IMG/VR virus record: IMGVR_UViG_3300044633_003049 | Location: 62,001-126,000 of that record | Length of the DNA stretch: 64,000 nt | Reading direction: 5' to 3' (one strand) | Shown: in pieces, positions 1 to 64,000 of the stretch | Layout of the letters: each line of letters begins with the position of its first letter | How positions within the stretch are numbered: position 1 is the stretch's first letter | Translations under genes and position numbers: made by a program | Notes under the pieces: generated by a model | Database searches by the model: none | Told to the model about the DNA's origin: nothing | The model's input: the letters and a program-made list of their open reading frames with translations, nothing else

Positions 1-2025
1 TTCCGTAGTTATGTTAATATAAGAATTTTCATGATTCACACATAATGTCGGGACTAACATCCATTCAGGTAAAATATTTTTAACAAAATTACCCTCACCA
101 TCTATCCAATTTGCATCTATTTCATAATCATTTTTTTTAATTCCAATATTTAAAAAATATTTTATTTCTTCTTTTATCGATTCAATTTCTTGTGAATTAA
201 ATATGTGACTATAAAATTCATTTTCAGCATTTGGATTATAGTCAGGTATTAACGACCAATTTATATCCTCTAATAAATTATTTTTTTTCAATAAACATAA
301 CAACGCATACCTATGTCTTTTAGGTCCTTTATTAAAACACATAAAAAATTTACCTTTTTTTTCTGTTATTAAAGAACACTCTCCCTCCATTTCTAATACT
401 CTAGTTGATGAGAATGGTAAAAAATTAATTTTATATACGTTAATATCACTATTATGTTCTTTTTTAATATCATCAATTAATGAGTTATTATTAATAAAAT
501 AAAATTGTTTTGGATTTAAATTATTTTTAATTACAAAATTATTAAGTTCTAAAAACCCGTTTTCGTCATCTGATTCGTGTTCTGTAACAAATCCCACGTA
601 AAAATTTTCACATTTTAACAAAACATTTTTTAAATTTTCATTAAAAAATTGTTCAAATTTTGCTTGTTTAAAAATTTGTTCATAATTAAATCCATGTAAT
701 GTTATGAAATAATAAAAATTTTCATCGGGTCTCTCATATACTTCATTAAATCTACATTTTTTTAATTCAAATTTATCATTACTCGATAATGTATTTTGTA
801 GATATCCAAAAAAAAGTCCTTTATCTAAATATGACCACATTAAATGATGCATATCTCCAAAATGTAAATTAGGAAAATGTTTTTTACCGTTATAATTTGT
901 ATTGTCAATGTCTAACCAATCATCATACACTAAATTTATTGTATTTTTTTTAATCATATTTTTAATCGTATTTAAAAAGTAACTTGGGATTACATCCTGA
1001 TTAATTGCATCATGTACCTCATATGTATATTCTTTAAATAATTCAATTAATTCTTTTGGTAAAAAAGGATCTTTTTCTATGATTTCTAACGCTCTTTTTT
1101 TATTTCTTTTAATCTTATCTTTAATAATATTGTTTAAATCATTTAAATTTTTATTTTTAAGATTTAATAAATTATTAACTACACCATCAGTTCTTTCCTT
1201 TAAATTTGGTTTTTTATCAAATGTATAATCAATTATTTCGTGATATAATTCAAATCCATATTCTTCTAATATATAATTTTGGTTCATATAACCTAAACAT
1301 ATAAATGGTTGTTCTAATAAAATCGCCTTAAAGGTTTTTTCTGTTACAAAAAGAAAATCATCACTAGATTCTGTTACAATTGTTAAAAATGTATTGGGTA
1401 TCAATATTTGTTTTGTCCATTCATTTAATATTTGTTTTCCGTCGTCTTCTAAATCAATATTTAACAATGTTTCGTTCCAATATTTAAATTCGTAATTAAT
1501 TTGGTAATCATCGTATTTAATCATTCTCCAAGATACTAAACCATCGTTTAATAGTTCATGTTTTGATAGGTTATCAATTAATTCACATCTATGATATCTT
1601 GACTTATTATTGTAGCATAGATAAAGATAATTAAAATTATTTCTATCTATTATATTTTCAAAATTAGATATTTGTGATTTTAAATGGTACATTGTATAGT
1701 GTAACAATGAAGTTCCCCAGGGTAATATATTTATATAATCAACTATACGTTTATTACCAAATATTGATTCCGATTTATGTATGTGATGTTGGTATTCGGC
1801 ACCACAAATAATATATAATTTAATATTCCTATCAATCAATAAATTTTTAAAAATTTTAAAGTTTTCTTCGTTATCTAACGCACGAAAAGATGCCTCAGTG
1901 ATATTAAAAAAAAATATTTTGTTAAAATTATATCTTTTAATTTCATCAATAATGTAAGATAAACCTTGTCCTACTCTTCCATCAACATGTGATATATTAT
2001 AGATTCCAACTCTTTTATCTAACAT
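1..2025 (-). CDS. Tandem two-domain GT10-like ('TEK' family) putative glycosyltransferase, 3' end beyond window
   Basis: Not in ORF track. Hand translation is open from ATG 2025 (MLDKRVGIY...) to base 1 (>=675 aa). Domain 1: CYNNKSRYHR and IVTESSDDFLFVTEKTFKAILLEQPFICLG. Domain 2 starts in frame at ATG 957 (MIKKNTINLVYDDW...) with HESDDENGF and CFNKGPKRHR, paralogous to 6451-7716. Confidence 0.75.
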   Translation of the reverse strand, partial: MLDKRVGIYNISHVDGRVGQGLSYIIDEIKRYNFNKIFFFNITEASFRALDNEENFKIFKNLLIDRNIKLYIICGAEYQHHIHKSESIFGNKRIVDYINILPWGTSLLHYTMYHLKSQISNFENIIDRNNFNYLYLCYNNKSRYHRCELIDNLSKHELLNDGLVSWRMIKYDDYQINYEFKYWNETLLNIDLEDDGKQILNEWTKQILIPNTFLTIVTESSDDFLFVTEKTFKAILLEQPFICLGYMNQNYILEEYGFELYHEIIDYTFDKKPNLKERTDGVVNNLLNLKNKNLNDLNNIIKDKIKRNKKRALEIIEKDPFLPKELIELFKEYTYEVHDAINQDVIPSYFLNTIKNMIKKNTINLVYDDWLDIDNTNYNGKKHFPNLHFGDMHHLMWSYLDKGLFFGYLQNTLSSNDKFELKKCRFNEVYERPDENFYYFITLHGFNYEQIFKQAKFEQFFNENLKNVLLKCENFYVGFVTEHESDDENGFLELNNFVIKNNLNPKQFYFINNNSLIDDIKKEHNSDINVYKINFLPFSSTRVLEMEGECSLITEKKGKFFMCFNKGPKRHRYALLCLLKKNNLLEDINWSLIPDYNPNAENEFYSHIFNSQEIESIKEEIKYFLNIGIKKNDYEIDANWIDGEGNFVKNILPEWMLVPTLCVNHENSYINITTE

Positions 2026-2752
2026 TTATATTTTTTAAAAATGGTAATATTATTTCTTTTGTAAACATTTCATGCCCATAATCATTTGGGTGAATTCCTA
2101 TATATCCATTAAAATCAGGTTTATTAAAACCTTTATCTTTACAATTAATTTTAACCCATTCATGACACCCATTTATCGGTAAGAATTTCTCAAAATTTAC
2201 CATATTAAATAAATATTCAACTTCAGGATGTTTTAATGTTGTTTCGTTTTCTTTATTTAAAATATCCATATATGTGGTCATAAAATATTTTATATTATTT
2301 TTTTCTAAATATAATTGTACTAATAAAATATTTCGTAACGTTTCTATCATTGCACCTACATATGTATGGAAATTTTGATACCACATTTTAGCTAATGGTG
2401 TGTTCCAATGTGAATTTATTATAACCCAATTTTTACGGTTTTCAACTATACTTGTTGGGTTTTCTTCCCATCCGTCTACATTCTCTAATCTTAAATTATT
2501 ATCTATAAAGAAATTGTGTCTATCAATACCACTCCACATGATACCGACAATTATTTCTTCACTTTTTTTTGTTTTTAATTGTTCATTAACATTATATAAA
2601 ACCTTTTGAGCAATAATGTTATTTCCTTGACATGGCATTGATACGTTCAATAAGTCATATTCATTTAACTCTTTAAGTTTGTATGCCCAACTCCAAGGTT
2701 GGTGTGTAAAACTACAACCACTAGCAATTAAAATTTTTTTATTTTCCTCCAT
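2015..2752 (-). CDS. SGNH/GDSL-fold protein (putative sugar O-acyl esterase/transferase)
   Basis: N-terminal LIASGCSFT, GN block, IMWS, C-terminal HPNDYGH. Confidence 0.65.
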   Translation of the reverse strand: MEENKKILIASGCSFTHQPWSWAYKLKELNEYDLLNVSMPCQGNNIIAQKVLYNVNEQLKTKKSEEIIVGIMWSGIDRHNFFIDNNLRLENVDGWEENPTSIVENRKNWVIINSHWNTPLAKMWYQNFHTYVGAMIETLRNILLVQLYLEKNNIKYFMTTYMDILNKENETTLKHPEVEYLFNMVNFEKFLPINGCHEWVKINCKDKGFNKPDFNGYIGIHPNDYGHEMFTKEIILPFLKNINVR

Positions 2753-3878
2753 AATAAACTGTGTCTTTGTATTTTCTTTCTCTCCATGGGTCTAATACAA
2801 TACTACCTTCAGGGAAAACAGTATCATTATGTGTTCCTCTATGCCCTAATAAGTATATTGCGGGTCCGTCTATTAAATCAAAATTCATTGGGTAATTTAA
2901 ATAATGAGCGATTAATCTCGTATAAGAACCATCCACATACGGAACACCAGGTTTAAAACTTTCTCCCATAATTACAAGTGGTAAATTATATTTATCCTTT
3001 AGTTCCATCATTTTATTAGCAATATTATGTGCCTGTTCCTCTCTTGATTTCATTACTGCATCAAATAAATCATATGTTAAACCATATTCTTGTGCCATAA
3101 ACCTCAACGCAATATTATCTCTCGGATGACATCCTCCACCATCTCCCATTCCAGCTTTCATATAAGCCGGTCCCATAATTCTATACGAACTTCTCTCTAA
3201 TGCACCAGTAACAATATCGGTATTCATATTACCATTTTTTTCCGCTACATCCATTATCATATTCACTAATGATAACTTAGTAGAAATAAATGTGTTATAA
3301 AATATTTTAATAGCCTCCGCATCGTCCCATGTACCTATTTCACATCTTGTTTCGGGGTGTATGAATGTTCCGTAGAACTCTGTTAGTTTTTCCGCGTCTC
3401 CCGTTCTTGACCCGTCCTCCGTACCTATTATTAACATTTCTGGTTTGACCATATCTTCTTTAACTGTACCCATTGCAATTAGGTATGGATTATATATAAA
3501 ACGATAATTTTTAACCAATGGTATAAATTCACGTCTTGTGGTGCCGGGTAAAACTGTTGATATTAAAACAACTAACTGTTCTTTTGTTGTATGTTGATTT
3601 ATCTCATTCAAAATACCCTTAACAATTGAATAGTCAAAATCTTTTGGTTCCAAATGTGATGTTGGTTGACTCCCATCGTAATCTTTGTGATGTGGGGTCG
3701 GTACCGCAATGAATATCAATTCCCTATCTCTACAAACATCTTCTAATGATGTTGTCATAGATATTGTACTATCCTTAATTTCCATCACATCGTAACCAAG
3801 AACATCGTGATTAGCACTCTGCATAACTTCAGCGGCCTCTTTTCCTAATTTACCAATTCCAATAAATCCAATTCTCAT
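2739..3878 (-). CDS. ugd: UDP-glucose/GDP-mannose 6-dehydrogenase family
   Basis: GIGKLG Rossmann motif, FIAVPTP, STVLPGTT, AIKIFYNTF, catalytic-Cys motif GGGCHPRD, SFKPG. Confidence 0.9.
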   Translation of the reverse strand: MRIGFIGIGKLGKEAAEVMQSANHDVLGYDVMEIKDSTISMTTSLEDVCRDRELIFIAVPTPHHKDYDGSQPTSHLEPKDFDYSIVKGILNEINQHTTKEQLVVLISTVLPGTTRREFIPLVKNYRFIYNPYLIAMGTVKEDMVKPEMLIIGTEDGSRTGDAEKLTEFYGTFIHPETRCEIGTWDDAEAIKIFYNTFISTKLSLVNMIMDVAEKNGNMNTDIVTGALERSSYRIMGPAYMKAGMGDGGGCHPRDNIALRFMAQEYGLTYDLFDAVMKSREEQAHNIANKMMELKDKYNLPLVIMGESFKPGVPYVDGSYTRLIAHYLNYPMNFDLIDGPAIYLLGHRGTHNDTVFPEGSIVLDPWRERKYKDTVYYGGK

Positions 3879-5164
3879 ATTAATTTCTTTTTGTTACCAT
3901 TTTTATTTATATCTTCCCAAATACCTATTAAAACTTCTTTAATTGTTTTAGATTCGTCGGTTTCACCGTAATTTTCAAAATAATAAGTTTTGAAATGGTT
4001 GTAATTAAATTCACATATCTCAAACATTTCTTCTCTCAATTTTTTTAATTCATCTAAAGATTTTAAACTAAATTTTTCTAACTCATTAACAATCATTTTA
4101 GATCTTTTATCCCTATCAGGTTCATCATCATAACTCTCATCTATCCATCTATCAAACGTTTTGAAACCGATTGATTTTAAATACTTTAACGAATACTGAT
4201 TACCGTAAACCATAAATGGATGACCTACCATAATTGGTTTCCAAATTTTTTCAGAAAAAAATAGTGTCCCGTCATCAACTAATGTTTCCGTAACTACTGA
4301 AATAAATGTTTTTTTAAAATCTTCAACAGTTATGTTAACCGCCAAATTATATTTTAATTCAGGCATCGTATCAATCGTCATTGGTGTTTCATTATCAAAA
4401 AATGATTTTATATTATCTGAAACTTCATAAGGTATTTCTGAAATTTTATCTATACTAATTAATCCTTTATATATAAGATTTTTTTCCAATAAATCAATTA
4501 TAAATCTTATTCTTTGATGTCTATATTGTCTATTATAGGATAAAAAAAGATATTTTTCATTTGTCGGTTCAAAAGATACGATTCTCCCCTTATATTTATT
4601 CCACGGCTCAAAATGTGAAACCCCTTTTGCTCCAAACCCTAAATTTCTTTCAATTACTATTTTTTCTGACAATAAATTTCCACACACATAAAAGATAGAA
4701 TTTTTTGGTAAATTTGATTCTAATCTCCATTTTTCTATTATCTCAAAATCTTCATTATTTTCCATTCCGGAATAACCTTCATATATAAAAAACATTAATA
4801 TTTTAGATTTACCATTTCTTATATCATCTATATAATTCTTTGAAATGCATGAAAACCCAATATCTAAATTATTTTCAAAAAACGTATTCGTATATATATT
4901 AATAATGTATATATGTGACGAACCATTTAATTCGTTTTTTGGTGTATATTGAATTAAATTACAAATTTTAGGTGTAGTTTGATGTCTTAAATGTTCTAAG
5001 TCAAACATTTCACCATCTTCCGTTAATACATTCCATTCCCCCAATGTATGTGGAATTGCCAATTTTTTTGATTCCTTTATATACCAAGTTTTAGAAGATC
5101 CGTTAGGTCTGTAATAATCAAAAATACTGTCCCAATCTTCTAAACTACAAATAATTTTTTCCAT
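3875..5164 (-). CDS. GT10-like 'TEK' family putative glycosyltransferase
   Basis: SYNRQYRHQR; FISVVTET...FFSEKIWKPIMVGHPFMVYG; GFKTFDRWIDESYD. Confidence 0.6.
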   Translation of the reverse strand: MEKIICSLEDWDSIFDYYRPNGSSKTWYIKESKKLAIPHTLGEWNVLTEDGEMFDLEHLRHQTTPKICNLIQYTPKNELNGSSHIYIINIYTNTFFENNLDIGFSCISKNYIDDIRNGKSKILMFFIYEGYSGMENNEDFEIIEKWRLESNLPKNSIFYVCGNLLSEKIVIERNLGFGAKGVSHFEPWNKYKGRIVSFEPTNEKYLFLSYNRQYRHQRIRFIIDLLEKNLIYKGLISIDKISEIPYEVSDNIKSFFDNETPMTIDTMPELKYNLAVNITVEDFKKTFISVVTETLVDDGTLFFSEKIWKPIMVGHPFMVYGNQYSLKYLKSIGFKTFDRWIDESYDDEPDRDKRSKMIVNELEKFSLKSLDELKKLREEMFEICEFNYNHFKTYYFENYGETDESKTIKEVLIGIWEDINKNGNKKKLI

Positions 5165-5174
5165 ATTGATATAT

Positions 5175-5253
5175 GAAATATAAGAAAATTTATTTAAAAA
5201 AACAATAAATTAACTAAAACTATTCGGTATTTAATTATTTTTTATTATATTAG
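5175..5253. promoter_or_regulatory. Divergent promoter region with Bacteroidetes-like TAnnTT elements
   Basis: TATATTTC on minus strand (5175-5182) before the 5164 start; TATATTAG on plus strand (5246-5253) before the 5258 start. Confidence 0.5.
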
Positions 5254-5257
5254 TATT

Positions 5258-5890
5258 ATGGTAAAAAATTTAAACGATAATCTACCAATTGTTAGGAATT
5301 CACTTTGGGATAAACATGGACTTATTCAATTCGAAAGGAAAATGGCCGACTATTGGGAATCTGGTAAAGTAAGAGGTCCCATACATTTAAATGGTGGTAA
5401 TGAGGACGAATTAATTGAAATTTTTAAACGAATTAAAAAAACCGATTGGGTTTTTTCGACTTGGAGATCCCATTATCATGCATTATTAAAAGGTGTTCCT
5501 TCGGAATGGTTAGAACAAGAGATATTGGAAGGTCGTTCAATAACGATTATAAACAAAGAAGAGAATTTTTATAGTTCAGGAATTGTTGCCGGTATTATAC
5601 CGATAGCGGTTGGTGCGGCAATTGCAAATAAAAGAAATGGTAGTAATGACATAGTATGGTGTTTTTTAGGTGACATGACATATGAAACAGGTATTTTCAT
5701 GGAAAACCACAAGTATGCCAAAAATTTTGATTTACCTATTAAATTTGTCATCGAAGATAATGGAGTATCGACAAATACCCCAACAATTGAAACGTGGGGG
5801 GTTAAAAGTGGAGTTCCAAATGACATTATTTGGTATGACTACGAAAAGCAATGGCCTCACTATGGTACAGGTAAATGGGTTATATTTTAA
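5258..5890 (+). CDS. ThDP-dependent E1 alpha-like subunit (shortened)
   Basis: HLNGGNE, STWRSHYHAL, GIVAG, ThDP motif GDMT...G.F.E...LPIKFVIEDNG. Confidence 0.85.
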   Translation: MVKNLNDNLPIVRNSLWDKHGLIQFERKMADYWESGKVRGPIHLNGGNEDELIEIFKRIKKTDWVFSTWRSHYHALLKGVPSEWLEQEILEGRSITIINKEENFYSSGIVAGIIPIAVGAAIANKRNGSNDIVWCFLGDMTYETGIFMENHKYAKNFDLPIKFVIEDNGVSTNTPTIETWGVKSGVPNDIIWYDYEKQWPHYGTGKWVIF

Positions 5891-5904
5891 ACATTAAAAA
5901 TTAG

Positions 5905-6450
5905 ATGAATACACAACAACAAACACCTTATAAAGATGCATTGACTAACTCAATGACTTATTTAGGTCAACAAAATGATACAGTTTTTATTGGTCAACAA
6001 ATTATTTGGCCTGGAAACCCAATGAGTTCTACTTTAAATAATGTTTCTAAAGAAAAAATGATTGAGGTTCCTGTAATGGAAGATTCACAAATGGGAATGT
6101 CATTAGGGATGGCGATGGTCGGTAAGTTTGTTATTACATTCTACCCTCGTTGGGACTTTTTAATATGTGCAACAAATCAATTAGTTAACCATGTTGATAA
6201 AATTGGTTTAATGAGTGGTGGTGAATGGAAACCTAACATGATTATTCGTGTGGGTAAAGGTTCAGATAATCCATTGGATCCAGGTCATCAACATAAAGGT
6301 AATTATTTTAATGAATTTAAATCGATGTGTCCCAATATTAATTTTATCGATTTAAAAGATTGGGAATCAATTGAATTTCACTATAAAAATGCGTATGAAA
6401 AGGGTGGAATTCATGTTATAGTTGAGTATCCTGAACTTTATAATTTATAA
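5905..6450 (+). CDS. ThDP-dependent E1 beta-like subunit (pyrimidine-binding domain only)
   Basis: EVPVME...GMSLGMAM, DFLICATNQLVN, GHQH; C-terminal domain absent. Confidence 0.8.
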   Translation: MNTQQQTPYKDALTNSMTYLGQQNDTVFIGQQIIWPGNPMSSTLNNVSKEKMIEVPVMEDSQMGMSLGMAMVGKFVITFYPRWDFLICATNQLVNHVDKIGLMSGGEWKPNMIIRVGKGSDNPLDPGHQHKGNYFNEFKSMCPNINFIDLKDWESIEFHYKNAYEKGGIHVIVEYPELYNL

Positions 6451-7716
6451 ATGAATAACATTTTAAATTTAGTGTACGATATTTGGGATGGTGATGCTCC
6501 AATTTTTAACGGAAAGAGTCATTATCCGAATAAAATTTTTTGGGATTTTGAAGATTTTATAAAGTCGTATATTAATTCATTTTCAAATTGTGATGAGTCA
6601 GGTAAAATTGTAATTAAAAATCATAAAATTAAAGATGTTTATGACAATTCAAATGAAAAATTTTATTACGTAATTTGTCATGCTTCAATAAGTATTGATG
6701 AAATTATTAACGATAAACTAATCCTTTCTGAAGAAATTATTGAATGTTTAAAAATATGTAAAAATTTTAATCTTATATTTTTTTCTCATCATGAGTCAGA
6801 TAATGAAAATGGATTTGCCGTTTTAAATAACATTGGTGTTTCACCTAAACAAATATACATTGTTAATAACAATTATAAATTAAATCATTACGTCATTAAT
6901 TATAAGTCAGAAATTAACGTATATAGTATAATGTACTTACCAATCGTAGTTGCATTATCCCTTGAAAAAAATGACATACCATTTGATGTATATGAAAAAA
7001 ATAAATTTTTTATGTGTTTTAATAGAGGTCCTAAAATACATAGATGTAGCTTATTGATTTATATGTTAAAAAATAAATTATTAGATGACACAAATTGGTC
7101 TTTTATACCTTTATATTCTAAAAAATGTCAAAATTCAAATTATTTGTCTTTATTTGATGATAGTGAATTAGAGACACTACATGATGAAATTGAATATATT
7201 GATAATTTAAAAATAAAAATTAGTGACACCGAGGTAAATGATTTAGAATTTGATGATAATAATGAAATAACAATTATAAACCCAATTTATGTAAACAGGC
7301 TTTATCCACCAGACATACCGCACAATTATAAAAACGCATATATTAATATTGTTACGGAATCACAATTTATTGATTTAGGAAATGTTATTCATATAACCGA
7401 AAAATCATTTAAACCATTTTTTTACTATCAGTTTCCGATTATTTTGGCAACACACCACCACATTAAATCATTAAAAGAAAAATATAATTTTGATTTTTTT
7501 GATGATGTAATTAATCATAGTTATGATAATGAGCCGGATCAAAAGAAAAGATTTAAAATGATTACAGAAGAATTAAAAAGATTACATGAAAATAAAGAGA
7601 CTTTAATTGAATTTTATTCAAAAAATTCACAAAGATTTGAAGATAATAAAAACAAAGTAATTCAAATAGGCAAAAATAAAAGTGATTATCTTTTTATTAA
7701 AAATTTATTAAATTAA
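6451..7716 (+). CDS. GT10-like 'TEK' family putative glycosyltransferase
   Basis: CFNRGPKIHR; YINIVTES...ITEKSFKPFFYYQFPIILA; FDFFDDVINHSYD. Confidence 0.6.
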   Translation: MNNILNLVYDIWDGDAPIFNGKSHYPNKIFWDFEDFIKSYINSFSNCDESGKIVIKNHKIKDVYDNSNEKFYYVICHASISIDEIINDKLILSEEIIECLKICKNFNLIFFSHHESDNENGFAVLNNIGVSPKQIYIVNNNYKLNHYVINYKSEINVYSIMYLPIVVALSLEKNDIPFDVYEKNKFFMCFNRGPKIHRCSLLIYMLKNKLLDDTNWSFIPLYSKKCQNSNYLSLFDDSELETLHDEIEYIDNLKIKISDTEVNDLEFDDNNEITIINPIYVNRLYPPDIPHNYKNAYINIVTESQFIDLGNVIHITEKSFKPFFYYQFPIILATHHHIKSLKEKYNFDFFDDVINHSYDNEPDQKKRFKMITEELKRLHENKETLIEFYSKNSQRFEDNKNKVIQIGKNKSDYLFIKNLLN

Positions 7717-8450
7717 TAATGTGCTTTTATTATAAAATCATATAACATATCAGAAATTAATTTATACCCATGGATATTAGGATGTTGGGTTGGTCTATCT
7801 TTATAATTTTCACTATGTTCCCAAATATCTTCTCTGTTTGTATCGTTCAAGAAATCTCTTATGGTTTTTTTACCGAACCTCCAATAATATTTTTTATCAA
7901 TTATATCTAACCTATCATCATGTTTATTTAATTCAATTATCATACTTTCAAAAGCATCACACATTACATATTTAACTTCATAAAAATCAAACATCTTCTG
8001 TAAAAAAATAATATAGTTTTGGTTAACTATATTATAATAATTTTGATTAAATAAATTGGATACGTATAATTCTTTAAATGAACACAAAAAATTATTATAT
8101 TTTTCATTTTCACTTTGATATGACTCAACGAATTTGTGGGGATATTCTATTAAGTGTTTTATTGACCAGCTAACCCATTCGTTTTTAGGTAAAAATGGTA
8201 CCAAATCCCTTAAAGATGATGACCACATAATAACCACAATATCATTTTTTTCAATCTTACCTTCAATTAAATCGTCAACAATTTTATTAAAAATATTTAA
8301 ATTTGAATTTCCTGAAATGCCGTTATTAATGGATTTTACATTAAGTTTATCTGACACTATTTTTAGCCAAGAATGTTTTTTCCATTCATTTCTATTATTA
8401 GTGGTTCCTTGTCCCTCAGTCCAACTATCTCCATATCCATGTAACCTCAT
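7713..8450 (-). CDS. SGNH/GDSL-fold protein
   Basis: Likely start ATG 8450 (MRLHGYGDSWTEG), just after the upstream stop at 8452; GISGNSN, IMWSS, QHPNIHGY. Confidence 0.7.
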   Translation of the reverse strand: MRLHGYGDSWTEGQGTTNNRNEWKKHSWLKIVSDKLNVKSINNGISGNSNLNIFNKIVDDLIEGKIEKNDIVVIMWSSSLRDLVPFLPKNEWVSWSIKHLIEYPHKFVESYQSENEKYNNFLCSFKELYVSNLFNQNYYNIVNQNYIIFLQKMFDFYEVKYVMCDAFESMIIELNKHDDRLDIIDKKYYWRFGKKTIRDFLNDTNREDIWEHSENYKDRPTQHPNIHGYKLISDMLYDFIIKAHY

Positions 8451-8451
8451 A

Positions 8452-9063
8452 TTACTTATTAAATGATACAATTGAGTATCTTGGAAATTGTGCATACTCC
8501 TCAACTGAACTAACAAAGTGAGGTGATCTAAAAACTTTATTATTTAGTAATGTAACCCTATTGAATTTAGGTAGAACTTGTTTATTAAATTCAAAATCTT
8601 TATCATCAACAACGTTTAGTATTCCTCCCCAATCCCACATCCATTTTTCATTTACATAGTATATTAAATTAATGTGTCCACCATAATCATCAATGTGTGT
8701 TCTGAAGTAATCTCCTTTATCTGATTTGTGACATCTAATGTCAAATTCATTCAATTCAAATGGTGATACTTCCTTTAACATCGGTACAAAAAATTCATTG
8801 TACGTATTTTTAATATCTTCGTTTTGTTCTAATGTAACGGACCTACTATATCTTGTTGAGTATATTTCGTCTCCTTTAGGTAAGTAAGGTGATTCGGTTT
8901 TAAAAACGTGCTCAAAGTGATTTTCTCTTACTTGATGTTTAAGTTCCCATGTTTGTTCATTTACGAATAAATCATGTATTTTTTTTGCAACATCGGTCGG
9001 TAAAAAATTGTCAATTACTGTGTAACCAATTTCCAATAAATCGCTTTTGTTTTTAGTGTACAT
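8452..9063 (-). CDS. 2OG-Fe(II) oxygenase (prolyl-4-hydroxylase-like fold)
   Basis: IDNFLP, HxD (THIDD), WGGIL, PKFNR, distal His (PHFVS), 2OG-binding R (RYSIVSF). Confidence 0.85.
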   Translation of the reverse strand: MYTKNKSDLLEIGYTVIDNFLPTDVAKKIHDLFVNEQTWELKHQVRENHFEHVFKTESPYLPKGDEIYSTRYSRSVTLEQNEDIKNTYNEFFVPMLKEVSPFELNEFDIRCHKSDKGDYFRTHIDDYGGHINLIYYVNEKWMWDWGGILNVVDDKDFEFNKQVLPKFNRVTLLNNKVFRSPHFVSSVEEYAQFPRYSIVSFNK

Positions 9064-9073
9064 AAAATTACAT

Positions 9074-9514
9074 TTAACCTTCTTCTTCTGTTATGTCGGT
9101 TTTACTCCAACTTATTCCCCAATTTTGAAATTCAGCCGCCAAACAATCAAGTTTATAATCTTTTCTACCTCCCACAACTTCTTGTATTTTATTCTTTGCG
9201 GTATTTCTAACACCATTTAACCCATGTGTTAATTCTAAATTATTTCCATCTTTTATACCTTTACGATAATTAGATTCGTTATGCCAAATATGTAAATTGG
9301 TTTGTGCTAAAACAACTATTGCTCTGATGGTTTCTGCATTTATAGTGTTAGGATGTTCATTTAAAAATAATTGAACGTCATGTTGAATGTCTCTTATTTC
9401 TTGTGAGTATTCCTCTTTATGTTCAGTTATAAAAACTTCCTTTAATTGTGATATACTTAACCTATCTACTAATTCTGCCAAAGTCGGCAAATACTTTCTT
9501 TCGTTGTTTTTCAT
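9074..9514 (-). CDS. Helical protein, DUF6165/DUF4254-like
   Basis: ELVDRLSI..LK and N..IW..E..R...N..R...K..I pattern recalled for that family. Confidence 0.45.
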   Translation of the reverse strand: MKNNERKYLPTLAELVDRLSISQLKEVFITEHKEEYSQEIRDIQHDVQLFLNEHPNTINAETIRAIVVLAQTNLHIWHNESNYRKGIKDGNNLELTHGLNGVRNTAKNKIQEVVGGRKDYKLDCLAAEFQNWGISWSKTDITEEEG

Positions 9515-9520
9515 TTTATA

Positions 9521-10471
9521 TTATTTATTTTTTGGTATTAAGGAATCTCCCATTGTTATTATGTGTTTATATATGATTTCCGATATTACTTCATGACCTT
9601 TATATGATGGGTGTGAACATTTTGTAATATAACCATAATCACTTATTTTATCAATTGAAACAGATAATTTCCTAAAATTATCCATGCTCAATATTAAATC
9701 TAATAAATCGTCTCTCTTTTCTAAAGATAACAATAAATCAGTTACACATAAACTCCCATTTGGGTATAAAAACGTATTCCAATCTATTATATCAACTAAA
9801 CCATTAACTCTTTTTGGTTCCCTGTACATTGTGTTATCATCATGTGAAACACCTTTTATATTATCAATTAATGATTTTCTATTTATATCATTTTCAAAAC
9901 CACTTGTTAATACTAATTTAGCATTATTAACAATACACCAATTTTTTACTAATGATATATTTAACAATAATTCTATTACTGAAGATTTATCACTATGTGC
10001 ATAATTTAAATATCCACCAAAAAAATCTTTTTCTGGATTGTCATCATTAATTGAAGGCCATATTGTTTTAAAATGAACATGTTCAGCATATTCTTTATGT
10101 ACAAAATCAAACCTTTCTCTTCCACTTAACATAAAAACAACAATTTTTTCTTTTGCCATTTCTAAATTTAACTCTGGATGTAAATACAATTCATTTGCCG
10201 CCGCCCTGTTACCTCTCCCTAACATGCCAAAATTTATGGGGGTAAAATCAGTTAAATAATTTTCACAAATCTTATTAACCCATGAATTTTTATAATTGGA
10301 TTCTAAAACATCTACGTTCTCATTTAAATTCATTTTATTAATGTCCCAATCATATTTTTCCCACAAATCTATTGAGCAAGCTCCCTGCCCTTGGGTGAAA
10401 CTATCCCCTAACCCAATTAATATTTTTGAGTTTTTATCAATTTTTAAATTTTTTTCTTGCCAATAATACAT
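9521..10471 (-). CDS. SGNH/GDSL-fold protein
   Basis: IGLGDSFTQG, NFGMLGRGN, SHPSYKGH. Confidence 0.7.
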   Translation of the reverse strand: MYYWQEKNLKIDKNSKILIGLGDSFTQGQGACSIDLWEKYDWDINKMNLNENVDVLESNYKNSWVNKICENYLTDFTPINFGMLGRGNRAAANELYLHPELNLEMAKEKIVVFMLSGRERFDFVHKEYAEHVHFKTIWPSINDDNPEKDFFGGYLNYAHSDKSSVIELLLNISLVKNWCIVNNAKLVLTSGFENDINRKSLIDNIKGVSHDDNTMYREPKRVNGLVDIIDWNTFLYPNGSLCVTDLLLSLEKRDDLLDLILSMDNFRKLSVSIDKISDYGYITKCSHPSYKGHEVISEIIYKHIITMGDSLIPKNK

Positions 10472-11760
10472 TATATTAATTTTATTTTAGGTATTTTAAA
10501 AACTTCATTTGAGTATCTTTCTAACTCAAGAAATTCAATTGGTCTATTTATTAGTTTATCCATAAAAGTTCTATAATTGTGTTCTACAATTTCTTCCATA
10601 GACTTAAACCAACTTAATTTATCTTCTATGTTTATTATTTTTTTTATGGATTCTACAATTGCTTCCATTCTTTCAAAAGTCGGTAATGAGTCATAACTTT
10701 CGTCAATAAATCCATCAAACGTTCGATAACCAGTTTCTCTTAATTTTTTTAGGGTATCTTTATTACCCATTATAATAAACGGTTGTCTACACGCTATTAC
10801 TTTATATGTTTTTTCACTAATAAACATTGTATTATTACTATCACCACAATGTGCTTCACTAATAACTGTTACAAACGTATCCAAACAAATTTGATCATTA
10901 AACCTTCTTATGTAATGATTATCGTCCATTTCATCATTTCTTTTTCCATAAACTAATAATGGTAAGTTTTCAGTTAAATTTTCAACATAGTCGGGTTCTA
11001 TAGTTTTACCTTCAAAGTACCAATTACTTTTTTCAAATTTATTCATACTAACGAGACCTTTATCTAAAATACCGGCTTCAAACATATACTTATAAAACCA
11101 TATTCTATGTGGTCTTAGTCTTTTATTAAGACAAGCAAATGATTTTATGTTATCAATATTATCTGTTTTATATTTTATATGATTCTCCCACGTTGGTAAA
11201 CTTTCATTTCTATGTGGCATATGTAAAACTGTTATACCTAAATCCAACTCAAAATGTGGATATCCAATTACTTTAATCCTTTCAATGATTTCATTATCAT
11301 TCGCCCATTTTGTGTAAAATTCTTCAACCACCATATTACCAGTCACATAAACAACCTGTTTTGGTGATATTTTCCATTCTCTACATTCTTTATGAAACCA
11401 ATCCCATAACCATTCTGTTTGATATCCTTCAAAACTTTGGTCAATTAATAGGATAGCGTCTTCATTTTGTAAATCCCTTAAATATTTTTCATTAAGATGT
11501 GAGAATAGACTTTTAACATTTTCGTAATAACCAGTCCAATCCTCTGGACTATGGTTTACCCCACATGAAATTATATATTTTTTTATATCTTCATTACTAT
11601 CGTGAAAAGTATGTGTTGTGTTTATTTCATTCGATACGTAAAATAAATGACTTGCATTTAATAATGGGGACACACCAAATCTACGAATCCCAGATGGGTT
11701 TACATCTTCACAATTGGTAAAATTTAAAAAATTTTTTCCGTCTTCAAATATAAATTTCAT
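10471..11760 (-). CDS. GT10-like 'TEK' family putative glycosyltransferase
   Basis: CLNKRLRPHR; FVTVISE...FISEKTYKVIACRQPFIIMG; GYRTFDGFIDESYD. Confidence 0.6.
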   Translation of the reverse strand: MKFIFEDGKNFLNFTNCEDVNPSGIRRFGVSPLLNASHLFYVSNEINTTHTFHDSNEDIKKYIISCGVNHSPEDWTGYYENVKSLFSHLNEKYLRDLQNEDAILLIDQSFEGYQTEWLWDWFHKECREWKISPKQVVYVTGNMVVEEFYTKWANDNEIIERIKVIGYPHFELDLGITVLHMPHRNESLPTWENHIKYKTDNIDNIKSFACLNKRLRPHRIWFYKYMFEAGILDKGLVSMNKFEKSNWYFEGKTIEPDYVENLTENLPLLVYGKRNDEMDDNHYIRRFNDQICLDTFVTVISEAHCGDSNNTMFISEKTYKVIACRQPFIIMGNKDTLKKLRETGYRTFDGFIDESYDSLPTFERMEAIVESIKKIINIEDKLSWFKSMEEIVEHNYRTFMDKLINRPIEFLELERYSNEVFKIPKIKLI

Positions 11761-11787
11761 ATTACAAGTTATTCTTCAATATAAGTA

Positions 11788-12699
11788 TTATTTTTGGGAT
11801 TTAAAAGACATAATATTGAAATAATTACGAATACCTTCTTCATAGTTAATGTGTTCAAAATCTACATATTTTTTTAATAAACTAAAATCAACTCCATAAT
11901 CTCTACTGTCATTTGTAAAATTTTCAAAGTATTCAAATGATTTTATTTTTTTTATAATATTAATCAGTTCTAATTTATTTATATTCAATTCATTGACTCC
12001 AATATTTAAAATTGGTTCGTTAAATTGTATGTTTACTAAAGTGGTTATAATTTTAACACAATCAATAACATGTAAATGTGGTCTTTTAGCTAAAGGGTCG
12101 TATATTTCAATTGGTTTTTTGTCAATTACATCATTTATTATATTATTAATAAAAACGTCATTTCTCCATATTTTAGTGGCAGATGTATTATAATCAAAAT
12201 TACCGTAAAGTGTTGATAATCTTAATATTTTAAAATTTGAATTTTTATTTTCGGTAATAATTTTCTCACACTCTATTTTCATTTTTGAATAGAGTGACGT
12301 TGGTATAACCTCTGAATTTTCATTTACAATGTCTTCCGTCTTACCGTAGACACTACAACTACTAATAAAATATACCTTGGGTGTTCTATATATCCCAGAC
12401 CAATTAAATGAGTTTATGAATGTATTAAAATAACTAACTTCAGTTTCAACTTGTTTTTCTGTATCTAATTCATTTAATCTAGGTTGTGATAAATAAAATA
12501 TCATATCAAAAGATGGGTAATGAAAATCAGATCTAAGTGTTATTCCACCTACGTCTCCGTGTATTTTTTTACATTCTATTAAATCTTGTGTATTATATTT
12601 GAACTTATCAAATACGACTACATTGTGCCCTTTTTTTGTTAGTTTCTTAGATAATGGTATACCTAAATAACCTCCTCCTCCTATTAGTAAAATATTCAT
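11788..12699 (-). CDS. NAD-dependent nucleotide-sugar epimerase/dehydratase (extended SDR)
   Basis: GGGGYLG, FISSCSVYG, YxxxK (YSKMK), LRLSTLYG, RPHLHV.D. Confidence 0.9.
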   Translation of the reverse strand: MNILLIGGGGYLGIPLSKKLTKKGHNVVVFDKFKYNTQDLIECKKIHGDVGGITLRSDFHYPSFDMIFYLSQPRLNELDTEKQVETEVSYFNTFINSFNWSGIYRTPKVYFISSCSVYGKTEDIVNENSEVIPTSLYSKMKIECEKIITENKNSNFKILRLSTLYGNFDYNTSATKIWRNDVFINNIINDVIDKKPIEIYDPLAKRPHLHVIDCVKIITTLVNIQFNEPILNIGVNELNINKLELINIIKKIKSFEYFENFTNDSRDYGVDFSLLKKYVDFEHINYEEGIRNYFNIMSFKSQK

Positions 12700-12700
12700 A

Positions 12701-13711
12701 TTATTCTCTTATCATATCGGCCGTGACACAATGAAAAGACCCTCCAAGCGTTCTTGAATGTCTTAATTTACAATCCAATGCCTCAATATTGTATTTTTTT
12801 AATTCTTTAATCAGTTCAGTTTGTCTATTGTCCACAATAACTGTATTTTCATCTATTGATAACAAATTAATACCAACCCATACTGAAGCTCGTTCAACTT
12901 TATGGTAACCGATGTCCACCATTGGTGGTGACCATATTTTATCCCAAGATTTTAACATCTCAGGCATATTATTTTCATTTACTCTTTCTGGATTTAACAA
13001 ACAAAGACCCTCACGGAGTAATGCGATGGTTGAATCCAAGTGGCTATATGAATACATGTTTTCAAGGATATGTACCTTGTATTGGTCTCCTAATAGGTTT
13101 TGTAACCATTTTCCACCTAACTTGTTACCAGTATTACTAACAAGATATAAAATATCTTTATTTGACCTCAAAATATTAGCAGCATCAAACACAGGTTCTC
13201 TCTCGGTTAATGTTAATTTAGATAAATCATCTCTTTGGTAACTGTCATCATTCAAGATTGGTTTTGGTGCGGATATCCACTTTGCCCCTTCGTTCATGTA
13301 TTCAATAAATTGATTTCTAAAACAATATGTTTCATATTGTCTTGACCTTAATGTCATAGGGGCTTCCAATATTGTATTTCCAATAACTGTAACAGTATCT
13401 CTTGGACAGAAAGTGTAATATTGGTCTGTTTTCCAAAAACCATTACTTATTACATTTTCAGTATTAATAACTTCGGGTCTTCTAACTTTAATATCAAGGT
13501 CTTTTAATACTTTTACTAAATTTTCTAAATCCTCATATGTTTCTTCATACACCTTATCGTCAAAATTACCTTGTTCTATATATGGGATTCTGTCTTTATC
13601 GGCATAATTAATTGCATGTAAATCTATACCATGTTTTGGCATATTAGCGTTGTCGATTGTACCTACAAACACCTCCTTTAATTTACCCCATTCATTATTA
13701 ACTGATATCAT
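12701..13711 (-). CDS. Amidinotransferase (glycine / inosamine-phosphate amidinotransferase family)
   Basis: NEWGKLKEVFVG, CPRD, catalytic Asp (FDAAN), His (HLDST) and Cys (GGSFHCVT). Confidence 0.9.
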   Translation of the reverse strand: MISVNNEWGKLKEVFVGTIDNANMPKHGIDLHAINYADKDRIPYIEQGNFDDKVYEETYEDLENLVKVLKDLDIKVRRPEVINTENVISNGFWKTDQYYTFCPRDTVTVIGNTILEAPMTLRSRQYETYCFRNQFIEYMNEGAKWISAPKPILNDDSYQRDDLSKLTLTEREPVFDAANILRSNKDILYLVSNTGNKLGGKWLQNLLGDQYKVHILENMYSYSHLDSTIALLREGLCLLNPERVNENNMPEMLKSWDKIWSPPMVDIGYHKVERASVWVGINLLSIDENTVIVDNRQTELIKELKKYNIEALDCKLRHSRTLGGSFHCVTADMIRE

Positions 13712-14300
13712 TTTTTCTAAAAATTTCTAATTTTGTCAAATCTGGCCAATCATTAATTGTCCATTCTTTTGGTTTATTTAATATTGCTGTTGGTAATTTA
13801 GTTAAACCTTCTTCCGCAATTTCAGGTGTCATATAATAATGATATCCAACCATATCTATATTTTGTTCTTTCCACGGTATATTTGGTAATCTACCGTCAT
13901 ATGACATTTTTTTTAATTTAATAGCAGCTTCTTGATTGTCGGTTAATATCATGCCACCTCTTCCCAATGATAAATGTTTTTGATATTGAAAACTAATTGA
14001 CATGAAAGTTTTAGGAATATAACTATTTGGTTTCCATAAAACTGCGGCATCGATAACACTATATGAAAGATAATAAAAATCTTTCCAATTTTGAGTTCTC
14101 CATTCTAATCCTAAATTTAATTTTTTAGCTAAAAACGGAATTGAGATGTAAGTTTGTTTAGGAACATTAATTGATTTTACATTATTATAACGTAAACATA
14201 ATTCAATTCCATGTGTACAACTATCGACCGCAACGGCAAACGGAGATCCGAAGAACTCCGCAATTTTTTTTTCAAATTCTATTACAGTGTTAAAATCCAT
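13698..14300 (-). CDS. DegT/DnrJ/EryC1/StrS sugar aminotransferase (shortened, 200 aa)
   Basis: FEKKIAEFFG, AVAVDSCT, VIDAA, SFQYQKHLSLGRGGMI (PLP Lys), GYHYYM. Confidence 0.85.
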   Translation of the reverse strand: MDFNTVIEFEKKIAEFFGSPFAVAVDSCTHGIELCLRYNNVKSINVPKQTYISIPFLAKKLNLGLEWRTQNWKDFYYLSYSVIDAAVLWKPNSYIPKTFMSISFQYQKHLSLGRGGMILTDNQEAAIKLKKMSYDGRLPNIPWKEQNIDMVGYHYYMTPEIAEEGLTKLPTAILNKPKEWTINDWPDLTKLEIFRKNDIS

Positions 14301-15390
14301 CTTTAAGATTATCAGGAATTAATTTTGATAAAGTTCTGTAATCTAAATTTTCATGCCCAAAATAATAACCGTCTGGTTGTAGCCAATTTGGATTGAGAAA
14401 TTTATCTTTTATTTTTGTTTCCCAGTCATCATTTACAGAGACTGCCGGTTGATTTCTATAATACTCTGCAAATTCGCTCCATGTTGATTGGTCTGATTTA
14501 ATTAAAAATTTACAATAACTTAATGAAAATAAATCAACGATATTTTCAATAACATTTCCTCTAATTAAATCATTAATATTCATTTCCGAATTTAATAAAT
14601 ACTCTTTTATTATTGGGACAATATCGAATCTGGTTATAATAGAGTCACCATATTTATCTTTATAATATGAGAAAAATTCATATGGTAAATCTGTACTTAA
14701 ATAAAATTTTTGGTCTGGATTAATTTTAAGAATATTATCAATAATATTGAAGTATTTTTCATCTTCGACAAAGTCATAATATTTATTTACCTTTGGTTTT
14801 ATATTTTTCATTTTTGAAAAATCTTTTCTTATTTCAACAGGTAAATTAAAAATATCTTCCTCGGAACAATTCACTCCACTATTTCTTCTAATATGAATAC
14901 CTACAACATCATAAGTATTTCTTCTAAGTAAATCTTCAATAAATTGATCTTTCAACCTAACATATTTCAACGGCCTTTCCTTTAATGTTCTTTTATATAA
15001 TGAATGAATATGTTGATAACCAAAATCACAGTACCAATGGTCATCATCTGACAATGATTTCCCATCATCATATATTAACCTTAACTTATCTTTATCTATT
15101 TTTGACGATAATCTTACATTAAAATTTTCAACATCTAAAACCGTTAAAAAATTTAAATCTTTAACCCTTTTATCATACTCATATGAAATAAATGTTGAGG
15201 TTTCTGGTAAACTTATTAAGGTGAGTTCAGGCCAATCAGTTTTATCTAACATAATTCTGAATTCACAATCATTACGTCTATTTATATCATAGGCCACTTC
15301 CCAATGAAATATTCTATTACATAAACCAGTATCATTATTTTCCCAACCACCGTATGGTTCTGACCATCTTAATGTTCTTTTGTATATCAT
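14290..15390 (-). CDS. Fucosyltransferase-like GT-B protein (GT11/GT23/NodZ-like)
   Basis: GLCNRI, VGIHIRR, FYLSTD, DLFSLSYC..LI...STWS. Confidence 0.7.
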   Translation of the reverse strand: MIYKRTLRWSEPYGGWENNDTGLCNRIFHWEVAYDINRRNDCEFRIMLDKTDWPELTLISLPETSTFISYEYDKRVKDLNFLTVLDVENFNVRLSSKIDKDKLRLIYDDGKSLSDDDHWYCDFGYQHIHSLYKRTLKERPLKYVRLKDQFIEDLLRRNTYDVVGIHIRRNSGVNCSEEDIFNLPVEIRKDFSKMKNIKPKVNKYYDFVEDEKYFNIIDNILKINPDQKFYLSTDLPYEFFSYYKDKYGDSIITRFDIVPIIKEYLLNSEMNINDLIRGNVIENIVDLFSLSYCKFLIKSDQSTWSEFAEYYRNQPAVSVNDDWETKIKDKFLNPNWLQPDGYYFGHENLDYRTLSKLIPDNLKDGF

Positions 15391-15393
15391 ATT

Positions 15394-16158
15394 TTAAAAT
15401 TTATCTTTTAATAAATCAAACCATTTATTAGCTAAAATTTCACTATCCTCATTTGATACGTGAAATGGATTTTTGGTTTCTTTATTCTCATTATAATATG
15501 TCCATGGATTTAGTTCATCTAAATTTTTAATAACATTATCTTTACAAAAATAAAAATATTTATCATCTAATATAGGTGTTATTAAATGAAAATCAATATT
15601 ATTTGATAATAATTTATACGCACCTTCTGAAATTATCCACGTATCTTGTTGTTTTTTCCATTCCATGTCGTAAAGAAATTGAAAATAATTATTTACAATT
15701 TTTTTCATCTCTTCGTTTACAATATTCTCATATAATATATTATTAATTGAGTTACTTAACATGGTTGGGGTACTGTTGTTAAATATTATATTTTTACCGC
15801 TCTCTTCTAAACTATTTTTATATGAAATATTCGATAATCCGTTATTAGATTTAAAATAATGATTTTTCCATTTTTCAAAGTAATTATTTACTTTTAAATC
15901 ATTTAAGGGTATTTCAATTCTATCAGGACTAGTTGTACCAATAATAATATGATGGGGGTTATGTTTTATAACTTCATCAATCTGTAATCTTATACATTGA
16001 TTACTGACACCTCCCTTCGCGTATGTCATAATTTCACAACCTAACATTTCTTTAAGAATATCTGTAAAATGTTTTCCATGTCCATTTTCTAAATTATTAT
16101 CGTCTTTAGAAATTGACGCCATAAAACTATCACCACAAATACCCAATATTTTTTTCAT
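15394..16158 (-). CDS. SGNH/GDSL-fold protein
   Basis: GICGDSF, AKGGVSN, TSPDR, C-terminal FH. Confidence 0.6.
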   Translation of the reverse strand: MKKILGICGDSFMASISKDDNNLENGHGKHFTDILKEMLGCEIMTYAKGGVSNQCIRLQIDEVIKHNPHHIIIGTTSPDRIEIPLNDLKVNNYFEKWKNHYFKSNNGLSNISYKNSLEESGKNIIFNNSTPTMLSNSINNILYENIVNEEMKKIVNNYFQFLYDMEWKKQQDTWIISEGAYKLLSNNIDFHLITPILDDKYFYFCKDNVIKNLDELNPWTYYNENKETKNPFHVSNEDSEILANKWFDLLKDKF

Positions 16159-16164
16159 TATAGG

Positions 16165-17613
16165 CTACTTATTATAATTTTCTTTATCCGAAATATAAAC
16201 ACCAGGTTCAAAATGTGTTATTCTACCGTCAGTAACTTTAACATCACCAATTGTATTGTCAACCACCAATGAATTATACCAATCTTCCAACTCAGGAAAT
16301 GTTGCGACAAAATTCTTATTTCTACGAATATCATATTGAACATAAAAACTCTTAAAATCGTGATATTGCATTGACATGTCCATTTCACTTGTGTTATGAC
16401 CTCTATTAACAACTTCAATGTAATCAATTAATCTTTGAATTTGAGCCCCTTCATTCATATTAATTAATGGATTTTTTTTATGTTTTCTCCACCACATTGA
16501 TAACTTACCATGTAAATCATGTTTGACGTCATCTGGTAATGTAAGTGGTGACATAAATGCTGGCCATCTTAATATGTTAAAATCTACAATTGGTTTATGT
16601 GTTCCGTATTTTTCTTTTAATTTCAACATATCATCTAAAAATTCGGTAATACTAAATAAACACAAACTATTAATTGTCATCATAATAACAACTTGTCTAA
16701 TTTTAGCACTCTCAATTACTTTAACTAAATTACTTCTCCATAGTTCATAATTTAAACCATCTCTAATATATTCTGCTTGTGCACCATAAGCCTCACAACT
16801 TGTGTATAAATCAAACTCTTTGATGTCTAATTCGTGAGATATACTAATTAACCTATTCACAGTCATTTCATTAAGACCTAGGTTAGAATTGACTGCAAGT
16901 CGTAAATTAGGGGATGGGTATTGTTTCATTGTATCCATAAACTGCCAGAAATTACGAGATTGTGATGGTTCCCCACCAGTTACACGTATTTCCATTAATT
17001 TTTGTGATAACTCAGGCCACCATTTTAAAAAGGCATCCACATATGGATTATTCTCATTGTACTTACCATAAATCTCTGACCAAGATCCGTCAGCATAATA
17101 TGCCCCCGCACTTGTTGTTTTGAATTTCTGATATGGACCGTTATCTTTTATGTCTTTACCCCATGTTGTTGAGTATCCCGAATTACAATATGAACAAGCA
17201 AAATTACAAGTTCTATCAAATGATACCTCAATAGTTTGTGGTACAATGTCCGCATCCCAAGGTAGTTCTTTTAATGCCGCAATATCTTCTGAACTATATA
17301 TTTGACTCTTATATACTCTATCTGAAATATTATTTCTACCGATATCCTCAATTTTCCAACAATAAGAACATTCAGCCGGTTTAACACCCTCTAACATCAT
17401 TTTACGAATTTCTTTTTTGAAATCAGTATTATGTAATGCCGCAGGGTTGGTTTTAATTGCTTCAACATCTATTGGATGTGGTAATGGTAGGTGACATGAA
17501 TTTGTAAACCCATGACCTAAATGTAAACTAACATTTAACCATTTTGCCGCACAAAAACTACAACTTATCTTATTTAAATGTTCATCTCTCCAATTTGACA
17601 ATTCTTCTGACAT
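16165..17613 (-). CDS. Radical SAM enzyme with N-terminal twitch-like Cys cluster
   Basis: CAAKW..SCH...CSYCW auxiliary cluster; CNFACSYC; TGGEP. Confidence 0.9.
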   Translation of the reverse strand: MSEELSNWRDEHLNKISCSFCAAKWLNVSLHLGHGFTNSCHLPLPHPIDVEAIKTNPAALHNTDFKKEIRKMMLEGVKPAECSYCWKIEDIGRNNISDRVYKSQIYSSEDIAALKELPWDADIVPQTIEVSFDRTCNFACSYCNSGYSTTWGKDIKDNGPYQKFKTTSAGAYYADGSWSEIYGKYNENNPYVDAFLKWWPELSQKLMEIRVTGGEPSQSRNFWQFMDTMKQYPSPNLRLAVNSNLGLNEMTVNRLISISHELDIKEFDLYTSCEAYGAQAEYIRDGLNYELWRSNLVKVIESAKIRQVVIMMTINSLCLFSITEFLDDMLKLKEKYGTHKPIVDFNILRWPAFMSPLTLPDDVKHDLHGKLSMWWRKHKKNPLINMNEGAQIQRLIDYIEVVNRGHNTSEMDMSMQYHDFKSFYVQYDIRRNKNFVATFPELEDWYNSLVVDNTIGDVKVTDGRITHFEPGVYISDKENYNK

Positions 17614-17661
17614 GTTTTCTATTTTTTATAATATAATATTTTTTATTGATAATCTGAAACG

Positions 17662-18399
17662 TTATTTAATATATTCCTTAGGTACTCTTTCTAAAAAATT
17701 TGTATTTTTAGACTCATCATAAATTATACCTAAATTATTGATATTGTTAAAATTATGAAGAAAAAGAATGTCGTTATAAAATTCTTCCTCTAATATAACA
17801 TCAGTTTCACTTTGATAAATTAATTTAGAAAAATTAATATCACTATGGTTAACTATAGTTGAAAAATGATTAACATCCACTTGACAATAATATCTAGCAT
17901 TTTCAAAATCGCATTCAGGGCTGGAACATCCTAAAAATAAACCTGGATTTTTATAATCATCAATTAAGTTACCCTCAAAACTAATTCTATTATTTTCTTC
18001 AAAATTTTTATAAACTATAATTTCATTTTCTTTTTTTATGACAGTTATAATTACCCCTTTATGGATGTCCTCTTTTTTTATGTCTTTAAATGGAATAAAA
18101 TTAAAAGATTCCTCTATTTCGGTTTTATTCCAAAACTCAAATGCCATAGTATTTGTAGTTTTATTATATGATAACCCAATATTTTTACCAGGTTTACCAT
18201 ATATCATACAAATTTCATCGGTAATAAATTCTTCTGTTATTTTAAAATCACATGTAATAATGTAATTATCATTTAATAAGAATTCATCTAATATTTTATT
18301 ATTTGTTTTGTTATATTCGGTTACATATTGATTATCATGATGGGTTGACATATCCCATTGAAACTTAACCCAATAAGGTTGTTTATAATTTATTATCAT
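17662..18399 (-). CDS. Stand-alone LamG/concanavalin-like domain protein
   Basis: Beta-rich; GKPGKNIGLSY..FEFW and LFLGC..P motifs shared with the two N-terminal repeats of 18383-21184. Confidence 0.55.
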   Translation of the reverse strand: MIINYKQPYWVKFQWDMSTHHDNQYVTEYNKTNNKILDEFLLNDNYIITCDFKITEEFITDEICMIYGKPGKNIGLSYNKTTNTMAFEFWNKTEIEESFNFIPFKDIKKEDIHKGVIITVIKKENEIIVYKNFEENNRISFEGNLIDDYKNPGLFLGCSSPECDFENARYYCQVDVNHFSTIVNHSDINFSKLIYQSETDVILEEEFYNDILFLHNFNNINNLGIIYDESKNTNFLERVPKEYIK

Positions 18400-21184
18400 T
18401 TCTTATTTGCTTTATAAAATTAATTAATTCGGGATAATACTCCTCACAATTTACTCCTCTTCTTTTTTCATATTCATCAATGAATTTAATAAAATCTCTT
18501 TTACTACTATCAAATTCTTTAATGTCAGTATCGTAATCTGTAATGAAGATGTCTTTTATTCTTGAAATTTTTTCAATCTCTTGGGTTGAAAATCCGACGT
18601 CTTCAATAGTTTGTTGTTCATAGAAATTAATACTTCTATATGTTGAATTAAATTTCATGTACTTTAACCACCTATTAAAGTACTCAACATCAATATAATC
18701 TTTCAATACTCTAAAACTCATAAATGAAGGATGTCTCAAATATGATGTATCTAAAATAACTGCCGAGTTCCAATATCTTGATGTATTGAAATGTTTAAGT
18801 TTAAAACTATGTATTTTTTTAATTAGTTTTTCGTATGAAAATATACTAAACATATTAAAAGTTGACATTACTACAATGGTTACTTTGTCCAATACCGTTA
18901 AAATTTTATCTATGTTTGAGAATAGTCTATCAAACTCCAATCCAAATCTTGTGTATTCGGCTTGTTTACCGTATCCTTCACATGATGTAAACAATATTAC
19001 CTCCTTAACTCTACCTTCAGCAATTATTTTTTCTAATTTTAAAATTAATTTATCAATCAACTCATCTGATACACCTAAATTGCTATTGATTGATAATTTT
19101 AAATTTTCGTTAGGTGTGTCAGTTTCCAATATGAAATCTAATACTTTCCATGTGTCTTTTGATAATAGAGGTTCTCCACCGGTAATTCTAAAAGTATCTA
19201 AAGTTGAATATAATTCAGGGAACCATTCCCAAAACGCTTCCACATATGGATTTTCATCTGTTTGTTTATATGGTTTAGTATTTCTTTCCTCCATCCTTCT
19301 GAGACCATTAAATTCATGTGTATCTAACATATATCCTCCGTGTTCGTTAATCTCTTCCATCCATTTGGTCGAATATTCAGGTCCACAATACGCACATTTA
19401 AAATTACATGTGTTAGAAAAATTAACTTCAACATATTTTGGGTTGTAGTTATCTCTCCAATGTAAGTTGGCAATTTCGTCAAAGTGAGGTTCAGACCATG
19501 GTTCCGCAGATTTAAAAAATCTATCAGAAAATGAATCGGAATGATCTTCTACATTCCAACAATAATTACATTCACTTGGTCTTTTGTTTTCCAACATTTC
19601 TTTCCTAGCTCTCTTCTTTACATTACTATTGTGTAATGCGGTTGGGTTTCTTTTAATTTCATCTAACCCTATTTTATGTGGTTCAGGATGGTGACAACTA
19701 TGTGTTGTTCCATTATGTAAATGCATAGTCACTTGTGTCCATTTAGCCAAACAAAAACCACAACCAACTTTATTTAATTTTTCTTTAACAAGATTAAAAT
19801 CTACCATTGTCTTAAATGTTAATAAATCAACAAGTTCGATTGATGTTTCTTTATTTAAATTGTCAAAAATTTCATCAATATTATCAGTTTTTTTAAAATT
19901 AAAATAAGTTAAAGAATTATCTGTTTTTGTTAGTTTTTCTAAATCAACAATATTCATAATTCCATCATAAATACTAAAATGATTTAATTCCATTTCAGTA
20001 AAACATTTATGATTTTCTAATAAAGAACTTGGATTATGGCAACCGAAATAAATTGATTCCGTATTGTATTCAGATATTAAATTATCTTTAACTTCAATTG
20101 TGTCAATTAATTTAAAATTATGATACAATTCGAAATATTCATTCTTTTTATAAATTAAACTAATAGTAATTCCATTATGTAAATCGTTACGATTTATTTT
20201 ATAGTTTTTGTGGCAATGAAATTCTTTATTTTCTTCATCTTTTTGTGTCCAATATTCAAAAACAAACTTCTCGACTTCATAATCAAAGCTAATACCAAAG
20301 TTTTTACCTGGTATTCCAAAAAATCCAATTTTCTCATCTTGAGTAAAATGACGTTCTATTTTAAAAATAATATTTAATGAAAAATCTCTATTTGTTAATA
20401 AATTAGATTCTAAATTGGTTTTTAATTTAAATGGTTTTTTATGTTCAATTTTTAATCCAGGTACCCTTTTTCTTTTTAATTTTATTCTATCCGCAACACT
20501 GACATTTAATTCACTAAATGAAATGTTTATTAGTTTATCTTTTTGATTTTGTATTAGAAAATAATTATAGTCTTCTTTATGAACTAAATATTTTTCCTTT
20601 AAATCAAAGTAACATAACAAATTATCATTAAGATTTTTACTATTATAAAATTTTTCAACATCTTCTATATTCGCCTCTCCATTAAAAATACTAAAATGTT
20701 TTAAATCTAATTCTGTAAAACATTTGTGTTTGTGATTATCAGCATCGGGGTTATGACAACCAAAATAAAGTGGTTGGGTATAGTAATCTTCAATTAAAGG
20801 GTCGTCTAATTCTACATCGAAAAATATATTAAAGTCATGATATAATTCTAATATATTTTTTTCTTTATCGTAATGTATAGTTAAAACAAGACCATTTTCA
20901 ACATCAATTCTATTAATATGGAAATCTTTATGGCAGTGAAAATTATCTCTACCGTTCAACCCTTTTGTCCAAAATTCAAATACAAAAGTCTCAACTTCAA
21001 AATCATAACTAATTCCAAAGTTTTTACCTGGCATACCTAAAAATCCTAATTTTTCATTATCGTAAAAATTTTCAACTTTAAATTCAATTGTTAAATAGGA
21101 ACTATCAGATAAAAACGGATTTATCTTATTACTATCAAGATTATTAATTTCAAATAACCAAGGTTTTTGATTTTCTACTTTCAT
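18383..21184 (-). CDS. Two LamG-like domains fused to a twitch-type radical SAM enzyme
   Basis: Duplicated G.PGKNFGIS.D.EVE.FVFE.WT / YFGCHNP repeats; CLAKW..SCH, CNYCW, CNFKCAYC, TGGEP; paralog of 16165-17613. Confidence 0.85.
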   Translation of the reverse strand: MKVENQKPWLFEINNLDSNKINPFLSDSSYLTIEFKVENFYDNEKLGFLGMPGKNFGISYDFEVETFVFEFWTKGLNGRDNFHCHKDFHINRIDVENGLVLTIHYDKEKNILELYHDFNIFFDVELDDPLIEDYYTQPLYFGCHNPDADNHKHKCFTELDLKHFSIFNGEANIEDVEKFYNSKNLNDNLLCYFDLKEKYLVHKEDYNYFLIQNQKDKLINISFSELNVSVADRIKLKRKRVPGLKIEHKKPFKLKTNLESNLLTNRDFSLNIIFKIERHFTQDEKIGFFGIPGKNFGISFDYEVEKFVFEYWTQKDEENKEFHCHKNYKINRNDLHNGITISLIYKKNEYFELYHNFKLIDTIEVKDNLISEYNTESIYFGCHNPSSLLENHKCFTEMELNHFSIYDGIMNIVDLEKLTKTDNSLTYFNFKKTDNIDEIFDNLNKETSIELVDLLTFKTMVDFNLVKEKLNKVGCGFCLAKWTQVTMHLHNGTTHSCHHPEPHKIGLDEIKRNPTALHNSNVKKRARKEMLENKRPSECNYCWNVEDHSDSFSDRFFKSAEPWSEPHFDEIANLHWRDNYNPKYVEVNFSNTCNFKCAYCGPEYSTKWMEEINEHGGYMLDTHEFNGLRRMEERNTKPYKQTDENPYVEAFWEWFPELYSTLDTFRITGGEPLLSKDTWKVLDFILETDTPNENLKLSINSNLGVSDELIDKLILKLEKIIAEGRVKEVILFTSCEGYGKQAEYTRFGLEFDRLFSNIDKILTVLDKVTIVVMSTFNMFSIFSYEKLIKKIHSFKLKHFNTSRYWNSAVILDTSYLRHPSFMSFRVLKDYIDVEYFNRWLKYMKFNSTYRSINFYEQQTIEDVGFSTQEIEKISRIKDIFITDYDTDIKEFDSSKRDFIKFIDEYEKRRGVNCEEYYPELINFIKQIRNDNKL

Positions 21185-22599
21185 TTCATTGTAACATTTA
21201 TAAATTTAGTATTTTCATATAAAGATACATCAATATTTTCAACATTCAAAACATTTAATATATTGTTTAATCCATCTTCATTATGTTTAATTAAACCCTG
21301 TTGCATCTCCATAACAAATCTTTTTTCGTTTCTAGCGGTAGTTTCCCCCTTAGCCCATTTTCCTTTAACATAACCCTCATCTATATGGGGTATACAGTCA
21401 AAATTACCTTCCTTTCTGAATGGAATCACATTTTCAACCACATTAATATTTTCTTTTGAAATGTTAACATTAAATTCACATTCTTCTTTATTAATATTTT
21501 CTACAACTCCCTTTTTAAAATCCATTTGTAATAACAATCCATCTGAATCATGTAACGCTTCATTGATATCATTTATTGATTTATTAAAAATTCTAATTTC
21601 CGCAATTTTACCTTTAAAAAATGTATTAACGTGTGAACAAAATCCAATTATAAATGGTTGTAGATTATTATATGGTTTTAATTTTTTCTCAATTTTAAAT
21701 GGTGTGTTTTGTTTAGTTCCGTTTTGATTATTAATTAATTCATCGTTTATATATAATGACATCTCCTTTCTTTTACTATTATATGACATTGTCACCCATG
21801 TCCATTGATTTTCATATCTTTTTGCATAGTTGTAATAGTGATTACTATCTTTATCATACATAACCATATTAACTGAACGTGAATTATTAAACGATAATCC
21901 CCAAGTCCAAGAATCTAATTTTCTTATTAATGGGTACTCAATGAATTTCTTTTCTTCGTCCCCAACAAGCCAAATCGGTACCTTTTCTGGTTGTTGTTCA
22001 GCATTAAATAATATTGATATTGTATGGTCATTATCCAAACAACTATCTAATTCTTTATTAGACGGTATAATTATAAAGTTATTTATTCCATTAAAAGTTG
22101 CCGTTGTTTTATTTTTATAAGTTTTAAAAACATTATTCGTTGTATATCCTTCTAAATAACATCTCCAAAATAAGTCATCATCTTCCTGACCCCAATCCCA
22201 ATATTCATTTGAATATCCATTGGTTTTATATGCTTGTTCTTTTGTGAATAAAACGACACCTCCAAAGTATTGATCATAACCTAACCCGTAATTATATTTT
22301 GATAACTTTGTTGCAATGTGTGTTGGATGTTCTTCAGGATACGAATAATCAGCATCTACTTGTGGTAACATATCAACATCGTGCCATGCAACATAGTCAC
22401 ATCCGTCTTCAAACGCGTAATGTGCTGCAATATTTTTCATTGCACCTCTATTGAATAACTTTTCGTCTACTTGGTGACCAACATAAAACGTATGGTCAAT
22501 TCCATTATCTGTTAAATGTTTTGATAGATGTGGTATTAATTTATCAATGTGTTCTTTTCTATCTCTATATGGTATACAAATACCTAATTTATGACTCAT
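21181..22599 (-). CDS. GT7 beta-1,4-galactosyltransferase-like enzyme with inserted LamG domain
   Basis: IPYRDR, FNRGAMKN, WHDVD, YFGGV, GYSNEYWDWGQEDDD; LamG (WTWVTMSY, LYIND, FKGKIAEIRIFN); GT7 C-terminus DGLNN...INVTM. Confidence 0.85.
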   Translation of the reverse strand: MSHKLGICIPYRDRKEHIDKLIPHLSKHLTDNGIDHTFYVGHQVDEKLFNRGAMKNIAAHYAFEDGCDYVAWHDVDMLPQVDADYSYPEEHPTHIATKLSKYNYGLGYDQYFGGVVLFTKEQAYKTNGYSNEYWDWGQEDDDLFWRCYLEGYTTNNVFKTYKNKTTATFNGINNFIIIPSNKELDSCLDNDHTISILFNAEQQPEKVPIWLVGDEEKKFIEYPLIRKLDSWTWGLSFNNSRSVNMVMYDKDSNHYYNYAKRYENQWTWVTMSYNSKRKEMSLYINDELINNQNGTKQNTPFKIEKKLKPYNNLQPFIIGFCSHVNTFFKGKIAEIRIFNKSINDINEALHDSDGLLLQMDFKKGVVENINKEECEFNVNISKENINVVENVIPFRKEGNFDCIPHIDEGYVKGKWAKGETTARNEKRFVMEMQQGLIKHNEDGLNNILNVLNVENIDVSLYENTKFINVTMK

Positions 22600-24047
22600 A
22601 TTGCTACGTTAACGTGTGTTATGTTTTCACTTATCTGAATTTTTGAATGTTCAGCAAATTCCAATGTTGATAATCCGTCATTTTCCAATAACTCGTCATT
22701 TAATCTAACTTCATTATAAAATCTTAATTGATTCCATCTGGTTGCTTTGAATTTCCATTTGTTTTTATAAAACCCATTTTCTTTGTGTGGTAATAATGCA
22801 AATGTCGATTCTCTTCTATGTGGTATTTTTATTCTTTTATATTTTTCAAATTCTAAATCAACAATTTCACAATTAAAAATTTTACCGTTATTTAAATTAT
22901 CCGATAAATCTTTTAATTTATAACCTTCAGTAAAATTAGGGTCATAATATAGTTGTAGGTCTTGTGATGATATATAATCACCAAAATTTTCCTTTAAATT
23001 ATTATTTTCATTTTTAGATATTTCTAAAATTTCATTGTCATTTAAATTACAATTGTATACTGCGAATGTTGAAATATAACCATTAAAATAATTAGGATAT
23101 TGAGAATTAGGTGTGTCATTTCTTTTTGGGTTACCTACACCTAAATAAAAATATTTTTCATTATCGTATGAACGTATTTTTTTATAAAATACTTCTTTCC
23201 CAATCAGTTTTCCGTCTTGATATACTTTAATAACGTCGTTAATGTTGTCTAACACAACACATATATTCGTTTTATAATTTGTTATTATATTTGAATTAAC
23301 ATAAACCGCATTATTGTCTTTATCAAAAGTGCAGAAATTATATCTACGAAATGAATTATACGTAATTGAAAAATCGTATCCTGGAATTGAAAATATAGTA
23401 AAATCGTCAGAGTCTTTTGTATGGTCTAATATTAAATCAGTAGGATAAAACGAAACGAAAAATGTCATATTTTGATTAAGTTTAAATTCATTTCTTGCCT
23501 TAACATATGCATTTATACCATTAAGTTTTAATACTTTTGATGGTGATGTCCCCACATTCTGAATATCTAAATCATTTAATGGTATACCTTTTTTTTCACA
23601 TCTATAAAGTAAGTCAGTGTCCTCATAACCCCAACCCCAATACTTATTGGAATACCCATCTATTTGACGAAAATGTTCCATTGGGAACATTACAACTCCT
23701 CCAAAATATTCTTCGAAGGTTAATTTTTTATCATACTCTTCATTATTTAAAAAATGTGTTGATAAATGTAACGGGACCTCTGAATATGAATAATCAACAT
23801 GTATTGGCATCATGTCAATATCATGAAATACGACATAATCACAATTTAATTCTTCAGCATACTTAAATCCGATATTTAATAATGTTCCCCTATTAAATAA
23901 TTTAGCATCGTCTTGGTTAATAACAATTAATTCATAATTGATATCAAATTTTTCCATATATCTAACAAATCGTCTACTAAATTCTTTTAAATGACTTCTT
24001 CTATTTCTATATGGAACAACGACTCCTAATTTTTTACTTTTTTCCAC
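22596..24047 (-). CDS. GT7 beta-1,4-galactosyltransferase-like enzyme with inserted LamG domain
   Basis: VPYRNR, FNRGTLLNIG, FHDID, YFGGV, GYSNKYWGWGYED; LamG (VYQDG, FNGYISTFAVYN, DLSDNLNNG); C-terminus DGLSTL...HVNVAI. Confidence 0.85.
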   Translation of the reverse strand: MEKSKKLGVVVPYRNRRSHLKEFSRRFVRYMEKFDINYELIVINQDDAKLFNRGTLLNIGFKYAEELNCDYVVFHDIDMMPIHVDYSYSEVPLHLSTHFLNNEEYDKKLTFEEYFGGVVMFPMEHFRQIDGYSNKYWGWGYEDTDLLYRCEKKGIPLNDLDIQNVGTSPSKVLKLNGINAYVKARNEFKLNQNMTFFVSFYPTDLILDHTKDSDDFTIFSIPGYDFSITYNSFRRYNFCTFDKDNNAVYVNSNIITNYKTNICVVLDNINDVIKVYQDGKLIGKEVFYKKIRSYDNEKYFYLGVGNPKRNDTPNSQYPNYFNGYISTFAVYNCNLNDNEILEISKNENNNLKENFGDYISSQDLQLYYDPNFTEGYKLKDLSDNLNNGKIFNCEIVDLEFEKYKRIKIPHRRESTFALLPHKENGFYKNKWKFKATRWNQLRFYNEVRLNDELLENDGLSTLEFAEHSKIQISENITHVNVAI

Positions 24048-24264
24048 TCTTAGTTGTTACTTTACTGTCCTCAACGAAACCTTCTTTTACAAATTTGTTA
24101 TGAAATTCCGCTAGATAATATTGGGCTCTGTTACCCCACTCATCTTTATCGATTTCTTCAAACCAAACGGTTAAAGAATCTAATGAATTTGCAATTTTTT
24201 CTAAGGCTTTTACTTTTCTTGTTTCGAGAGCCATTAACTCGTCATTTGATGGTTTTACACTCAT
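24034..24264 (-). CDS. Hypothetical protein (76 aa)
   Basis: Overlapping, translationally coupled ORF within the operon. Confidence 0.6.
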   Translation of the reverse strand: MSVKPSNDELMALETRKVKALEKIANSLDSLTVWFEEIDKDEWGNRAQYYLAEFHNKFVKEGFVEDSKVTTKSGKK

Positions 24265-25118
24265 ATTGATGTTATTTTATTTATTAATTTATTCCAACTT
24301 TTATATCTGTTATATTCGGGATATATTAATCCCAATTCAAACATATATTCTCTTTTATTTAGATTTATTTTATATTTTGTTTTTAACAATTCAGTGAACA
24401 TTTTAAAATACTCATCTGAATAAGAATAATCTTCTTTTAATTCTGCAACCGCTTTCACTCTATCTATGGAAGTTTTATCCCATTTAAAATGATGTACTTG
24501 AACTGAATAGGATGGTATTGGTGCAATTGATGGATGACCCCAACCTTGCCATTTCCATGTGGTGTGTCCATCAATATTTGCATAGTGTTGACCTGAAGTA
24601 ATTTGTATTCCACCTCTAATTAAACATATTTTATTTGGACACGCTTTACTCATATGATATCTAAAAAAACCGGCATTTGGAAATTGTTCCCATATTGATA
24701 CATCATCTTTTAATTCAACAAACTCACCATCTTCTCCAATTCTATCAATAAAACCACCTCGAACAATATCCCATCCAAATTCTTCACAATCGTTAATTAA
24801 TGAAACAATATCATCATCAGGATATAAATGAAATTCATCAATGTCGGCAATCACCCACCAATCAAATGGTATTTGATCCTTAATGAAGTTATATAATGCG
24901 GTTACTTTCTCCCAATCAAAAACTCTATCTTCAATGACCTTAACAATCTTCACATTGTCATGGTCTTTAATAATTTCATTTATATCTTCTTCTAATGTTG
25001 GGTATAAATCTGTTTTATAAATTGCAATGTTAATCTCATCAACATATCTTTTATAATGTTTGATGAAATGTGGAAGTAAATTAACTCCGTGACCTATAAC
25101 TGTTAATAACCTAACCAT
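24261..25118 (-). CDS. GT2-like/GT92-like glycosyltransferase (GT-A fold)
   Basis: LLPHFIKHY, WWVIADIDEF (DxD), HHFKW. Confidence 0.75.
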   Translation of the reverse strand: MVRLLTVIGHGVNLLPHFIKHYKRYVDEINIAIYKTDLYPTLEEDINEIIKDHDNVKIVKVIEDRVFDWEKVTALYNFIKDQIPFDWWVIADIDEFHLYPDDDIVSLINDCEEFGWDIVRGGFIDRIGEDGEFVELKDDVSIWEQFPNAGFFRYHMSKACPNKICLIRGGIQITSGQHYANIDGHTTWKWQGWGHPSIAPIPSYSVQVHHFKWDKTSIDRVKAVAELKEDYSYSDEYFKMFTELLKTKYKINLNKREYMFELGLIYPEYNRYKSWNKLINKITSI

Positions 25119-25843
25119 TATTTTTTATTAATTACCGTTATACCGCTTGATGCTGGTTTGTTAGGTAATATACGAAAATTAAATAAATTAATCAAATTAT
25201 AAAGTGGATTTTTTTCTAATTCTTTAATAAATTTTGATGGACCGTCAAATCTATGGTGGTCTTTTTTTGCGTCCTCTGAAACTATTAATGATTCCTCGTA
25301 ATCTGAATCTGTATCGTGAATAACAATAATACCTTTATCGGTTAATAGTGTTGAATATAATTCAAAATCTTTCTTAACTCCTTCATATGAATGGTCACCA
25401 TCTATAAAGATAAAATCTAATTTAATATCTTGTAAAACAAAGAAATTATAATATGCATCTTCTGATGTTGATTTAATCAATCTGGGTTGAAACGTATGTC
25501 GGTAGTATGAATACTCATCCTCAAGGTCGTTAGGTCCTCCTACCCCATTACAAGCGTCAACCAGATAGGTTACACCAATATCACCCCAATTTAAAGTGTC
25601 GTTACCTTCAAATATTCCTTGTTTATGTAAATCTAATCTTGCTTGTGTTATAATACGAGGTATATATCCACCACCAGAACCGATACATGCGCAGTTCTTG
25701 GCTCTCATATGTTGTATTAACGAATAAACTATAATACCATCACCTAAATGTTCTTCGGTGGCACCATGTGTCCATCTATAAGGTACAGGTTCACCATAAT
25801 TGGTTGTAATTTTTTCTTTAATAAAATCTTGATTGGTAATCAT
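25118..25843 (-). CDS. Class I SAM-dependent methyltransferase (Methyltransf_24-like)
   Basis: IGSGGG, DFIFIDGDHSYEGVKKDF, GIIVIHDT. Confidence 0.85.
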   Translation of the reverse strand: MITNQDFIKEKITTNYGEPVPYRWTHGATEEHLGDGIIVYSLIQHMRAKNCACIGSGGGYIPRIITQARLDLHKQGIFEGNDTLNWGDIGVTYLVDACNGVGGPNDLEDEYSYYRHTFQPRLIKSTSEDAYYNFFVLQDIKLDFIFIDGDHSYEGVKKDFELYSTLLTDKGIIVIHDTDSDYEESLIVSEDAKKDHHRFDGPSKFIKELEKNPLYNLINLFNFRILPNKPASSGITVINKK

Positions 25844-25846
25844 AAC

Positions 25847-26527
25847 TTATTGTTTTATTACATTTATAACATTATCTTTTAACATATTAAACAATTCATT
25901 ATCTTTTTGTATATACACATTTGATAGTTTTGATGCAATATGTATTGAGAATCCTTCTCCACCTGCGTATATTTCTTTAATTCTTCTGATATCACAACTT
26001 TCTCTCACCACTTGCAACTTTTCATATTGTAAAAAGAAATCATCTTTAAGTCCTTGATTATTAAAGACAATGAAATATTCGTTAATTGTTTCTAACTCTG
26101 TAAATGTTGGTAATAATTTATCAACGTACTTCTTATATTCATCCCAATCTGGTGCAGTTAAATTGATTTCACCGATAAACTCTTTATTAACTTTATTTGA
26201 TAATAGATTATCAATGTATGTGATTCCGTCTTTGAATTTGTGGTTTTTTAAATCGTTAATAATTGAATAGTCATTGATGATGGTGTCGGCATCAATTAAT
26301 ATTGCTATGTTATGATATTTTAATATTTCTTTAACTAATATTATCTTATCATGATATGACTTAAGGTGTCTACCATAGTATATAGTTTTAGTTGTAAATT
26401 GTTCTGTGTCATCGGTTAAGACATAACAATCAATTCCAATATCTTTTAAATTGGTAACTTTTTCTTTTGTACTATTAAAATAGGAAACGTCACCGAAACA
26501 CATTACTCCTATACCGATATTATTCAT
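25847..26527 (-). CDS. DxD-type glycosyltransferase-like protein (GT6/GT8-like)
   Basis: Likely start ATG 26527 (MNNIGIGVMCFG) after CTTATATTAT; YVLTD, LIDADT. Confidence 0.5.
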   Translation of the reverse strand: MNNIGIGVMCFGDVSYFNSTKEKVTNLKDIGIDCYVLTDDTEQFTTKTIYYGRHLKSYHDKIILVKEILKYHNIAILIDADTIINDYSIINDLKNHKFKDGITYIDNLLSNKVNKEFIGEINLTAPDWDEYKKYVDKLLPTFTELETINEYFIVFNNQGLKDDFFLQYEKLQVVRESCDIRRIKEIYAGGEGFSIHIASKLSNVYIQKDNELFNMLKDNVINVIKQ

Positions 26528-26568
26528 ACCTATAATATAAGAAAAATATTTCAATAATTAAAATATTA

Positions 26569-28230
26569 TTATCTAATATAGACTTCCACTCTTGCACTTC
26601 TATTGATACCGGTAGTATCTTGACAACACCCAATCATATCTCCACCAGAATAGTTTCCATATCTACTATCCATACCAATACCACCACTTACATCATCCGA
26701 ACCTCTATATGGTCCTACTGCCAAAGTAGCTGGAGATGTGTATAATCCTTCACCATTTTCATTCCAACCAAACCCCCATCTAACTTTTGCATCCGTTGTA
26801 CCAAAATATAATGGGTTATTTCTAAAATTAAATCCATAAAATCTAATATCCACCTGACTTGAAAATACTCCACTTGCCCAACCAGTAAAAGTTTTTGCAT
26901 CTCTTAAAAAATATCCACCATAAGTACCACCATCACCACTTTCGTATGTTCCTGCATTAGTAAAAAAATCTACTAAATTTGTTCGCGTACTAGCTCTACC
27001 ACCATTAAACCCTTTTTCCATCCATATCCAATTTCCTGTTCCCGCAATACTACCACCAGTAGTTGGAATATCGGGCCATCTAGCCATTAAATCTGTACCT
27101 TCAAAATAATTGAATGCGTCATATTTAGCATCACCATCATCTTGATTTAAGTTATTTTGATTTAATACATTTTGTGTTGTCCAATAACTTGCCCCATAAT
27201 TAAAAGTAGTTCCTCTTGTGGCTTTCATTACCATCATCCAACCTCCTCCATCATATGCACTATCCATAATACAAAATGTTTTTCTTGGGCCAATGTTAGG
27301 TAAATTTATATAATATACCCCATTTGGTGCATTTGAATTTAAGGTTTTTATTGTTTGTGCCGAATCGGCCGGATTAAATGCTGAACCTAATGGTGTATCT
27401 ACTCCGTATCTACCTCTTTGTTCATTAAATATATTTCCAATTTCTTCATCACTTAATGCTCGGTTATAAATCATAACTGCTCCTAAATAACCAATAAGTA
27501 ATTCTCCCGTATTACCTTCACCAAATCTCAATGTTTCAGTATTTGTAGTTGAACTAACGGCACCTGTTACATATGCACATCGTATTGTATCAATAAATGT
27601 TGCTTTTGATGACCCGTCACTTCTAATGACAACTTGTTGCCACTTACTTCCTATTATTGAATTATTGGGTGTATCTATCGCTGCCAATGAGTAATTTGTT
27701 TCATAATGAATATATCCGAATGCACTTCTCAATGTTGCGGCGTATTGTTGTGAATCTCCTTTACTAATTAATCCGTGCCAAGTTCCACCACCTAATGATG
27801 GATTTACCCAAATTAACGCAGTATATTGTTGGGTACTCGTAAAATCCAATGAACTATGATGTGCAACGTTTGCTCTTGCGGTTCCATCAAAATATAAAGA
27901 ACCTCCTCCGGTCGTATTAAATGAAACACCTGAACCAGGTAGAGTTAAATTATTTGAATTTCCTGATAAATCTGTTAATGTACTACCATTACCACTATAA
28001 CATTGTGGATCACCAGCATCTATATAACAAACTAAACCAGATGTGCTATAATTTTCTTTTCTTTTTTGTGCGCTCATCCACTTAGTACCATCATACACTT
28101 CAACTTCGGTACGACTTGAATTATATCGTATCATACCAGTTGTTGGTGATGGTCTTTGTGTTCCAGTTCCCGATGGTAGTCCTAAATATCCGGTAGAACT
28201 TGTTATTGTTGTATTTTTAAGTGTTGCCAT
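26569..28230 (-). CDS. Fibre tip/adhesin: anchor domain + LamG + fibrinogen C-terminal-like domain
   Basis: LPSGT..QRP..G.IRYN..E.YDG.W anchor; LamG (DLSGNSN, IYNRALS); GVYYI..FC.MD..DGGGW fibrinogen-like motif. Confidence 0.75.
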   Translation of the reverse strand: MATLKNTTITSSTGYLGLPSGTGTQRPSPTTGMIRYNSSRTEVEVYDGTKWMSAQKRKENYSTSGLVCYIDAGDPQCYSGNGSTLTDLSGNSNNLTLPGSGVSFNTTGGGSLYFDGTARANVAHHSSLDFTSTQQYTALIWVNPSLGGGTWHGLISKGDSQQYAATLRSAFGYIHYETNYSLAAIDTPNNSIIGSKWQQVVIRSDGSSKATFIDTIRCAYVTGAVSSTTNTETLRFGEGNTGELLIGYLGAVMIYNRALSDEEIGNIFNEQRGRYGVDTPLGSAFNPADSAQTIKTLNSNAPNGVYYINLPNIGPRKTFCIMDSAYDGGGWMMVMKATRGTTFNYGASYWTTQNVLNQNNLNQDDGDAKYDAFNYFEGTDLMARWPDIPTTGGSIAGTGNWIWMEKGFNGGRASTRTNLVDFFTNAGTYESGDGGTYGGYFLRDAKTFTGWASGVFSSQVDIRFYGFNFRNNPLYFGTTDAKVRWGFGWNENGEGLYTSPATLAVGPYRGSDDVSGGIGMDSRYGNYSGGDMIGCCQDTTGINRSARVEVYIR

Positions 28231-28236
28231 AATTTT

Positions 28237-28944
28237 TTATTTTATCCATAATTGAACATGTGAAAGATAATGTGCTTCATCTGCTTGTGCCTGATCTGCT
28301 CCACATACATGTCTTGCTGTAAATGATGTTGATGTGTGGTCATAATATCCACTATCAAATATCACATATCCATCATTTCCATAAGTACCATTTCCCCAAG
28401 GTCTATAAGTGTATGTTTTTGGATTACTCCAAGTTGCGGACGCCCCTGATTGTAAAACTGATGTTGATGGTGCGGCATTATAAATTTTTGTAAATCTCCA
28501 AAATTCAGTTTCTGTTCCTGATGAATTCATTAAATATAAATTACTTGTTTCGGTATCCAATGAGTCCACTAAATGCCAAAATACCATATAACGAACTTGT
28601 GTATGTGTTGGAATTGAACTCAATGTTAATGTATATGTTGCAGGACCTGTCGACCAACCATGTGCGGTGACATGTCCTAATTCGCCAAAGTTTAACATTG
28701 AGAATGTTGTACTATTATTCCAATTTCCTGTATATAAATTCGCATCTCTACCTTCGTAATAATGTAAATAACTTTCCGTTCTAGCATAAGGATTTAACCA
28801 ATTATTAATATAAACTTCAGGTCTACCTAAAGTAGTATTATATCTAACATATCCATTAGACGGAGATGGTCTTTCAGCTGTACTACCTGTTGGTAATCCA
28901 ATAAATCCAGTGTCGTTAATTGTTAAATTTTTTAAACTTGCCAT
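28237..28944 (-). CDS. Fibre tip/adhesin with shared anchor and unknown beta-rich head
   Basis: MASLKNLTINDTGFIGLPTGSTAERP..GYVRYN anchor. Confidence 0.65.
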   Translation of the reverse strand: MASLKNLTINDTGFIGLPTGSTAERPSPSNGYVRYNTTLGRPEVYINNWLNPYARTESYLHYYEGRDANLYTGNWNNSTTFSMLNFGELGHVTAHGWSTGPATYTLTLSSIPTHTQVRYMVFWHLVDSLDTETSNLYLMNSSGTETEFWRFTKIYNAAPSTSVLQSGASATWSNPKTYTYRPWGNGTYGNDGYVIFDSGYYDHTSTSFTARHVCGADQAQADEAHYLSHVQLWIK

Positions 28945-28949
28945 TATAT

Positions 28950-29813
28950 TTAAATATTAAATCTATTTCTTTGCGCGTTATAATTTTGTAAAACTTGAGC
29001 TCCACTTAATCCTATACTATATATTCTTGCAATTGCAATTTGTCCTTGAAAATTATGCAACCCATCTGTCAATCCACTTCCATATGTTCCAACTACATAT
29101 GTGGCGGCGGCAATTGTCCCTGTCTGTGCCGCAGACCATACTTCGGTACCATTCACATATGCTTTACTCGTTGAACCATCCCATGTACCTACAATGTGTG
29201 ACCAAACATTATTGGGGATATTACCAACTGCACTATATGGTCTACTACTATCGGTAGTATTTGCCCAATGTAAAGAGTGTGTACTACCACCATCTGCGGA
29301 ATTAAATATACCTAAATATGTCGTATTTGTTGCAGAAACCACACCACCTCTCACAGTTCCCGTACTTACTGTTCTTGTTGGTTTAATCCAACCTTCCATA
29401 GTTATTTGTGTTGTTGGTAATGTATTTAATGTAGAAATTCTAATATAATCATTAGTTCCGTCAAATGAAACGGTACCTCCCGAACCATCAGCTGGTGTAT
29501 ATGTTGGACTGTTTACAAATATCCCATGTGCACATTGTGAACTAACATCATACCACACATTACCACCGCGATAACTCGTTGGTTTACCACTATCTAAATG
29601 AAGTAATAAGTTTGATGTTACAATACCACCTTCCGCAATTCTACCGGTTGTTTGATCTATCCAATAACTACCGTTGTAATATTCAACTAAACCCATAGTT
29701 GTATTAAATCTAACATATCCAGTCAATGGTGACACAGGTCTTTGTGCTGTTGTTCCCGATGGTAATTGTATATAACCAGTGTCGTTTATGGTAAGATTTG
29801 TAAGATTTGACAT
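28950..29813 (-). CDS. Fibre tip/adhesin: anchor + LamG domain
   Basis: LPSGTTAQRP..GYVRFN anchor; LLLHLD, FDGTNDY, WSHIVGTWDG, YVNG, QNYNAQRNRF. Confidence 0.75.
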   Translation of the reverse strand: MSNLTNLTINDTGYIQLPSGTTAQRPVSPLTGYVRFNTTMGLVEYYNGSYWIDQTTGRIAEGGIVTSNLLLHLDSGKPTSYRGGNVWYDVSSQCAHGIFVNSPTYTPADGSGGTVSFDGTNDYIRISTLNTLPTTQITMEGWIKPTRTVSTGTVRGGVVSATNTTYLGIFNSADGGSTHSLHWANTTDSSRPYSAVGNIPNNVWSHIVGTWDGSTSKAYVNGTEVWSAAQTGTIAAATYVVGTYGSGLTDGLHNFQGQIAIARIYSIGLSGAQVLQNYNAQRNRFNI

Positions 29814-29815
29814 TA

Positions 29816-30082
29816 TTAAGGTTTTGGATTGTTTTCTTTAACCTCTTTTATTTTATTAAACCATTCACCATTACTTGTTAAACTTCCACTCACATTTAAT
29901 TCATGCCACAACATATCTAATTGATTACCTAATGATGGGTATATTTGTTGTCTATCTCTTTGATATTGTGTTGAGTAATGTTCTGCTAAACCAACATAGA
30001 AACCATATCTTTGGTCTTCTGTAAGTGGTGTTCCATCAACTGGACTTAATAATGGTTCTCCTTTATCTAATTCGTGTATCAT
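29816..30082 (-). CDS. Tail fibre assembly chaperone-like protein
   Basis: Y...R...YPS...QLD.LWH...W...I..VK...PKP pattern common beside phage fibre genes. Confidence 0.55.
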   Translation of the reverse strand: MIHELDKGEPLLSPVDGTPLTEDQRYGFYVGLAEHYSTQYQRDRQQIYPSLGNQLDMLWHELNVSGSLTSNGEWFNKIKEVKENNPKP

Positions 30083-30091
30083 ATTATATAA

Positions 30092-30532
30092 TTATTTTAC
30101 TCTTGTTAATATTGACGATTCATATCCCGATGAATTTAATATTCTTATATTAAAATAAACAGTTAATCCATTTTGTCCTGATGTATTGGTAAATCTTAAC
30201 CAATTTCTATCAACATTACCTTCTTGATAATGAGAAACTGAATAATCTCCCCACGATAAAATTGGTGTGTGTTGTAATCCATATCTTGATACATCAAACT
30301 CAAATATTCCATATCTCCATGTTCCCGTTGTAAAATTAAAAAAATTACAAAGTCCAATTGTTCTTGCGTATCCACTAACATTACATATTAAATCAACGGA
30401 AGAACCATTATTAATCGCCGCCGTTCCTGTCCATTCATTCATTGCCCCATATGTATTACTCATTAACATTTTTGGTGATGTTATTGAAGTTGCAGTTAAT
30501 TCAGAAGATGTTGTTGCTATTAAATTTGCCAT
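30092..30532 (-). CDS. Small beta-rich fibre-tip paralog
   Basis: MANL start; VDL, F..SRYGL, WLRFTN, SSILTRV shared with the next two genes. Confidence 0.6.
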   Translation of the reverse strand: MANLIATTSSELTATSITSPKMLMSNTYGAMNEWTGTAAINNGSSVDLICNVSGYARTIGLCNFFNFTTGTWRYGIFEFDVSRYGLQHTPILSWGDYSVSHYQEGNVDRNWLRFTNTSGQNGLTVYFNIRILNSSGYESSILTRVK

Positions 30533-30999
30533 TATCTTACTCGTTGTGTTAAATATGATGATGTGAAATCACCGGGTCCTTGTACATTTAATACAAAGAG
30601 ATATGTACCATTACCCCATTCAGAACCTATCGTATTGTAGAATCTACAATAATTTGTCCCATATGATGGATTATGTCTAGCGGCAGACCACGTACCTGTA
30701 CTTGTTAATGTTTGTATATTAAAACCATATTCAGATAATTGCCAATAAAAACTACCACAATGTATTTGAGATTGATAGCAAACCCAACTACAAAACCCAT
30801 ACATACGATTATGAACTCCCGTATTACCAAATAGGTCAACATAATTTGTTGCACTATTAACCGTTGTTGGGATAAAGACTGTTCCACTATACTCCCTCAT
30901 CATATGATTATAACTTGTATTATTTAATATACGTGGTGATGTGAAACTCGTAGATGTGGTTAAAATACCATTTACTGTTGTATTTTGTAAAGTTGCCAT
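30532..30999 (-). CDS. Small beta-rich fibre-tip paralog
   Basis: MATLQN start; VDL, LSEYGF, YCRFYN, WGN, SSYLTQRV. Confidence 0.6.
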   Translation of the reverse strand: MATLQNTTVNGILTTSTSFTSPRILNNTSYNHMMREYSGTVFIPTTVNSATNYVDLFGNTGVHNRMYGFCSWVCYQSQIHCGSFYWQLSEYGFNIQTLTSTGTWSAARHNPSYGTNYCRFYNTIGSEWGNGTYLFVLNVQGPGDFTSSYLTQRVR

Positions 31000-31469
31000 T
31001 ATACGTATCTTGTTAAAATTGGTGACGTTATTGCGTTAGCATTTGGAGCAAATAATGTTATATTAACTAAACATGTGGCATTTCCCCACGATACGTTATA
31101 TTGATTTGTAAATCTTAACCAACTTTTACTACCATCACTTGGGTCTTGGTAATATGAGAATGTTATTAGTTGGTCGTTAGTTGGTCCTGATGTAATTTGT
31201 AAACCATATTGTGATAATGCAAACCAAACATTTTGAGTACCGTTATAACTTTGATATGATAAAAAACTAATATAACCTGTTACCCATTGCCAATTACTAT
31301 TATTACAAAGAACATCTGTATATGGTGTGGCGGTATAATATGGTGATATTACAGAAACATTTCCACCCCATTGTTGTAAAGCCATTGGATTAGAACAAAT
31401 TGTACTACTTGCATTTGACGTAGATGTTGCATTGTATGTTGTTGCAGTTGTACCTATTAATGTCGCCAT
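30999..31469 (-). CDS. Small beta-rich fibre-tip paralog
   Basis: MATL start; LSQYGL, WLRFTN, WGN, SPILTRYV. Confidence 0.6.
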   Translation of the reverse strand: MATLIGTTATTYNATSTSNASSTICSNPMALQQWGGNVSVISPYYTATPYTDVLCNNSNWQWVTGYISFLSYQSYNGTQNVWFALSQYGLQITSGPTNDQLITFSYYQDPSDGSKSWLRFTNQYNVSWGNATCLVNITLFAPNANAITSPILTRYV

Positions 31470-34400
31470 TATTTATTTGATTTAAGTTCTTCAATTTCTT
31501 TCTTTAAATCTTTTATTGCTTCAATCAAATATGAAACTACTCTACCGTAAGAAACGGAATCAGGTAATCCTTCTTCATTTTTATTTACCAATTCAGGTGC
31601 AATTTCATTTAACTCTTCCGCTATTAAACCAATCTCTTTAACACCTGTATCTTTTTTAATGTATGAAACACCTCTCATTTTAAGAACATTATCTAAACCA
31701 TATTTTAAAGTTTCAATGTTATCCTTATATCTTACTGATGAGTTTTCTGTTAATGTTCCACCTACTGTTAAGTTACCGGTTGTTGATACTGCACCTGTTA
31801 CCGTTAATGTTGAACCATCAAATGTTAAATTCGCTTCCGCATTTAACGTAACACCACCGACACTTGTCATTACTCTATTATCTACCGCATTTGTGATTGT
31901 TGTTGTACCACTAGAACCTGATGAACCGTTGGTTCCATTACTACCACTTGTTCCTGAACTACCGTTCGTTCCGTTAGAACCCGAAGTACCATTCGTTCCA
32001 TTAGAACCTGATGAACCTGAACTACCATTAGTTCCATTAGAACCTGAACTACCATTTGTACCGTTACTACCACTAGTTCCTGAAGAACCATTTGTACCGT
32101 TAGAACCTGAAGTTCCTGATGTTGCCGCAGTATATGATGTTCCGTTAATATTTAAACTTGTTACACTTAATGAACCTGTAACTTCTGTATTTGTACTAAT
32201 TTTAACAGTTGTACCGTCATCTGAAATATTACTATCACCAAGATGTTCTTGACCTAATGATTTTAATACTCTATTAGTTGTTGGTAAAATCTCATTTCCT
32301 AAACTATTGTAAGTTTGAGCACCTACCATAACTACCGAAGACGTTACGGTTGATTGATTTGTGTGAACATAAACAAACTGATTGTTTAATGAGTCAAATA
32401 AGAATGAACCTGAAACTAATGGTGATGAACCACTATCTAACACTGACAAACCAGCAAATCTTACACCAGGAGATGAAGCGTTAACCGTAATGACATTGTC
32501 ATTTACTCTTAGTTGAGACGCTGTCACATAAATTATTGATGATGACCCTAAAACATTTAAGTTTTGTGTAATTGTTAATGAACCAGTAATTGTTGTGTTT
32601 GAATTAATATTAACTAATGAAGCATTATCGGTTATGTTTGAATTAACCATACTGTTAGACGAGAACTTACCCAAAACATTGTCAGTACCAGAAACTGTAA
32701 CTGAAGTTCCTGAAGAACCATTTGTTCCGTTAGAACCTGAACTACCATTTGTTCCGTTAGAACCACTTGAACCTGAACTACCGTTTGTTCCATTACTACC
32801 TGATGTACCATTTGTTCCATTACTACCTGATGTACCATTTGTTCCATTACTACCTGATGTACCATTTGTTCCACTAGTTCCGTTTGTGCCGTTAGACCCT
32901 GATGATCCGTTACTTCCACTTGTCCCCGAAGAACCGTTGGTTCCATTAGAACCTGATGTTCCTGATGTCATTGAACTAAATGTTGTACCATTAACAGTAA
33001 TTCCGTTTGTGAAATTTGCTGAACCTGATACTATAATATCATCAGCAAAAACAACACTATTACCACCTGAACTTAATATTTTAAATCCGTCTTGAACTAT
33101 AACATTTCCTCTAATGTCAACCGAACCTGTCGTTGGGTCAATTAATATATTACCTCCGCCAGATGATTTCAATTGGATATCTCCATCCGCTGTTTGAAAT
33201 GTAATTGTATCTGTACCTTGTTCTAAAATTTTAATTGATTGACCGTTGTCGGTTGTAATCTGTAATTCTTGATTTGTCGAACCTAATACTTTTTGTCCGT
33301 CAATGTATAAAGATGCACTTGATAAGTATAAGTGTCTAAACGGATTCGTTACCGTACCTAAATCATATGACCCACTACCAAAAGGTATTAATGATCCACT
33401 AAATGTTTGGTCTCCTTTAAATGTGTTTGATCCTGTAGTTGCTAAACCTGATGTACTTGATCCACCTGTGAGTGGTGTTCCATTAACTAATAGACTACCT
33501 GAAATATAAACGTTATTAAATTGTTTTAATGAACTACCTAAATTATATAGACCATTTGCTGATGGTGTTATTGTCCCAACAGCAGATAAATCTTGAGCAC
33601 CTTCTACTTGATGTCCACCTCTAACTATATGAACTTCACCCGCTTGTGCAATTGGGAATGTTATTTGTAAATTGTTTGAATCTATTGATGTTATCTCACT
33701 TGGGATTATAACTTTTCTATTACTATCCCAAACTGTTACACCTGGATAATCAATGTCTAAATTGTGAGCAACAGACCATGTTGTTGCCGATGTGTATGTT
33801 TCTGTATAACCACCAATACCACTAGCACCTGTTGCACCGACACCACCTAATGTGGCAATCACTGTACCTGTTTGTGCAATTGAAAAATATACTTCAATAT
33901 TATTAGAATCTATCGCTCTAATTCCTGTTGGTATAACAACATAACCATCACTATCAAATACTGTAATTGATGGGTATCTTTCATTCATACCATGATTTAA
34001 TGACCATGTGGTTGCCGCAACTGTAACTGTTGTCTTCATTGTTGAACCTGAAACAATAAATGGATTTTCAACATATGAGGCGGTTAAGGCGTATGTTGCA
34101 AATGATGATGTTCCTGCAAATGTAGATGTATTTGAACCTGTATATGTGTTAAATGCCGTTTCGTCTAACTTACCTGTACCCACAACTGCACCATTAACAT
34201 ATAATGATCCAGTAATCTTTACTGATCCAGTAAAATTGTGATTATCGTCAAATGTATTACCAAATGCGGTAGAACCTGATTCATACAATACCGAAGATGT
34301 AACTAATGCTGTGTGAATTTCTTTTGCTGTAAGTGTTCCTGTAATTGTTAAATCACCATTTACTTTTGCGTTATTTGTGGTTTCCCAAACTGAACCTGTT

Positions 34401-35305
34401 AAAGCAAATAAACTATCTCCTGATGTTCCTGATGAACCGTTGGTTCCGTTAGACCCACTAGTTCCAGAACTACCGTTTGTTCCATTACTACCACTAGTTC
34501 CTGAAGACCCGTCTGTTCCATTAGAACCTGATGAACCGTTAGTTCCGTTAGAACCTGAAGAACCATTCGTTCCGTTAGAGCCTGAAGTTCCTGATGAACC
34601 GTTGGTTCCATTTGACCCTGATGTTCCAGAAGATCCTGATGAACCATTTGTACCATTACTACCACTAGTTCCTGAAGAACCGTTGGTTCCGTTACTTCCT
34701 GATGTACCACTTGTAGTTGAGGTATATTCAGTTCCGTTTATATTAAATGAACCTGTTAAATTAATTGAACCTGATAGAACTAAATTATTATTCTCATCAA
34801 GTAACATTTGTCTGTTACCATTTCTACTGAAAACTAAACCATCAACATCGGTTGTTGCACCTCTTGCAGCACCTATCGTCCAATTCTCACCGCTCCAATT
34901 AAAACGAATACCTGCAGCAACTCTATCTGGAGTGTTGAAACTTGCAGGATTGTAAACTGAACTATCAGGTACGAATGCTTGAACATTTGCAACAGGGTCA
35001 GAACCCGAAACGACTAATGATGTTAATGATGTGTTACCTAAAACTTTTAAAGAACCTGTAACATTTAATGAACCCGTAATATTTTCTGTTCCAAGTAAAT
35101 TGAAACTTCCACTTAGATTTAATGAACCTGTGTTTTGAGTATTTGTAGTTAAAACTTCCTCTATTGAGGCTGATAATGATCCTGATTTGGCAAAATATAA
35201 TTTACCATCGGTTGTGTTTATTGCTAATTCTCCTAATTGTAATTGGGAATTGGTAGGCCTATTCCCACCAGTGGAACTTCTACGTAGTTTTACTATTTGA
35301 CTCAT
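31469..35305 (-). CDS. Long tail fibre with Gly-X-Y repeats and C-terminal intramolecular chaperone (peptidase S74)
   Basis: N-terminal KLRRS...GELAINTTDGKLY; three GSNGTNGSS repeat blocks; C-terminal SS.RYKDNI...GLIAEE...L.EAIKDL..EI. Confidence 0.85.
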   Translation of the reverse strand: MSQIVKLRRSSTGGNRPTNSQLQLGELAINTTDGKLYFAKSGSLSASIEEVLTTNTQNTGSLNLSGSFNLLGTENITGSLNVTGSLKVLGNTSLTSLVVSGSDPVANVQAFVPDSSVYNPASFNTPDRVAAGIRFNWSGENWTIGAARGATTDVDGLVFSRNGNRQMLLDENNNLVLSGSINLTGSFNINGTEYTSTTSGTSGSNGTNGSSGTSGSNGTNGSSGSSGTSGSNGTNGSSGTSGSNGTNGSSGSNGTNGSSGSNGTDGSSGTSGSNGTNGSSGTSGSNGTNGSSGTSGDSLFALTGSVWETTNNAKVNGDLTITGTLTAKEIHTALVTSSVLYESGSTAFGNTFDDNHNFTGSVKITGSLYVNGAVVGTGKLDETAFNTYTGSNTSTFAGTSSFATYALTASYVENPFIVSGSTMKTTVTVAATTWSLNHGMNERYPSITVFDSDGYVVIPTGIRAIDSNNIEVYFSIAQTGTVIATLGGVGATGASGIGGYTETYTSATTWSVAHNLDIDYPGVTVWDSNRKVIIPSEITSIDSNNLQITFPIAQAGEVHIVRGGHQVEGAQDLSAVGTITPSANGLYNLGSSLKQFNNVYISGSLLVNGTPLTGGSSTSGLATTGSNTFKGDQTFSGSLIPFGSGSYDLGTVTNPFRHLYLSSASLYIDGQKVLGSTNQELQITTDNGQSIKILEQGTDTITFQTADGDIQLKSSGGGNILIDPTTGSVDIRGNVIVQDGFKILSSGGNSVVFADDIIVSGSANFTNGITVNGTTFSSMTSGTSGSNGTNGSSGTSGSNGSSGSNGTNGTSGTNGTSGSNGTNGTSGSNGTNGTSGSNGTNGSSGSSGSNGTNGSSGSNGTNGSSGTSVTVSGTDNVLGKFSSNSMVNSNITDNASLVNINSNTTITGSLTITQNLNVLGSSSIIYVTASQLRVNDNVITVNASSPGVRFAGLSVLDSGSSPLVSGSFLFDSLNNQFVYVHTNQSTVTSSVVMVGAQTYNSLGNEILPTTNRVLKSLGQEHLGDSNISDDGTTVKISTNTEVTGSLSVTSLNINGTSYTAATSGTSGSNGTNGSSGTSGSNGTNGSSGSNGTNGSSGSSGSNGTNGTSGSNGTNGSSGTSGSNGTNGSSGSSGTTTITNAVDNRVMTSVGGVTLNAEANLTFDGSTLTVTGAVSTTGNLTVGGTLTENSSVRYKDNIETLKYGLDNVLKMRGVSYIKKDTGVKEIGLIAEELNEIAPELVNKNEEGLPDSVSYGRVVSYLIEAIKDLKKEIEELKSNK
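31905..32120 (-). repeat. Gly-X-Y coding repeat (GTS/GSN/GTN/GSS)
   Basis: 9-nt periodic degenerate repeat; coordinates approximate. Confidence 0.9.
32700..32968 (-). repeat. Gly-X-Y coding repeat
   Basis: 9-nt periodic degenerate repeat; coordinates approximate. Confidence 0.9.
34418..34712 (-). repeat. Gly-X-Y coding repeat
   Basis: 9-nt periodic degenerate repeat; coordinates approximate. Confidence 0.9.
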
Positions 35306-35326
35306 ATATATGTGTTCTAAATCCTT

Positions 35327-35361
35327 GTGATATATATCACGGTTAACGACCTATGTAGGTC
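35327..35361. promoter_or_regulatory. Three adjacent palindromes in the leader of the fibre gene
   Basis: GTGATATATATCAC (35327-35340), GTTAAC (35342-35347), GACCTA-TG-TAGGTC (35348-35361). Confidence 0.45.
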
Positions 35362-35365
35362 TTAT

Positions 35366-35373
35366 TATAAATA
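35366..35373 (-). promoter_or_regulatory. TATTTATA putative phage promoter
   Basis: Recurrent motif upstream of starts; here directly after a terminator. Confidence 0.55.
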
Positions 35374-35385
35374 CATTTAATAAAT

Positions 35386-35414
35386 AAAAAAGGAGACTTT
35401 TTTACGGTCTCCTT
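35386..35414 (-). terminator. Intrinsic terminator
   Basis: AAGGAGAC-9nt-GTCTCCTT stem followed by a T-run on the minus strand. Confidence 0.8.
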
Positions 35415-35432
35415 GAATGTTTTTATTTATTG

Positions 35433-37373
35433 TTAATATTTTGCGGCTATTGAGTTAACTCTATTGTTCATTATGGTATTACCATTTGTTGTTGCTGACC
35501 AAGTTAAACCGTCGGTTGATGTTGCCAATTGATTTGGTCCTCCTACACCGCCCGCAACCCATTTAGTACCGGCCCAAGTTACACTTAACGCCGAGAATGA
35601 GAATATTGTGTTTCCGTTTGTAGATCCCGACCATGTTATACCATCAGATGAATATGCCAATGCGTTTGTACCTTGTCCTGCGGCAACCCATTGTGAACCA
35701 TTATATGATATACCATAACCAGTACCTGAGATTCTGCTATTTCCACTTGTTGAACCTGTCCATGTTATGCCGTCTGATGAATATGCGATTCTATTTGCAC
35801 CTGTACCAACTGCAACCCATTTATCACCACCCCAAACTACATTATTACATGATCCTGTAAATATTGTACCACTGTTTGCGGATGCCGTCCAAGATATACC
35901 ATCATCTGAATATGCTATTGTTGTTCTATTTCCAGTACCACCAGCAGGTGATGAACCTACCGCAACCCATCTACTTCCATTATATGCCACAGTATTTGGT
36001 ACACTACCAATTACATTCGAATTTGATGCCGCTGTCCAAGTTATACCATCTGTTGAATATGCAAATTTGGCGGCGCCTGATGAAATACCGACCGCAACCC
36101 ATTTATCTCCTCCATATCCTATACCTCTAACATTTGTTGTAAACATGGATGAACCATTTGTTGATCCCGACCATGTATTTCCATCAGAAGACCAAAGTAA
36201 AGCATTTGAATTACCTCCACCTGCAGTTCCTCCTGCAACAAATATATTTCCATCAGTTGCAACGGCAAGTGCCGGTTGGGTTATAAATGTGGCACCATTA
36301 GATGAATTTGTCCAATTATCACCACCATCATATGAATAACTTAATACGTTTACAGCACCCGCAGCAACAATTACATTAGTCGTCATTGATGTTGCTGTCG
36401 GTGTTATTGTTGGTGTTGGTGTATTGGTAGGTGTGTTAGTTGGTGTGATACTTGGTGTTACCGTATTTGTTGGTGTATTTGTTGGAGTAGGAGTAGGAGT
36501 TTCGGTATTCGTAGGAGTTGGTGTTAATACTTCAGTTTCTGTAGGAGTAGGAGTAGGAGTTTCGGTATTCGTAGGAGTTGGGGTTGGAGTTATATAAGTA
36601 CTCTCACAATCATTACATCCACCAGTTCCAAATGATGTGGTAAACGCGTCGTCTATCGGAGCATTTATCTTACCAATGACTGAATAACACCCACTTGGTG
36701 TTGCTCCTGTGAATGTGTAATAGTTTACATCTCCAAGAACTATAAATCCTGGTCCTAAATCGACAACTAAAACATTTAGATTAGTACATCCTGAAATTGT
36801 GTATGTAGTTATTGAACTCGAATCAGTTGGAGTTGGAGTTGGTGTATTCGTAGGTGTTTCTGTTGGAGTATTAGTTGGTGTTGGTGTTGTAGTATTGGTA
36901 GGTGTTGGTGTAGGTGTATCAGGAATTATTTCACTAGATGTTGGAGTTGGTGTGACTGTTGCAGTTGGTGTAATAGTTGGTGTTGGGGTTGGAGGTGGTG
37001 CACCTTCACCATATGATGTGAAATGACCATTATCATTTAACCAAGTTTTAGCATCAGTTGCATTTGTAAATGGTTCTAAACCATCTGTTATTGGTAAAAC
37101 GTTTAATAACTCTAATAAAGATTGTTCTGTTAAATCTGTTGATCTCCAGAAATTAATATATGAATCCTCATCTGTCGGTGTTGGATGATTTCCCGTTGGT
37201 ACTTGGTTGGCAATAACATAACCTAACTCTTCATCAGGTCCCATCCACCATTTAACCCCACCTGGATTTTGTGAATAATCTTGTTCTGAAACACCTATTG
37301 CGATGTTTCCAATTTGTGTTGTTCCATCTATGGTGGATCCTGTGTTGTATGCGAAGGGTCTTGTTGTTGCCAT
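35433..37373 (-). CDS. Pro/Thr mucin-like stalk protein with C-terminal Asp-box beta-propeller
   Basis: TPTPT repeat tracts; repeated YSxDGxTW Asp-boxes and KWVAVG blades. Confidence 0.75.
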
Positions 37374-37380
37374 TATGTTA

Positions 37381-37388
37381 TATAAATA
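37381..37388 (-). promoter_or_regulatory. TATTTATA putative phage promoter
   Basis: 7 nt upstream of ATG 37373. Confidence 0.55.
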
Positions 37389-37398
37389 CTTTTATTTT

Positions 37399-39093
37399 TT
37401 ATAATCCGTATTTTGTTTTATCCGAATTAAAGTTTTGTAAAACTTCAGTTGATGTTAATGCTCTATTATAAAATCTTATTATTCCATAACGACCAGCAAA
37501 ATAACCGGCAGTTGACGCATTATATGTTGTAGTATCTATTGCCCCAAAATGCATATACCATGAATTTGCAATTTGAACCCAAGGTGGATACCAATTTATT
37601 GTAGATGGGGTACCAGCAGTGCCGTTTATATAACCTGTTAATGTGGTACCACTATATGTTTTAACAACTTGAATCCAATTATTAAGATATGTTGCAGCAC
37701 CATTAACCACTCTTTGAACACCATTAGTTTGATTATATATATTAGAAATTATTGATTGAACTGGCCCGGTTTGAAATATTTGACCACCCGCATAATGATA
37801 ACCCGAATTTGGAGTTTGATCTCCCGTATCTGACCATAAACAATCATCAACCGCAGTTGGTCTTATCCATATTTCAAGTGTATGTGCAGTATTACCCGCG
37901 TTATATGAGTTTGGACTTGTGATATAATCATTTACACCATCAAATGTGAAATAACCACCAACACCTGAAGTATATGTTGGGCTATTACTTATCGTTGCAT
38001 TTCTATTATTACCCGATAAGTCATATAATGTAGTTCCACTTACGTAACTTGAAACATTACCTGGATCATAATAAAAATAAGAATTTGACACAGGTTGTAT
38101 TGCTGACGATGTTGTTACAGTAGGTGTTGGAGTAACAGTTGATGTGTTCGTTGGTGTAACGGTAGGTGTAGGAGTATTCGTAACCGTCGGCGTAGGTGTA
38201 ACGGTAGGTGTTGGAGTTGGTTCCACAAATCTTGGTGCCAAATAATTGTATTGTTCCGTTATTTCAGCAAGATTTAATTGTCTGTTGTAAAAATACATGT
38301 TGGCAACATGTCCCCAAGGTTGAGCAACAACATCATTATTACCCAATCCCCAATGTGTATTTCCACCCGAACCCTCATTGATTGTGCTTCCCACCTGTGA
38401 ACCATTTATGTAGAATTTTTGAGATGAGTTAGTTCCAACTACCGCAAATTGAACCCAAACACCATTTGAAGCTGAAACATCATACCCTGAACTTACGAAT
38501 CCTGTTGCCCAATATCCTAATGTGTTTGATGCATTAGGTATAGTAATTGGTGTGATTTTAGTAGATCCTTTTGTGTAAAGTAATGTTCTAAACGATGAAG
38601 GATTACTTGTCATCAATCTTGTCCAAGTAATATATGTGTACCCTGTTGTTGGTAACGTAGGTCCTGTTGCGTTGTAATCAACTCTATTATTCCCTGTCGT
38701 ACAATCAAAACATTTTATACCATTAAGAACTGTGTAAGTCGCACCAATTAATGTATGATTATATCCACTTGTTACATCGTAAACTGTTGTTCCTGTACCA
38801 GGATAACTTGAATTATTATATGCGTCTAATTGAATAACCAATCCATTTGTTATTATATTTGGAGTTGATGATGGTGTCGGTGTAACTGTATTGGTTGGCG
38901 TAACGGAACTCGTTGGTGTAACCGTAGGTGTTGGTGTAACTGTTGGTGTCGATGTTGTGGTATTCGTTGGTGTAACACTAGGAGTTGGTGTAATAGTATT
39001 TGTTGGTGTAACTGTAGGAGTTACACTTGGTGTAGGAGTTGGTGTTACATTTGAGTTTGGAACTATCTTAATTTTATTAAATAATATACCCAT
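37399..39093 (-). CDS. Pro/Thr mucin-like protein with two LamG domains
   Basis: TPTPSVTPT tracts alternate with LamG domains (LVIQLDA, YNRQL; DLSGNNRNA, FDGVNDY, FYNRALT). Confidence 0.8.
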   Translation of the reverse strand: MGILFNKIKIVPNSNVTPTPTPSVTPTVTPTNTITPTPSVTPTNTTTSTPTVTPTPTVTPTSSVTPTNTVTPTPSSTPNIITNGLVIQLDAYNNSSYPGTGTTVYDVTSGYNHTLIGATYTVLNGIKCFDCTTGNNRVDYNATGPTLPTTGYTYITWTRLMTSNPSSFRTLLYTKGSTKITPITIPNASNTLGYWATGFVSSGYDVSASNGVWVQFAVVGTNSSQKFYINGSQVGSTINEGSGGNTHWGLGNNDVVAQPWGHVANMYFYNRQLNLAEITEQYNYLAPRFVEPTPTPTVTPTPTVTNTPTPTVTPTNTSTVTPTPTVTTSSAIQPVSNSYFYYDPGNVSSYVSGTTLYDLSGNNRNATISNSPTYTSGVGGYFTFDGVNDYITSPNSYNAGNTAHTLEIWIRPTAVDDCLWSDTGDQTPNSGYHYAGGQIFQTGPVQSIISNIYNQTNGVQRVVNGAATYLNNWIQVVKTYSGTTLTGYINGTAGTPSTINWYPPWVQIANSWYMHFGAIDTTTYNASTAGYFAGRYGIIRFYNRALTSTEVLQNFNSDKTKYGL

Positions 39094-39099
39094 ATAAAC

Positions 39100-39107
39100 T
39101 ATAAATA
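39100..39107 (-). promoter_or_regulatory. TATTTATA putative phage promoter
   Basis: 6 nt upstream of ATG 39093, downstream of a terminator. Confidence 0.55.
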
Positions 39108-39128
39108 TATTATATTGTCTTTATGGAT

Positions 39129-39158
39129 AAAAAAAGGAGGACTTTTTGAGTCCTCCTT
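39129..39158 (-). terminator. Intrinsic terminator
   Basis: AAGGAGGACT-loop-AGTCCTCCTT followed by a T-run on the minus strand. Confidence 0.85.
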
Positions 39159-39177
39159 GTTAATTTTTATTCTACTT

Positions 39178-42100
39178 TTAGAACGTTCCTCCGTCTATTG
39201 TATCGGTGAAGGTTAACGTTCCGTCAGATGTTTTATAACCTAACATTGATGTAACCGCCACACTTGAAGATGTTGCTGAAATCTCACCAAATACATCAGT
39301 TGAGTTTTTGAATGTTACAGTTGAGGTGTTTGTACCCGCATCTGCACCATTTCCACTTACTTTCAATGTACCCGCTATTACTGTGTTTCCTGATGCTGAT
39401 TCAACTGTGAATTTATCTGTGTTGAATTGTAATGTTGTACCTGAGTAAGTTAATAAACTATCAGTAATTGTATTATCAGCCGATGCGATTGGGAATGTTC
39501 CACTTGTTAAACTTGTTTCACTTCCTAATGTTGCTGCAGTTGTTCCAACTATTTTACTTGAACTATTTGAACCGTTTACAGTTAACCATTTGTTATTAAG
39601 AGAATCCCATAATAATGAACCTGATTGATCCGCTGAACCTGAATCATATCCACTGATACCTGCGTATCTTTGGAATGGTGAGTAAGCGTTTACTAATATG
39701 ATATTATCACCGATTGCTACTGTATTTGATTGTAAACTTACATTTGTTGATGAACCTAATACTTGTAAGTTTCCTGATACAAATAAATCACCACCTAAAC
39801 TTGTTAATGAACCTGAACCAACTGTGAACGCTCCTGTAACACTTGTATTACCTTGTATATTTGTTTTTCCTGTTACAACTAAATCTGAATTAACTGTTAC
39901 ATTTGTTCCATTATCAACTATACTTGAATCTACTAATGTGATTGTTGCTCCTGTTGAATCAAATTTACCAATGTAGTTGTTTGTACCTGTTACTGATACT
40001 GATGTACCTGACGTACCATCTGTACCATTTGAACCACTTGTTCCTGAAGAACCATCAGTACCATTACTACCTGAAGTGCCATCTGTTCCGTTTGAACCAC
40101 TAGTTCCTGAACTACCATCTGTTCCGTTTGAACCACTAGTTCCTGAACTACCATCTGTTCCGTTAGAACCTGAGCTACCGTCCGTACCATTAGAACCACT
40201 AGTTCCTGAACTACCATCTGTACCATTTGATCCTGAACTACCATCTGTTCCGTTAGAACCAGAACTTCCGTCAGTACCATTTGAACCACTTGTTCCTGAA
40301 GAACCGTCGGTGCCATTACTTCCTGATGAACCTGAAGAACCATCTGTACCATTAGAACCTGATGAACCTGATGAACCTGATGAACCATCTGTTCCATTAG
40401 AACCTGATGAACCTGAAGATCCGTCTGTACCATTAGAACCTGATGAACCTGATGAACCATCTGTTCCATTAGAACCTGATGAACCATCTGTACCATTAGA
40501 ACCTGAACTACCATCTGTACCATTTGATCCACTAGAACCTGATGTACCATCAGTACCATTTGACCCACTAGAACCTGATGTACCGTCGGTACCATTACTT
40601 CCTGATGTACCTGAAGTTGCTGCGGTATATGATGTACCATTAATTGTTAAATCACCACCAACTAAATTTATTGATCCTGAAACTAAAACTGAACCAGTGA
40701 ATTGGTGATTATCGTCAGGCGTATCTCCGAATTTAGTTGAACCTGAAGTATATAACACTGAAGATGTTACATAATCAATATGTAATTCTTTAGCAGTTAA
40801 TATACCATTAATGTATGTGTCTCCATTTACTCTGAATGTTCCATCAGATTGAATTGATGCACTTACACTTCCACTTACTATTTTGTTTAATTCTAATCCT
40901 GTAACTCCACTTGCTGGAATGTTATATAATCCACCTCCATCTCCAGTAAATGAACCTGATATTGTTCCAGTTTTTACTGTTAATGAACCTGTTATTTCTA
41001 CATTGTTTGTTGTTCTCCATATTCCAGAACCTAAACTTGTTTCGGCAAATAAACTATCTCCTGATGTACCTGAAGAACCGTCGGTACCATTACTTCCTGA
41101 AGAACCATCAGTACCATTAGAACCTGAACTACCGTCTGTTCCGTTAGAACCTGATGAACCTGAAGAACCATCTGTACCGTTTGACCCACTAGAACCTGAA
41201 GTACCGTCTGTTCCATTAGAACCTGATGAACCTGATGAACCTGAACTACCATCTGTTCCGTTAGACCCAGAACTTCCGTCAGTACCATTTGAACCACTTG
41301 TTCCTGAGGAACCGTCGGTACCATTTGAACCTGAAGAACCATCGGTACCGTTTGACCCACTTGTTCCAGAACTTCCGTCTGTACCATTAGAACCTGATGA
41401 ACCTGAAGAACCGTCAGTTCCGTTTGACCCACTTGTTCCTGAAGAACCATTACCACCAATAGTGGCAATTACCGTACCTGTTTGAGCTTCGTTAAAATAT
41501 ACTTTTAAGTTATTACTATCAATAACGTGAATTTCCGTTGGTATTACAACTTTATCACTACCATCAAACACATTAACCGCTGGATATTTGTATCCTAAAT
41601 TGTGGTTGAATGACCATGTTGTTGATGCTGAACCAATTACTAATGTTTTAGTTTGACCTGAAACAATTACAGCGTTTTCCGCATATACTGCATATGATGC
41701 TGAAGTTGCAAATGATGCTGTACCTGCAAATGATGAGGTAACTGAAGATGTATAAGCGTTAAATGCTGTTTCATCTAATTTACCCGTACCAATTGCTTGA
41801 CCGTTTAATGATATTGAACCTGTAATATTAACACTACCTGTAAATTGATGTGTATCATCTAACGTATCACCAAATCTATTTGAACCTGAAGTAAATAACA
41901 CTGAAGAAGTCACATAATCCATGTGTATTTCTCTTGCTGTTAATATACCATTGATATTAACATCTGAACTAATTGTAACAGTTGTACCATCATCACTAAT
42001 ACTTGAATCTACTAACGTTGTAGTTGCTCCTGTTTGGAATTTACCAATTGTATTGTTTGTACCACTTACAGTTACCGATGTACCTGAAGAACCGTCGGTA

Positions 42101-43560
42101 CCATTACTTCCTGATGAACCTGATGTACCATCTGTTCCGTTTGAACCAGAAGTTCCTGAACTTCCATCGGTACCATTAGAACCACTAGTTCCTGAAGAAC
42201 CATCTGTTCCGTTAGACCCCGATGAACCATCCGTACCATTTGAACCTGAAGAACCATCCGTTCCGTTTGACCCACTAGAACCAGATGTACCATCAGTACC
42301 ATTTGAACCTGAAGTACCTGAAGAACCGTCGGTACCATTAGAACCTGAAGTACCTGAAGTCATTGCTAAGAATGAAACTCCGTTTATTGTTAAATCACCT
42401 TCAGTGATATTAACTGAACCTGAAAGAATATTTATTGATCCTGTAAATTGGTGTGTGTCATCGTTAGTATCTCCGAATTTAGTAGATCCTGAAGTATATA
42501 ATATAGATGAAGTAACATAATCAATATGTAATTCTTTCGCAGTTAATATACCGTTGATGTATGTATCACCGTTTACTCTGAATGTTCCATCAGATTGTAT
42601 AGACGCACTAACTGAACCGCTTACTATTTTATTTAATTCTAATCCTGTAACTCCTGAAGCTGGAATGTTATATAAACCCCCACCATCACCTGTAAATGAA
42701 CCTGATATTGTACCAGTTTTAACAGTTAAAGAGCCTGTAATTTCTACATTATTGGTTGTTGTCCATATTCCAGAACCTAAACTTGTTTCAGCAAACAATG
42801 AATCTCCTGATGTACCTGAAGAACCGTCTGTTCCGTTTGATCCTGAAGAACCATCCGTACCATTAGAACCTGAAGAACCGTCAGTACCATTAGAACCTGA
42901 AGAACCAGAACTTCCGTCTGTTCCGTTTGATCCTGAAGAACCTGAACTACCGTCTGTACCATTAGAACCTGAAGAACCGTCGGTTCCATTACTTCCTGAT
43001 GTGCCTGAAGAACCGTCAGTTCCGTTACTTCCTGATGAACCTGATGTACCATCTGTTCCGTTTGAACCTGAAGTTCCTGAAGTTGCTGCCGTATATGATG
43101 TTCCGTTTATAAATAAACTACCCGTAACATTTAAAGAACCACTTACATTAACTTGACTACCGAATGTTGCGGTTGTACCTGTTAAATTAGTAATTGTTAC
43201 ACCACTGATAGTATTACCTTCAATGTTACCAACTAAATTTAATTTGACATTACCACCCGCACCGTCATTATTTAATATGTATAATTTATTTTCACCACTA
43301 GCGTAGAATGGTGTACCGTCTAATGTTGAACCATACGTTCCCGCAGAAATCGTTGGTGCATTAGCTCCTTGATACATCTTGGACACCGCCTTAAATGCAC
43401 CTGCAACTCCTTCATCTCCAATTGCTGGTGAACCGATAAAGATAAAAGGACCTGATAAGTCATTTATCGAACCGGTTGCGATGATTAATTCACCATTTCT
43501 TGCCGTTGTATTTTTGAGGATTTCTAACGAACCCCTCCTGTGTTTAATAATTTGTGCCAT
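39178..43560 (-). CDS. Long tail fibre (1460 aa) with four Gly-X-Y repeat blocks
   Basis: N-terminal IKHRRG...GELIIAT; GSNGTDGSS repeats; FGDxxDDxHxFTGS modules; C-terminal IDGGTF. Confidence 0.8.
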   Translation of the reverse strand: MAQIIKHRRGSLEILKNTTARNGELIIATGSINDLSGPFIFIGSPAIGDEGVAGAFKAVSKMYQGANAPTISAGTYGSTLDGTPFYASGENKLYILNNDGAGGNVKLNLVGNIEGNTISGVTITNLTGTTATFGSQVNVSGSLNVTGSLFINGTSYTAATSGTSGSNGTDGTSGSSGSNGTDGSSGTSGSNGTDGSSGSNGTDGSSGSSGSNGTDGSSGSSGSNGTDGSSGSNGTDGSSGSNGTDGSSGTSGDSLFAETSLGSGIWTTTNNVEITGSLTVKTGTISGSFTGDGGGLYNIPASGVTGLELNKIVSGSVSASIQSDGTFRVNGDTYINGILTAKELHIDYVTSSILYTSGSTKFGDTNDDTHQFTGSINILSGSVNITEGDLTINGVSFLAMTSGTSGSNGTDGSSGTSGSNGTDGTSGSSGSNGTDGSSGSNGTDGSSGSNGTDGSSGTSGSNGTDGSSGTSGSNGTDGTSGSSGSNGTDGSSGTSVTVSGTNNTIGKFQTGATTTLVDSSISDDGTTVTISSDVNINGILTAREIHMDYVTSSVLFTSGSNRFGDTLDDTHQFTGSVNITGSISLNGQAIGTGKLDETAFNAYTSSVTSSFAGTASFATSASYAVYAENAVIVSGQTKTLVIGSASTTWSFNHNLGYKYPAVNVFDGSDKVVIPTEIHVIDSNNLKVYFNEAQTGTVIATIGGNGSSGTSGSNGTDGSSGSSGSNGTDGSSGTSGSNGTDGSSGSNGTDGSSGTSGSNGTDGSSGSNGTDGSSGSSGSSGSNGTDGTSGSSGSNGTDGSSGSSGSNGTDGSSGSNGTDGSSGSNGTDGSSGTSGDSLFAETSLGSGIWRTTNNVEITGSLTVKTGTISGSFTGDGGGLYNIPASGVTGLELNKIVSGSVSASIQSDGTFRVNGDTYINGILTAKELHIDYVTSSVLYTSGSTKFGDTPDDNHQFTGSVLVSGSINLVGGDLTINGTSYTAATSGTSGSNGTDGTSGSSGSNGTDGTSGSSGSNGTDGSSGSNGTDGSSGSNGTDGSSGSSGSNGTDGSSGSSGSNGTDGSSGSSGSSGSNGTDGSSGSSGSNGTDGSSGTSGSNGTDGSSGSNGTDGSSGSNGTDGSSGTSGSNGTDGSSGSNGTDGSSGTSGSNGTDGSSGTSGSNGTDGTSGSNGTDGSSGTSGSNGTDGTSGTSVSVTGTNNYIGKFDSTGATITLVDSSIVDNGTNVTVNSDLVVTGKTNIQGNTSVTGAFTVGSGSLTSLGGDLFVSGNLQVLGSSTNVSLQSNTVAIGDNIILVNAYSPFQRYAGISGYDSGSADQSGSLLWDSLNNKWLTVNGSNSSSKIVGTTAATLGSETSLTSGTFPIASADNTITDSLLTYSGTTLQFNTDKFTVESASGNTVIAGTLKVSGNGADAGTNTSTVTFKNSTDVFGEISATSSSVAVTSMLGYKTSDGTLTFTDTIDGGTF
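39998..40617 (-). repeat. Longest Gly-X-Y coding repeat (~200 aa)
   Basis: GSNGTDGSS units; coordinates approximate. Confidence 0.9.
41059..41455 (-). repeat. Gly-X-Y coding repeat
   Basis: GSNGTDGSS units; coordinates approximate. Confidence 0.9.
42075..42360 (-). repeat. Gly-X-Y coding repeat
   Basis: GSNGTDGSS units; coordinates approximate. Confidence 0.9.
42805..43083 (-). repeat. Gly-X-Y coding repeat
   Basis: GSNGTDGSS units; coordinates approximate. Confidence 0.9.
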
Positions 43561-43581
43561 CTACTTTGTGTTTGTTTTGTT

Positions 43582-43589
43582 TATAAATA
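43582..43589 (-). promoter_or_regulatory. TATTTATA putative phage promoter
   Basis: 21 nt upstream of ATG 43560. Confidence 0.5.
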
Positions 43590-43661
43590 GTGTATTTTAC
43601 TACATCCACCGAATTATTTCTATTGTTTTTTAATATATTTTTATTATTAATTTGTTTTTTT

Positions 43662-46163
43662 TTAAAATCCTCCCAAATCCATGACACTTCCAGTACCCAT
43701 ATCATATGTTATTACTCTTTGTCCTTGCATTGAAAGTGACGCGGATATCATTTGTGATTGAATTTGAGCTTGCATAATAGCTATTGCTCCTGATACTATT
43801 AATGACTCTCTTAATGGATCCGAAGCAGTTAATATTGTTGTACCATTAACTGTTAGGTCACCATTAATAACAACTGAACCTGATGTACGTAATGAACCAG
43901 TAAACAGATGTAAATCATCTGATGTATCTCCAAACTTAGTCGAACCTGATGAATAAAGAACTGAAGATGTTACATAATTAATATGTAATTCTCTCGCAGT
44001 TAATGTACCGTCAATATTAACATCAGTATTAACTCTTAACGTACCGTCAGCCATTGAAGCACTTACACTTCCACTAATGATTCTATCTAATTGTAATCCT
44101 GTAACTCCTGTAGCTGGAATGTTATATAAACCTGCACCGTCTCCTTTGAAAGATGCGGTAATAAAACCACCATTCTCAATGTATATGTTAGAACCACTTG
44201 TTAATACTAATGACGCACTTTCATTTAATAAAACATTTGCGTCATTAATACCTAATTGAGAAGATATACTTAATGAACCTGTAATTTGGATATCGTTTGT
44301 TGTTGTCCAAACACCTGGTGATGTTTCAGCAAATAATGAATCTCCTGATGTACCTGAAGTTCCGTTAGTACCATTACTTCCACTTGTACCAGAACTTCCG
44401 TCGGTACCGTTAGAACCTGAAGAACCATTTGTACCATCTACTCCTGATATACCTGAAGAACCTGAACTACCATCTGTACCATTACTACCACTTGTTCCCG
44501 AAGAACCATCGGTTCCATTACTTCCACTAGTTCCTGAAGAACCATCTGTTCCGTTGGAACCTGATGAACCAGAACTTCCATCTGTACCATTACTACCCGA
44601 TGAACCATCGGTTCCATTACTTCCTGAAGAACCTGAAGTACCGGAAGAACCATCAGTACCATTACTACCCGATGAACCATCGGTTCCATTACTTCCTGAA
44701 GAACCTGAAGTACCATCCGTACCGTTAGAACCACTTGTACCGGAACTACCATCGGTACCGTTTGAACCTGATGTTCCTGATGTCATTGCGGAGAATGAAA
44801 CTCCGTCTATCGATAAACTACCGCTTACTATGTTAATTGACCCCGAAACAAATACCGAACCTGTAAATTGATGTGTATCATCATGTGTGTCACCAAATTT
44901 GGTTGAACCTGAACTATATAATACTGATGAAGAAACTAATGTAACATTATATTCTTCCGCAGTTAAAACACCTTTAATTTTTACTGAACCCGTAATTTCT
45001 ACATTGTTGGTTGTTGTCCAAAAAGAACCACTATTCGCAAATAAAGAATCTCCTGAGGTTCCCGAACTACCATCAGTTCCATTAGAACCTGAAGTACCGG
45101 AAGAACCATCAGTACCATTACTACCTGAAGTACCATCTGTTCCATTACTTCCTGAAGAACCATCCGTACCGTTACTTCCTGAAGTACCTGAACTACCATC
45201 GGTTCCATTTGAACCACTAGTTCCTGAAGAACCGTCAGTTCCGTTAGAACCTGAACTTCCGTCTGTACCATCTACCCCTGATATACCTGAAGTACCTGAA
45301 GATCCATCGGTACCATTACTACCACTAGTTCCTGAACTACCATCGGTACCATTACTTCCACTTGTACCAGAACTTCCGTCGGTACCGTTAGAACCTGAAG
45401 TTCCGTCTGTACCATTAGAACCTGAAGTACCTGAAGAACCATCGGTTCCGTTTGAACCTGATGAACCACTTGTACCAGAACTACCATCACTACCTGAAGT
45501 ACCTGAAGTACCATCAGCACCACTTGTACCTGATGTACCTGAAGATGATGCTACAGATGTCACTAACGCATCTTTTAATGTTCTACCAACATATTGATAT
45601 GCCGTTATGTAAACATATTTTGTATTATCAGGGGCATCTGCAGTTAAAACAAACTGAAGAACACCCGTTTTATAATCAAATACAAATTTTGTAGGGTCTA
45701 ATTGATCACCGGCAGATGGTGAAGATGAGTTAGTTGAAACAAAAACTTTAACACCATAACCCGCTGGACTGTCTTCCGCGTTGGCGGTAGATAGTGAGGG
45801 GATTGAATATTTTGGTGATATGAAGTTTTTTTGTTGATTGGAATCAATTAATTGAGCATCGATACCTGCCGTAGTACCTGTAGTAAAAAACCAAACTTGG
45901 TTATTCGTACTTGATTTGGTCATCTTGTAACGATAGTAATACTTCATTACTTGTTGACCACCTGAAGAATAAATTGATAAATTGTCTCCACTTGTTCCAA
46001 AAGGAACGCTACTTACTGGTATTAAATCTTGATCTACATAAATCTCATTAGCATTAATATCCAACACCGAAGTGAAAGCTTCTTGAGCATCGGTAAAAGT
46101 TTCGTGTGTGTATCTTCTACTTTGGAGTAACCTTGGGGATTTTTTACTGTTATCTATCGACAT
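43662..46163 (-). CDS. Tail fibre-like structural protein (833 aa) with Gly-X-Y repeats
   Basis: Globular N-terminus (FDYKTGVLQF, YQYVG); two repeat blocks (~45050-45550, ~44340-44785); C-terminal DLGGF. Confidence 0.75.
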   Translation of the reverse strand: MSIDNSKKSPRLLQSRRYTHETFTDAQEAFTSVLDINANEIYVDQDLIPVSSVPFGTSGDNLSIYSSGGQQVMKYYYRYKMTKSSTNNQVWFFTTGTTAGIDAQLIDSNQQKNFISPKYSIPSLSTANAEDSPAGYGVKVFVSTNSSSPSAGDQLDPTKFVFDYKTGVLQFVLTADAPDNTKYVYITAYQYVGRTLKDALVTSVASSSGTSGTSGADGTSGTSGSDGSSGTSGSSGSNGTDGSSGTSGSNGTDGTSGSNGTDGSSGTSGSNGTDGSSGTSGSNGTDGSSGTSGISGVDGTDGSSGSNGTDGSSGTSGSNGTDGSSGTSGSNGTDGSSGSNGTDGTSGSNGTDGSSGTSGSNGTDGSSGTSGDSLFANSGSFWTTTNNVEITGSVKIKGVLTAEEYNVTLVSSSVLYSSGSTKFGDTHDDTHQFTGSVFVSGSINIVSGSLSIDGVSFSAMTSGTSGSNGTDGSSGTSGSNGTDGTSGSSGSNGTDGSSGSNGTDGSSGTSGSSGSNGTDGSSGSNGTDGSSGSSGSNGTDGSSGTSGSNGTDGSSGTSGSNGTDGSSGSSGISGVDGTNGSSGSNGTDGSSGTSGSNGTNGTSGTSGDSLFAETSPGVWTTTNDIQITGSLSISSQLGINDANVLLNESASLVLTSGSNIYIENGGFITASFKGDGAGLYNIPATGVTGLQLDRIISGSVSASMADGTLRVNTDVNIDGTLTARELHINYVTSSVLYSSGSTKFGDTSDDLHLFTGSLRTSGSVVINGDLTVNGTTILTASDPLRESLIVSGAIAIMQAQIQSQMISASLSMQGQRVITYDMGTGSVMDLGGF

Positions 46164-46169
46164 TTCTTA

Positions 46170-49100
46170 TTAACTAAAAGTTGTTGTTATTGATGTTATT
46201 GGCGTTGGGTCCCCCTTGTATCTTACAATTACATAAATATTAGTATATGTAGCGTTTAGTATCATACCATCCGCACTAATTAATGGTATTGTGTATGTAT
46301 TACTTGAAACTGAACTTGTGTTACAACGATTTACGTATATACTTGAACCAAATGGATTTGTTCCGTCAGTATTTGCAGTAATTGTTCCTAAGTTTGTTAA
46401 AGCATTTGATGGGTCAAAAAATCTTGGTGGTGTATATAAACCACTCTTTGTCGATTCAAATAAAATTAATGATGAAACAGAATTACTTGTTGTTGAGTCC
46501 CAATTTACAAGTGCCGTTCCCATGTTTAAAGTCATTGTAAGTTTTACTCCCGCGTTGGTTGTAACTTTTCTAACATAATATTTGTAATCACTTGTATCAC
46601 TTGGATTTTCTAACCAATACTTGTAAGCTCCACCAGGTTTAACTAAGAAACCAGGTTTAACTTGTAAATCGTTTGCACCTAAATTATATAAACCAAATGC
46701 AGTATCCCAAGCTGTTCCTGTGAATGATAAAATATTATCACTTAATTGTATTCTATTGTTTTCACCAAGGAATGGTTCAGAGTTAGATGCCCCACCATTT
46801 GTTGCAGTATCACCTGTTTGTGGTCTACCATAATACGCTAAACTACCACTCGCACTTGGTTGTCCAAATGTACCCGCCGTATGATAAGAAACTGTTGATG
46901 TGTTTGTTGTTGTACTTCCACCTTTATTTAATCCATTTATTTGTAATGAAAAAGATGTTGTACCTAAACCTGTTTGACTTATATTTTCATCAGACGCTGT
47001 AGGTGCAAATGAAGATGTTGTATATACTTTTACAATATCAGTTTCATAAGGAACCGTTCCTGTACTTCTAACAGTTACACCTGTAGAATCATAAACTGCG
47101 TTTGCAGTTTGTATTGTTCCTCCCGCAGTTGATACGGTTAATACTCCACCCGATTCAGTTACTAACGCATCAGAATCTGTAATTGTTGCAATACCCGTAC
47201 CAGCATAATATAAAGGATTAAACAATCCTAATACTGAACCCGATATTGTATATGTTGCCGAACTTAAATAAGGTGCTCCACTCAATGAACGAGACACTGC
47301 GGTTATTCCATTAACACTCACACCACTAAATGTAGGTGTCTGTGCCGGTATGTTTGTTGATATTGTTGTTAATGGTGCGTAAAATATTTCAGTACTACGT
47401 GTTTGTGGTGTTGTATATGTACTTGATCCACTAGCTATTGCAATAGACGACGTTATATGATAATAACCACTTCCACTAATTGCAGTTGCCCCTGCGTTAT
47501 AAATTGCCGGTGAGAAAACCGTTACATATTTACCATCTTGATATGCTGCAGGAATAACAGCAGGATTTGCCGTGTTAATCTTTGCTAATGTAACTCCGTT
47601 AGTTGTACCAGCACCTGTTTGTGTAATGAGTGCCTGTGAACTTGAAGTTGCCGTATCTGTTTTAGAACTATTATCTTTAAATTTAAAGGTGAATGAACCC
47701 GAAACTTTAAATGAAGTTGGAGTTCCACTACTTAATGTACCTAAACCGAATAATTGAGAGTCAACTGATGATGAAACTATTGTAGAACCACCGGCAACAC
47801 TCGTATACGTTTCGTAATATCCTGAATTAGTATAAATTGGAGAAATACCACTGAAGATTGTTGAACCTGTGGTTGCAAAACCTTTACTTTGTAAGTAAGT
47901 AATTGTTGGATTACTTGAGTTTAATGGTATACTACCAACCGTAACCGTTCCCGTCGCATTATTATTAGGGACTGTTGTATATGAACTATATGTTTTTGTA
48001 TTTGGTGCTGCGTCAGGTGCTGAAGATGATAATAAACCAGCAACAAATCTTAATATTTCAGAAACATCTGTATTTTCATTGAAGTTATTAAAATAAGAAC
48101 CATTTAAACTTGATTGCCATGGATTTGATGTTGGAACACCTACGTTGATGTTTTCAGCATGTATTGATTGTGATACCGATAATGCATATTTGTTACTGAC
48201 ACTGCCATCAGGTGAGTTTAATAAAACTTCACTACCTGTAATTTCTTGATTTCCTTTTAGAGTTATTGACCCTGTAACTAAAAGTGAACCTGTAAATAAA
48301 TGTGTATCATTTTGACTGTCACCGAAATTAGTCGAACCGCTCGCATATTGAACGGTCATGTTGGTAACCGACGACGATACTATTAATTCGTTAATGGTTA
48401 ATTTACCATCAATTGTTACGTCATTTTTTGTGTACCAATTTGAACCTGTTAATGCAAATAAACTATCACCAGAAGTTCCTGAAGAACCATCACTACCTGA
48501 AGTACCAATTGCCCCATCTGACCCACTCGTTCCAGACGTTCCTGATGTACCATCTGTTCCATTAGAACCACTCGTTCCTGAAGAACCATCACTACCTGAT
48601 GTTCCATCTGTTCCATTAGAACCACTCGTTCCTGAAGAACCGTCCGTACCATCTACACCAGAAATACCCGATGTACCATCACTACCTGATGTTCCACTTG
48701 AACCGTCGGTACCATTAGAACCTGAAGTGCCATCCGTACCATTAGAACCTGAAGTACCGGAACTACCATTCGTACCATTAGAACCTGATGTACCTGAAGA
48801 ACCATCCGTACCATCACTACCTGAAGTACCTGCCGTACCTGTCAAACCAGGTACACCTAAAGGAATGATTAAAAACTCATCATTATTATTTGGAGTTGTT
48901 CCACCGACTGATAATTGACTAACTGTATATTTTTCATACCCACTATCTAATGGGTCAACAACATCAATTTTTAATAATTTAAATGTTGTTGCGTCCCCTA
49001 CTTTAACTAATTTTAAAATTGTTCCAATAGTTAATCCGTCTAAATAAGATTCAAAATCTTGATTTGGTGAATATGCAACATTATCTATTGAAATACTCGT

Positions 49101-49916
49101 TGTTGATGTTAACCAAGCTGCCGAATTTAAATTGAAATATCCACTTCCTGGATCAACACTTGTGTTTGTGTTTCCACTATATCTCCAAATTGCTAAATGT
49201 CCTTCATATCCTGCATATCCACTTGTACCTGATGTACCATTTATACCACTTGTGCCTGATGTACCACTTGTTCCAACTCCACTTGTACCTGAAGTACCAT
49301 CTGTTCCACTTGTTCCTGAAGTACCATCTGTTCCGTCACTTCCATTAATTCCAGACGTACCATCAGTACCGCTTGTTCCTGATGTACCATTTATACCACT
49401 TGTGCCTGATGAACCATTACTACCTGAAGAACCATTAGACCCACTAGTACCTGATGTACCATCTGTACCATTAGAACCTGAAGTACCACTTATTCCACCT
49501 CCAGTACCACCTGTTATTGTAACTATTACATCACCATTACCACTATCGGTAACCGTAGCACCACTAAATGTAATTTTATCAACATTATTAATTGTTGTTG
49601 TTCCGTCTGTTAACGTAATTGCCGTACCCGTACCACTTGTACCTGAAGTTCCTGAAGAACCAGTACCACTAGAACCTGAAGTTCCTGATGTACCAGCAAC
49701 ACCTGAAGAACCACTTGTACCTGAAGAACCTGACAATCCACCGGTACCACCAGTACCTCCTGCCGCAATTAAAGCTGTAACACTTGTTCCGGAGATATAA
49801 AGATTGTCCGCATATACCGCATGTAATGAACCAGATGGAGAACCTAAGTTAATTGTCGACCCCGAAGGGACGTTCTCGGTATCAACTTGGGTCCAATTTA
49901 TTTTTTGTAATGCCAT
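46170..49916 (-). CDS. Large fibre/structural protein (1248 aa) with Gly-X-Y repeats and Ser/Thr-rich beta C-terminal region
   Basis: GTSGS/GTDGT repeat blocks (~48470-48840, ~49220-49490, ~49620-49760); FGDSQNDTHLFTGS module. Confidence 0.7.
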   Translation of the reverse strand: MALQKINWTQVDTENVPSGSTINLGSPSGSLHAVYADNLYISGTSVTALIAAGGTGGTGGLSGSSGTSGSSGVAGTSGTSGSSGTGSSGTSGTSGTGTAITLTDGTTTINNVDKITFSGATVTDSGNGDVIVTITGGTGGGISGTSGSNGTDGTSGTSGSNGSSGSNGSSGTSGINGTSGTSGTDGTSGINGSDGTDGTSGTSGTDGTSGTSGVGTSGTSGTSGINGTSGTSGYAGYEGHLAIWRYSGNTNTSVDPGSGYFNLNSAAWLTSTTSISIDNVAYSPNQDFESYLDGLTIGTILKLVKVGDATTFKLLKIDVVDPLDSGYEKYTVSQLSVGGTTPNNNDEFLIIPLGVPGLTGTAGTSGSDGTDGSSGTSGSNGTNGSSGTSGSNGTDGTSGSNGTDGSSGTSGSDGTSGISGVDGTDGSSGTSGSNGTDGTSGSDGSSGTSGSNGTDGTSGTSGTSGSDGAIGTSGSDGSSGTSGDSLFALTGSNWYTKNDVTIDGKLTINELIVSSSVTNMTVQYASGSTNFGDSQNDTHLFTGSLLVTGSITLKGNQEITGSEVLLNSPDGSVSNKYALSVSQSIHAENINVGVPTSNPWQSSLNGSYFNNFNENTDVSEILRFVAGLLSSSAPDAAPNTKTYSSYTTVPNNNATGTVTVGSIPLNSSNPTITYLQSKGFATTGSTIFSGISPIYTNSGYYETYTSVAGGSTIVSSSVDSQLFGLGTLSSGTPTSFKVSGSFTFKFKDNSSKTDTATSSSQALITQTGAGTTNGVTLAKINTANPAVIPAAYQDGKYVTVFSPAIYNAGATAISGSGYYHITSSIAIASGSSTYTTPQTRSTEIFYAPLTTISTNIPAQTPTFSGVSVNGITAVSRSLSGAPYLSSATYTISGSVLGLFNPLYYAGTGIATITDSDALVTESGGVLTVSTAGGTIQTANAVYDSTGVTVRSTGTVPYETDIVKVYTTSSFAPTASDENISQTGLGTTSFSLQINGLNKGGSTTTNTSTVSYHTAGTFGQPSASGSLAYYGRPQTGDTATNGGASNSEPFLGENNRIQLSDNILSFTGTAWDTAFGLYNLGANDLQVKPGFLVKPGGAYKYWLENPSDTSDYKYYVRKVTTNAGVKLTMTLNMGTALVNWDSTTSNSVSSLILFESTKSGLYTPPRFFDPSNALTNLGTITANTDGTNPFGSSIYVNRCNTSSVSSNTYTIPLISADGMILNATYTNIYVIVRYKGDPTPITSITTTFS

Positions 49917-49966
49917 TGTAAAAGTAAACTCTTTTAGATAAATACTTTTATTTAGGTATATTACAT

Positions 49967-50000
49967 AAAAAAAGGGATTTTTTTTAATCCCTTTTTTTTT
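49967..50000. terminator. Intrinsic terminator (bidirectional-type)
   Basis: A7-GGGATT...AATCCC-T9. Confidence 0.8.
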
Positions 50001-50271
50001 ATATATGTTTTTTAATCATTTCTATGAGTTCTTCCTTACTTTCATAGTCTCTTTCGGGAACAAAAACTATCCCTTCATCTGTACCTTCATTGGGTAAAAA
50101 CACCGTTGGCACTGCGTTGTGACCTGTTTGTGAAACTACTTTGTCCCATATTTCTTTGTTCTCCTCAATTTCTATTTCATCAAAATCTATCTTCTCTTTA
50201 TTTAATAAATTTTTTAAAACAGTGCAATGAGAACAATTATTTAGTGTAAAAATAATTACCTTACTACCCAT
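49999..50271 (-). CDS. Glutaredoxin/NrdH-like protein
   Basis: CSHC active site; TGHNAVPTVF cis-Pro motif. Confidence 0.85.
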   Translation of the reverse strand: MGSKVIIFTLNNCSHCTVLKNLLNKEKIDFDEIEIEENKEIWDKVVSQTGHNAVPTVFLPNEGTDEGIVFVPERDYESKEELIEMIKKHI

Positions 50272-50274
50272 AAA

Positions 50275-50580
50275 CTATAATGTGTCTAAAATTTTTGTAT
50301 AAACGCTGTCAATATTTGCACCAAGTGATCTGTTTACTAACACATCTCCATTATAAATCATAATTGTAGGTACAGTACTAATACCTAACTCCATAACTGC
50401 GTCTTGATTTTCATCAACATTTACTTTAACAAATGTAACGTCAGGATATCCTGATGATAATTCTGTTAATCTTGGTGCTAATGCCTTACATGGTGAACAC
50501 CAATCGGCTGTGTACTGAACTAATAATTTTTTTCCTTCTGATTGTAATTGTGCAACTTGTGCGGATGTAACGTATTCCAT
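50275..50580 (-). CDS. trxA: Thioredoxin
   Basis: ADWCSPCK, KVNVDE, ISTVPT. Confidence 0.9.
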   Translation of the reverse strand: MEYVTSAQVAQLQSEGKKLLVQYTADWCSPCKALAPRLTELSSGYPDVTFVKVNVDENQDAVMELGISTVPTIMIYNGDVLVNRSLGANIDSVYTKILDTL

Positions 50581-50589
50581 TTTATAATT

Positions 50590-51678
50590 TTAAAATCCTA
50601 TTTTATTTCCTTTTGTGGATGTTTTATAGACCTCTGTGTCTATGTTATAAATATCAGCTAAAACCATACCTTCCCCAACTTCTTGATTTTTTTCTAAATG
50701 TTTTAATAATTTGTTTGTGTCATCAATTGAAAGTTTCTCAAACTTATGTTCAGCAATTAAACGACCCTTACGAAGAAGAGCTTGGTCTATCTTCTCTCTC
50801 TTCATGTTAAAGGTTGCAATAACTTGAATGTTCAAACAGTCACCTAAAATACCGTCAGTTAAGTTAAGGATATTAGAAACTCCCGCAGGTGAACCATTAC
50901 CTTCTCTGTCTGATATAACTCTTTCAGCATCCTCAATAATCAATATAGAGTTCTTATGGTCCATTAAAAATGGAATGATTGTTGGTTCAGATAACATTTC
51001 AGCCATTGATGGTGGGATGAATAAAATATCCTTATCTTTTACTAAACTTGTCAAATGTTTAATGTATGAGGTCTTACCTGTACCAGGATCTCCGTGTAAA
51101 AGAATAATTCCCTTATCATATTCAGAATTTAATCTATCAACAATGACATCGTGTATTTTTAAAAACTCAGAACCATAGTTCAATTCTAAATCAGTAGGTG
51201 GAACAAATAAATCATAATCTTCAGTATCTAAATGACCCATGTCACTTTTAACAAGTTGAATACTCGCTTTCTTTTTTGGTCTTTGGTGTATTTTAATTAC
51301 ATCTAAATCTAATTGGTCTTTTAATTCACCCTTTTTAATGTCATATGAAAAATCTAATAATAATAAATCATCTTTAGATTTTTTATTTGTGTTGTTATTG
51401 TTACTACTATAAACTCTAATTATAATTTCTTTACTATCATATACAAATAAAGATTGTGAAGAAGAATCGTGTCTTTTATTTTTTATGTTACATCTCGCCT
51501 CTTCAACAAACCCCAATTTTTTTAATTCATCTATTATCATTGGGTCGTAGAATGTTCCACCATCTAAAAATTTAGAAGGTATTTTATCATACTTAATCGT
51601 ATAGTACTGTTCAGTTGGTGTTTCACTTCCATATACAGTATCGTAAATTGCATAATTTTGGGGTAATAATTTTTCCAT
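50590..51678 (-). CDS. AAA+ ATPase
   Basis: Walker A GDPGTGKT, Walker B IIEDAE, LNLTDG, SRH IDQALLRKGRL. Confidence 0.9.
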   Translation of the reverse strand: MEKLLPQNYAIYDTVYGSETPTEQYYTIKYDKIPSKFLDGGTFYDPMIIDELKKLGFVEEARCNIKNKRHDSSSQSLFVYDSKEIIIRVYSSNNNNTNKKSKDDLLLLDFSYDIKKGELKDQLDLDVIKIHQRPKKKASIQLVKSDMGHLDTEDYDLFVPPTDLELNYGSEFLKIHDVIVDRLNSEYDKGIILLHGDPGTGKTSYIKHLTSLVKDKDILFIPPSMAEMLSEPTIIPFLMDHKNSILIIEDAERVISDREGNGSPAGVSNILNLTDGILGDCLNIQVIATFNMKREKIDQALLRKGRLIAEHKFEKLSIDDTNKLLKHLEKNQEVGEGMVLADIYNIDTEVYKTSTKGNKIGF

Positions 51679-51713
51679 TGATTAAATATAAATAAAATGT
51701 TTGTAAATAAAAA

Positions 51714-52052
51714 CTAATTAAGACAAATTAAACCAAAATTGGGAAAAGGAAGTCCGATAAAAACTCCATTATCGTAATTGAAATCCTCGCTTTTAATTTC
51801 CACTTTTTTTGTAAATGATTTTTTTTCAATTACATTTATTGCTAATATTGTCTTTCGTAATAATTCAAATTGGTCTCTATTAAGCATTGATTCTCCTGAC
51901 TTAGTAAAATTCTTTTGAGCAATTTCAGTTAAATGTTTAAAGAATAATTCTTCGTTAGTTCCACTTAAAAAATATTCACCAGCTTCTTTGTTTGTTGCAA
52001 AGTAATTTTTAACTGACTGAACATAAATTAAAACTTCGGGTGATAAATCCAT
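51714..52052 (-). CDS. Hypothetical protein
   Basis: ORF coupled to the nusG stop. Confidence 0.65.
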   Translation of the reverse strand: MDLSPEVLIYVQSVKNYFATNKEAGEYFLSGTNEELFFKHLTEIAQKNFTKSGESMLNRDQFELLRKTILAINVIEKKSFTKKVEIKSEDFNYDNGVFIGLPFPNFGLICLN

Positions 52053-52582
52053 TATATCTTTTCTATTTGTGATAACATTAAAGAAACGGCAGTGTTACGC
52101 CCAAATATTTTTATTTCAACGTCAACTCGGTCACCTTTAACTTCAGATATGGTTCCTTCAAATGATGTGAATGGACCTTCGTTTACTTTAACTTGTTCTC
52201 CTGAAATGTATTTCAATTTCTTTGCATCAATATGTTCTTCTAATGTATCATCTTTCAATATTCTTCTTACATCAGTTTCTTTTAATAACATTGGCATCCG
52301 ATCTCCCATCATACCCATAATATTTGGAATCAAAGATATGACTTTTAAATCATCATCTTGTAATCTTTTAATAGATTCAAAATAAAGATATCCACTATAT
52401 AATACTTTCTCTCTTAAAACTTTTTTATTTTTAAGAACTACCAATTCTTTTTCAGTTGGACATACGAATCTCACAATATTAGAAATTCTACCTAATCCGA
52501 TGTCTTTATTAAATTGTTCGTTTAATGATCTTTCTTTCCCTGGTAAAACTTTTACCACATACCATGCTGTTTCCATATTCAT
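52052..52582 (-). CDS. nusG: Transcription elongation/antitermination factor NusG family
   Basis: WYVVKVLPGKE and LYSGYLYF (NGN domain); GEQVKVNEGPFTSFEGTI..V.IKIFGR (KOW). Confidence 0.9.
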   Translation of the reverse strand: MNMETAWYVVKVLPGKERSLNEQFNKDIGLGRISNIVRFVCPTEKELVVLKNKKVLREKVLYSGYLYFESIKRLQDDDLKVISLIPNIMGMMGDRMPMLLKETDVRRILKDDTLEEHIDAKKLKYISGEQVKVNEGPFTSFEGTISEVKGDRVDVEIKIFGRNTAVSLMLSQIEKI

Positions 52583-52598
52583 TTTTTTATAAATATAA

Positions 52599-53441
52599 TT
52601 AATAGTTCATTATTAAAAGTTCAGTACCCATATTTTGTTTACCGTCTTTTTTAGCCGCAGCTGCTTTAGCAAAATCTTTTTGATTCCATTTATATTGGTC
52701 TTTTGGAAACCATTCAACCAATTTAGGAAAATCGTAATATGACAAACTAAATTTACCTTCAATGTTTTTAATACACTCCGCCAATCTTGTGTGATCATTC
52801 ACATCAAAGTCATGATTTGAATAGTAATTTTCAGTTTTCCAATATGGTGGGTCCATATAGAAATAAGTTGTTGGTGAATCATATTTTTCAACAACCACCT
52901 CAAAATCCATATTCTCAACAAACGTTAACTTATCAAAATGTTCTCTATACTTTGGGTGTTTTAATTTATCCATAAAGATTAAAACTTTACAACGATACTT
53001 TCCTTTATAATCTGTGTAAGCGGCAGTTTCAGGTTTTGATCCTGAGAATACTTGACACAACACATAAACATACTTCCCCGCAATGTCTAAACTATTTTCT
53101 TCGGTGATAACTAATTCAGGATTAAATACCTCTTTTTGGTATGTTTTAAACATTTCAGCATATTCGGGTGGTGTATCAATTACACCTAATTGTTGGCACG
53201 GGTATTTTGCTAACTCCTCCCATAGAATGTCATATTGTTTAGACCATTTCATTAGGTTAGCATTTAACCTATTATAGTCATTATACACTACCGTTTTAAG
53301 ATTGGGGAACTTACTTAAATCCATATTAAAAAATACCCAGAACATCCCACTAAACCCTTCAACATATGTTTCAATATCCGTCGGGATTTGTGGTACTATC
53401 CATTTACCTATACGAGCTTTACCTCCGATGTAACTAATCAT
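52599..53441 (-). CDS. D12-class (Dam-like) DNA adenine methyltransferase
   Basis: YIGGK, YVEGFSG, VYND, DPPY, ELLIMNY. Confidence 0.9.
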   Translation of the reverse strand: MISYIGGKARIGKWIVPQIPTDIETYVEGFSGMFWVFFNMDLSKFPNLKTVVYNDYNRLNANLMKWSKQYDILWEELAKYPCQQLGVIDTPPEYAEMFKTYQKEVFNPELVITEENSLDIAGKYVYVLCQVFSGSKPETAAYTDYKGKYRCKVLIFMDKLKHPKYREHFDKLTFVENMDFEVVVEKYDSPTTYFYMDPPYWKTENYYSNHDFDVNDHTRLAECIKNIEGKFSLSYYDFPKLVEWFPKDQYKWNQKDFAKAAAAKKDGKQNMGTELLIMNY

Positions 53442-53512
53442 TTATCATTCATTATATTTAAAAATATAACAAAAAAAATTGATAAAGAGAAATTAAAAGT
53501 ATATATTTTAAT

Positions 53513-53665
53513 ATGAGTTGCACATCTTGTAAAGAAAAAAAGAACATTAAAGAGGAGTTAATTAAATCTGGGGATTTTGTACCTAAGGGAATTGTTATAT
53601 TCTCAATTATATGGTTTATTCTAGGTGGTTACGGTCTCTATTCTTTAATTATAAAACTATTATGA
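53513..53665 (+). CDS. Small membrane protein with N-terminal CxxC (50 aa)
   Basis: Hand translation MSCTSCKEKK...GIVIFSIIWFILGGYGLYSLIIKLL; TATATTTT at 53502; ATGA overlap with the next gene. Confidence 0.65.
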   Translation: MSCTSCKEKKNIKEELIKSGDFVPKGIVIFSIIWFILGGYGLYSLIIKLL

Positions 53666-54303
53666 AAAACGGGAAATATTTTATAGTACTTTTCTGTAAC
53701 CAAAAAAGGGTTAAAATATTACATAGGAGTATGAGAAGAACCACCGCATATGAATATTGGAGGGAGTTTAAGACCCAACAAGTTCCACCCTTTCTTAAAC
53801 AACAAGGGGGTGAGAGAAAAAAAAATGAATTAGTTTTTGAATTGGCACTTATCTTCCCAAATAACCGTTGGGCAACTGCAACATATGTTAGAGATAGTTT
53901 GGGTAGGAATCAACCAGCAATAATTGAAAACGATAAATTTCGTATCAAAGAGATAATCCCGTATTGGCAAGAAGAACAGATATACGATTACCAAATAAAG
54001 AAGAGAATTAGATATCATGTAATGATGGAACAAATATTACCCATAACAGAGGTTGCTCAAATTTTCACTTTAAACAATAAACTATTTGTACAGGTTGATG
54101 ATGATATTAAGTTATTTGGGAATAAGAATATAAACGACGCCAATAGACTATTTGAAATTGTAAAAAAGGATTTGGTGAGTAGAAAAAAAGGTAATTTCTT
54201 TTTTGTTAAAGACATAACCACACACCAAAGAAGTTTATTATATAAACTATTAGAATCTAAAGGATTTAAAAAAGAAGAACTTTTTAGACATTATTCGTAT
54301 TAA
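53662..54303 (+). CDS. Hypothetical basic protein
   Basis: Likely start ATG 53662 (MKNGKYF) via ATGA coupling. Confidence 0.7.
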   Translation: MKNGKYFIVLFCNQKRVKILHRSMRRTTAYEYWREFKTQQVPPFLKQQGGERKKNELVFELALIFPNNRWATATYVRDSLGRNQPAIIENDKFRIKEIIPYWQEEQIYDYQIKKRIRYHVMMEQILPITEVAQIFTLNNKLFVQVDDDIKLFGNKNINDANRLFEIVKKDLVSRKKGNFFFVKDITTHQRSLLYKLLESKGFKKEELFRHYSY

Positions 54304-54517
54304 ATACAATATCAATTAACCCTATCGTAATATTAAACTTACCTTTAGGGTTCTCCAATTTACTTCCATATTTTTTTTGTATACTCTGAAACACTCTATC
54401 AAACTCCATATTTGATAATTCAAAAACAATTGTTGTTGATTTAGTCTCGGCGTTTACCTTTTCTAATAAATCCGATATAATAGCTAATTGATTTAATAAC
54501 TCACCTTTTTTTTCCAT
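54284..54517 (-). CDS. Hypothetical protein
   Basis: Coupled ORF. Confidence 0.6.
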   Translation of the reverse strand: MEKKGELLNQLAIISDLLEKVNAETKSTTIVFELSNMEFDRVFQSIQKKYGSKLENPKGKFNITIGLIDIVFNTNNV

Positions 54518-54704
54518 GTCCTAATATCTTTAATATCTTATCTATTATAGATACTTTCTTTTTTGGTTTCGGCTGAAACATTTTATTTTTATCCAGTGAT
54601 TTGATTTCATCAATCATCCTGTTCTTGCTCGTCTCTATCTCCAACGAGTCCTTCTCTATCTCCTTCCTCAGTATCTCCAATCCCTGTTGTATTCTCTTGT
54701 CCAT
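54501..54704 (-). CDS. Hypothetical protein
   Basis: Overlapping ORF with helical, charged composition. Confidence 0.55.
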   Translation of the reverse strand: MDKRIQQGLEILRKEIEKDSLEIETSKNRMIDEIKSLDKNKMFQPKPKKKVSIIDKILKILGHGKKR

Positions 54705-55065
54705 AATTATCTAATAAATTTAAACCTTTTAATTTATCTAATGATTCATTCTTAAATAGTTCTTGTAATTCTTTTACTTTCGATTGGAAAAGTTTTTGTT
54801 TCTCTTCTTCATCTTTATTTACTTTAAATATTTCTAATGCACAAGCAAAAACAACATCATATCCTTCTTGTGTTGCACTTGAAATTAAAGACATTAACGT
54901 AAACTTTTCATTCTTATCTTGAATTTTAACTACAACCGAACGATACGGTTTTAAAATTTCTTCGTATTTCCAATTTAATGGTAATTTAATATCTAAACTA
55001 ACATTATTTTCAATTTCTCTTAACGAATGAAAATATGGTCTTATTGATTTTATTGATTCAAACAC
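54610..55065 (-). CDS. Hypothetical protein with acidic tail
   Basis: ORF track. Confidence 0.65.
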   Translation of the reverse strand: MFESIKSIRPYFHSLREIENNVSLDIKLPLNWKYEEILKPYRSVVVKIQDKNEKFTLMSLISSATQEGYDVVFACALEIFKVNKDEEEKQKLFQSKVKELQELFKNESLDKLKGLNLLDNYGQENTTGIGDTEEGDREGLVGDRDEQEQDD

Positions 55066-55069
55066 GGTA

Positions 55070-55246
55070 TTATGTTAATATGAATGTTATTATATATGAA
55101 ACAGCAAGATATATTAAAACCTGTTCAATTTTTGACAAAACTAAAGGTTCAGGATTATCTTGGAATAATTTAATTGTAAATTCAGTAATTAATCTCATTG
55201 AAAATAATATACTGATTACAAATAAAAATATTTTAACTTGGTACAT
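55070..55246 (-). CDS. Small two-TM membrane protein
   Basis: Likely start ATG 55246 (MYQVKIFLFVISILF...); two hydrophobic helices. Confidence 0.55.
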   Translation of the reverse strand: MYQVKIFLFVISILFSMRLITEFTIKLFQDNPEPLVLSKIEQVLIYLAVSYIITFILT

Positions 55247-55424
55247 CGTCGTATTTTTTAATTTCTTCAAGGATGTCCTTGCGATAAATGGCAATTAATA
55301 ATTTAATTTCTTGAGCGTATTTTCTAGCTCTAATTGATGCACTTCGGTTTCCTTTATCATAAACCTTTTGTGTATCTACTGACATTTTCTCTACTAGGTC
55401 CTTTATTTTATTTAAGGTTTCCAT
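55233..55424 (-). CDS. Histone H1-like Hc1 family nucleoid protein
   Basis: KGNRSASIRARK...YRK resembles the KGNKAA..RAR..K..RK core of Chlamydia/Bacteroidetes Hc1. Confidence 0.7.
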   Translation of the reverse strand: METLNKIKDLVEKMSVDTQKVYDKGNRSASIRARKYAQEIKLLIAIYRKDILEEIKKYDDVPS

Positions 55425-55464
55425 AATATTATTCGGTTTTTAATATGAATATACGGAAAAATAT

Positions 55465-55920
55465 CTACTTTTTCAAGTTTTGTTCAAACAATTTGTAAAT
55501 TTCGGTCAACATATCCAATTCGGACCTGGTCTTTCTATGTTTAAAATCAAATAATTTAAAAAAATATTGGGTTATTTTTATTTGATTATCATCAAGTTGT
55601 GCAAAATAATACGCCTCTAAAAAGAAGTTCCAACAGTATTCGTAACAATTGCCTCTCTCTTTAAAAAATATCTTTTCTTTATTGAAATTTTCAATGGTTT
55701 TATCCCAACACCAAGTAAAATGATTTTTTTGGTCCTCCTCTAATTCAAACACTTCAGGTCCCAAATACGTCTCTTGTAAAAGATTATATAATGACATAAG
55801 AAAGTCATAGAAAAGTTCTGTCTTCTCACGACTTATGTTGTAAGCTCTATACCAAACGTCAATTTGATTTTTGTAACTTTCGGAATGTACAAACTCTAAA
55901 TAACCTTCTTTATTTTCCAT
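55465..55920 (-). CDS. Hypothetical helical protein
   Basis: ORF with its own TATATT element. Confidence 0.65.
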   Translation of the reverse strand: MENKEGYLEFVHSESYKNQIDVWYRAYNISREKTELFYDFLMSLYNLLQETYLGPEVFELEEDQKNHFTWCWDKTIENFNKEKIFFKERGNCYEYCWNFFLEAYYFAQLDDNQIKITQYFFKLFDFKHRKTRSELDMLTEIYKLFEQNLKK

Positions 55921-55969
55921 AACCTTATTATATTATAATATAAAGATTAAAGAATTTAAAAAAAAGAAA

Positions 55970-57232
55970 TTATTGAGTTTTTTTATTGTATTCTGAAATA
56001 TTCTTCATTTTCTTGATTTCATTGTCAAGAACACTTGAAAAATTTACTTTTGATTCACTAACTGGAACCTTTTCTTTAGAATATAAAACTCTATTCTTTT
56101 TATCTTCTTCTCTATCTTTAACTTGTTTTTCTATCTTTTTAGCGGTTTCAGGAGTTTGAATGTGATTACCTTCTTTTTCTTTTGCTTCTTTTCCTTTCTC
56201 CGCACCGTTTGATGGTTTAATACTTGCAGGTTCGGTAACTTTACCATTACCCATCAATGTATCTCCTTCTATCGCCATCTTCAATCTTTTCTTAAATTGT
56301 TCTGATGGTTCAATATCATATTCTAAATTTTCTAAACCAGCATAGTTTTTAGCAATTTCATCTTCTTGTTCTGGTGTATTTTTTCTTGCAACCTTTTCAC
56401 CCTTACCAATAGCTTTAGGAAATTCAGGATTGTCGTTACCATCAAATGATGCTAATTTTTTCATTTTAGTTTCAACGTCAGCTAAATGTGCCTTATTTTC
56501 TTTACCACTTTCAAGATGTGATTTTTCGGCAGCTTGTAAACCAGGAATTGATTCATTAACCATCTTACTGATTAATTTGATTAATTCGGTTTCAGTTAAA
56601 CGTACCGTTTTCTTTTTTGATTCGTACATTCCGCCTCCACACTCACATATTTCTTTATCACATTTTTCACAAGATTTCTTTTCTTCAGCCATTTCGTCAG
56701 GTGTTTCTTCACCTTTATCTACATAACTGTGTTTTCTTCTACCCCTTAACATATTTTCAAAATCGTCATCACCTTTTTCCTCTTCTTCCATAGAAGAACT
56801 ACCACACTCATCACACTCTTCTTCATCTGATGAATCTTGACCTTTCATGATTTTAAAATCTTGACCATCAATCTTACCATTGTGATTTTTATCAAGTTTA
56901 TCTTGATTACCCACTAATTTTTCGTCCATTTGTGTATTTTCCATATTTTCTGTTTCTTCTAATTGGTCGTTCATCTCATCAAGTTTATTCATCATATCAT
57001 CATGACTTTCATAAACTCCTTTTTCGATGATTAGTTCACCATCTTTATGTTTAGCCTTATAATCAGGTAATGCGTCGTTCGCTTCTTCTTCAGATTCAAA
57101 TGTTGCTAAAGGTATACCTTCACATTTTATATGATAAACTTCTTTCTTACCATTATTCTCTTCCATAATTGTCTTTCTAATTTCGTTAGAAACGATGTTT
57201 TCAATAATTGTTGTTAATTCGCTTACTTTCAT
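55970..57232 (-). CDS. Acidic head-associated/scaffold-like protein
   Basis: VRLTETELIKLISKMVNES-type helices ending in Glu; EF-hand-like DKNHNGKIDGQDF; CxxC clusters. Confidence 0.5.
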   Translation of the reverse strand: MKVSELTTIIENIVSNEIRKTIMEENNGKKEVYHIKCEGIPLATFESEEEANDALPDYKAKHKDGELIIEKGVYESHDDMMNKLDEMNDQLEETENMENTQMDEKLVGNQDKLDKNHNGKIDGQDFKIMKGQDSSDEEECDECGSSSMEEEEKGDDDFENMLRGRRKHSYVDKGEETPDEMAEEKKSCEKCDKEICECGGGMYESKKKTVRLTETELIKLISKMVNESIPGLQAAEKSHLESGKENKAHLADVETKMKKLASFDGNDNPEFPKAIGKGEKVARKNTPEQEDEIAKNYAGLENLEYDIEPSEQFKKRLKMAIEGDTLMGNGKVTEPASIKPSNGAEKGKEAKEKEGNHIQTPETAKKIEKQVKDREEDKKNRVLYSKEKVPVSESKVNFSSVLDNEIKKMKNISEYNKKTQ

Positions 57233-57234
57233 AA

Positions 57235-58080
57235 TTAAATAAATATCTTGTTAATCTCATTTAATACGATATTTTCCACATCTTTATGTAGAATTCCGTA
57301 TTTTTTTGATATTTCCTTAATGGATTCTTGTAATTCATCGTCTTCGTGTATGAATTCAATTGCACCAGTGTCACCTTGGTTACAATAAGGGAATTTCTTA
57401 CACTTCTCTTTAACTTTTACAAAAACACTATCAGGACCTCCCCATTTAGGGAAATTCCTATCTGTAACCGCTCTACCTTTGTAGATACTTTTAGGTCCGT
57501 CTATTTTTAATGGATTTTTACGTCCACCTTTAGTTGTTTTACCAAATGCCGGAACATCAAATTGTCCAGCGTCACCTGCGGTCACTTCTTTAATCTCTTC
57601 CTCTTCAGTAAGGTTTAGATTAGGTATACTTGAAATTGGTCTTTTAACCACTTTTGATTTACCAAACAAAGGACCACTAAATGATCCTGAAGAGTCTGCA
57701 CCAGTTTCTTTAACCTCTTCCTTTTTCTTTTTTGTCATATTCACAACCCACAATTTTGGGTTAATCCCTTTGTCAATTAATCCCGCCAATCTTGTATTAC
57801 CACCTAAAAGATGATAATCATTATCCCCAAATTTAACCACCATTGGTATTTCTACTTTACCCTTTTTAAATGCTTTATTAAATCTTTCCTTTTTTTCGTC
57901 TTCTAATGTGTCAAAATCTAAATCAACATTCTTTAACACATCTTTAATCTTATTGTAATTGGTAATATCGTAATCGTTTGATGCAATATCTTTCCAACCA
58001 TCCTTACCCATTTTTTCAAATTCACGGTAACGAAGTGCTTCCATCCACTCATGGTCAATATTTGGTTTAAGGTACTTCAT
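57235..58080 (-). CDS. Protein with ParB/Srx-like domain and Cys-containing C-terminal motif
   Basis: Likely start 58080 (MKYLKPN); PMVV...YHLLGGNTRLA; CKKFPYCNQG. Confidence 0.5.
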   Translation of the reverse strand: MKYLKPNIDHEWMEALRYREFEKMGKDGWKDIASNDYDITNYNKIKDVLKNVDLDFDTLEDEKKERFNKAFKKGKVEIPMVVKFGDNDYHLLGGNTRLAGLIDKGINPKLWVVNMTKKKKEEVKETGADSSGSFSGPLFGKSKVVKRPISSIPNLNLTEEEEIKEVTAGDAGQFDVPAFGKTTKGGRKNPLKIDGPKSIYKGRAVTDRNFPKWGGPDSVFVKVKEKCKKFPYCNQGDTGAIEFIHEDDELQESIKEISKKYGILHKDVENIVLNEINKIFI

Positions 58081-58319
58081 TATCTCACACCTTTTAATGC
58101 ACTTTCCCAAAATCCCTTTCTCTGCCACAAGGTCTTAAAAAGTTCAACAACCACTTTAGTTGAAAGGTCAACGATTTTATCATCTATTTTTTTGGTACCT
58201 AACTCATCTTGAATCATTTTAACAACGATTCTTGTGGCTTGGGTTGAATCCATAAAATCTTTAATCTCCCTTTTGGTGATTCTTTCTATTTCTTTTTTAT
58301 CTTGGTCTGTTAATGCCAT
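58080..58319 (-). CDS. Hypothetical protein
   Basis: Coupled ORF. Confidence 0.65.
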   Translation of the reverse strand: MALTDQDKKEIERITKREIKDFMDSTQATRIVVKMIQDELGTKKIDDKIVDLSTKVVVELFKTLWQRKGFWESALKGVR

Positions 58320-58846
58320 TATATGTTATTATCTCTTTGATTTATTAATGGTTCAATTGATGTTTTGAATGTTTCATCAAATTTCGCCAATTTTTCTAAC
58401 GCTGTTGCAACATTTTGTTCAAGTTTCAACATATCAGCATTAATATAAACACCACTTTCGGTTCCAGCGATAAAAACAAAGTTAATATCTTCATCTGGTA
58501 AATAACCATCCAATCTGATTTGGTCTTGGTTAATGGTCATCCCTGGGTCAAATTCTGCTATTTGTGAAACTTGTTGTTTGAAATTATCAATTAAACCTGA
58601 AATTGTAGTTTTTTGTGTTTCACTCAATGTCATGTCAGCTTGATCTGTAGATAATAACTTAACATCAACATTATTAATTACTGTAACGTCATTTTTTTGT
58701 TCTTGACTTGCATCATCAGATAATGTAGATTCGAACTCAGCAACCTCATTAATTGATTGTTTTGATATTTTAGATTCTGTTATAGACCTAATGGTCTTTA
58801 ACATATTCTTGGTTACATCATAATCTGTTTTCATTTTCATTTGCAT
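58319..58846 (-). CDS. Hypothetical (probable virion) protein
   Basis: Likely start in the MQMKMK region; N-terminal ITE/INE segments; TATTTATA at 58889-58896. Confidence 0.55.
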   Translation of the reverse strand: MQMKMKTDYDVTKNMLKTIRSITESKISKQSINEVAEFESTLSDDASQEQKNDVTVINNVDVKLLSTDQADMTLSETQKTTISGLIDNFKQQVSQIAEFDPGMTINQDQIRLDGYLPDEDINFVFIAGTESGVYINADMLKLEQNVATALEKLAKFDETFKTSIEPLINQRDNNI

Positions 58847-59441
58847 AATTAAAAAAGACCCCAAAATTAAAAGAAGGGTTTATATCTGTATAAATACTTG
58901 AAAAGTTGGATTTACATACTATTCCTTTGAAATTAGATATGTTTTCTAAATATCCTTGGGACGGTACGGTTTGTTTTGGTATTTCGTGTTTATCACATAG
59001 GGAATCACATAGTTCAGATAGTGAATTCATTTGGATTTCAGTGTACTTATCCCAAAAATAGTAGTTTCTCCAATTACGTATATGGGGTTCTGACCTATAT
59101 GGGTCTCCAATCCAATTATTAAGGACACCAGTGATGGTGTTCTTATTCAACCAACCCAAGTTCTCAATTGCTATTTTAATCATCCTCTTATCGTTCTGTG
59201 AGTCATTAAACGTATTAGAACTATAGTTGGTATCAAACAATTGATATGTACTACCTAATTTTGTAACTATAAAATGTGGGATGTCATCAAACTTACCATT
59301 ATTACGATGTTCAATTTTATTAACAAAGTCGTCAAATCTTCTTTGTGTATCGTATAGGAATATTTGAGTTTTTTTAGATTTTCTTTTATTAATAATTAAA
59401 CTATTATAATCTATTTTTTCTATTTCGTGTATTACTAACAT
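58818..59441 (-). CDS. Amidase_2 (N-acetylmuramoyl-L-alanine amidase)-fold protein, Zn ligands degenerate
   Basis: PHFIVTKLG..YQL, I.IAIENLG, YTEIQMNSL..L...L, TDINP; expected His ligands read LYDT and VCKS. Confidence 0.65.
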   Translation of the reverse strand: MLVIHEIEKIDYNSLIINKRKSKKTQIFLYDTQRRFDDFVNKIEHRNNGKFDDIPHFIVTKLGSTYQLFDTNYSSNTFNDSQNDKRMIKIAIENLGWLNKNTITGVLNNWIGDPYRSEPHIRNWRNYYFWDKYTEIQMNSLSELCDSLCDKHEIPKQTVPSQGYLENISNFKGIVCKSNFSSIYTDINPSFNFGVFFNYANENENRL

Positions 59442-59649
59442 TTTTCTTAATGAATTTAGGACCTAAATCAGTTAGTGGTGAGTTAAGAGTTATATCCTCA
59501 TTTGGTATTATAACCTTATTATTTTCCAAATCATATAGTACTTGGTTTGGATTTACGTCATCTTTTTCCCAATATAAATTATCAGAATCTTGAGATTCTA
59601 ACGTTGGGACGTTTTTTTCCGTTATTGGAATTTGGGGGTCTACTAATTT
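59404..59649 (-). CDS. Start-less ~80-codon ORF, probable -1 frameshift extension of 59643-61010
   Basis: Open -1 frame begins inside the A10 run (KLVDPQIPITEKNVP...RNRKNRL*); TGA just upstream; no ATG. Confidence 0.5.
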   Translation of the reverse strand, partial: KLVDPQIPITEKNVPTLESQDSDNLYWEKDDVNPNQVLYDLENNKVIIPNEDITLNSPLTDLGPKFIKKNVSNTRNRKNRL

Positions 59650-61010
59650 TTTTTTTCATCATTTTTTTCTAATGATGTGTCTTCTTCATTGTCGTAATGT
59701 AACCCTTCATTTCCATTCTGACCTATAATGTTCATTCTTTCGTCATCTTTAGGAATTTGACTTACTTTATAACCATTCTTTTTATGTTGTTCAATTGTTG
59801 TGAATATTTTATTATTTGCGGTTGTTGTTGGTTCTTCTTGTAAAATATTCTCTGTTTCAGGTTCTATAGTGGAAAAATTTCTTTTAATTTCTTCTTCAGT
59901 TGGTTCTTCTTGTAAAATTTTCTCCGTTTCTTCTTCAGTAAAGAATGGTTCTTCATCTTCTAAACCATCCATTAAAGTAACATCCCAATCTGATGTATCG
60001 TCATATAAACCTAATTCTTGGTCGTTCTTCATCATCTCCGCTAATAGTTCTCCACGTTTTTCACGTTCAATATCTGTCTTCATTTTATAATATTCGGCAG
60101 CAGATTTTAAATTGTCATTTGGTTTTGGTGGATTTAATAAAGTTTCTTCTAACTTCATTAAATCGTTTTCAGTTAAATGTAATCTTGTGGTTTCATCAAC
60201 AAAGTTTTTTAAATCTTCCGGAGACGATGGTTCTTTTTCATCCTCATCTTTCTTCTTACCTTCCATGGTTAATTGATTGAATGAAATAATTAACGCAACC
60301 GCCAATGGATCAAACACAATCACAATTAAAATTATAAAGAATTTAACAACAGAATTAAGTGGTACACCGAAAGATTCTGCTACAAAACGAAACCCCCCTA
60401 CTTCTTTTTCTAATTCAATATTATTATTTTTAATAACATTAATTGAATCTAATGATGCGTTGTTTTTTATTGTTAATTCATCAATTCTTTTTGAAATAGA
60501 ATTAATTTCTTTATCTGCGGATTTAATCATTTGAGACACTCTAGATGTTGATTTATCCTTATCAATTTGTTTGGTTAAATTTGTCTCTTGTGAATTACGA
60601 ATATTTTGTTGATTGTTTAATTGAGTGGTGTAACGAGATATTTCTAAATCATTTTTAGTAATTTGTGTTTGGTAAACTGCAATGTCTCTTTCAATTTTTT
60701 GTAATCCTAAATTTTGTTGTTGGAATGCATTTGAAAGATAACCGAAGATACCTGCAGATGTGATTAACATTAAAATAACAACGGAGGTGGTTAAATAAAT
60801 TTTACTAAGTAACTCTATTTTTTCCCACTTTTGTTTTAAATAAGTTGCGGTAACTAACTTTGCAAATTCTAATGAACTTGCCATAATCATAACGGCAATT
60901 GCAGCACCACTAAATAAAACACCAAGACCAGTTACTGAAAAATATGCAGCACTACCCGCAATCATAATAGCCGCCAGTGCAACCAAATACTTTAACCAAT
61001 TATTATTCAT
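59643..61010 (-). CDS. Membrane protein: 3 N-terminal TMs, coiled coil, TM, acidic tail
   Basis: AAYFSVTGL, SLEFAKLV, ITSAGIFGYLS, IVFDPLAVAL. Confidence 0.75.
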   Translation of the reverse strand: MNNNWLKYLVALAAIMIAGSAAYFSVTGLGVLFSGAAIAVMIMASSLEFAKLVTATYLKQKWEKIELLSKIYLTTSVVILMLITSAGIFGYLSNAFQQQNLGLQKIERDIAVYQTQITKNDLEISRYTTQLNNQQNIRNSQETNLTKQIDKDKSTSRVSQMIKSADKEINSISKRIDELTIKNNASLDSINVIKNNNIELEKEVGGFRFVAESFGVPLNSVVKFFIILIVIVFDPLAVALIISFNQLTMEGKKKDEDEKEPSSPEDLKNFVDETTRLHLTENDLMKLEETLLNPPKPNDNLKSAAEYYKMKTDIEREKRGELLAEMMKNDQELGLYDDTSDWDVTLMDGLEDEEPFFTEEETEKILQEEPTEEEIKRNFSTIEPETENILQEEPTTTANNKIFTTIEQHKKNGYKVSQIPKDDERMNIIGQNGNEGLHYDNEEDTSLEKNDEKKN

Positions 61011-61013
61011 ACC

Positions 61014-61829
61014 TTATAAATAGTTTAAGAGACCAAAACTTTCGTTTCTTAGTTTCTTAATAGCCTTATCACGTAATTGTCTTATACGTTCTTTAGTACA
61101 ACCAAACTCCTCACCTAAATCTTCCAAGTTAGATTCTATACCCGTTAACCCATAATATCTTTCAATGATTATTTTTTCTCTATCATCCAACACACTTAAC
61201 ATTGCTGAAACTTTTTTCTTTATTTCTTCCGGTGAATTAAGAATGGCGTCAGGACTTTCAGCCTCTCTATTAGGTATAACATCAATTAATTGGTCACCAT
61301 CTTCATTAATTTCTTTATATAAACCAATACAGTATGGGAGATTAACACCGATTGGTGTTTCATCTTCAACATTGTTTATGAAGAAATTATCTTCTTCACT
61401 TATTTCAATTTTCTTTTGTTTTTGAGCATCTTGTACTAAATTTGAAGGTATACGAATTGTTCTACAGTTTTCATTTAGAGATGCCATTATTGATTGTCTA
61501 ACCCACCACACCGCGTATGAAATAAATTTTAAACCAGTCGTCGGGTCAAATCTTTCCGCCGCTTTAATTAAACCAATATTACCTTCTGAAATAATGTCCA
61601 ACAAATCCATTCCCTGATTTTGAAACATTTTAGCCACAGATATTACAAATCTTAAATTACCAACAACCAATTCATTATAAAGTTTTCCTCTAGTTTCTTT
61701 ATCTGTTTTTTTATTGTTTAATAATTCAAAAACTTCTTCCTGTCTTTGATGTGACATTACAGGAATTTTTCGTAAATCTTTGATATACAATTGAATCTCG
61801 TCTGGATTAACTAAAATGGATTTTTTCAT
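61014..61829 (-). CDS. rpoD: RNA polymerase sigma-70 factor, Bacteroidetes RpoD-like (no region 1.1)
   Basis: NLRFVISVAK.FQNQG, EGNIGLIKAAERFD, KFISYAVWWVRQSI, region 4 TKERIRQ. Confidence 0.9.
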   Translation of the reverse strand: MKKSILVNPDEIQLYIKDLRKIPVMSHQRQEEVFELLNNKKTDKETRGKLYNELVVGNLRFVISVAKMFQNQGMDLLDIISEGNIGLIKAAERFDPTTGLKFISYAVWWVRQSIMASLNENCRTIRIPSNLVQDAQKQKKIEISEEDNFFINNVEDETPIGVNLPYCIGLYKEINEDGDQLIDVIPNREAESPDAILNSPEEIKKKVSAMLSVLDDREKIIIERYYGLTGIESNLEDLGEEFGCTKERIRQLRDKAIKKLRNESFGLLNYL

Positions 61830-61877
61830 GTGGTGTAAGTTTAAGTGGATGGATAGTACTAAGATATGAAATATATC

Positions 61878-62324
61878 TTAATTTTCAAAATTGTCAAGGA
61901 AGTTTTTTTCTTCTATTGTAAGGCTCTCAATTCCAGATTCTTCTATTTTTTCAAGTAATCTGTCTAAATCTAAAGTTTCCCTTTTTTTATTTTTCTCATA
62001 ATCTACCCTAATAATCGTATTATCAATAGTTGGGGTGAAAATTAAATCTTTGATTTGTTGGGGTAGATGAGCCGTGACCATATTTTCTCTTTGGAATAAG
62101 AAATAAAATTTAATATGTTCGTCAATTAATATTGTATATAATTCTCGGTCGACCTCTATTGGTTCCATTTCAGAATCAAATATTACTATTATATTCTCTG
62201 AATTTTCTATAATGAATCTAATTGATTTGATGACCTTGCTTTCACCTATAACATCAGTACAAAAATACTCGATATCCTCATGGTCATCGAACATACCAAA
62301 AATAAATAATACGTATGTATTCAT
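61878..62324 (-). CDS. Hypothetical protein with C-terminal DUF6576-like motif
   Basis: LDRLLEKIEESGIESLTIEEKNFL. Confidence 0.55.
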   Translation of the reverse strand: MNTYVLFIFGMFDDHEDIEYFCTDVIGESKVIKSIRFIIENSENIIVIFDSEMEPIEVDRELYTILIDEHIKFYFLFQRENMVTAHLPQQIKDLIFTPTIDNTIIRVDYEKNKKRETLDLDRLLEKIEESGIESLTIEEKNFLDNFEN

Positions 62325-62331
62325 TTATGTG

Positions 62332-62979
62332 TTATTTTTTGAGTTTAACTTTCCAATAAACACCTCCACCGATAAATGGAACCAATTTTCCATTAGTCCC
62401 TTCGTCATCAACTCTATTCGTTACTCCAACACCTAATCTATACATATGTCTATCGTCTTTATTTTTAAATAAAACACTGATACCTACAATATTGATTACA
62501 TTCGGTTTGTCAAATTTTGCGTCAATACCGAGGTACATTTCATTCTGTCTTGGTATTGGTGTGTACATTGTGTCTCTAACAATTTTTTGTTTTACGTCAC
62601 TTTTAAATGAGCGACCGACTATTCTACTATTAGATATTGTATCAAATAAAGTAACCGTTCCTATATTGTTTGGTAATTTAAGAACGTCTTTCTTAAACAT
62701 TTTCATTCCAATTGCATTTAATAATGCCGTCGTGTCAATTGGTTTATCTACCGGTACAGTATCGTGAACTGCATATGGAATCTGTACTTCTACGGGTATC
62801 TCAACTTCCACAAGAGACTCAACTTCTACCGTATCATGAACAGGGACTTCAAATCCAACCGTATCTCGTATTAAAACCGTTCTATTTGGCATTATACCCT
62901 TAGGATTAAGAAATTCTAAAATACATATTAATAATAAAATTAATATTATTATATGTCTGATGTCAAAAATTTTCTTCAT
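62332..62979 (-). CDS. Envelope protein: N-terminal TM, DT-rich linker, C-terminal beta strands (lysis/spanin-like)
   Basis: HIIILILLLICIL; repeated xxDT(V/I/M/T); terminal GGGVYW. Confidence 0.5.
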   Translation of the reverse strand: MKKIFDIRHIIILILLLICILEFLNPKGIMPNRTVLIRDTVGFEVPVHDTVEVESLVEVEIPVEVQIPYAVHDTVPVDKPIDTTALLNAIGMKMFKKDVLKLPNNIGTVTLFDTISNSRIVGRSFKSDVKQKIVRDTMYTPIPRQNEMYLGIDAKFDKPNVINIVGISVLFKNKDDRHMYRLGVGVTNRVDDEGTNGKLVPFIGGGVYWKVKLKK

Positions 62980-62980
62980 T

Positions 62981-63397
62981 TTACTTAAGAAGATAAAGAG
63001 ATGTCATTATTATACCTGCAAAACTTCCAACCTTATAAAGAAACGTTTTTCTTCTTTGTCCTTTTAATTCTTTAAATAAACTTTCAGATTTTTGTCTTTC
63101 TAATCCAAATTGCTCATCTTTTTTAGTGATGATTAATTCAAGATTACCGATTTTTTGTTCTTTTAATGAATCCTTTTGTTTGTATAAACCAATTTGTTCA
63201 TCTTTTAATGATACAACTTTATTTAATTCAACAACTTCAGCAACGGCACCGTCACCTTTCATAAGGTCTTTGATAACTAATTTAGCTACCGGTACTTTTA
63301 ATGCTACGATAGTGTCTACGTTAGTTTTTGTAACGGTCTGAGAAAAACTTTTCAAGGTCACTAAAGTTATAATTGTTAACAGAATCAATTTTTTCAT
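62981..63397 (-). CDS. Secreted coiled-coil protein with hydrophobic C-terminus (spanin-like)
   Basis: Signal peptide MKKLILL...SFS/Q; coiled coil; VGSFAGIIMTSLYLLK. Confidence 0.55.
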   Translation of the reverse strand: MKKLILLTIITLVTLKSFSQTVTKTNVDTIVALKVPVAKLVIKDLMKGDGAVAEVVELNKVVSLKDEQIGLYKQKDSLKEQKIGNLELIITKKDEQFGLERQKSESLFKELKGQRRKTFLYKVGSFAGIIMTSLYLLK

Positions 63398-63659
63398 GTG
63401 TTTGGTTTTTAATAATAGTTATGTTTTTGGTAACGTTATTTACATTTGCATCGACTTTATCTATTTCTTTGTCGATGATAACCATTTGTTCGTTTAATTT
63501 AAGATTTTCATAATGAACAGAATCTATTTCATTTTGGATTGAATCTATTTTTTGGTTGTACCCCGCAACATCGGTTCTAATCCCGTTTGTTGTAAAAATA
63601 TTCCAAGCGGCCAAAACGATAATTATAACTAATAAAATGTTGGATTTATTTATCTTCAT
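63321..63659 (-). CDS. N-terminal TM plus coiled coil (i-spanin-like)
   Basis: ILLVIIIVLAAW then heptads; overlaps the next gene by 77 nt. Confidence 0.55.
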   Translation of the reverse strand: MKINKSNILLVIIIVLAAWNIFTTNGIRTDVAGYNQKIDSIQNEIDSVHYENLKLNEQMVIIDKEIDKVDANVNNVTKNITIIKNQTHEKIDSVNNYNFSDLEKFFSDRYKN

Positions 63660-63672
63660 ATCTATGTTTTAT

Positions 63673-63680
63673 TATAAATA
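63673..63680 (-). promoter_or_regulatory. TATTTATA putative phage promoter
   Basis: Between the clpP terminator and ATG 63659. Confidence 0.55.
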
Positions 63681-63685
63681 TGAAG

Positions 63686-63707
63686 AAAGGGGGTTTTATC
63701 CCCCTTT
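63686..63707 (-). terminator. Intrinsic terminator after clpP
   Basis: AAAGGGGG-TTTTAT-CCCCCTTT hairpin. Confidence 0.75.
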
Positions 63708-63709
63708 AC

Positions 63710-64000
63710 TTACTTTTTCTTCTTTTTAACTATTTCGTCAATAATTCCATAGGAAAGTGCGTCTTCCGCATTTAACCACAAATCCCTTGAAGCGTCATTT
63801 TTAACCTGTTCTGCGGTTTTTCCACAATATTCACCTAATAATGTGAATAGAATTTCATTCACCTTTCTCCACTCTATCATGCTGATTTCAGCGTCTTGGA
63901 TGTTTCCAACTGCCCCACCTGATGATTGGTGTAACATGGTTTGGGAAAACCTCAATGACCCTCTTTTACCTTTGGTACCAGCCCCTAATAGGACCGAACC
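63710..64000 (-). CDS. clpP: ATP-dependent Clp protease proteolytic subunit (3' part; 5' end beyond window)
   Basis: Frame extends to the window edge: GSVLLGAGTKGKR...MLHQ...RDLWLNAEDALSYGIIDEI. Confidence 0.92.
   Translation of the reverse strand, partial: GSVLLGAGTKGKRGSLRFSQTMLHQSSGGAVGNIQDAEISMIEWRKVNEILFTLLGEYCGKTAEQVKNDASRDLWLNAEDALSYGIIDEIVKKKKK

Follow-up and report, generated by a model that had tools for sequence, protein, structure and literature searches.

A conserved enzyme core beside Ser/Thr-rich collagen-like tail fibres suggests that an uncultured jumbo phage sugar-coats its own fibres

We describe here a window of 64,000 nucleotides (positions 62,001 to 126,000 of IMG/VR record IMGVR_UViG_3300044633_003049) that is part of the genome of an uncultured jumbo phage, and in which a block of soluble sugar-building enzymes, about 40 kb in all when followed beyond the window, lies directly behind Ser/Thr-rich collagen-like tail fibres. 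This arrangement, which hundreds of related phages share, suggests that the fibres receive a phage-made sugar coat, and the best reading, to which we give an even chance, is cytoplasmic O-glycosylation of virion fibres by the phage's own enzymes. In addition, we define a new five-gene core, conserved across related loci: a methyltransferase, a GT2-like transferase, a twitch radical-SAM enzyme and two β4GalT-like GT7 enzymes into which a lectin-like domain is inserted.

The fibre genes (31.5-49.9 kb, minus strand) are followed by lectin-type receptor-binding-like proteins and then by the enzyme island, on one strand and with no intergenic break; all features below lie on the minus strand unless marked (+). 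As a sequence-only reading of this DNA had proposed, the sugar genes are directly downstream of the fibres and mostly on their strand (23 of 26 island ORFs), and the coding density of the island is 99%. The 26 kb island of that reading is largely real, but it is larger than was thought: its left boundary only reflects where the window was cut, and it goes on for about 15 kb on overlapping sequence (100% identical) from this genome, where it encodes a full-length DegT protein, four epimerase/dehydratases, a carbamoyltransferase and an APS kinase. The proposed number of about 25 sugar genes was an over-count, as profiles support 12 ORFs (a UDP-glucose dehydrogenase, two TPP E1-like subunits, a 2OG oxygenase, an epimerase, a short DegT protein, two twitch radical-SAM enzymes, two GT7 enzymes, a GT2_4-like protein and a Methyltransf_24 protein) and the rest are GT-B by modelling only, weakly matched or without assignment; four are SGNH-like, by weak matches or motif alone. 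No membrane segment was found in any island protein, inside or beyond the window, and therefore the island has no flippase, polymerase, lipid-carrier primer (initiating phosphoglycosyl transferase) or ligase.

The six large fibre genes of the earlier reading resolve into four collagen-repeat tail-fibre genes and two Pro/Thr-linker proteins. The four (31469..35305, 39178-43560, 43662-46163 and 46170-49916) match Pfam Collagen PF01391 (E 2e-32, 2e-72, 2e-45 and 2e-27, respectively) and the PHROG 'tail fiber' or 'collagen like minor tail' families (E 1e-24 to 1e-68). The first carries a C-terminal intramolecular chaperone domain (Peptidase_S74, E 1.4e-9; PHROG tail fiber, E 2.5e-43), and its domains have counterparts in the tail-fibre genes of cyanophages and jumbo phages; the other three have in common a module with SGST-x-FGD and H-x-FTGS. 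Among the 449 G-X-Y triplets of the four fibres, X is Ser (49%) or Thr (46%), Y is Ser (51%), Asn (28%) or Asp (20%), and Pro is absent. With Ser or Thr at X in 95% of triplets, these repeats offer a hydroxyl-only surface, whereas a phage collagen-like protein used as a yardstick has GIQ, GEQ and GPQ triplets. Counting bears out the description of the low-complexity fibres as acceptor-rich, with 135 NG[ST] sites beside the 449 triplets. However, the N-G-T and N-G-S sequons, previously taken as potential acceptor sites, exist because of periodic GSN-GTD triplets, which are underlain by DNA repeats of 27 and 36 nt, and their conservation is lacking: in relatives the triplets are mainly GTS (1525) and GSS (1306), together 86%, against 77 GSN, 42 GTN and 39 GTD. 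N-glycosylation of N-G-T sequons is therefore unsupported, and neither an oligosaccharyltransferase nor an NGT-type enzyme was found.

TPTPT linkers are present in both Pro/Thr-linker proteins. One (35433..37373), without a Pfam match, contains four PT runs and, judged from sequence motifs, a C-terminal six-Asp-box (BNR-type) repeat region with six S-x-D-G-x-x-W boxes; the other (37399..39093) has two Laminin_G_3 domains (Pfam E 5e-18; PHROG 8510 E 6e-28). Three structural receptor-binding-type proteins (26569-28230, 28237-28944 and 28950-29813; PHROG 8510 'virion structural protein', E 3.5e-23) have a common N-terminal anchor, 39-65% identical, and two of them a Laminin_G_3 domain (Pfam E 2e-11 and 1e-20). 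An 88-aa ORF and three tandem paralogs of 146, 155 and 156 aa (29816..31469), Ser/Thr-rich, nearly Lys-free and lacking family matches among Pfam and PHROG profiles, are probably fibre-associated. The ORFs from 26569 to 31469 are thus structural in character (LamG-type, Ser/Thr-rich, Lys-poor) and do not count among the enzymes.

The conserved core begins with a SAM-dependent methyltransferase (25118..25843; Methyltransf_24, Pfam E 7e-12), found in 75 of 79 related loci at about 70% identity, and a GT-A glycosyltransferase (24261..25118), found in 78 of 79, whose family matches Pfam Glyco_tranf_2_4 in 14 of 14 members (best E 1e-6) with D-x-D-E and HHFKWD invariant. A 76-aa ORF (24034..24264), with counterparts of 67-77 aa at the same position in relatives, separates the latter from two tandem β4-galactosyltransferase-like GT7 enzymes (21181-22599 and 22596-24047; Pfam Glyco_transf_7N, Glyco_transf_7C and Laminin_G_3), a pair present in all 79 loci. 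These match β4GalT7/β4GalT1 both by PDB profile (E 7e-35) and by structure model (pLDDT 82.7; Foldseek E 2e-13) and, with DxD, WGWGYED and the C-terminal His invariant in the family, look catalytically intact. A ConA/pentraxin-like (LamG-type) domain is predicted to sit inside each GT7 catalytic fold, next to the acceptor site. The fifth gene (18383..21184) encodes a 933-aa protein with lectin-like N-terminal modules and a twitch radical-SAM region (NF033640 E 4e-91, residues 477-923; CxxxCxxC at residue 593), whose radical-SAM family occurs in 72 of 79 loci. Nearby is a second twitch-domain radical-SAM enzyme (16165..17613; NCBIfam NF033640 E 8e-89, 298 bits against a cut-off of 170; CxxxCxxC at residue 136); it has over 7000 homologues, of which the best 120 share 80-95% identity. 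The lectin-like (LamG/ConA-type) partner of the radical-SAM enzymes, 245 aa long (17662..18399), shows homology to the 933-aa protein over its residues 262-404 and aligns with the GT7 LamG insert (hhalign probability 84%, E 7.5e-6, 175 columns). Thus the radical-SAM enzymes bear the same kind of lectin-like module as the GT7 enzymes, whether fused or as an adjacent protein, which suggests a macromolecular substrate common to both. Finally, a 235-aa protein with a DxD motif (25847..26554), without a Pfam or NCBIfam match and at the same position in 25 loci, is possibly a fourth GT-A enzyme.

Around this core, the periphery of the island is variable and contains nucleotide-sugar enzymes (dehydrogenase, dehydratases/epimerases, aminotransferases and a TPP pair), tailoring enzymes (SGNH-type, carbamoyltransferase, APS kinase) and at least five GT-B-like domains. 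Five such domains in the window form a paralog family, A3: 10471..11760, 3875..5164 (BLASTP to the former E 3e-18), 6451..7716 (+; BLASTP E 9e-10 to 3875-5164 and E 1e-7 to 10471-11760) and two tandem domains, recognised by the A3 motif, in 2..2025. The last frame is open throughout; it is the 674-codon beginning of a 792-aa gene cut by the left edge of the window, and the full gene is in L148/L150 of the same genome. A3 has no Pfam or PDB sequence match, and its prediction as GT-B-fold glycosyltransferases comes by modelling only, from the 10471..11760 model (AlphaFold pLDDT 86.4), which Foldseek matches to OtsA, H. pylori alpha-1,3-FucT, AviGT4 and SdgB, all GT-B (E 7e-5 to 1e-3), and which we extend to the other members, 3875..5164 among them. 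The 'GT10/11-like' label used earlier is without sequence support, and the fold is only weakly compatible with it.

The other peripheral genes, from the left, include a DUF6071/SGNH-like hydrolase or acyltransferase (2015..2752; Pfam DUF6071 E 4e-6, 27 bits, exactly at cut-off; GCSF and DxxH-type motifs), a UDP-glucose/GDP-mannose dehydrogenase (2739..3878; UDPG_MGDP_dh E 3e-17, UDPG_MGDP_dh_N E 6e-17) and a small TPP-enzyme subunit pair (5258..6450, +). This pair consists of an E1_dh-like subunit (5258-5890; Pfam E 4.5e-16), with homologues about 59% identical in 19 related loci, and a transketolase Pyr-domain-like one (5905-6450; Transket_pyr E 1e-4, under cut-off). They are followed by a weak GDSL/SGNH-like ORF with a TTG start (7713..8516; Lipase_GDSL_2 E 4e-4, 21 bits against a cut-off of 32.9), a 2OG-Fe(II) oxygenase of the prolyl-4-hydroxylase-type superfamily (8452..9063; 2OG-FeII_Oxy_4 E 4.5e-10, Oxy_3 E 1.2e-8), not found in the 79 related loci, and a 146-aa ORF (9074..9514; sub-threshold ZMYND8_CC coiled-coil, E 1.4e-3, 19.2 bits against a 27-bit cut-off) with homologues in 12 related loci (median identity 68%). 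Two ORFs are SGNH-like by motif only, with no Pfam match (9521..10471, GLGDSFTQG; 15394..16158, GICGDSF). Between them are an NAD-dependent sugar epimerase/dehydratase (11788..12699; Pfam Epimerase E 1.3e-22), a weak amidinotransferase/pentein-fold candidate (12701..13711; sub-threshold arginine-deiminase E 0.07-0.09, C-terminal GGSFHC), a short DegT/LegC-type aminotransferase-like protein of 200 aa (13698..14300; DegT_DnrJ_EryC1 E 7e-16, NCBIfam LegC E 3e-9), whose counterpart in relative L006 has 226 aa, and a 366-aa ORF (14290..15390) without a Pfam or NCBIfam match, found in seven related loci (median identity 44%).

The genomic linkage also holds in relatives, here 79 related IMG/VR loci. 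Each of the five core genes occurs in 72-79 of them at about 50-70% identity, and the family is large, with 517 IMG/VR stretches and over 2000 protein clusters. Among 40 informative loci (non-redundant, each with 8 kb or more of sequence upstream), 38 have the core downstream of a large fibre-like ORF that is rich in Ser, Thr and Gly, no shorter than 400 aa and on the same strand; the median distance is 3.4 kb. The arrangement persists at 40-42% identity (L085), and one relative, L018/L019, has no fibre gene within 10 kb. However, all these loci belong to one lineage, so their common synteny is not independent evidence, and common descent, not function, may explain the conserved order. Furthermore, the link is not specifically to collagen-like or PT stalks, since the core is equally present beside fibres with other repeats (of 31 loci, 11 are collagen-positive and 20 negative).

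A hairpin-plus-T-run terminator and two TATTTAT motifs, found by motif scan, lie upstream of fibre gene 31469-35305 (35306..35432). TATTTAT, a candidate promoter, and hairpin terminators precede every fibre gene and not the island genes, although the scan is not above shuffled background. From the fibre start at 35305 to 7713 no gap exceeds 50 nt, and no further such motif lies upstream of start codons down to 7.7 kb. Contiguity and missing signals are compatible with read-through from a fibre promoter, with 31469-35305 as the putative first gene of a long transcription unit.

Host-surface remodelling, including that of LPS or capsule, is a live rival to fibre glycosylation. Without membrane segments, and hence without flippase, polymerase or lipid-carrier primer, the island is less likely to be a self-sufficient pathway for LPS or capsule; however, peripheral glycosyltransferases acting on undecaprenyl-linked host intermediates likewise have no membrane segments. 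Loci for cell-surface polysaccharides typically have hypervariable sugar islands, and the periphery here is variable. LamG domains occur in phage receptor-binding proteins too, so those of the enzymes could bind host glycans. The presence of the core whether or not its neighbours are collagen-like, the unconserved sequon and the relative L018/L019 also count against fibre glycosylation.

If the enzymes do act on fibres, we infer the following timing, acceptor, linkage and benefit. Late in infection, the island enzymes would turn host UDP-sugars into unusual sugars and, still in the cytoplasm, would build O-linked glycans straight onto Ser/Thr residues of newly synthesised virion fibres. The lectin-like modules might keep the enzymes on a repetitive substrate that is already glycosylated, the glycans would exit the cell on the virion at lysis, and the variable periphery would give a glycan coat differing between related phages.

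Fibre glycosylation of this kind, if true, would be a variant of a phenomenon already known. Precedents are the glycosylation clusters for giant-virus fibrils and the modification of collagen, both reviewed in PMC9614988, and the virion glycosylation of mycobacteriophages, cited in PMC12619734. By analogy, the lectin-like modules may resemble the lectin domain of polypeptide GalNAc-transferases, which holds the enzyme on its glycosylated substrate.

The sugar-enzyme genes that follow the fibre genes fall into a constant core and a patchy periphery. Counted across 79 non-identical loci, the core was found as follows: both GT7 genes (a tandem pair at 21181-24047) in 79 loci, the GT2-like gene (24261-25118) in 78, the methyltransferase gene (25118-25843) in 75 and the twitch-domain radical SAM (rSAM) family in 72. 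In the periphery, the A3 family (3875-5164, 6451-7716, 10471-11760 and two domains in 2-2025) was present in 36 of the same loci, the TPP-enzyme subunit in 19, the dehydrogenase in four and the 2OG oxygenase in none. The linkage to fibre genes on which the sequence-only reading depended was borne out in relatives: among 40 non-redundant loci, each with at least 8 kb of upstream sequence, 38 had a fibre-like ORF (Ser/Thr/Gly-rich, at least 400 aa) upstream on the same strand, at a median of 3.4 kb, and 15 of these carried collagen-type runs. Gene order was kept in a locus only 42 % identical, which had been binned with a Flavobacteriaceae MAG. Other relatives have non-collagen, Ser-rich repeats and possess the core too. 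As the core is present whatever the fibre repeat, the conserved linkage is to fibres, not to their N-G-T sequons or to collagen in particular; to this extent the proposed glyco-armouring of the virion gained ground in its general form and lost its specific one. In 31 loci, a Fisher test of accessory genes against collagen-type fibres left no association standing once multiple testing and relatedness were considered. Viral glycosyltransferase (GT) genes are clustered with genes for virion surface proteins, the gene-linkage hallmark of virus-encoded virion glycosylation. Two distant loci (L090 and L091), whose GT7 proteins are about 30 % identical, are without the core cassette.

Four of the fibre ORFs, all on the minus strand (31469-35305, 39178-43560, 43662-46163 and 46170-49916), show the Gly-X-Y periodicity of collagen triple-helix repeat proteins (Pfam Collagen PF01391, E 2e-27 to 2e-72), with five to 11 Pfam stretches per protein and GXY runs spanning 255-522 residues per fibre. 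All four match the PHROG families 'tail fiber' and 'collagen like minor tail'. Pieces of 31469-35305 also match, by tblastn, annotated tail-fibre genes of cyanophages and jumbo phages, and residues 1189-1240 of the same protein form a Peptidase_S74 domain, a C-terminal intramolecular chaperone (38.6 bits; cut-off 22), so that it belongs with the tail fibres that end in an S74 chaperone. In the 449 Gly-X-Y triplets of the window, position X holds Ser (49 %) or Thr (46 %) and position Y holds Ser (51 %), Asn (28 %) or Asp (20 %); proline is absent, which leaves the stability of a triple helix uncertain. The low-complexity parts of the fibres had been described as consisting almost entirely of potential acceptor residues, and this stands for the Ser and Thr at position X; the 135 NG[ST] sites, however, are merely junctions of GSN with GTD or GTN triplets, generated by diverged 27 and 36 nt repeats. 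In relatives, GTS and GSS are by far the commonest collagen triplets and NG[ST]-forming triplets make up about 5 %. With sequons this scarce, and with no PglB/AglB or GT41 NGT in the island, N-glycosylation at N-x-S/T is not supported. Two further fibre ORFs carry TPTPT linkers, one (37399-39093) with two Laminin_G_3 domains and the other (35433-37373) with six Asp-box repeats. In the latter the six S-x-D-G-x-x-W boxes are C-terminal and have no Pfam match; they suggest a β-propeller of the BNR/sialidase type, and the protein is possibly a glycan-binding or glycan-cleaving receptor-binding protein.

Structural-type genes occupy the interval between the fibres and the enzymes (26569-31469). Three of them (26569-28230, 28237-28944 and 28950-29813) share an N-terminus of 45-90 residues (39-65 % identity) and then diverge, two with LamG, a pattern typical of alternative receptor-binding proteins that would dock on one common site. 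Next to these, 30092-31469 encodes three tandem paralogs (146, 155 and 156 aa) that are Ser/Thr-rich, with zero to two Lys each; they match no family and have a homologue in one other locus only. Composition shifts sharply at 26554, where the enzymes start: Ser plus Thr falls from 0.20-0.26 to about 0.10, and Lys per protein is 0-14 upstream of this point and 11-89 in the enzymes.

The fibres and the enzymes may be transcribed together. On the minus strand the heptamer TATTTAT is found at 20 sites, about 15 of them 15-80 nt upstream of start codons in the 35-64 kb part of the window. It precedes all six fibre genes (minus-strand sites in 35306-35432, 39094-39177, 43561-43661, 49917-50274 and other upstream regions), several of which also have a GC hairpin with a T-run, often ahead of the motif, and we regard it as a candidate late promoter paired with terminators. 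From 31.4 to 7.7 kb it is found upstream of no start codon, and no gap there exceeds 50 nt. This arrangement fits late co-expression, in which the island would be read through from the promoter of 31469-35305. A generic scan for sigma-70 promoters and terminators did not rise above the shuffled background.

The window shows only part of the island. The ORF at 2-2025 is the start of a 792-aa gene that crosses the left edge, and a 100 % identical overlap with another contig of the same genome demonstrates that the island runs on for about 15 kb to the left of position 1. This extension (L150:1678-20749) encodes the 792-aa tandem GT-B-like protein, three SGNH-like ORFs, DUF5672, a full-length DegT enzyme, four epimerase/dehydratases, a NodU/CmcH-type carbamoyltransferase and APS kinase. 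It also holds a 199-aa ORF with a sulfotransferase-like N-terminal motif, and beyond its genes the contig continues with a SET-domain protein, 2OG oxygenases and another radical SAM gene. The glycan factory of about 25 genes in 26 kb that had been described behind the fibres is thus real as a block of enzymes, but its boundary and gene count need correction: the whole island measures about 40 kb and about 45 genes, with at least eight transferase domains, whereas for the window 25 sugar genes is too many, twelve ORFs having support at profile level.

Within the window, assignments at profile level comprise a UDP-glucose dehydrogenase, an epimerase/dehydratase, a short DegT-type aminotransferase, two small TPP-enzyme subunits, a 2OG oxygenase, Methyltransf_24, a GT2_4-like GT-A protein (14 of 14 family members match, with an invariant DxD), the two tandem GT7 proteins and two twitch-domain rSAM proteins. 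Of the families named from the sequence, GT7, the methyltransferase and a short DegT are therefore upheld by profiles, while the SGNH label applies to four island ORFs by weak matches or motifs only. The short DegT-like form (13698-14300, and L006:16159-16839 in a relative, where it is conserved; 200-226 aa) keeps the S-F-x-x-x-K region of the PLP lysine and lacks the N- and C-terminal parts of the normal 370-aa enzymes. An amidinotransferase-like call for 12701-13711 is below threshold, and ten unannotated ORFs gave nothing credible in Pfam at E up to 10. The GT10/11-like label is not supported by sequence: 20 members of the A3 family have no Pfam match to Glyco_transf_10/11 even at E 0.1, the family profile has no PDB match, and ORF 14290-15390 matches nothing in Pfam or NCBIfam, GT10 and GT11 included. 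PDB sequence searches with the GT2-like, A3 and 245-aa families likewise gave no usable match. The A3 model nonetheless has a GT-B fold (pLDDT 86.4), for which Foldseek returned OtsA, the Helicobacter pylori alpha-1,3-fucosyltransferase, AviGT4, SdgB and others (E 7e-5 to 1e-3); the fucosyltransferase (2nzw) ranks second (E 6.8e-5) amid unrelated GT-B families, at TM 0.33-0.43. With a GT-B model and no Pfam or PDB sequence match, 'glycosyltransferase-like' is a reasonable name and GT10/11 is not a membership.

No Pfam family for an initiating phosphoglycosyl transferase, a flippase or ABC transporter, a polymerase or a ligase occurs among the approximately 45 ORFs of the island, and by this measure it is not a Wzx/Wzy- or ABC-dependent O-antigen or capsule cluster. 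A scan for mean hydropathy above 1.6 over 19 residues, judged for helix likeness, found no membrane-helix-like segment in 30 window ORFs or 20 extension ORFs.

Both GT7 ORFs of the core (21181-22599 and 22596-24047) belong to CAZy GT7 by profile, with 56.5 and 68.2 bits for Glyco_transf_7N (cut-off 27) and 68.5 and 70.5 bits for Glyco_transf_7C (cut-off 23). The family profile finds β4GalT7/β4GalT1 in the PDB over its first ~157 residues (E 7e-35), and the catalytic core is 31-34 % identical to β4GalT1/β4GalT7. A model of the protein with its LamG-type domain (GT7-LamG; pLDDT 82.7) matches 4lw3/6fwt in Foldseek at E 2-3e-13, with an rmsd of 2.3-3.3 Å over ~157 columns, and structural matches to its middle domain are ConA-like, pentraxin and carbohydrate-binding folds. 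In 23 diverse members D76, D78, W137, W139, G140, E142, D143 and H421 (DxD, WGWGYED, C-terminal His) are invariant; a regular expression for the exact WGWG motif did not find it in the second paralog. The GT-A fold with DxD, WGWGxED and a C-terminal metal-binding His is that of GT7, and this pattern resumes C-terminal of the lectin-like domain, which is thus inserted into the catalytic fold. Stand-alone GT7-type proteins occur in SAR11: L120:9974-10750, from a Pelagibacteraceae single-cell genome, is 259 aa long and about 41 % identical to the phage catalytic domain, and L122, L125, L126, L130 and L134 are similar. The SAR11 gene adjoins histidine-biosynthesis and TRAP-transporter genes and not a surface-glycan locus, and this housekeeping context says nothing for LPS.

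Both rSAM ORFs belong to the twitch-domain family NF033640 (298.5 and 306.1 bits; cut-off 170) and have the cluster motifs CNFACSYC and CNFKCAYC (CxxxCxxC). The rSAM enzyme encoded at 16165-17613 is unusually conserved: its best 120 matches, from over 7000 homologues, share 80-95 % identity with it, against 55-60 % between the neighbouring GT7 enzymes and their own homologues; the rSAM homologues include thousands of near-identical environmental proteins under the generic name 'organic radical activating enzyme'. On twitch rSAM proteins in phages, our literature search yielded a single report, in which T4-like marine genomes have as many as 12 rSAM genes. In some relatives the GT7 pair is followed, immediately downstream, by an array of five to seven twitch rSAM paralogs (L020:12804-21408, L027:12819-19593 and L030:12807-21315). 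The N-terminal part of the 933-aa rSAM protein has a homologue in the 245-aa product of 17662-18399, whose family aligns with the LamG insert of GT7 (hhalign probability 84 %, E 7.5e-6, 175 columns). Transferases and rSAM enzymes thus carry the same kind of module, which may be a sign of a shared, large and repetitive substrate.

The phage itself is an uncultured jumbo phage. Its AAA ATPase is 43-46 % identical to jumbo-phage proteins, including those of PA5oct, XacN1 and a 735 kb metagenomic phage, no GenBank phage (50,697 records) matches 39 kb of the window at the DNA level in megablast, and the region recurs in identical form on IMG/VR contigs (89-212 kb) and an NCBI metagenome contig of 185 kb. 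The window has about 30 % G+C and nearly all its genes on the minus strand. Beyond the fibres, 50-64 kb encodes thioredoxin, the AAA ATPase, a NusG-like protein, a Dam-type methyltransferase (52599-53441), an amidase and a sigma-70-type factor; PHROGs recognized only AAA-ATPase families among ten flanking ORFs. No capsid, tail-tube, integrase or lysogeny gene was seen in the 64-kb window. A small glutaredoxin/NrdH-like ORF (CxxC motif) lies together with the thioredoxin gene directly upstream of the first fibre gene (49917-50580), and in a 455-aa ORF at 59643-61010 one segment weakly resembles the TacA1 antitoxin; free-standing genes for antitoxins have been reported as a trait of moraphages (PMC12619734). 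GT7-LamG has more than 2000 homologous clusters and 517 confirmed IMG/VR stretches, on contigs up to 335 kb from lakes and seas, and no homologue was found by tblastn in the 50,697 GenBank phage records. Lineage contigs L034, L084 and L085-L087 are found in MAGs assigned to a giant virus (GVMAG), to Pelagibacterales and to Flavobacteriaceae/Flavobacteriales, a placement that is probably a binning artefact of low G+C but may be a hint at the host, for which Flavobacteriia and SAR11/LD12 are the candidates. The moraphages are uncultured aquatic jumbo phages of up to ~300 kb with predicted Bacteroidota hosts and four core orthogroups of putative glycosyltransferases, for which DNA, host or virion was left open as the target (PMC12619734, 2025). 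With contigs of 200-335 kb, three to four conserved GT genes and one relative binned with Flavobacteriaceae, our lineage may be the moraphages or related to them; the fibre linkage, the lectin inserts of GT7 and the rSAM partners belong to our lineage and are not described for moraphages in PMC12619734.

The best-supported reading, to which we would give an even chance, is that the virion fibres are O-glycosylated in the cytoplasm by a conserved transferase core and a variable sugar-tailoring periphery. It draws on the conserved fibre linkage, the probable co-transcription, soluble enzymes without export machinery, lectin-tagged enzymes and acceptors that are almost all hydroxyl residues, and it has precedents in giant viruses (PMC9614988) and in mycobacteriophages (work cited in PMC12619734). 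A more detailed version is tentative, and we doubt that it holds in full: the core would serve a widespread lineage of uncultured jumbo phages as machinery dedicated to glycosylating fibres, dense Ser/Thr O-glycans would stabilise the proline-free (Gly-Ser/Thr-Ser/Asn/Asp)n helices in hydroxyproline's stead, the rSAM enzymes would edit the protein-bound glycan, and through the hypervariable periphery each phage would wear a glycan coat of its own, a counterpart of bacterial serotypes. The main rival, which we consider unlikely, is remodelling of the host cell surface, in which the enzymes would act on lipid-linked LPS, capsule or S-layer intermediates at the inner membrane face and leave the rest to a host flippase and ligase, so as to block superinfection, keep progeny from adhering to the debris of lysed cells, or destroy the receptor. 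The inventory does resemble that of an O-antigen or capsule locus (dehydrogenase, dehydratases, aminotransferases, many GTs, and acyl, methyl and carbamoyl tailoring), its periphery is as hypervariable among relatives as serotype loci are, and many bacterial genomes encode GT7 catalytic domains. Among T4-like cyanophages, P-SSM2 and others also have large 'LPS' gene clusters that offer a parallel. However, not one initiating transferase, flippase, polymerase, ligase or membrane protein of any kind is among the ~45 ORFs, the island is joined to the fibre block and not to early genes, and lipid-linked pathways do not usually involve GT and rSAM enzymes with lectin-like modules; nor do the context of the SAR11 GT7 gene or the want of an integrase or lysogeny gene in the window favour it.

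The remaining alternatives are less probable still. Twitch rSAM, the amidinotransferase-like ORF, DegT, the NodU/CmcH-type carbamoyltransferase, the methyltransferase and the GTs form an aminoglycoside-like mix, BtrN is itself a member of the twitch rSAM class, and the arrays of five to seven rSAM paralogs in relatives would suit a soluble small carbohydrate-derived product (aminoglycoside- or aminocyclitol-like, or a decorated oligosaccharide), freed at lysis or kept in the cell, for example against competing phages or host defences. We think this very unlikely: the amidinotransferase call is the sub-threshold one, no cyclitol synthase or resistance gene was seen, the lectin-like modules point to a polymeric substrate, and the constant position behind fibre genes would go unexplained. 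Lower again, and in our view hardly probable, stands DNA hypermodification, with GTs decorating hydroxymethylated phage bases against restriction. Here rSAM and PLP enzymes are known from base-hypermodification clusters, and the window does contain a Dam-type methyltransferase. Phage GTs also commonly glycosylate DNA, with diverse glycans, according to the passage of PMC12619734 that relies on its refs 44 and 46. However, no pyrimidine hydroxymethylase, kinase or DNA-binding domain is encoded by the island or its surroundings, and the known DNA glycosyltransferases do not resemble β4GalT-type enzymes that carry lectin inserts. The island also sits with structural and not replication genes, and at least eight GT domains plus sulfation and carbamoylation enzymes far exceed known DNA glycans. 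Finally, as a variant of fibre O-glycosylation, the acceptor could be another virion component (capsid, decoration proteins or tail tube), with the fibre adjacency incidental. The core is independent of the type of fibre repeat, and the acceptors in mycobacteriophages are C-termini of capsid and tail-tube proteins, according to PMC12619734; against this, we found fibre adjacency in 38 of 40 loci and no capsid or tail-tube gene in the window, and we judge the variant improbable.

To our knowledge, virion glycosylation by a phage's own enzymes has so far been documented in a handful of mycobacteriophages, whose transferases number from one to a few; at large scale it is documented only in giant viruses of eukaryotes. 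If fibre O-glycosylation is correct, a bacteriophage would possess a glycan factory of giant-virus scale (about 45 genes and at least eight transferase domains) for its own particle, and such systems would be frequent among jumbo phages of aquatic habitats (more than 500 IMG/VR contigs). The same reading would also give a function to the four core GT orthogroups of moraphages (PMC12619734). A β4GalT fold with an inserted lectin domain, together with rSAM enzymes tagged with the same module, would be an undescribed enzyme design, and the proline-free collagen helices would be a test case for stabilisation by glycosylation. If host-surface remodelling were true instead, the conserved fusion to the fibre block and the missing export genes would still need explaining.

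Several known systems resemble the island in part. In the O-glycosylation of Campylobacter and Helicobacter flagellins, soluble enzymes, including a Polysacc_synt_2-type dehydratase and DegT, work without a lipid carrier, and Ser/Thr residues are modified ahead of filament assembly. Those islands, like this one, are large, hypervariable and next to a structural gene, but in the phage no nonulosonic-acid synthase or Maf-type transferase was detected. BclA of Bacillus anthracis is a Pro-poor or Thr-rich collagen-like stalk of the exosporium, O-glycosylated in the cytoplasm with unusual methylated, aminated deoxysugars from a dedicated operon; its repeat is GPT, with Thr at Y, whereas the phage has Ser/Thr at X and Ser/Asn/Asp at Y, and the enzyme families differ. 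The GT27 polypeptide GalNAc-transferases likewise combine a GT-A domain with a lectin-type domain that could read already glycosylated repeats, although the phage lectin module is of the ConA/LamG type and inserted in the catalytic domain, not C-terminal and ricin-type, and the phage enzymes, unlike GT27 and β4GalT7/β4GalT1, are soluble. Cyanophages of the P-SSM2 type are marine myoviruses with large hypervariable sugar-gene clusters, but the window phage is of another lineage, and its GT7-LamG has no homologue among GenBank phages.

Among viruses that glycosylate their own particles, mycobacteriophages of the Che8, Corndog and Myrna type (Freeman et al., 2023, as cited in PMC12619734) use GTs that, in the account given there, are few and act on the particle proteins already named; the F1-cluster phage Maravista has two putative GTs (PMC11256854). 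Like the window phage they place soluble GTs beside structural genes, and in them, according to PMC12619734, cytoplasmic O-glycosylation shields the virions. The present island, a putative system of this kind, differs from theirs in its ~40 kb and ~45 genes, its own sugar-nucleotide chemistry, its GT7 enzymes with lectin inserts, its rSAM enzymes and its place behind tail fibres. Mimivirus is a eukaryotic giant virus, and its collagen carries the modification on hydroxylysine; the phage repeats have neither Lys nor Pro. The two clusters are likened by content: Mimivirus has a fibril glycosylation cluster of nine to 12 genes and the collagen hydroxylase/glucosyltransferase L230, and both viruses combine a sugar-nucleotide pathway (aminotransferase and dehydratase), GTs and a methyltransferase with the gene for a fibril protein, encode collagen-like proteins and vary in cluster content from clade to clade (PMC9614988).

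What the first reader, a model, noticed from the sequence alone, without database searches (positions are those of the whole stretch)
11788..21184. Aminoglycoside-like chemistry in a phage: radical SAM + DegT aminotransferase + amidinotransferase + SDR
Seen: a DegT aminotransferase overlaps an amidinotransferase with an intact Asp/His/Cys triad, followed immediately by an NDP-sugar SDR; two twitch-type radical SAM enzymes lie upstream. Known: streptidine is made by oxidation, DegT-family transamination and StrB1 amidino transfer; BtrN is a twitch radical SAM aminocyclitol dehydrogenase in the same pathway as the DegT-family BtrR. Inference: a keto to amino to guanidino sugar or cyclitol route, giving a cationic guanidino-sugar for glycans, or possibly a small molecule or DNA modification.
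Basis: partly seen in the sequence, partly recalled or inferred. Interest (0 to 1): 0.82.

Follow-up and report, generated by a model that had tools for sequence, protein, structure and literature searches.

The report
Phage sugar cassette with amidinotransferase
A large freshwater phage carries a mobile five-gene block that probably turns an amino sugar into a positively charged guanidino sugar and adds it to a glycan; this sugar-tailoring step has not been shown biochemically anywhere, and it is not an aminoglycoside pathway.

Summary
On the minus strand, a 200-aa DegT-type aminotransferase (13698-14300) overlaps by 14 nt a 336-aa amidinotransferase (12701-13711). The amidinotransferase matches StrB1 over its full length (E 3e-96) with the Asp/His/Cys triad aligned. 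An NDP-sugar SDR follows it, and two N_Twi radical SAM genes lie upstream.

Three corrections:
- The DegT is a conserved "mini" form, found in more than 600 viral stretches. It usually sits next to GDP-mannose 4,6-dehydratase and has no amidinotransferase nearby.
- Near-identical phages lack exactly 11765-16168. The unit is therefore a 4.4-kb cassette of five genes: SGNH protein, fucosyltransferase-like GT, mini-DegT, amidinotransferase and SDR. The radical SAM genes belong to the conserved backbone outside it.
- There is no cyclitol-forming enzyme, no kinase and no BtrN-like fold.

The setting is the glycosyltransferase-rich "host recognition" island beside collagen-like tail-fibre genes. It encodes no membrane proteins.

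Best reading (inferred): a 4-keto NDP-sugar, probably GDP-linked, is aminated, then amidinated from arginine, then transferred to a glycan. The target may be virion proteins or the host envelope. The keto-forming enzyme and the acceptor are unidentified.

The parts
11765..16168 (-). Five-gene insertion/deletion cassette. This is the functional unit.
   Evidence: DNA colinearity with L184, L186 and L188 runs from window 25591 to 16169 and then jumps directly to 11764 or 11577. In the GT7-flanked lineage the mini-DegT and amidinotransferase are both present or both absent.
15394..16158 (-). SGNH/GDSL-motif protein, 254 aa. First gene of the cassette. Possibly a glycan O-acyl esterase or transferase.
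   Evidence: N-terminal GDS motif 'GICGDSF'. No Pfam hit, so the assignment rests on the motif only.
14290..15390 (-). Fucosyltransferase-superfamily-like GT-B glycosyltransferase, 366 aa. It is the cassette's transferase.
   Evidence: ESM Atlas neighbours carry NodZ, FUT8 or O-FucT domains, score 0.95. Invariant motifs are DTGLxNR, H166-x-R168-R169 within the 'GIHIRRG' stretch, and S302 in 'STW'. Profile-profile match to a Pfam-GT11 phage family is 89% but covers motif I only. PDB profile hit to a plant fucosyltransferase is E 0.34, not significant.
13698..14300 (-). Mini-DegT, a 200-aa PLP sugar aminotransferase. It lacks about 35 N-terminal residues, about 40 internal residues and the whole C-terminal domain.
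   Evidence: Pfam PF01041. K108 aligns with the Schiff-base lysine of GDP-perosamine synthase. D84, T50, Y51 and K108 are invariant in 34 homologues. AlphaFold pLDDT is 93.5. Foldseek top hits are GDP-perosamine synthase, ArnB and AtmS13.
12701..13711 (-). StrB1-type L-arginine amidinotransferase, 336 aa.
   Evidence: PDB 1bwd E 3.1e-96, with only two one-residue gaps. Triad D176/H224/C328 plus R104-D105 and D226 are invariant. It sits in a phage-only clade with 100/100 support.
11788..12699 (-). Extended SDR of the NDP-sugar epimerase/oxidoreductase type, 303 aa. Last gene of the cassette.
   Evidence: Pfam Epimerase 1.3e-22. It has GGGGYLG, 'SSCSVYG' and YSKMK but no dehydratase Glu. Orthologues follow the amidinotransferase in L006 and L175, where they are fused to a GT10-like domain, and in L010.
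16165..17613 (-). N_Twi radical SAM protein, 482 aa. Conserved backbone, outside the cassette.
   Evidence: NF033640 8e-89. CX3CX2C at C136/C140/C143 plus invariant N-terminal C21/C40/C82/C85. AlphaFold pLDDT 91. No specific PDB relative.
17662..18399 (-). Stand-alone copy (245 aa) of the roughly 190-aa domain that is repeated at the N-terminus of the 933-aa radical SAM protein.
   Evidence: BLASTP 29-33% identity, E 1e-20 to 1e-23. No significant Pfam hit.
18383..21184 (-). 933-aa fusion of two N-terminal repeats of that domain with an N_Twi radical SAM domain. Backbone.
   Evidence: NF033640 3.9e-91 at residues 477-923. The repeats are 46% identical. Homologues carry one repeat (L006) or none (L010).
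21181..24047 (-). Two beta-1,4-galactosyltransferase-like (GT7) glycosyltransferases, each fused to a LamG domain. Backbone.
   Evidence: Pfam Glyco_transf_7N, Glyco_transf_7C and Laminin_G_3.
10471..11760 (-). GT10-like protein from a virus-only family (429 aa), directly downstream of the cassette. Paralogues lie at 3875-5164 and, more weakly, 6451-7716.
   Evidence: hhalign against a Pfam-GT10-positive phage family gives 79.6%, E 1.5e-5, over 172 columns. The Atlas places it in virus-only clusters. Present near 60 of 79 viral amidinotransferases.
2739..3878 (-). UDP-glucose/GDP-mannose dehydrogenase-like enzyme. Part of the wider island.
   Evidence: Pfam PF00984 and PF03721. PDB UDP-glucose dehydrogenase and GDP-mannose dehydrogenase hits. 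Conserved in sister loci.
8452..9063 (-). Prolyl-4-hydroxylase-type 2OG-Fe(II) oxygenase. Part of the wider island.
   Evidence: Pfam PF13661 and PF13640. Oxygenases of this type sit directly upstream of the amidinotransferase in S-SCSM2R and L090.
31469..49916 (-). Four collagen-like tail-fibre genes, upstream on the same strand.
   Evidence: PHROGs tail fibre and collagen-like minor tail hits, E 1e-29 to 1e-68.

Best explanation
Window 11765-16168 is a mobile five-gene glycan-tailoring cassette. It sits in the phage's glycosyltransferase-rich 'host recognition' island.

Proposed steps:
1. The mini-DegT transaminates a 4-keto NDP-sugar. The most likely substrate is GDP-4-keto-6-deoxymannose, giving GDP-perosamine.
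2. The StrB1-type amidinotransferase moves the amidino group of L-arginine, through its Cys328 thiouronium intermediate, onto that ring amine. This gives a 4-guanidino sugar and releases ornithine.
3. The SDR adjusts the sugar's stereochemistry or redox state.
4. The fucosyltransferase-like GT installs the sugar on a glycan built by the neighbouring GT7-LamG and GT10-like enzymes.
5. The SGNH protein adds or removes an O-acyl group.

The likeliest acceptor is a phage structural protein such as the tail fibres or LamG proteins. The host envelope is the main alternative.

Shown: enzyme families, catalytic residues, cassette boundaries and co-occurrence. Inferred: substrate identity, order of steps and acceptor.
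For: - The amidinotransferase is StrB1-like with an intact active site. StrB1 amidinates a ring-bound amine, unlike the glycine or lysine acceptors of AGAT-type enzymes (established knowledge).
- Cassette boundaries come from natural presence/absence variants.
- The mini-DegT lies upstream of the amidinotransferase in 33 of 79 viral loci and downstream in 2. These include lineages whose amidinotransferases are only 43-47% identical to this one.
- Orthologous amidinotransferases (74-82% identical) are paired with different mini-DegT subtypes (36-54% identical). This implies repeated re-pairing.
- The window's mini-DegT is 62-72% identical to forms that sit directly upstream of GDP-mannose 4,6-dehydratase in 68 of 79 loci. 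Those loci also carry hexapeptide acyltransferases and GT10/GT11 fucosyltransferases.
- In Flavobacterium phage immuto, a PglB-like acetyltransferase follows the mini-DegT where the amidinotransferase sits here.
- The best structural matches of the mini-DegT are GDP-perosamine synthase and ArnB.
- The cassette's GT and the flanking GTs resemble the fucosyltransferase superfamily, which uses GDP-sugars.
- No island protein has a transmembrane segment, and no flippase, polymerase or initiating transferase was recognised among them.
- The island is contiguous with tail-fibre genes on the same strand.
Against: - No enzyme that makes the 4-keto substrate was found. The SDR lacks the dehydratase Glu, and no GMD is in the 64-kb window.
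- 44 of 79 viral amidinotransferase loci have no mini-DegT within 10 kb. Their neighbours are Asp/Asn-hydroxylase-like and P4H-like oxygenases, radical SAM enzymes and carbamoyltransferases. The amine acceptor therefore need not come from a DegT.
- Bacterial StrB1-type homologues sit in unrelated contexts, for example asparagine synthase, an AMP-binding enzyme and an ArgRS in a Vibrio. StrB1-likeness alone does not fix the substrate class.
- A 200-aa DegT without its C-terminal domain has never been shown to be active.
- GT assignments for 14290-15390 and 10471-11760 rest on weak or moderate remote homology.
- I found no natural guanidino sugar in a glycan in the literature held.
Confidence: 0.45

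Rival explanations
1. The chemistry is the same, but the glycan decorates the host cell envelope (LPS O-chain or capsule) during infection. The purpose would be to block superinfection by competing phages, as proposed for pelagimyophage host-recognition clusters.
For: - Published interpretation of glycosyltransferase, UDP-glucose dehydrogenase and radical SAM genes in these islands (PMC7029224).
- The cassette is presence/absence variable between near-identical phages. That fits an accessory, arms-race function.
Against: - The island encodes no membrane protein, flippase, polymerase or undecaprenyl-phosphate transferase.
- Several enzymes are fused to LamG or other putative binding domains. 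This suits soluble macromolecular targets.
- The island is contiguous with tail-fibre genes.
Confidence: 0.2
2. The amidinotransferase does not act on a sugar. It amidinates another amine, such as a lysine or hydroxylysine side chain of collagen-like fibre proteins, a polyamine or a free amino acid. Its position next to the mini-DegT reflects a shared toolbox island rather than a shared pathway.
For: - More than half of viral amidinotransferase loci lack a mini-DegT. They pair the enzyme with protein-hydroxylase-type oxygenases and radical SAM enzymes.
- In S-SCSM2R and L090 a P4H-like oxygenase is directly upstream.
- A second amidinotransferase and a prolyl hydroxylase were detected in the S-SCSM2R virion proteome (PMC12801897).
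- HsvA-type relatives use polyamines (established knowledge).
Against: - The gene overlaps the mini-DegT by 14 nt, is gained and lost with it, and was re-paired with different mini-DegT subtypes.
- StrB1-type architecture rather than AGAT- or HsvA-type.
- The cassette carries its own glycosyltransferase and SDR.
- No amidinotransferase of this family is known to act on proteins.
Confidence: 0.2
3. This is the first reader's strongest version, also proposed for phage S-SCSM2R. The genes make a diffusible aminoglycoside- or aminocyclitol-like antibiotic, with the radical SAM enzymes acting as BtrN-like dehydrogenases.
For: - StrB1 is the closest characterised relative.
- DegT, amidinotransferase and radical SAM genes co-occur, and the S-SCSM2R authors labelled that trio 'antibiotic synthesis genes'.
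- A carbamoyltransferase and a halogenase-like gene occur in some related islands.
Against: - No cyclitol synthase, inositol dehydrogenase, kinase, phosphatase, exporter or resistance gene.
- The radical SAM genes lie outside the cassette and are not BtrN-like in fold.
- The island is dominated by glycosyltransferases fused to binding domains and lies in the tail-fibre region.
Confidence: 0.05
4. The cassette hypermodifies phage DNA with a cationic sugar or a guanidino group to evade restriction.
For: - Phage glycosyltransferases can glycosylate DNA (established knowledge).
- In L011 the amidinotransferase sits beside methyltransferase-like and nuclease genes.
Against: - No hydroxymethylase, DNA glycosyltransferase family or base-modifying enzyme in the island.
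- The GT7, GT10-like and fucosyltransferase-like families are not known DNA glycosyltransferases.
- The cassette is dispensable in near-identical phages.
Confidence: 0.03

Closest known systems
StrB1, L-arginine:inosamine-phosphate amidinotransferase of Streptomyces griseus (PDB 1BWD)
   Same: Full-length homology (325 bits) with almost gapless alignment, the same Asp/His/Cys triad and the same short architecture without the AGAT insertions.
   Different: About half the residues differ. The phage enzymes form their own clade. The context holds no streptidine or cyclitol genes. The acceptor is unknown and probably an NDP-amino sugar, not inosamine phosphate.
GDP-perosamine pathway (GMD, then Per/RfbE aminotransferase, then PerB N-acetyltransferase) and the ArnB Ara4N pathway
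   Same: The mini-DegT's best sequence and structure matches are GDP-perosamine synthase and ArnB. Close mini-DegT homologues sit beside GMD and hexapeptide acyltransferases.
   Different: The aminotransferase is about half the normal size. The window has no GMD. An amidinotransferase replaces the N-acyltransferase as the amine-tailoring step.
Host recognition cluster of pelagimyophages and cyanomyophages (PMC7029224)
   Same: A hypervariable island next to tail fibres, carrying glycosyltransferases, UDP-glucose dehydrogenase and radical SAM gene cassettes that are gained and lost gradually. This matches what is seen here.
   Different: That work did not describe amidinotransferases or the mini-DegT. 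The host here is unknown (lake water), and the phage is a more distant jumbo-type myovirus.
'Antibiotic synthesis genes' of Synechococcus phage S-SCSM2R (PMC12801897)
   Same: A short DegT (195 aa, 48% identical), a radical SAM gene and an 'inosamine amidinotransferase' (42% identical) lie within 3.7 kb among glycosyltransferases and 2OG oxygenases.
   Different: There the genes are not adjacent, and the amidinotransferase belongs to a different branch. The authors left the function open. The context found here argues for glycan tailoring rather than an antibiotic.
Campylobacter phage CP220/CPt10 radical SAM and amidinotransferase module (PMC2853527)
   Same: An amidinotransferase embedded among several radical SAM genes and two nucleotide-sugar transferase-like genes in a T4-like phage.
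   Different: Only 27% identical, on a very long branch. No DegT is present, and the radical SAM genes are unrelated by BLAST.
BtrN, the twitch radical SAM 2-deoxy-scyllo-inosamine dehydrogenase
   Same: A radical SAM core plus one fully Cys-ligated auxiliary cluster site.
   Different: The auxiliary Cys motif is N-terminal here. BtrN is not among the top 50 structural matches. The genes are outside the amidinotransferase cassette.
Autonomous virion glycosylation in giant viruses and mycobacteriophages; glycosylated collagen-like BclA of Bacillus anthracis (from my own knowledge, not tested here)
   Same: Virus-encoded nucleotide-sugar tailoring, including DegT-type 4-aminotransferases, plus soluble GTs that decorate fibre or collagen-like structural proteins.
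   Different: No amidinotransferase is known in those systems. Virion glycosylation has not been demonstrated for this phage.

Membership tests
Amidinotransferase family (AGAT/StrB1 type) | Full-length sequence homology to a characterised member | tested here: met
   1bwd StrB1 at E 3.1e-96 over residues 1-335. SxtG, HsvA and AGAT at 1e-59 to 1e-51.
Amidinotransferase family (AGAT/StrB1 type) | Catalytic Cys-His-Asp triad and the Asp residues that bind the guanidino group | tested here: met
   C328, H224 and D176, plus D105 and D226, align with the StrB1 residues. They are invariant in six phage homologues down to 30% identity.
StrB1 subtype (inosamine-phosphate amidinotransferase) | Short architecture lacking the AGAT-type insertions | tested here: met
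   Only two one-residue gaps against StrB1. Alignments to SxtG and AGAT need about 14 extra residues.
StrB1 subtype (inosamine-phosphate amidinotransferase) | Acts on scyllo-inosamine-4-phosphate within a streptidine/aminocyclitol gene cluster | tested here: not met
   No cyclitol synthase, inositol dehydrogenase, kinase or phosphatase among the island proteins. Enzyme activity itself cannot be tested with these tools.
DegT/DnrJ/EryC1 sugar aminotransferases | PLP Schiff-base lysine, the Asp that binds the pyridine nitrogen, and the aromatic stacking residue | tested here: met
   K108, D84 and T50-Y51 are invariant in 34 sequences. K108 aligns with the active-site Lys of GDP-perosamine synthase.
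DegT/DnrJ/EryC1 sugar aminotransferases | Two-domain fold-type I architecture of about 360-400 aa | tested here: not met
   200 aa. The Foldseek alignment covers only about 215-230 columns of 365-aa targets, with TM normalised by target of 0.32-0.41. The C-terminal domain is absent.
Extended SDR NDP-sugar 4,6-dehydratase (GMD/RmlB) | Ser/Thr-Tyr-Lys triad plus the Glu/Asp acid-base next to the Ser/Thr | tested here: not met
   The triad is present (SSCSVYG, YSKMK), but the position of the dehydratase Glu is Ser. BLASTP against a phage GMD gives E 2.5. It fits the epimerase/oxidoreductase type instead.
N_Twi radical SAM (NF033640) | Score above the curated cutoff, a CX3CX2C motif and an additional Cys cluster | tested here: met
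   298 and 306 bits against a cutoff of 170. C136/C140/C143 and C21/C40/C82/C85 are invariant in 50 sequences.
BtrN-like aminocyclitol dehydrogenase | Specific sequence or structural similarity to BtrN | tested here: not met
   No PDB sequence hit. Foldseek top hits are SuiB, AprD4, anSME and EpeE at TM 0.34 or less, and BtrN is absent from the top 50.
Same functional unit as the amidinotransferase (for the radical SAM genes) | Gained and lost together with the amidinotransferase | tested here: not met
   L184, L186 and L188 keep both radical SAM genes but lack 11765-16168. 79 of 80 radical SAM loci have the pair, and only 7 have an amidinotransferase-like gene.
Fucosyltransferase superfamily (GT11/23/37/65-like) for 14290-15390 | Conserved motifs (GxGN-type motif I, HxRRxD-type nucleotide-binding motif, C-terminal S-T-F/W motif) and significant profile similarity | tested here: inconclusive
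   The motifs are present and invariant. Atlas feature score is 0.95 to NodZ, FUT8 and O-FucT clusters. hhalign gives 89% over 26 columns only. The PDB profile hit is E 0.34.
Phage host-recognition-cluster glyco-island | Hypervariable region next to tail-fibre genes with GTs, nucleotide-sugar enzymes and radical SAM cassettes that vary between close relatives | tested here: met
   Description in PMC7029224.

The most novel reading that the evidence does not exclude
The cassette makes a new class of nucleotide sugar, an NDP-4-guanidino-deoxyhexose such as GDP-N4-amidino-perosamine. A StrB1-type enzyme acts directly on an NDP-amino sugar supplied by a half-size DegT. The phage then installs this permanently cationic sugar on its own collagen-like tail fibres or LamG proteins to tune adsorption. 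Presence or absence of the cassette would act as a host-range or competition switch in lake phage populations.
Probability: 0.3. Interest if true: 0.8.

Novelty: new variant of a known kind. Interest (0 to 1): 0.6.

Why it matters
Amino-sugar tailoring in glycans is known to use acylation, formylation, methylation and acetamidino formation. I found no report of direct N-amidination of a sugar destined for a glycan.

If the cassette works as proposed, several things would follow:
- A new reaction type would join nucleotide-sugar biochemistry.
- Amidinotransferase genes have been noted without explanation in Campylobacter phages since 2010 and in a cyanophage in 2025. They occur in at least 299 IMG/VR loci and about 4,300 metagenomic proteins. 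These would gain an explanation.
- The idea of 'phage antibiotic genes' would be replaced by glycan diversification in the host-recognition island.

The natural cassette-plus and cassette-minus phage pairs make the question directly testable. The mini-DegT is of interest on its own as a minimal fold-type I PLP enzyme.

Tried and rejected
- Recoded or interrupted genes: none were needed. All cassette genes are intact ORFs.
- tRNA genes: none in the window.
- Nucleotide similarity to cultured phages: none.
- Sigma-70 promoter and terminator scans of 7000-26999: no enrichment.
- The T4 late-promoter motif TATAAATA: not enriched overall and not in sense orientation upstream of the island genes.
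- PHROGs and NCBIfam gave nothing for 15394-16158, 17662-18399, 10471-11760, 9521-10471 or 3875-5164.
- PDB sequence searches for 14290-15390, 3875-5164 and the radical SAM protein gave nothing significant.
- Literature searches for NF033640 and for 'guanidino sugar' found nothing relevant. The 7-deazaguanine paper mentions 'amidinotransferase' only in a reference to ArcS.
- Neighbours of the 80 bacterial and archaeal homologues share nothing with the phage cassette. The exceptions are phage-like contigs L086-L088 and L090.
- I considered that the 200-aa DegT was a gene fragment or a frameshift. I rejected this because more than 600 homologues have the same length, the catalytic residues are invariant, and the AlphaFold model is compact with pLDDT 93.5.
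- I considered the SDR as the 4,6-dehydratase. I rejected this on the missing Glu and the lack of similarity to phage GMD.
- Sequences from annotated GenBank records (L001, L174) could not be passed to structure prediction, so they were left out of that alignment.

Full report
**What is there.** The window is low in G+C (23-40%). It is tightly packed with genes, almost all on the minus strand, and has no tRNA genes. Four large collagen-like tail-fibre genes lie at 31469-49916. Identical IMG/VR viral contigs reach 212 kb. Distant protein matches are to jumbo myoviruses, Pelagibacter phage Mosig and Flavobacterium phage immuto. Together these show that it is a large phage. Exact copies of the region occur in many lake and freshwater metagenomes from several studies between 2020 and 2025.

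**The observation.**
- 12701-13711 encodes a 336-aa protein that matches StrB1 (PDB 1bwd) at E 3.1e-96 over its whole length, with two one-residue gaps. SxtG, HsvA and AGAT score about 120 bits lower.
- D176, H224 and C328 align with the StrB1 triad. With R104-D105 and D226, they are invariant in phage homologues down to 30% identity. Pfam and NCBIfam miss this protein.
- 13698-14300 is a DegT-family protein (Pfam 58.9 bits). Its stop overlaps the amidinotransferase start by 14 nt.
- 11788-12699 is an extended SDR that begins one base after the amidinotransferase stop.
- 16165-17613 and the C-terminal half of 18383-21184 match NCBIfam N_Twi_rSAM far above its cutoff.

**The aminotransferase is a conserved miniature.**
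- It is 200 aa long. It lacks about 35 N-terminal residues, about 40 internal residues and the whole C-terminal domain of normal DegT enzymes.
- It is not a fragment. More than 600 stretches in IMG/VR encode relatives of the same length.
- The Schiff-base lysine (K108), the pyridine-binding Asp (D84) and T50-Y51 are invariant.
- AlphaFold models it at pLDDT 93.5.
- Foldseek returns sugar aminotransferases only, led by GDP-perosamine synthase, ArnB and AtmS13.
- In the 79 closest viral loci (62-72% identity), none has an amidinotransferase within 8 kb.
- Instead, 68 have a GDP-mannose 4,6-dehydratase directly downstream (Pfam 5e-117). A hexapeptide acyltransferase or a methyltransferase lies upstream, and GT10/GT11 fucosyltransferases are nearby.
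- In Flavobacterium phage immuto the mini-DegT is followed by a PglB-like acetyltransferase, an SDR and GTs.
- The usual job of this family is therefore to make a 4-amino-6-deoxy GDP-sugar that is then N-acylated. That is an inference from context.

**The unit is a five-gene cassette, and the radical SAM genes are outside it.**
- DNA alignment with three close relatives was decisive. One is L184, from a 211-kb contig whose radical SAM protein is 96% identical.
- The alignment is colinear from window 25591 to 16169 and then jumps straight to 11764 or 11577.
- The window therefore carries an extra 4.4 kb, 11765-16168. It holds an SGNH-motif protein, a fucosyltransferase-like GT, the mini-DegT, the amidinotransferase and the SDR.
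- In this GT7-flanked lineage the mini-DegT and amidinotransferase are both present (window, L006-L010, L175, L185, L187, L197) or both absent (L184, L186, L188-L190, L198, L206).
- The SDR after the amidinotransferase is orthologous across variants. In some it is fused to a GT10-like domain.
- The two radical SAM genes, the small domain protein between them and the two GT7-LamG genes are backbone.
- The radical SAM pair occurs in 79 of 80 viral loci, often in arrays of several paralogues. An amidinotransferase-like gene is nearby in only 7.

**How firm is the aminotransferase-amidinotransferase link?**
- Viewed from the amidinotransferase side, at least 299 IMG/VR loci encode one. Of the 79 best loci, 35 have a mini-DegT within 10 kb and 26 within 3 kb.
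- It lies upstream of the amidinotransferase in 33 of those 35. About ten loci have it immediately adjacent, including amidinotransferases only 43-47% identical to this one.
- Orthologous amidinotransferases (74-82% identical) are paired with different mini-DegT subtypes (36-54% identical). The pairing has therefore been re-made, which argues for function rather than inheritance alone.
- Against this, 44 of 79 loci have no mini-DegT. Their conserved neighbours are Asp/Asn-hydroxylase-like and P4H-like oxygenases, radical SAM enzymes, carbamoyltransferases and UDP-glucose dehydrogenase-like genes.
- The most constant partner is the virus-only GT10-like family, present in 60 of 79 loci.
- In L011 and L012 (66% identity) the gene sits with methyltransferases, ClpP and a nuclease.
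- The link is real but facultative.

**Phylogeny.** The window enzyme, its lineage and L011 form a phage-only clade with 100/100 support. This clade sits in an unresolved radiation of bacterial StrB1-type enzymes from many phyla. S-SCSM2R falls elsewhere, as do L090 (with L086-L088) and Campylobacter phage CP220. Bacterial homologues are 36-52% identical and have unrelated neighbours. StrB1-likeness therefore fixes the reaction but not the acceptor.

**The wider island.** From about 2015 to 26554 the window encodes:
- two GT7-LamG fusions, a weak GT2-like protein and a methyltransferase;
- the fucosyltransferase-like GT;
- three GT10-like paralogues;
- three SGNH-motif proteins;
- a P4H-like oxygenase;
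- a UDP-glucose/GDP-mannose dehydrogenase-like enzyme;
- a split TPP-dependent E1-like pair on the plus strand.

No island protein has a convincing transmembrane segment. This matches the 'host recognition cluster' described for pelagimyophages.

**The radical SAM proteins.** They have the CX3CX2C motif and four invariant N-terminal cysteines. The model is confident (pLDDT 91). Even so, it resembles solved structures only through the generic core, and BtrN is not among the top 50 hits. One distant homologue sits with PqqD, YcaO and TfuA, and another sits after an SDR, so their substrate class is open. The 933-aa protein carries two N-terminal repeats of a roughly 190-aa domain. The same domain stands alone at 17662-18399.

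**Mechanism proposed.**
1. A 4-keto NDP-sugar is transaminated by the mini-DegT. GDP-4-keto-6-deoxymannose is favoured for two reasons: the mini-DegT is 62-72% identical to GMD-linked forms, and the nearby GTs are fucosyltransferase-like.
2. The amidinotransferase converts the ring amine to a guanidine, using arginine as donor.
3. The SDR (epimerase/oxidoreductase type, without the dehydratase Glu) adjusts the sugar.
4. The cassette's GT transfers it.

The enzyme families, residues and cassette boundaries are shown. The substrate, the order of steps and the acceptor are inferred. The source of the keto sugar is unknown, because no GMD lies in the window.

**Comparison with the literature.** The S-SCSM2R paper lists the same trio as 'antibiotic synthesis genes' of unclear purpose. 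The CP220/CPt10 paper noted an unexplained module of radical SAM genes with an amidinotransferase. Neither paper gives a mechanism. I found no report of a natural guanidino sugar in a glycan.

**Verdict.** This is a new variant of phage glycan-tailoring cassettes, not an aminoglycoside pathway.

Noticed in passing
window 13698-14300; loci L095-L173: A family of half-size (about 195-230 aa) DegT aminotransferases is very common in uncultivated phages, with more than 600 stretches in IMG/VR. It sits directly upstream of GDP-mannose 4,6-dehydratase in 68 of the 79 closest loci. The AlphaFold model is compact (pLDDT 93.5) although the C-terminal domain is missing.
   Followed up: yes
loci L199-L263 (e.g. 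L213, L204, L225): N_Twi radical SAM genes come as a conserved ordered pair, an 18383-type followed by a 16165-type. In many viral contigs they form arrays of up to about nine paralogues. Their function is unknown.
   Followed up: partly
window 18383-21184 (residues 1-470) and 17662-18399: A roughly 190-aa domain with no Pfam match occurs twice at the N-terminus of the large radical SAM protein and once as a separate gene. Homologues of the fusion carry one copy or none. It may be a substrate-binding module.
   Followed up: partly
window 5258-5890 and 5905-6450 (+ strand): A split TPP-dependent E1 alpha/beta-like pair lies on the opposite strand inside the sugar island. It resembles the two-carbon branch-forming enzymes of some deoxysugar pathways.
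   Followed up: no
window 35366, 37381, 39100, 43582, 51687, 52588, 63673 (+ strand): TATAAATA on the plus strand, which reads TATTTATA in the sense of the minus-strand genes, falls in seven short intergenic spacers just upstream of structural-region genes. The motif is not enriched overall.
   Followed up: no
window 26569-28230, 28237-28944, 28950-29813: Three neighbouring proteins share a similar N-terminal 45-90 residues. Two of them carry LamG domains. They look like interchangeable fibre or baseplate-attached receptor-binding proteins.
   Followed up: no
L293 5780-6793 and 10001-11047: One viral contig carries two amidinotransferase paralogues about 3 kb apart. S-SCSM2R also has two, according to its paper.
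   Followed up: no
L178 7561-9553: A distant N_Twi radical SAM homologue sits next to a PqqD-like gene, a 39-aa ORF, YcaO, TfuA and ThiF. This is a RiPP-like context and hints that some family members act on peptides.
   Followed up: no
L090 (MAG labelled Chloroflexota) and L086-L088 (Bdellovibrionota and Gammaproteobacteria MAGs): These 'bacterial' contigs carry phage-island genes. L090 has an amidinotransferase, mini-DegT, GT10-like gene, radical SAM genes, carbamoyltransferase and halogenase-like gene. L086 and L087 have GT10-like genes. All four amidinotransferases form a weakly supported group (91/26; L086-L088 alone 99/95). They are probably phage or prophage DNA binned into MAGs.
   Followed up: partly
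window 14714-14961: A lake metatranscriptome holds one 248-nt contig identical to part of the fucosyltransferase-like gene. This is weak evidence of transcription, because DNA carry-over is not excluded.
   Followed up: partly

What the first reader, a model, noticed from the sequence alone, without database searches (positions are those of the whole stretch)
16165..21184. Radical SAM enzyme with two LamG-like domains, plus a split paralog pair
Seen: 18383-21184 is repeat-repeat-rSAM. The next two genes are a free copy of the same repeat (17662-18399) and a free paralogous rSAM (16165-17613), the same order unfused. The repeat has conserved G.PGKN.G.S, FE.W and GC..P...C motifs. With the GT7s, five LamG-like domains occur in four consecutive genes. 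Inference: radical chemistry targeted to an assembled glycan, possibly within a multi-enzyme complex.
Basis: partly seen in the sequence, partly recalled or inferred. Interest (0 to 1): 0.62.

Follow-up and report, generated by a model that had tools for sequence, protein, structure and literature searches.

The report
Lectin-tagged radical SAM enzymes in phage
A large lake-water phage carries a conserved sugar-chain assembly gene set in which an uncharacterised type of radical SAM enzyme is fused to one or two lectin-like domains, which suggests that these enzymes do radical chemistry on a finished sugar chain rather than on a small precursor.

Summary
18383-21184(-) encodes repeat-repeat-radical SAM (rSAM-A); the repeats are 46% identical (E 6e-57). 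17662-18399(-) is a free copy of the repeat and 16165-17613(-) is a paralogous rSAM (rSAM-B, 36%, E 3e-92).

The repeat has no Pfam hit but folds (pLDDT 92) as a concanavalin/LamG jelly roll (Z 17.9). Its nearest predicted shapes are the LamG domains of phage GT7 enzymes.

Both rSAMs belong to NCBIfam NF033640, an uncharacterised and mostly viral family with an N-terminal, 4-Cys twitch domain.

The window comes from a roughly 330-kb freshwater phage. In 45 related loci the block is: small ORF, GT7, GT7, rSAM-A, repeat. rSAM-A carries 0, 1 or 2 fused repeats.

The "split pair" reading fails:
- The free repeat overlaps the stop codon of rSAM-A in 42 of 42 loci.
- It persists where rSAM-B is absent.
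- rSAM-B is an old paralog that also occurs in phages without the repeat.

Glycan targeting is supported but not shown. The neighbours are all sugar enzymes. Bacterial family members sit in an O-antigen locus and are independently fused to Wzt_C, Tectonin lectin, glycosyltransferase and methyltransferase domains. The reaction and the acceptor remain unknown.

The parts
25118..25843 (-). SAM-dependent methyltransferase (Pfam Methyltransf_24), first gene of the conserved block
   Evidence: Pfam E 7e-12. Present at 52-89% identity in the 39 related loci whose sequence reaches that far upstream.
24261..25118 (-). GT2-like protein (weak assignment)
   Evidence: Pfam Glyco_tranf_2_4, E 1e-3, below the cut-off. 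Conserved at 43-68% in related loci.
24034..24264 (-). Conserved small ORF (76 aa): variable charged N-terminus, a 45-aa helical core, and a variable K/E/D/T/P-rich tail
   Evidence: Found directly upstream of GT7b in every related locus, including the most distant one, L070. No Pfam family.
22596..24047 (-). GT7b: beta-1,4-galactosyltransferase-like glycosyltransferase with a Laminin_G_3 domain
   Evidence: Pfam Glyco_transf_7N 7e-19, 7C 9e-20, Laminin_G_3 8e-9. DID motif read from the translation.
21181..22599 (-). GT7a: second GT7 glycosyltransferase with a Laminin_G_3 domain
   Evidence: Pfam. Matches beta4GalT7 and beta4GalT1 at E 1e-30 over aa 3-174. DVD motif.
20540..21184 (-). rSAM-A, distal LamG-like repeat (aa 1-215)
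   Evidence: Orthologous to the distal repeats of L018 and L022 at 58-69% identity.
19835..20479 (-). rSAM-A, proximal LamG-like repeat (aa 236-450)
   Evidence: Orthologous to other proximal repeats at 65-70% identity.
18383..19807 (-). rSAM-A catalytic part (aa 460-933). N-terminal twitch domain: Cys478, Cys497, Cys539, Cys542. Radical SAM core: Cys593-x3-Cys597-x2-Cys600, plus GGEP.
   Evidence: NF033640, 306 bits against a cut-off of 170. Pfam Radical_SAM 32.2 bits. Cysteine positions derived from the alignments.
17662..18399 (-). Free LamG-like protein (245 aa). Its start overlaps the rSAM-A stop by 17 nt.
   Evidence: AF2 model pLDDT 92.1. Jelly-roll matches at Z 17.9. Overlap conserved in 42/42 loci.
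16165..17613 (-). rSAM-B (482 aa), an old paralog. Twitch Cys21, Cys40, Cys82, Cys85; core Cys136, Cys140, Cys143; GGEP 213-216.
   Evidence: NF033640, 298.5 bits. Invariant columns. Model pLDDT 90.7. The most conserved gene of the block, 65-97% identity.
11788..16158 (-). Variable sugar-precursor cassette: two unknowns, a DegT-type aminotransferase fragment, an unknown, and an NAD epimerase/dehydratase
   Evidence: Pfam and NCBIfam. Present in only some related loci, between rSAM-B and the next conserved gene.
10471..11760 (-). Conserved 429-aa protein that follows rSAM-B in most loci; possibly a GT10-like glycosyltransferase (a lead only)
   Evidence: Conserved at 25-58% identity. Atlas feature score 0.80 to Glyco_transf_10 clusters. 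No Pfam or NCBIfam hit.

Best explanation
The region is the core of a phage-encoded glycan assembly and tailoring module. It lies in a large (about 330 kb) freshwater tailed phage with T4-type tail-fibre modules.

The invariant unit is: small helical protein, GT7-LamG, GT7-LamG, rSAM-A, free LamG-like protein. It is usually flanked by a methyltransferase and a GT2-like gene on one side, and by rSAM-B and a further conserved protein on the other.

rSAM-A and rSAM-B are members of the uncharacterised family NF033640. In this family a 4-Cys twitch-type auxiliary Fe-S domain sits before the radical SAM barrel, not after it.

Proposed mechanism (inferred):
- The two GT7 enzymes (with the GT2-like protein and perhaps the conserved protein after rSAM-B) build an oligosaccharide in the cytoplasm of the infected cell.
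- The LamG-like modules act as substrate-targeting, lectin-like domains. They are carried by the GT7 enzymes, fused to rSAM-A in 0-2 copies, and supplied as a translationally coupled free protein. They hold the nascent glycan, or its carrier, at the enzymes.
- rSAM-A, and separately rSAM-B, cleave SAM to a 5'-deoxyadenosyl radical and abstract a hydrogen from a sugar carbon of the assembled chain.
- The fully Cys-ligated auxiliary cluster then takes up the electron. The likeliest outcomes are therefore oxidation to a keto-sugar or epimerisation.

The acceptor is probably cytoplasmic, for example a virion fibre protein or the small conserved protein, rather than a lipid-linked surface polymer.

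Shown: gene order, domain folds, family membership, conservation and the independent fusions. Inferred: glycan binding by the LamG modules, the type of radical reaction, and the acceptor.
For: - Family and motifs: NF033640 scores of 306 and 298 bits against a cut-off of 170. Cys21/40/82/85, Cys136/140/143 and GGEP are invariant in 34 diverse members. The BtrN twitch region aligns to the N-terminal part of the profile, E 6e-4. Pfam SPASM hits fall at the N-terminus of bacterial members.
- Fold of the repeat: Z 17.9 to the PAPP-A LamG-like domain, 17.4 to a putative carbohydrate-binding protein, 13-14 to CBM40. The nearest Atlas shapes are phage GT7 LamG_3 domains.
- Conserved block in 45 viral loci, with 0, 1 or 2 fused repeats. 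The repeat family is found almost only free or fused to this rSAM: 79 representatives among 1.84 billion.
- Translational coupling of rSAM-A and the free repeat in 42/42 loci.
- Sugar context everywhere. In the window: GT7 twice, a methyltransferase, DegT and an epimerase. In distant loci: sulfotransferase, UDP-glucose dehydrogenase, carbamoyltransferase, DUF6071, and epimerase/dehydratase.
- Bacterial members sit in an O-antigen ABC-transporter locus (RmlC, RmlD, Wzm, WbsX, TylF). One of them is fused behind ABC_tran + Wzt_C.
- Other members carry Tectonin, EryCIII-like glycosyltransferase or methyltransferase domains directly before the twitch.
- Wzt's carbohydrate-binding domain reads the modified chain end (PMC9445017). 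Tectonins bind O-alkylated sugars (PMC5238581).
- No Wzx/Wzy-like polytopic membrane protein was found in the 211 kb held.
- The block lies directly downstream of collagen-like tail-fibre genes, on the same strand.
Against: - No biochemical datum exists for any member of NF033640, and no paper on it was found.
- The nearest solved folds include peptide maturases (SkfB, SuiB) as well as sugar and nucleotide enzymes. None stands out.
- Both rSAM clades also occur in phages that lack GT7 and the repeat (RsoM2USA and L006-L014), so the LamG link is lineage-specific.
- A concanavalin-like fold does not prove sugar binding; PAPP-A and pentraxins also bind proteins.
- Sequence similarity between the repeat and the GT7 LamG domains is not significant (hhalign E 0.0025, probability 12%).
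- The Wzt_C fusion is known from one cluster only.
- The record is 63% complete, so missing membrane genes prove little.
Confidence: 0.5

Rival explanations
1. The rSAMs act on soluble nucleotide-sugar or sugar precursors, as BtrN, DesII or BlsE do, and not on the assembled chain. The LamG-like domains are protein-protein adaptors that dock the rSAMs onto the LamG-bearing GT7 enzymes, so that a modified donor sugar is channelled to them.
For: - BlsE (Z 13.4), MoaA (12.2), viperin (11.7) and DesII (11.4) are among the nearest folds. Profile hits to viperin and MoaA.
- DegT aminotransferase and SDR epimerase/dehydratase genes lie nearby in the window and in distant phages. The rSAM dehydrogenase plus DegT-type aminotransferase pair is known from butirosin biosynthesis (established knowledge).
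- rSAM-A and rSAM-B occur without any LamG in RsoM2USA-like phages.
- The repeat is closest in shape to the GT7 LamG domains, which would suit homotypic docking.
Against: - The precursor cassette (DegT, epimerase) is variable and is absent from many loci that keep both rSAMs.
- Independent fusions to Wzt_C and Tectonin, which bind polymer ends or modified sugars, point to a polymeric substrate.
- A copy number of 0-2 is typical of binding modules for polyvalent ligands.
Confidence: 0.2
2. The rSAMs modify a peptide or protein. The LamG-like domain plays the part that a leader-recognition (RRE) domain plays in RiPP maturases. The substrate is the conserved small protein at 24034-24264 (conserved core plus variable tail) or a virion fibre protein, which the GT7 enzymes also glycosylate.
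For: - The best single fold and profile matches are peptide maturases: SkfB Z 13.6 and Foldseek E 4.5e-7; TigE E 1e-5.
- A small ORF with a leader/core-like layout lies directly upstream of GT7b in every locus. One tail form, KPKDPTIDG, recurs in distant lineages.
- The closest solved relative of GT7a is beta4GalT7, which acts on a peptide-linked sugar (established knowledge).
- The module is adjacent to collagen-like tail-fibre genes.
- LamG-type domains can bind proteins (PAPP-A).
Against: - No RRE domain was found.
- The tails lack cysteine and are not consistently conserved.
- Bacterial family members lie in an O-antigen locus without an evident precursor peptide.
- The maturase matches are no better than those to sugar or nucleotide rSAMs.
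Confidence: 0.15
3. The module remodels a host cell-surface polysaccharide (O-antigen or capsule) during infection, for superinfection exclusion or receptor masking. It would use the host's lipid carrier and export machinery.
For: Bacterial homologs lie in an O-antigen ABC-transporter locus. Phage-encoded O-antigen modification is well known (established knowledge).
Against: - No priming transferase, flippase, polymerase or ABC-2 permease candidate was seen: no protein has more than 4 predicted transmembrane segments in the 211 kb held.
- All enzymes of the block look soluble.
- The block is co-oriented with late structural genes.
Confidence: 0.1

Closest known systems
NCBIfam NF033640 (N_Twi_rSAM, 'twitch domain-containing radical SAM protein')
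   Same: Both rSAMs score 298-306 bits against a cut-off of 170, over the whole model. They have the four N-terminal cysteines, the Cx3Cx2C motif and GGEP.
   Different: The family is a named model without a known reaction. The window's clades A and B score lower than the distant paralogs found in arrays, which reach up to 419 bits. N-terminal LamG-like repeats are not part of the model.
BtrN (butirosin 2-deoxy-scyllo-inosamine dehydrogenase) and other twitch/SPASM dehydrogenases such as anSME
   Same: A radical SAM barrel plus a small auxiliary-cluster domain bearing four cysteines. BtrN residues 165-259 align to the N-terminal part of the family profile (E 6e-4). anSME Z 11.7. BtrN has a sugar-type substrate.
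   Different: Here the auxiliary domain lies before the barrel, whereas in BtrN and anSME it lies after it. Overall similarity is only at superfamily level. There is no evidence of the same reaction.
Bacterial fusions of the same rSAM family: ABC_tran-Wzt_C-twitch-rSAM (P0323, locus L080) and Tectonin-twitch-rSAM (P0362, P0366)
   Same: A carbohydrate-recognition domain is placed directly N-terminal of the twitch domain, in a polysaccharide gene cluster.
   Different: The binding domains have different folds (Wzt_C sandwich, Tectonin propeller) and the proteins are bacterial. These fusions arose independently of the phage LamG fusion.
Laminin_G_3 / concanavalin A-like lectin superfamily, as in the neighbouring phage GT7-LamG enzymes
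   Same: The same jelly-roll fold: Z 12-18 to solved members and TM 0.72-0.75 to GT7 LamG_3 models.
   Different: No Pfam hit for the repeat. No significant sequence link. It has its own conserved motifs, GKPGKN and FEFW.
Virus-encoded glycosylation machineries (Mimivirus fibril glycans, chlorovirus capsid glycans, mycobacteriophage virion glycosylation); comparison drawn from established knowledge, not tested here
   Same: Soluble, virus-encoded glycosyltransferases together with sugar-precursor enzymes (aminotransferase, epimerase, methyltransferase), lying next to structural genes.
   Different: To my knowledge none of those systems includes radical SAM enzymes or LamG-tagged enzymes. Virion glycosylation has not been shown for this phage.

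Membership tests
Radical SAM superfamily (PF04055) | Cx3Cx2C cluster motif and the GGE SAM-binding motif | tested here: met
   C136/C140/C143 and G213-G214-E215-P216 of P0003 are invariant in 34 sequences, including the rSAM-A part. In P0001 the cysteines are C593/C597/C600.
Radical SAM superfamily (PF04055) | Pfam score above the gathering threshold | tested here: inconclusive
   P0001 scores 32.2 bits against 29.5 (met). P0003 scores 18.6 bits against 29.5 (not met). The fold is nevertheless a radical SAM barrel: Z 11-13.6 to many rSAM structures.
NF033640 N_Twi_rSAM | Full-length HMM score above the curated cut-off of 170 bits | tested here: met
   306.1 bits (P0001, model positions 4-397) and 298.5 bits (P0003, positions 2-398).
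NF033640 N_Twi_rSAM | Twitch-type cysteine domain N-terminal to the barrel | tested here: met
   C21, C40, C82 and C85 are invariant. The BtrN twitch aligns to profile positions 34-88, E 6e-4. Pfam SPASM hits fall at the N-terminus in bacterial members.
NF033640 N_Twi_rSAM | Binding of a second [4Fe-4S] cluster | not testable with these tools
   Needs iron/sulfide analysis and EPR or Mossbauer spectroscopy of the purified protein.
Concanavalin A-like lectin / LamG superfamily | Jelly-roll beta-sandwich fold | tested here: met
   Model pLDDT 92.1 and pTM 0.90. Z 17.9 (191 aa, rmsd 2.9) to the PAPP-A LamG-like domain, 17.4 to 4dqa, 15.2 to pentraxin, 13.3 to laminin LG5. Foldseek E 2e-7.
Concanavalin A-like lectin / LamG superfamily | Match to a Pfam LamG model (Laminin_G_1/2/3) | tested here: not met
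   No Pfam hit for P0002 or for aa 1-460 of P0001. hhalign against the GT7b LamG gives E 0.0025, probability 12%. Other comparisons show nothing.
Concanavalin A-like lectin / LamG superfamily | Carbohydrate or calcium binding | not testable with these tools
   Needs glycan arrays, ITC or a structure with ligand.
RiPP radical SAM maturases (SkfB, SuiB, CteB type) | C-terminal SPASM/twitch domain, an RRE leader-binding domain, and an adjacent precursor peptide | tested here: not met
   The auxiliary domain is N-terminal. No RRE hit in Pfam or NCBIfam. A conserved small ORF does exist upstream of GT7b, but whether it is a substrate is unknown.
GT7 beta-1,4-galactosyltransferase family (the neighbouring genes) | Glyco_transf_7N and 7C domains with the DxD metal-binding motif | tested here: met
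   Pfam E 1e-15 to 1e-20. beta4GalT7 E 1e-30. DVD and DID motifs in the translations.

The most novel reading that the evidence does not exclude
The invariant five-gene unit (small protein, GT7-LamG, GT7-LamG, rSAM-A, free LamG) makes a new class of phage-encoded glycoconjugate on a protein carrier. The small protein's conserved helical core would serve as a handle recognised by the LamG modules. Its variable tail, or a fibre protein, would be glycosylated by the GT7 enzymes, and the glycan or the linkage would then be altered by radical chemistry. More generally, NF033640 would be a widespread, unrecognised family of lectin-guided radical SAM enzymes that edit finished polysaccharides in phages and in bacterial O-antigen pathways.
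Probability: 0.15. Interest if true: 0.85.

Novelty: new variant of a known kind. Interest (0 to 1): 0.62.

Why it matters
Radical SAM enzymes known to act on sugars nearly all work on small soluble intermediates. Enzymes that edit an assembled glycan are very rare.

The family here has thousands of members. More than 7,000 sequence clusters matched rSAM-B alone, and the nearest clusters are 91-100% viral. It is recurrently joined to carbohydrate-recognition domains: LamG-like in phages, and Wzt_C and Tectonin in bacteria. It has no known reaction.

The phage block gives a compact, soluble and conserved set of five to eight genes that can be expressed together to find the reaction. The result would also bear on what large aquatic phages do with their many glycosyltransferases, and on unassigned steps in O-antigen chain-end modification.

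Tried and rejected
- Complex prediction of rSAM-B with the free repeat gave no verdict (ipSAE 0.00 in both runs, controls not run). This is no evidence either way.
- An apparent rSAM-B fusion with the following gene in L042 (918 aa) was an error in my ORF script. There is a stop codon between the two genes.
- Sequence searches of rSAM-B and of the repeat profile against PDB sequences gave nothing useful on their own.
- Paper searches for this family, for N-terminal twitch domains, for jumbo-phage radical SAM enzymes and for radical SAM with Wzt found nothing relevant.
- I looked by sequence for the C-terminal part of the GT7 fold after the LamG domain, to show that LamG is an insertion in the GT7 domain. 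Nothing was found, so this remains an impression from reading the sequence.
- No pairwise similarity was found between the window's methyltransferase and the TylF-type enzyme of the bacterial locus, so I do not claim a shared methyltransferase partner.
- The 298-aa protein that flanks rSAM-A in distant phages is related neither to the repeat nor to GT7.
- T4 late-promoter octamers and sigma-70 or terminator scans were not above chance.
- The NCLDV capsid family was absent.
- No RNA run holds the stretch, so expression was not examined and read laying was not used.

Full report
**Source and setting**

The window is bases 62001-126000 of a 211,784-base IMG/VR virus record that CheckV rates 63% complete. 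That implies a genome of roughly 330 kb.

GC content is about 27-38% and fairly even along the record. Almost all genes between 7.7 and 50 kb lie on the minus strand with minimal spacing.

- Upstream in the direction of transcription lie very large collagen-repeat proteins with a Peptidase_S74 chaperone domain and tail-fibre PHROGs.
- Elsewhere in the record there is a protein matching T4 long-tail-fibre distal subunits and a second cluster of glycosyltransferases.
- NCLDV capsid is absent.
- A short Gp23 (T4 capsid) match exists.

The 5-kb stretch is held nearly word for word in lake-water and freshwater metagenomes of 15 studies, and in no RNA run. This is therefore a recurrent freshwater tailed phage of jumbo size with T4-type tail-fibre modules.

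**Check of the observation**

The three ORFs are as described.

- The two N-terminal repeats of the 933-aa protein are 46% identical (E 6e-57).
- The free 245-aa protein matches both repeats (E 8e-23 and 9e-20).
- The two radical SAM parts are 36% identical over 475 residues (E 3e-92).
- Both upstream genes are GT7-type glycosyltransferases with a Pfam Laminin_G_3 domain. GT7a matches beta4GalT7 and beta4GalT1 at E 1e-30.

**What the repeat is**

The repeat has no Pfam or NCBIfam hit. With an alignment of 32 homologs it folds with pLDDT 92.1 and pTM 0.90. The model is a concanavalin/LamG/pentraxin jelly roll. Matches:

| Match | Z |
|---|---|
| LamG-like domain of PAPP-A (191 residues, rmsd 2.9) | 17.9 |
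| Putative carbohydrate-binding protein of Bacteroides | 17.4 |
| Pentraxins | about 15 |
| Sialic-acid-binding CBM40 modules | 13-14 |
| Laminin G domains | 12-13 |

Among predicted structures, the nearest shapes after its own family and the 931-aa rSAM fusion are the LamG_3 domains of phage GT7-LamG proteins (TM 0.72-0.75 over 204-212 residues). At sequence level that link is not significant.

The repeat family is tiny. A profile search of 1.84 billion representatives found 79 proteins. These are free proteins of about 245 aa, fragments, or fusions to this rSAM.

**What the radical SAM enzymes are**

Both score about 300 bits against NCBIfam NF033640, 'twitch domain-containing radical SAM protein', whose cut-off is 170.

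In an alignment of 34 diverse members, the invariant residues are four N-terminal cysteines (C21, C40, C82, C85 of rSAM-B), the Cx3Cx2C motif (C136, C140, C143) and GGEP.

The twitch region of BtrN aligns to the N-terminal part of the profile (E 6e-4). Pfam's SPASM model hits the N-terminus of bacterial members. The auxiliary-cluster domain therefore lies before the barrel, the reverse of BtrN, anSME and the peptide maturases.

The rSAM-B model (pLDDT 90.7) resembles many radical SAM structures about equally:

| Structure | Z |
|---|---|
| SkfB | 13.6 |
| BlsE | 13.4 |
| MoaA | 12.2 |
| GDGT-MAS | 11.9 |
| SuiB | 11.9 |
| viperin | 11.7 |
| anSME | 11.7 |
| DesII | 11.4 |

It does not fall in with any characterised enzyme.

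The nearest clusters in the ESM Atlas are 91-100% viral. More than 7,000 sequence clusters matched rSAM-B. I found no paper on the family.

**Related loci**

A search of viral contigs with the repeat profile gave 45 loci. They share the following block:

1. methyltransferase
2. GT2-like protein
3. a small ORF
4. GT7b
5. GT7a
6. rSAM-A
7. free repeat
8. usually rSAM-B
9. a conserved 429-aa protein

rSAM-A carries two repeats in a few loci (the window's own, L018/L021, L022, L059), one in most, and none in several (L037, L040, L042-46, L053-58).

Distal repeats are orthologous to each other (58-69% identity), and so are proximal repeats (65-70%). All fused repeats are only 22-35% identical to the free protein. 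This indicates one capture and one duplication.

The fused repeats diverge faster than the catalytic part. rSAM-B is the best conserved gene of the block (65-97%).

A quick tree shows that rSAM-A and rSAM-B are old orthologous clades. Each includes a copy from Ralstonia phage RsoM2USA (gp349 and gp202). Repeat-free forms are basal (the tree is a quick search with a midpoint root, so it is indicative only).

**Why the 'split pair' reading fails**

- The start of the free repeat overlaps the stop of rSAM-A by 4-17 nt in 42 of 42 loci. The gap to the following gene has a median of +34 nt.
- The most distant repeat homologs still follow GT7, GT7 and a 468-470-aa rSAM-A, but have no rSAM-B after them (also L054-56).
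- RsoM2USA and several phage-like contigs filed as MAGs have both rSAM clades but neither the repeat nor GT7.

The free repeat therefore belongs with rSAM-A, and rSAM-B is an independent, older member of the module.

**Evidence on the substrate**

Every annotatable neighbour is a carbohydrate enzyme.

- In the window: two GT7 enzymes, a methyltransferase, a DegT-type aminotransferase fragment and an NAD epimerase/dehydratase.
- In distant loci: sulfotransferase, UDP-glucose dehydrogenase, carbamoyltransferase, DUF6071/GDSL-like proteins and epimerase/dehydratase.

The family is rare in bacteria: 3 of 401 Pseudomonadota genomes, one of which is probably a misbinned phage contig. One clear bacterial case is informative. 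It lies on a chromosome contig with DnaE and AccA, and its locus holds RmlC, RmlD, Wzm, a Wzt fused to a family member (ABC_tran, Wzt_C, SPASM, Radical_SAM; 854 aa), three more paralogs, a TylF-type O-methyltransferase, a class I methyltransferase and a WbsX glycosyltransferase.

A search with the rSAM part of that fusion found further N-terminal partners placed directly before the twitch domain:

- Tectonin lectin domains
- DUF5648
- an EryCIII-like glycosyltransferase domain
- class I or FkbM methyltransferases

The carbohydrate-binding domain of Wzt recognises the modified terminus of the O-antigen chain (PMC9445017). Tectonins bind O-alkylated sugars (PMC5238581).

Three unrelated carbohydrate-recognition folds have thus been joined to the same position of this rSAM family. 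This is the strongest argument that the LamG-like repeats are glycan-targeting modules and that the substrate is a glycan, probably a polymer or its end.

**Acceptor**

No protein in the 211 kb has more than four predicted membrane segments. All enzymes of the block look soluble, and the block follows the fibre genes on the same strand. This favours a cytoplasmic acceptor such as a virion protein. The record is incomplete, however, and host machinery could be used.

**The small ORF**

The ORF at 24034-24264 was not in the finding. It is present in all loci, with a 45-aa core that is better conserved than GT7b and a variable charged tail. It has no Pfam family. It could be a scaffold, or the carrier or acceptor of the glycan. 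This is untested.

**Reaction**

This is inference only. A fully cysteine-ligated auxiliary cluster next to the active site is the arrangement used by BtrN and anSME to remove the second electron (established knowledge). Oxidation of a sugar carbinol to a ketone, or epimerisation, are therefore the likeliest outcomes. Arrays of five to eight paralogs in some contigs suggest several positions or residues are handled by separate enzymes.

**Verdict**

- The fold inference is confirmed.
- The glycan inference is supported indirectly.
- The 'unfused copy' idea is rejected.
- The complex idea is untested.

The enzymes are members of a named but uncharacterised family. The LamG-tagged architecture and the conserved phage block are new variants.

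Noticed in passing
window 24034-24264 (-): A conserved 76-aa ORF lies between the GT2-like gene and GT7b, overlapping both. It has a 45-aa helical core (LE.RKVKALEKIAN.LDALT.WFEEIDK.EW..R.QYYLAEFH) and a variable K/E/D/T/P-rich tail. It is present in every related locus. The tail form KPKDPTIDG recurs in distant lineages.
   Followed up: partly
G000:C1:45020-45985 (-), outside the window (L062/L065): A third, distant radical SAM ORF (353 aa) in the same phage. It scores 46 bits against NF033640, below the cut-off, and has a Pfam Radical_SAM hit.
   Followed up: partly
L007, L008, L010, L013, L014; G004:C41:68210-80077: Tandem arrays of five to eight NF033640 paralogs (20-24% identical to rSAM-B, up to 419 bits to the model). 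They lie on contigs filed under Bdellovibrionota, Rickettsiales, Verrucomicrobia and Betaproteobacteria MAGs. Their gene content looks phage-like, so they are probably misbinned.
   Followed up: partly
window 13698-14300 (-) and 12701-13711 (-): The DegT-type aminotransferase hit covers only a 200-aa ORF (profile positions about 54-245). The next ORF (336 aa) is highly conserved in related loci (72-82%) but has no family hit. The aminotransferase may be split or truncated.
   Followed up: no
window 26569-28230 (-) and 28950-29813 (-): Two further Laminin_G_3 proteins lie between the fibre genes and the glycan block. This makes seven concanavalin-like domains within about 13.6 kb.
   Followed up: no
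window 31469-35305 (-) and 37399-49916 (-): A run of very large collagen-repeat tail-fibre proteins, one with a Peptidase_S74 chaperone domain. A P4H-like 2OG-Fe(II) oxygenase lies at 8452-9063, which raises the question of whether the fibres are hydroxylated or glycosylated.
   Followed up: no
window 35366, 37381, 39100, 43582, 51687, 52588, 61015, 63673 (+ strand): The octamer TATAAATA (TATTTATA on the coding strand) sits in eight of the short gaps between minus-strand genes, a few bases before the start codons. The total count in the window is not above chance.
   Followed up: no
G000:C1:21013-35463 (+), outside the window: A second block, on the opposite strand, holds several glycosyltransferase-like genes. 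The only Gp23 (T4 capsid) Pfam hit in the record is a 100-aa ORF at 23899-24081 inside this block, so it is probably not the capsid gene.
   Followed up: partly
proteins P0334, P0350, P0373, P0379, P0381 and others: Many bacterial family members are 560-650 aa long, with an insertion of about 150 aa in the barrel. JGI names them 'glutamate-1-semialdehyde 2,1-aminomutase', which looks like a mis-annotation.
   Followed up: no
P0004 aa 345-472 and P0005 aa 345-483: About 120-140 residues follow the LamG_3 domain of both GT7 enzymes. By eye they resemble the C-terminal segment of beta4GalT (H...DGLN), which would make LamG an insertion in the catalytic domain. A sequence search did not confirm this.
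   Followed up: partly
whole record G000: IMG/VR classes the record as a provirus. However, gene content and GC look phage-like over all 211 kb, and no flanking bacterial genes were noticed.
   Followed up: no
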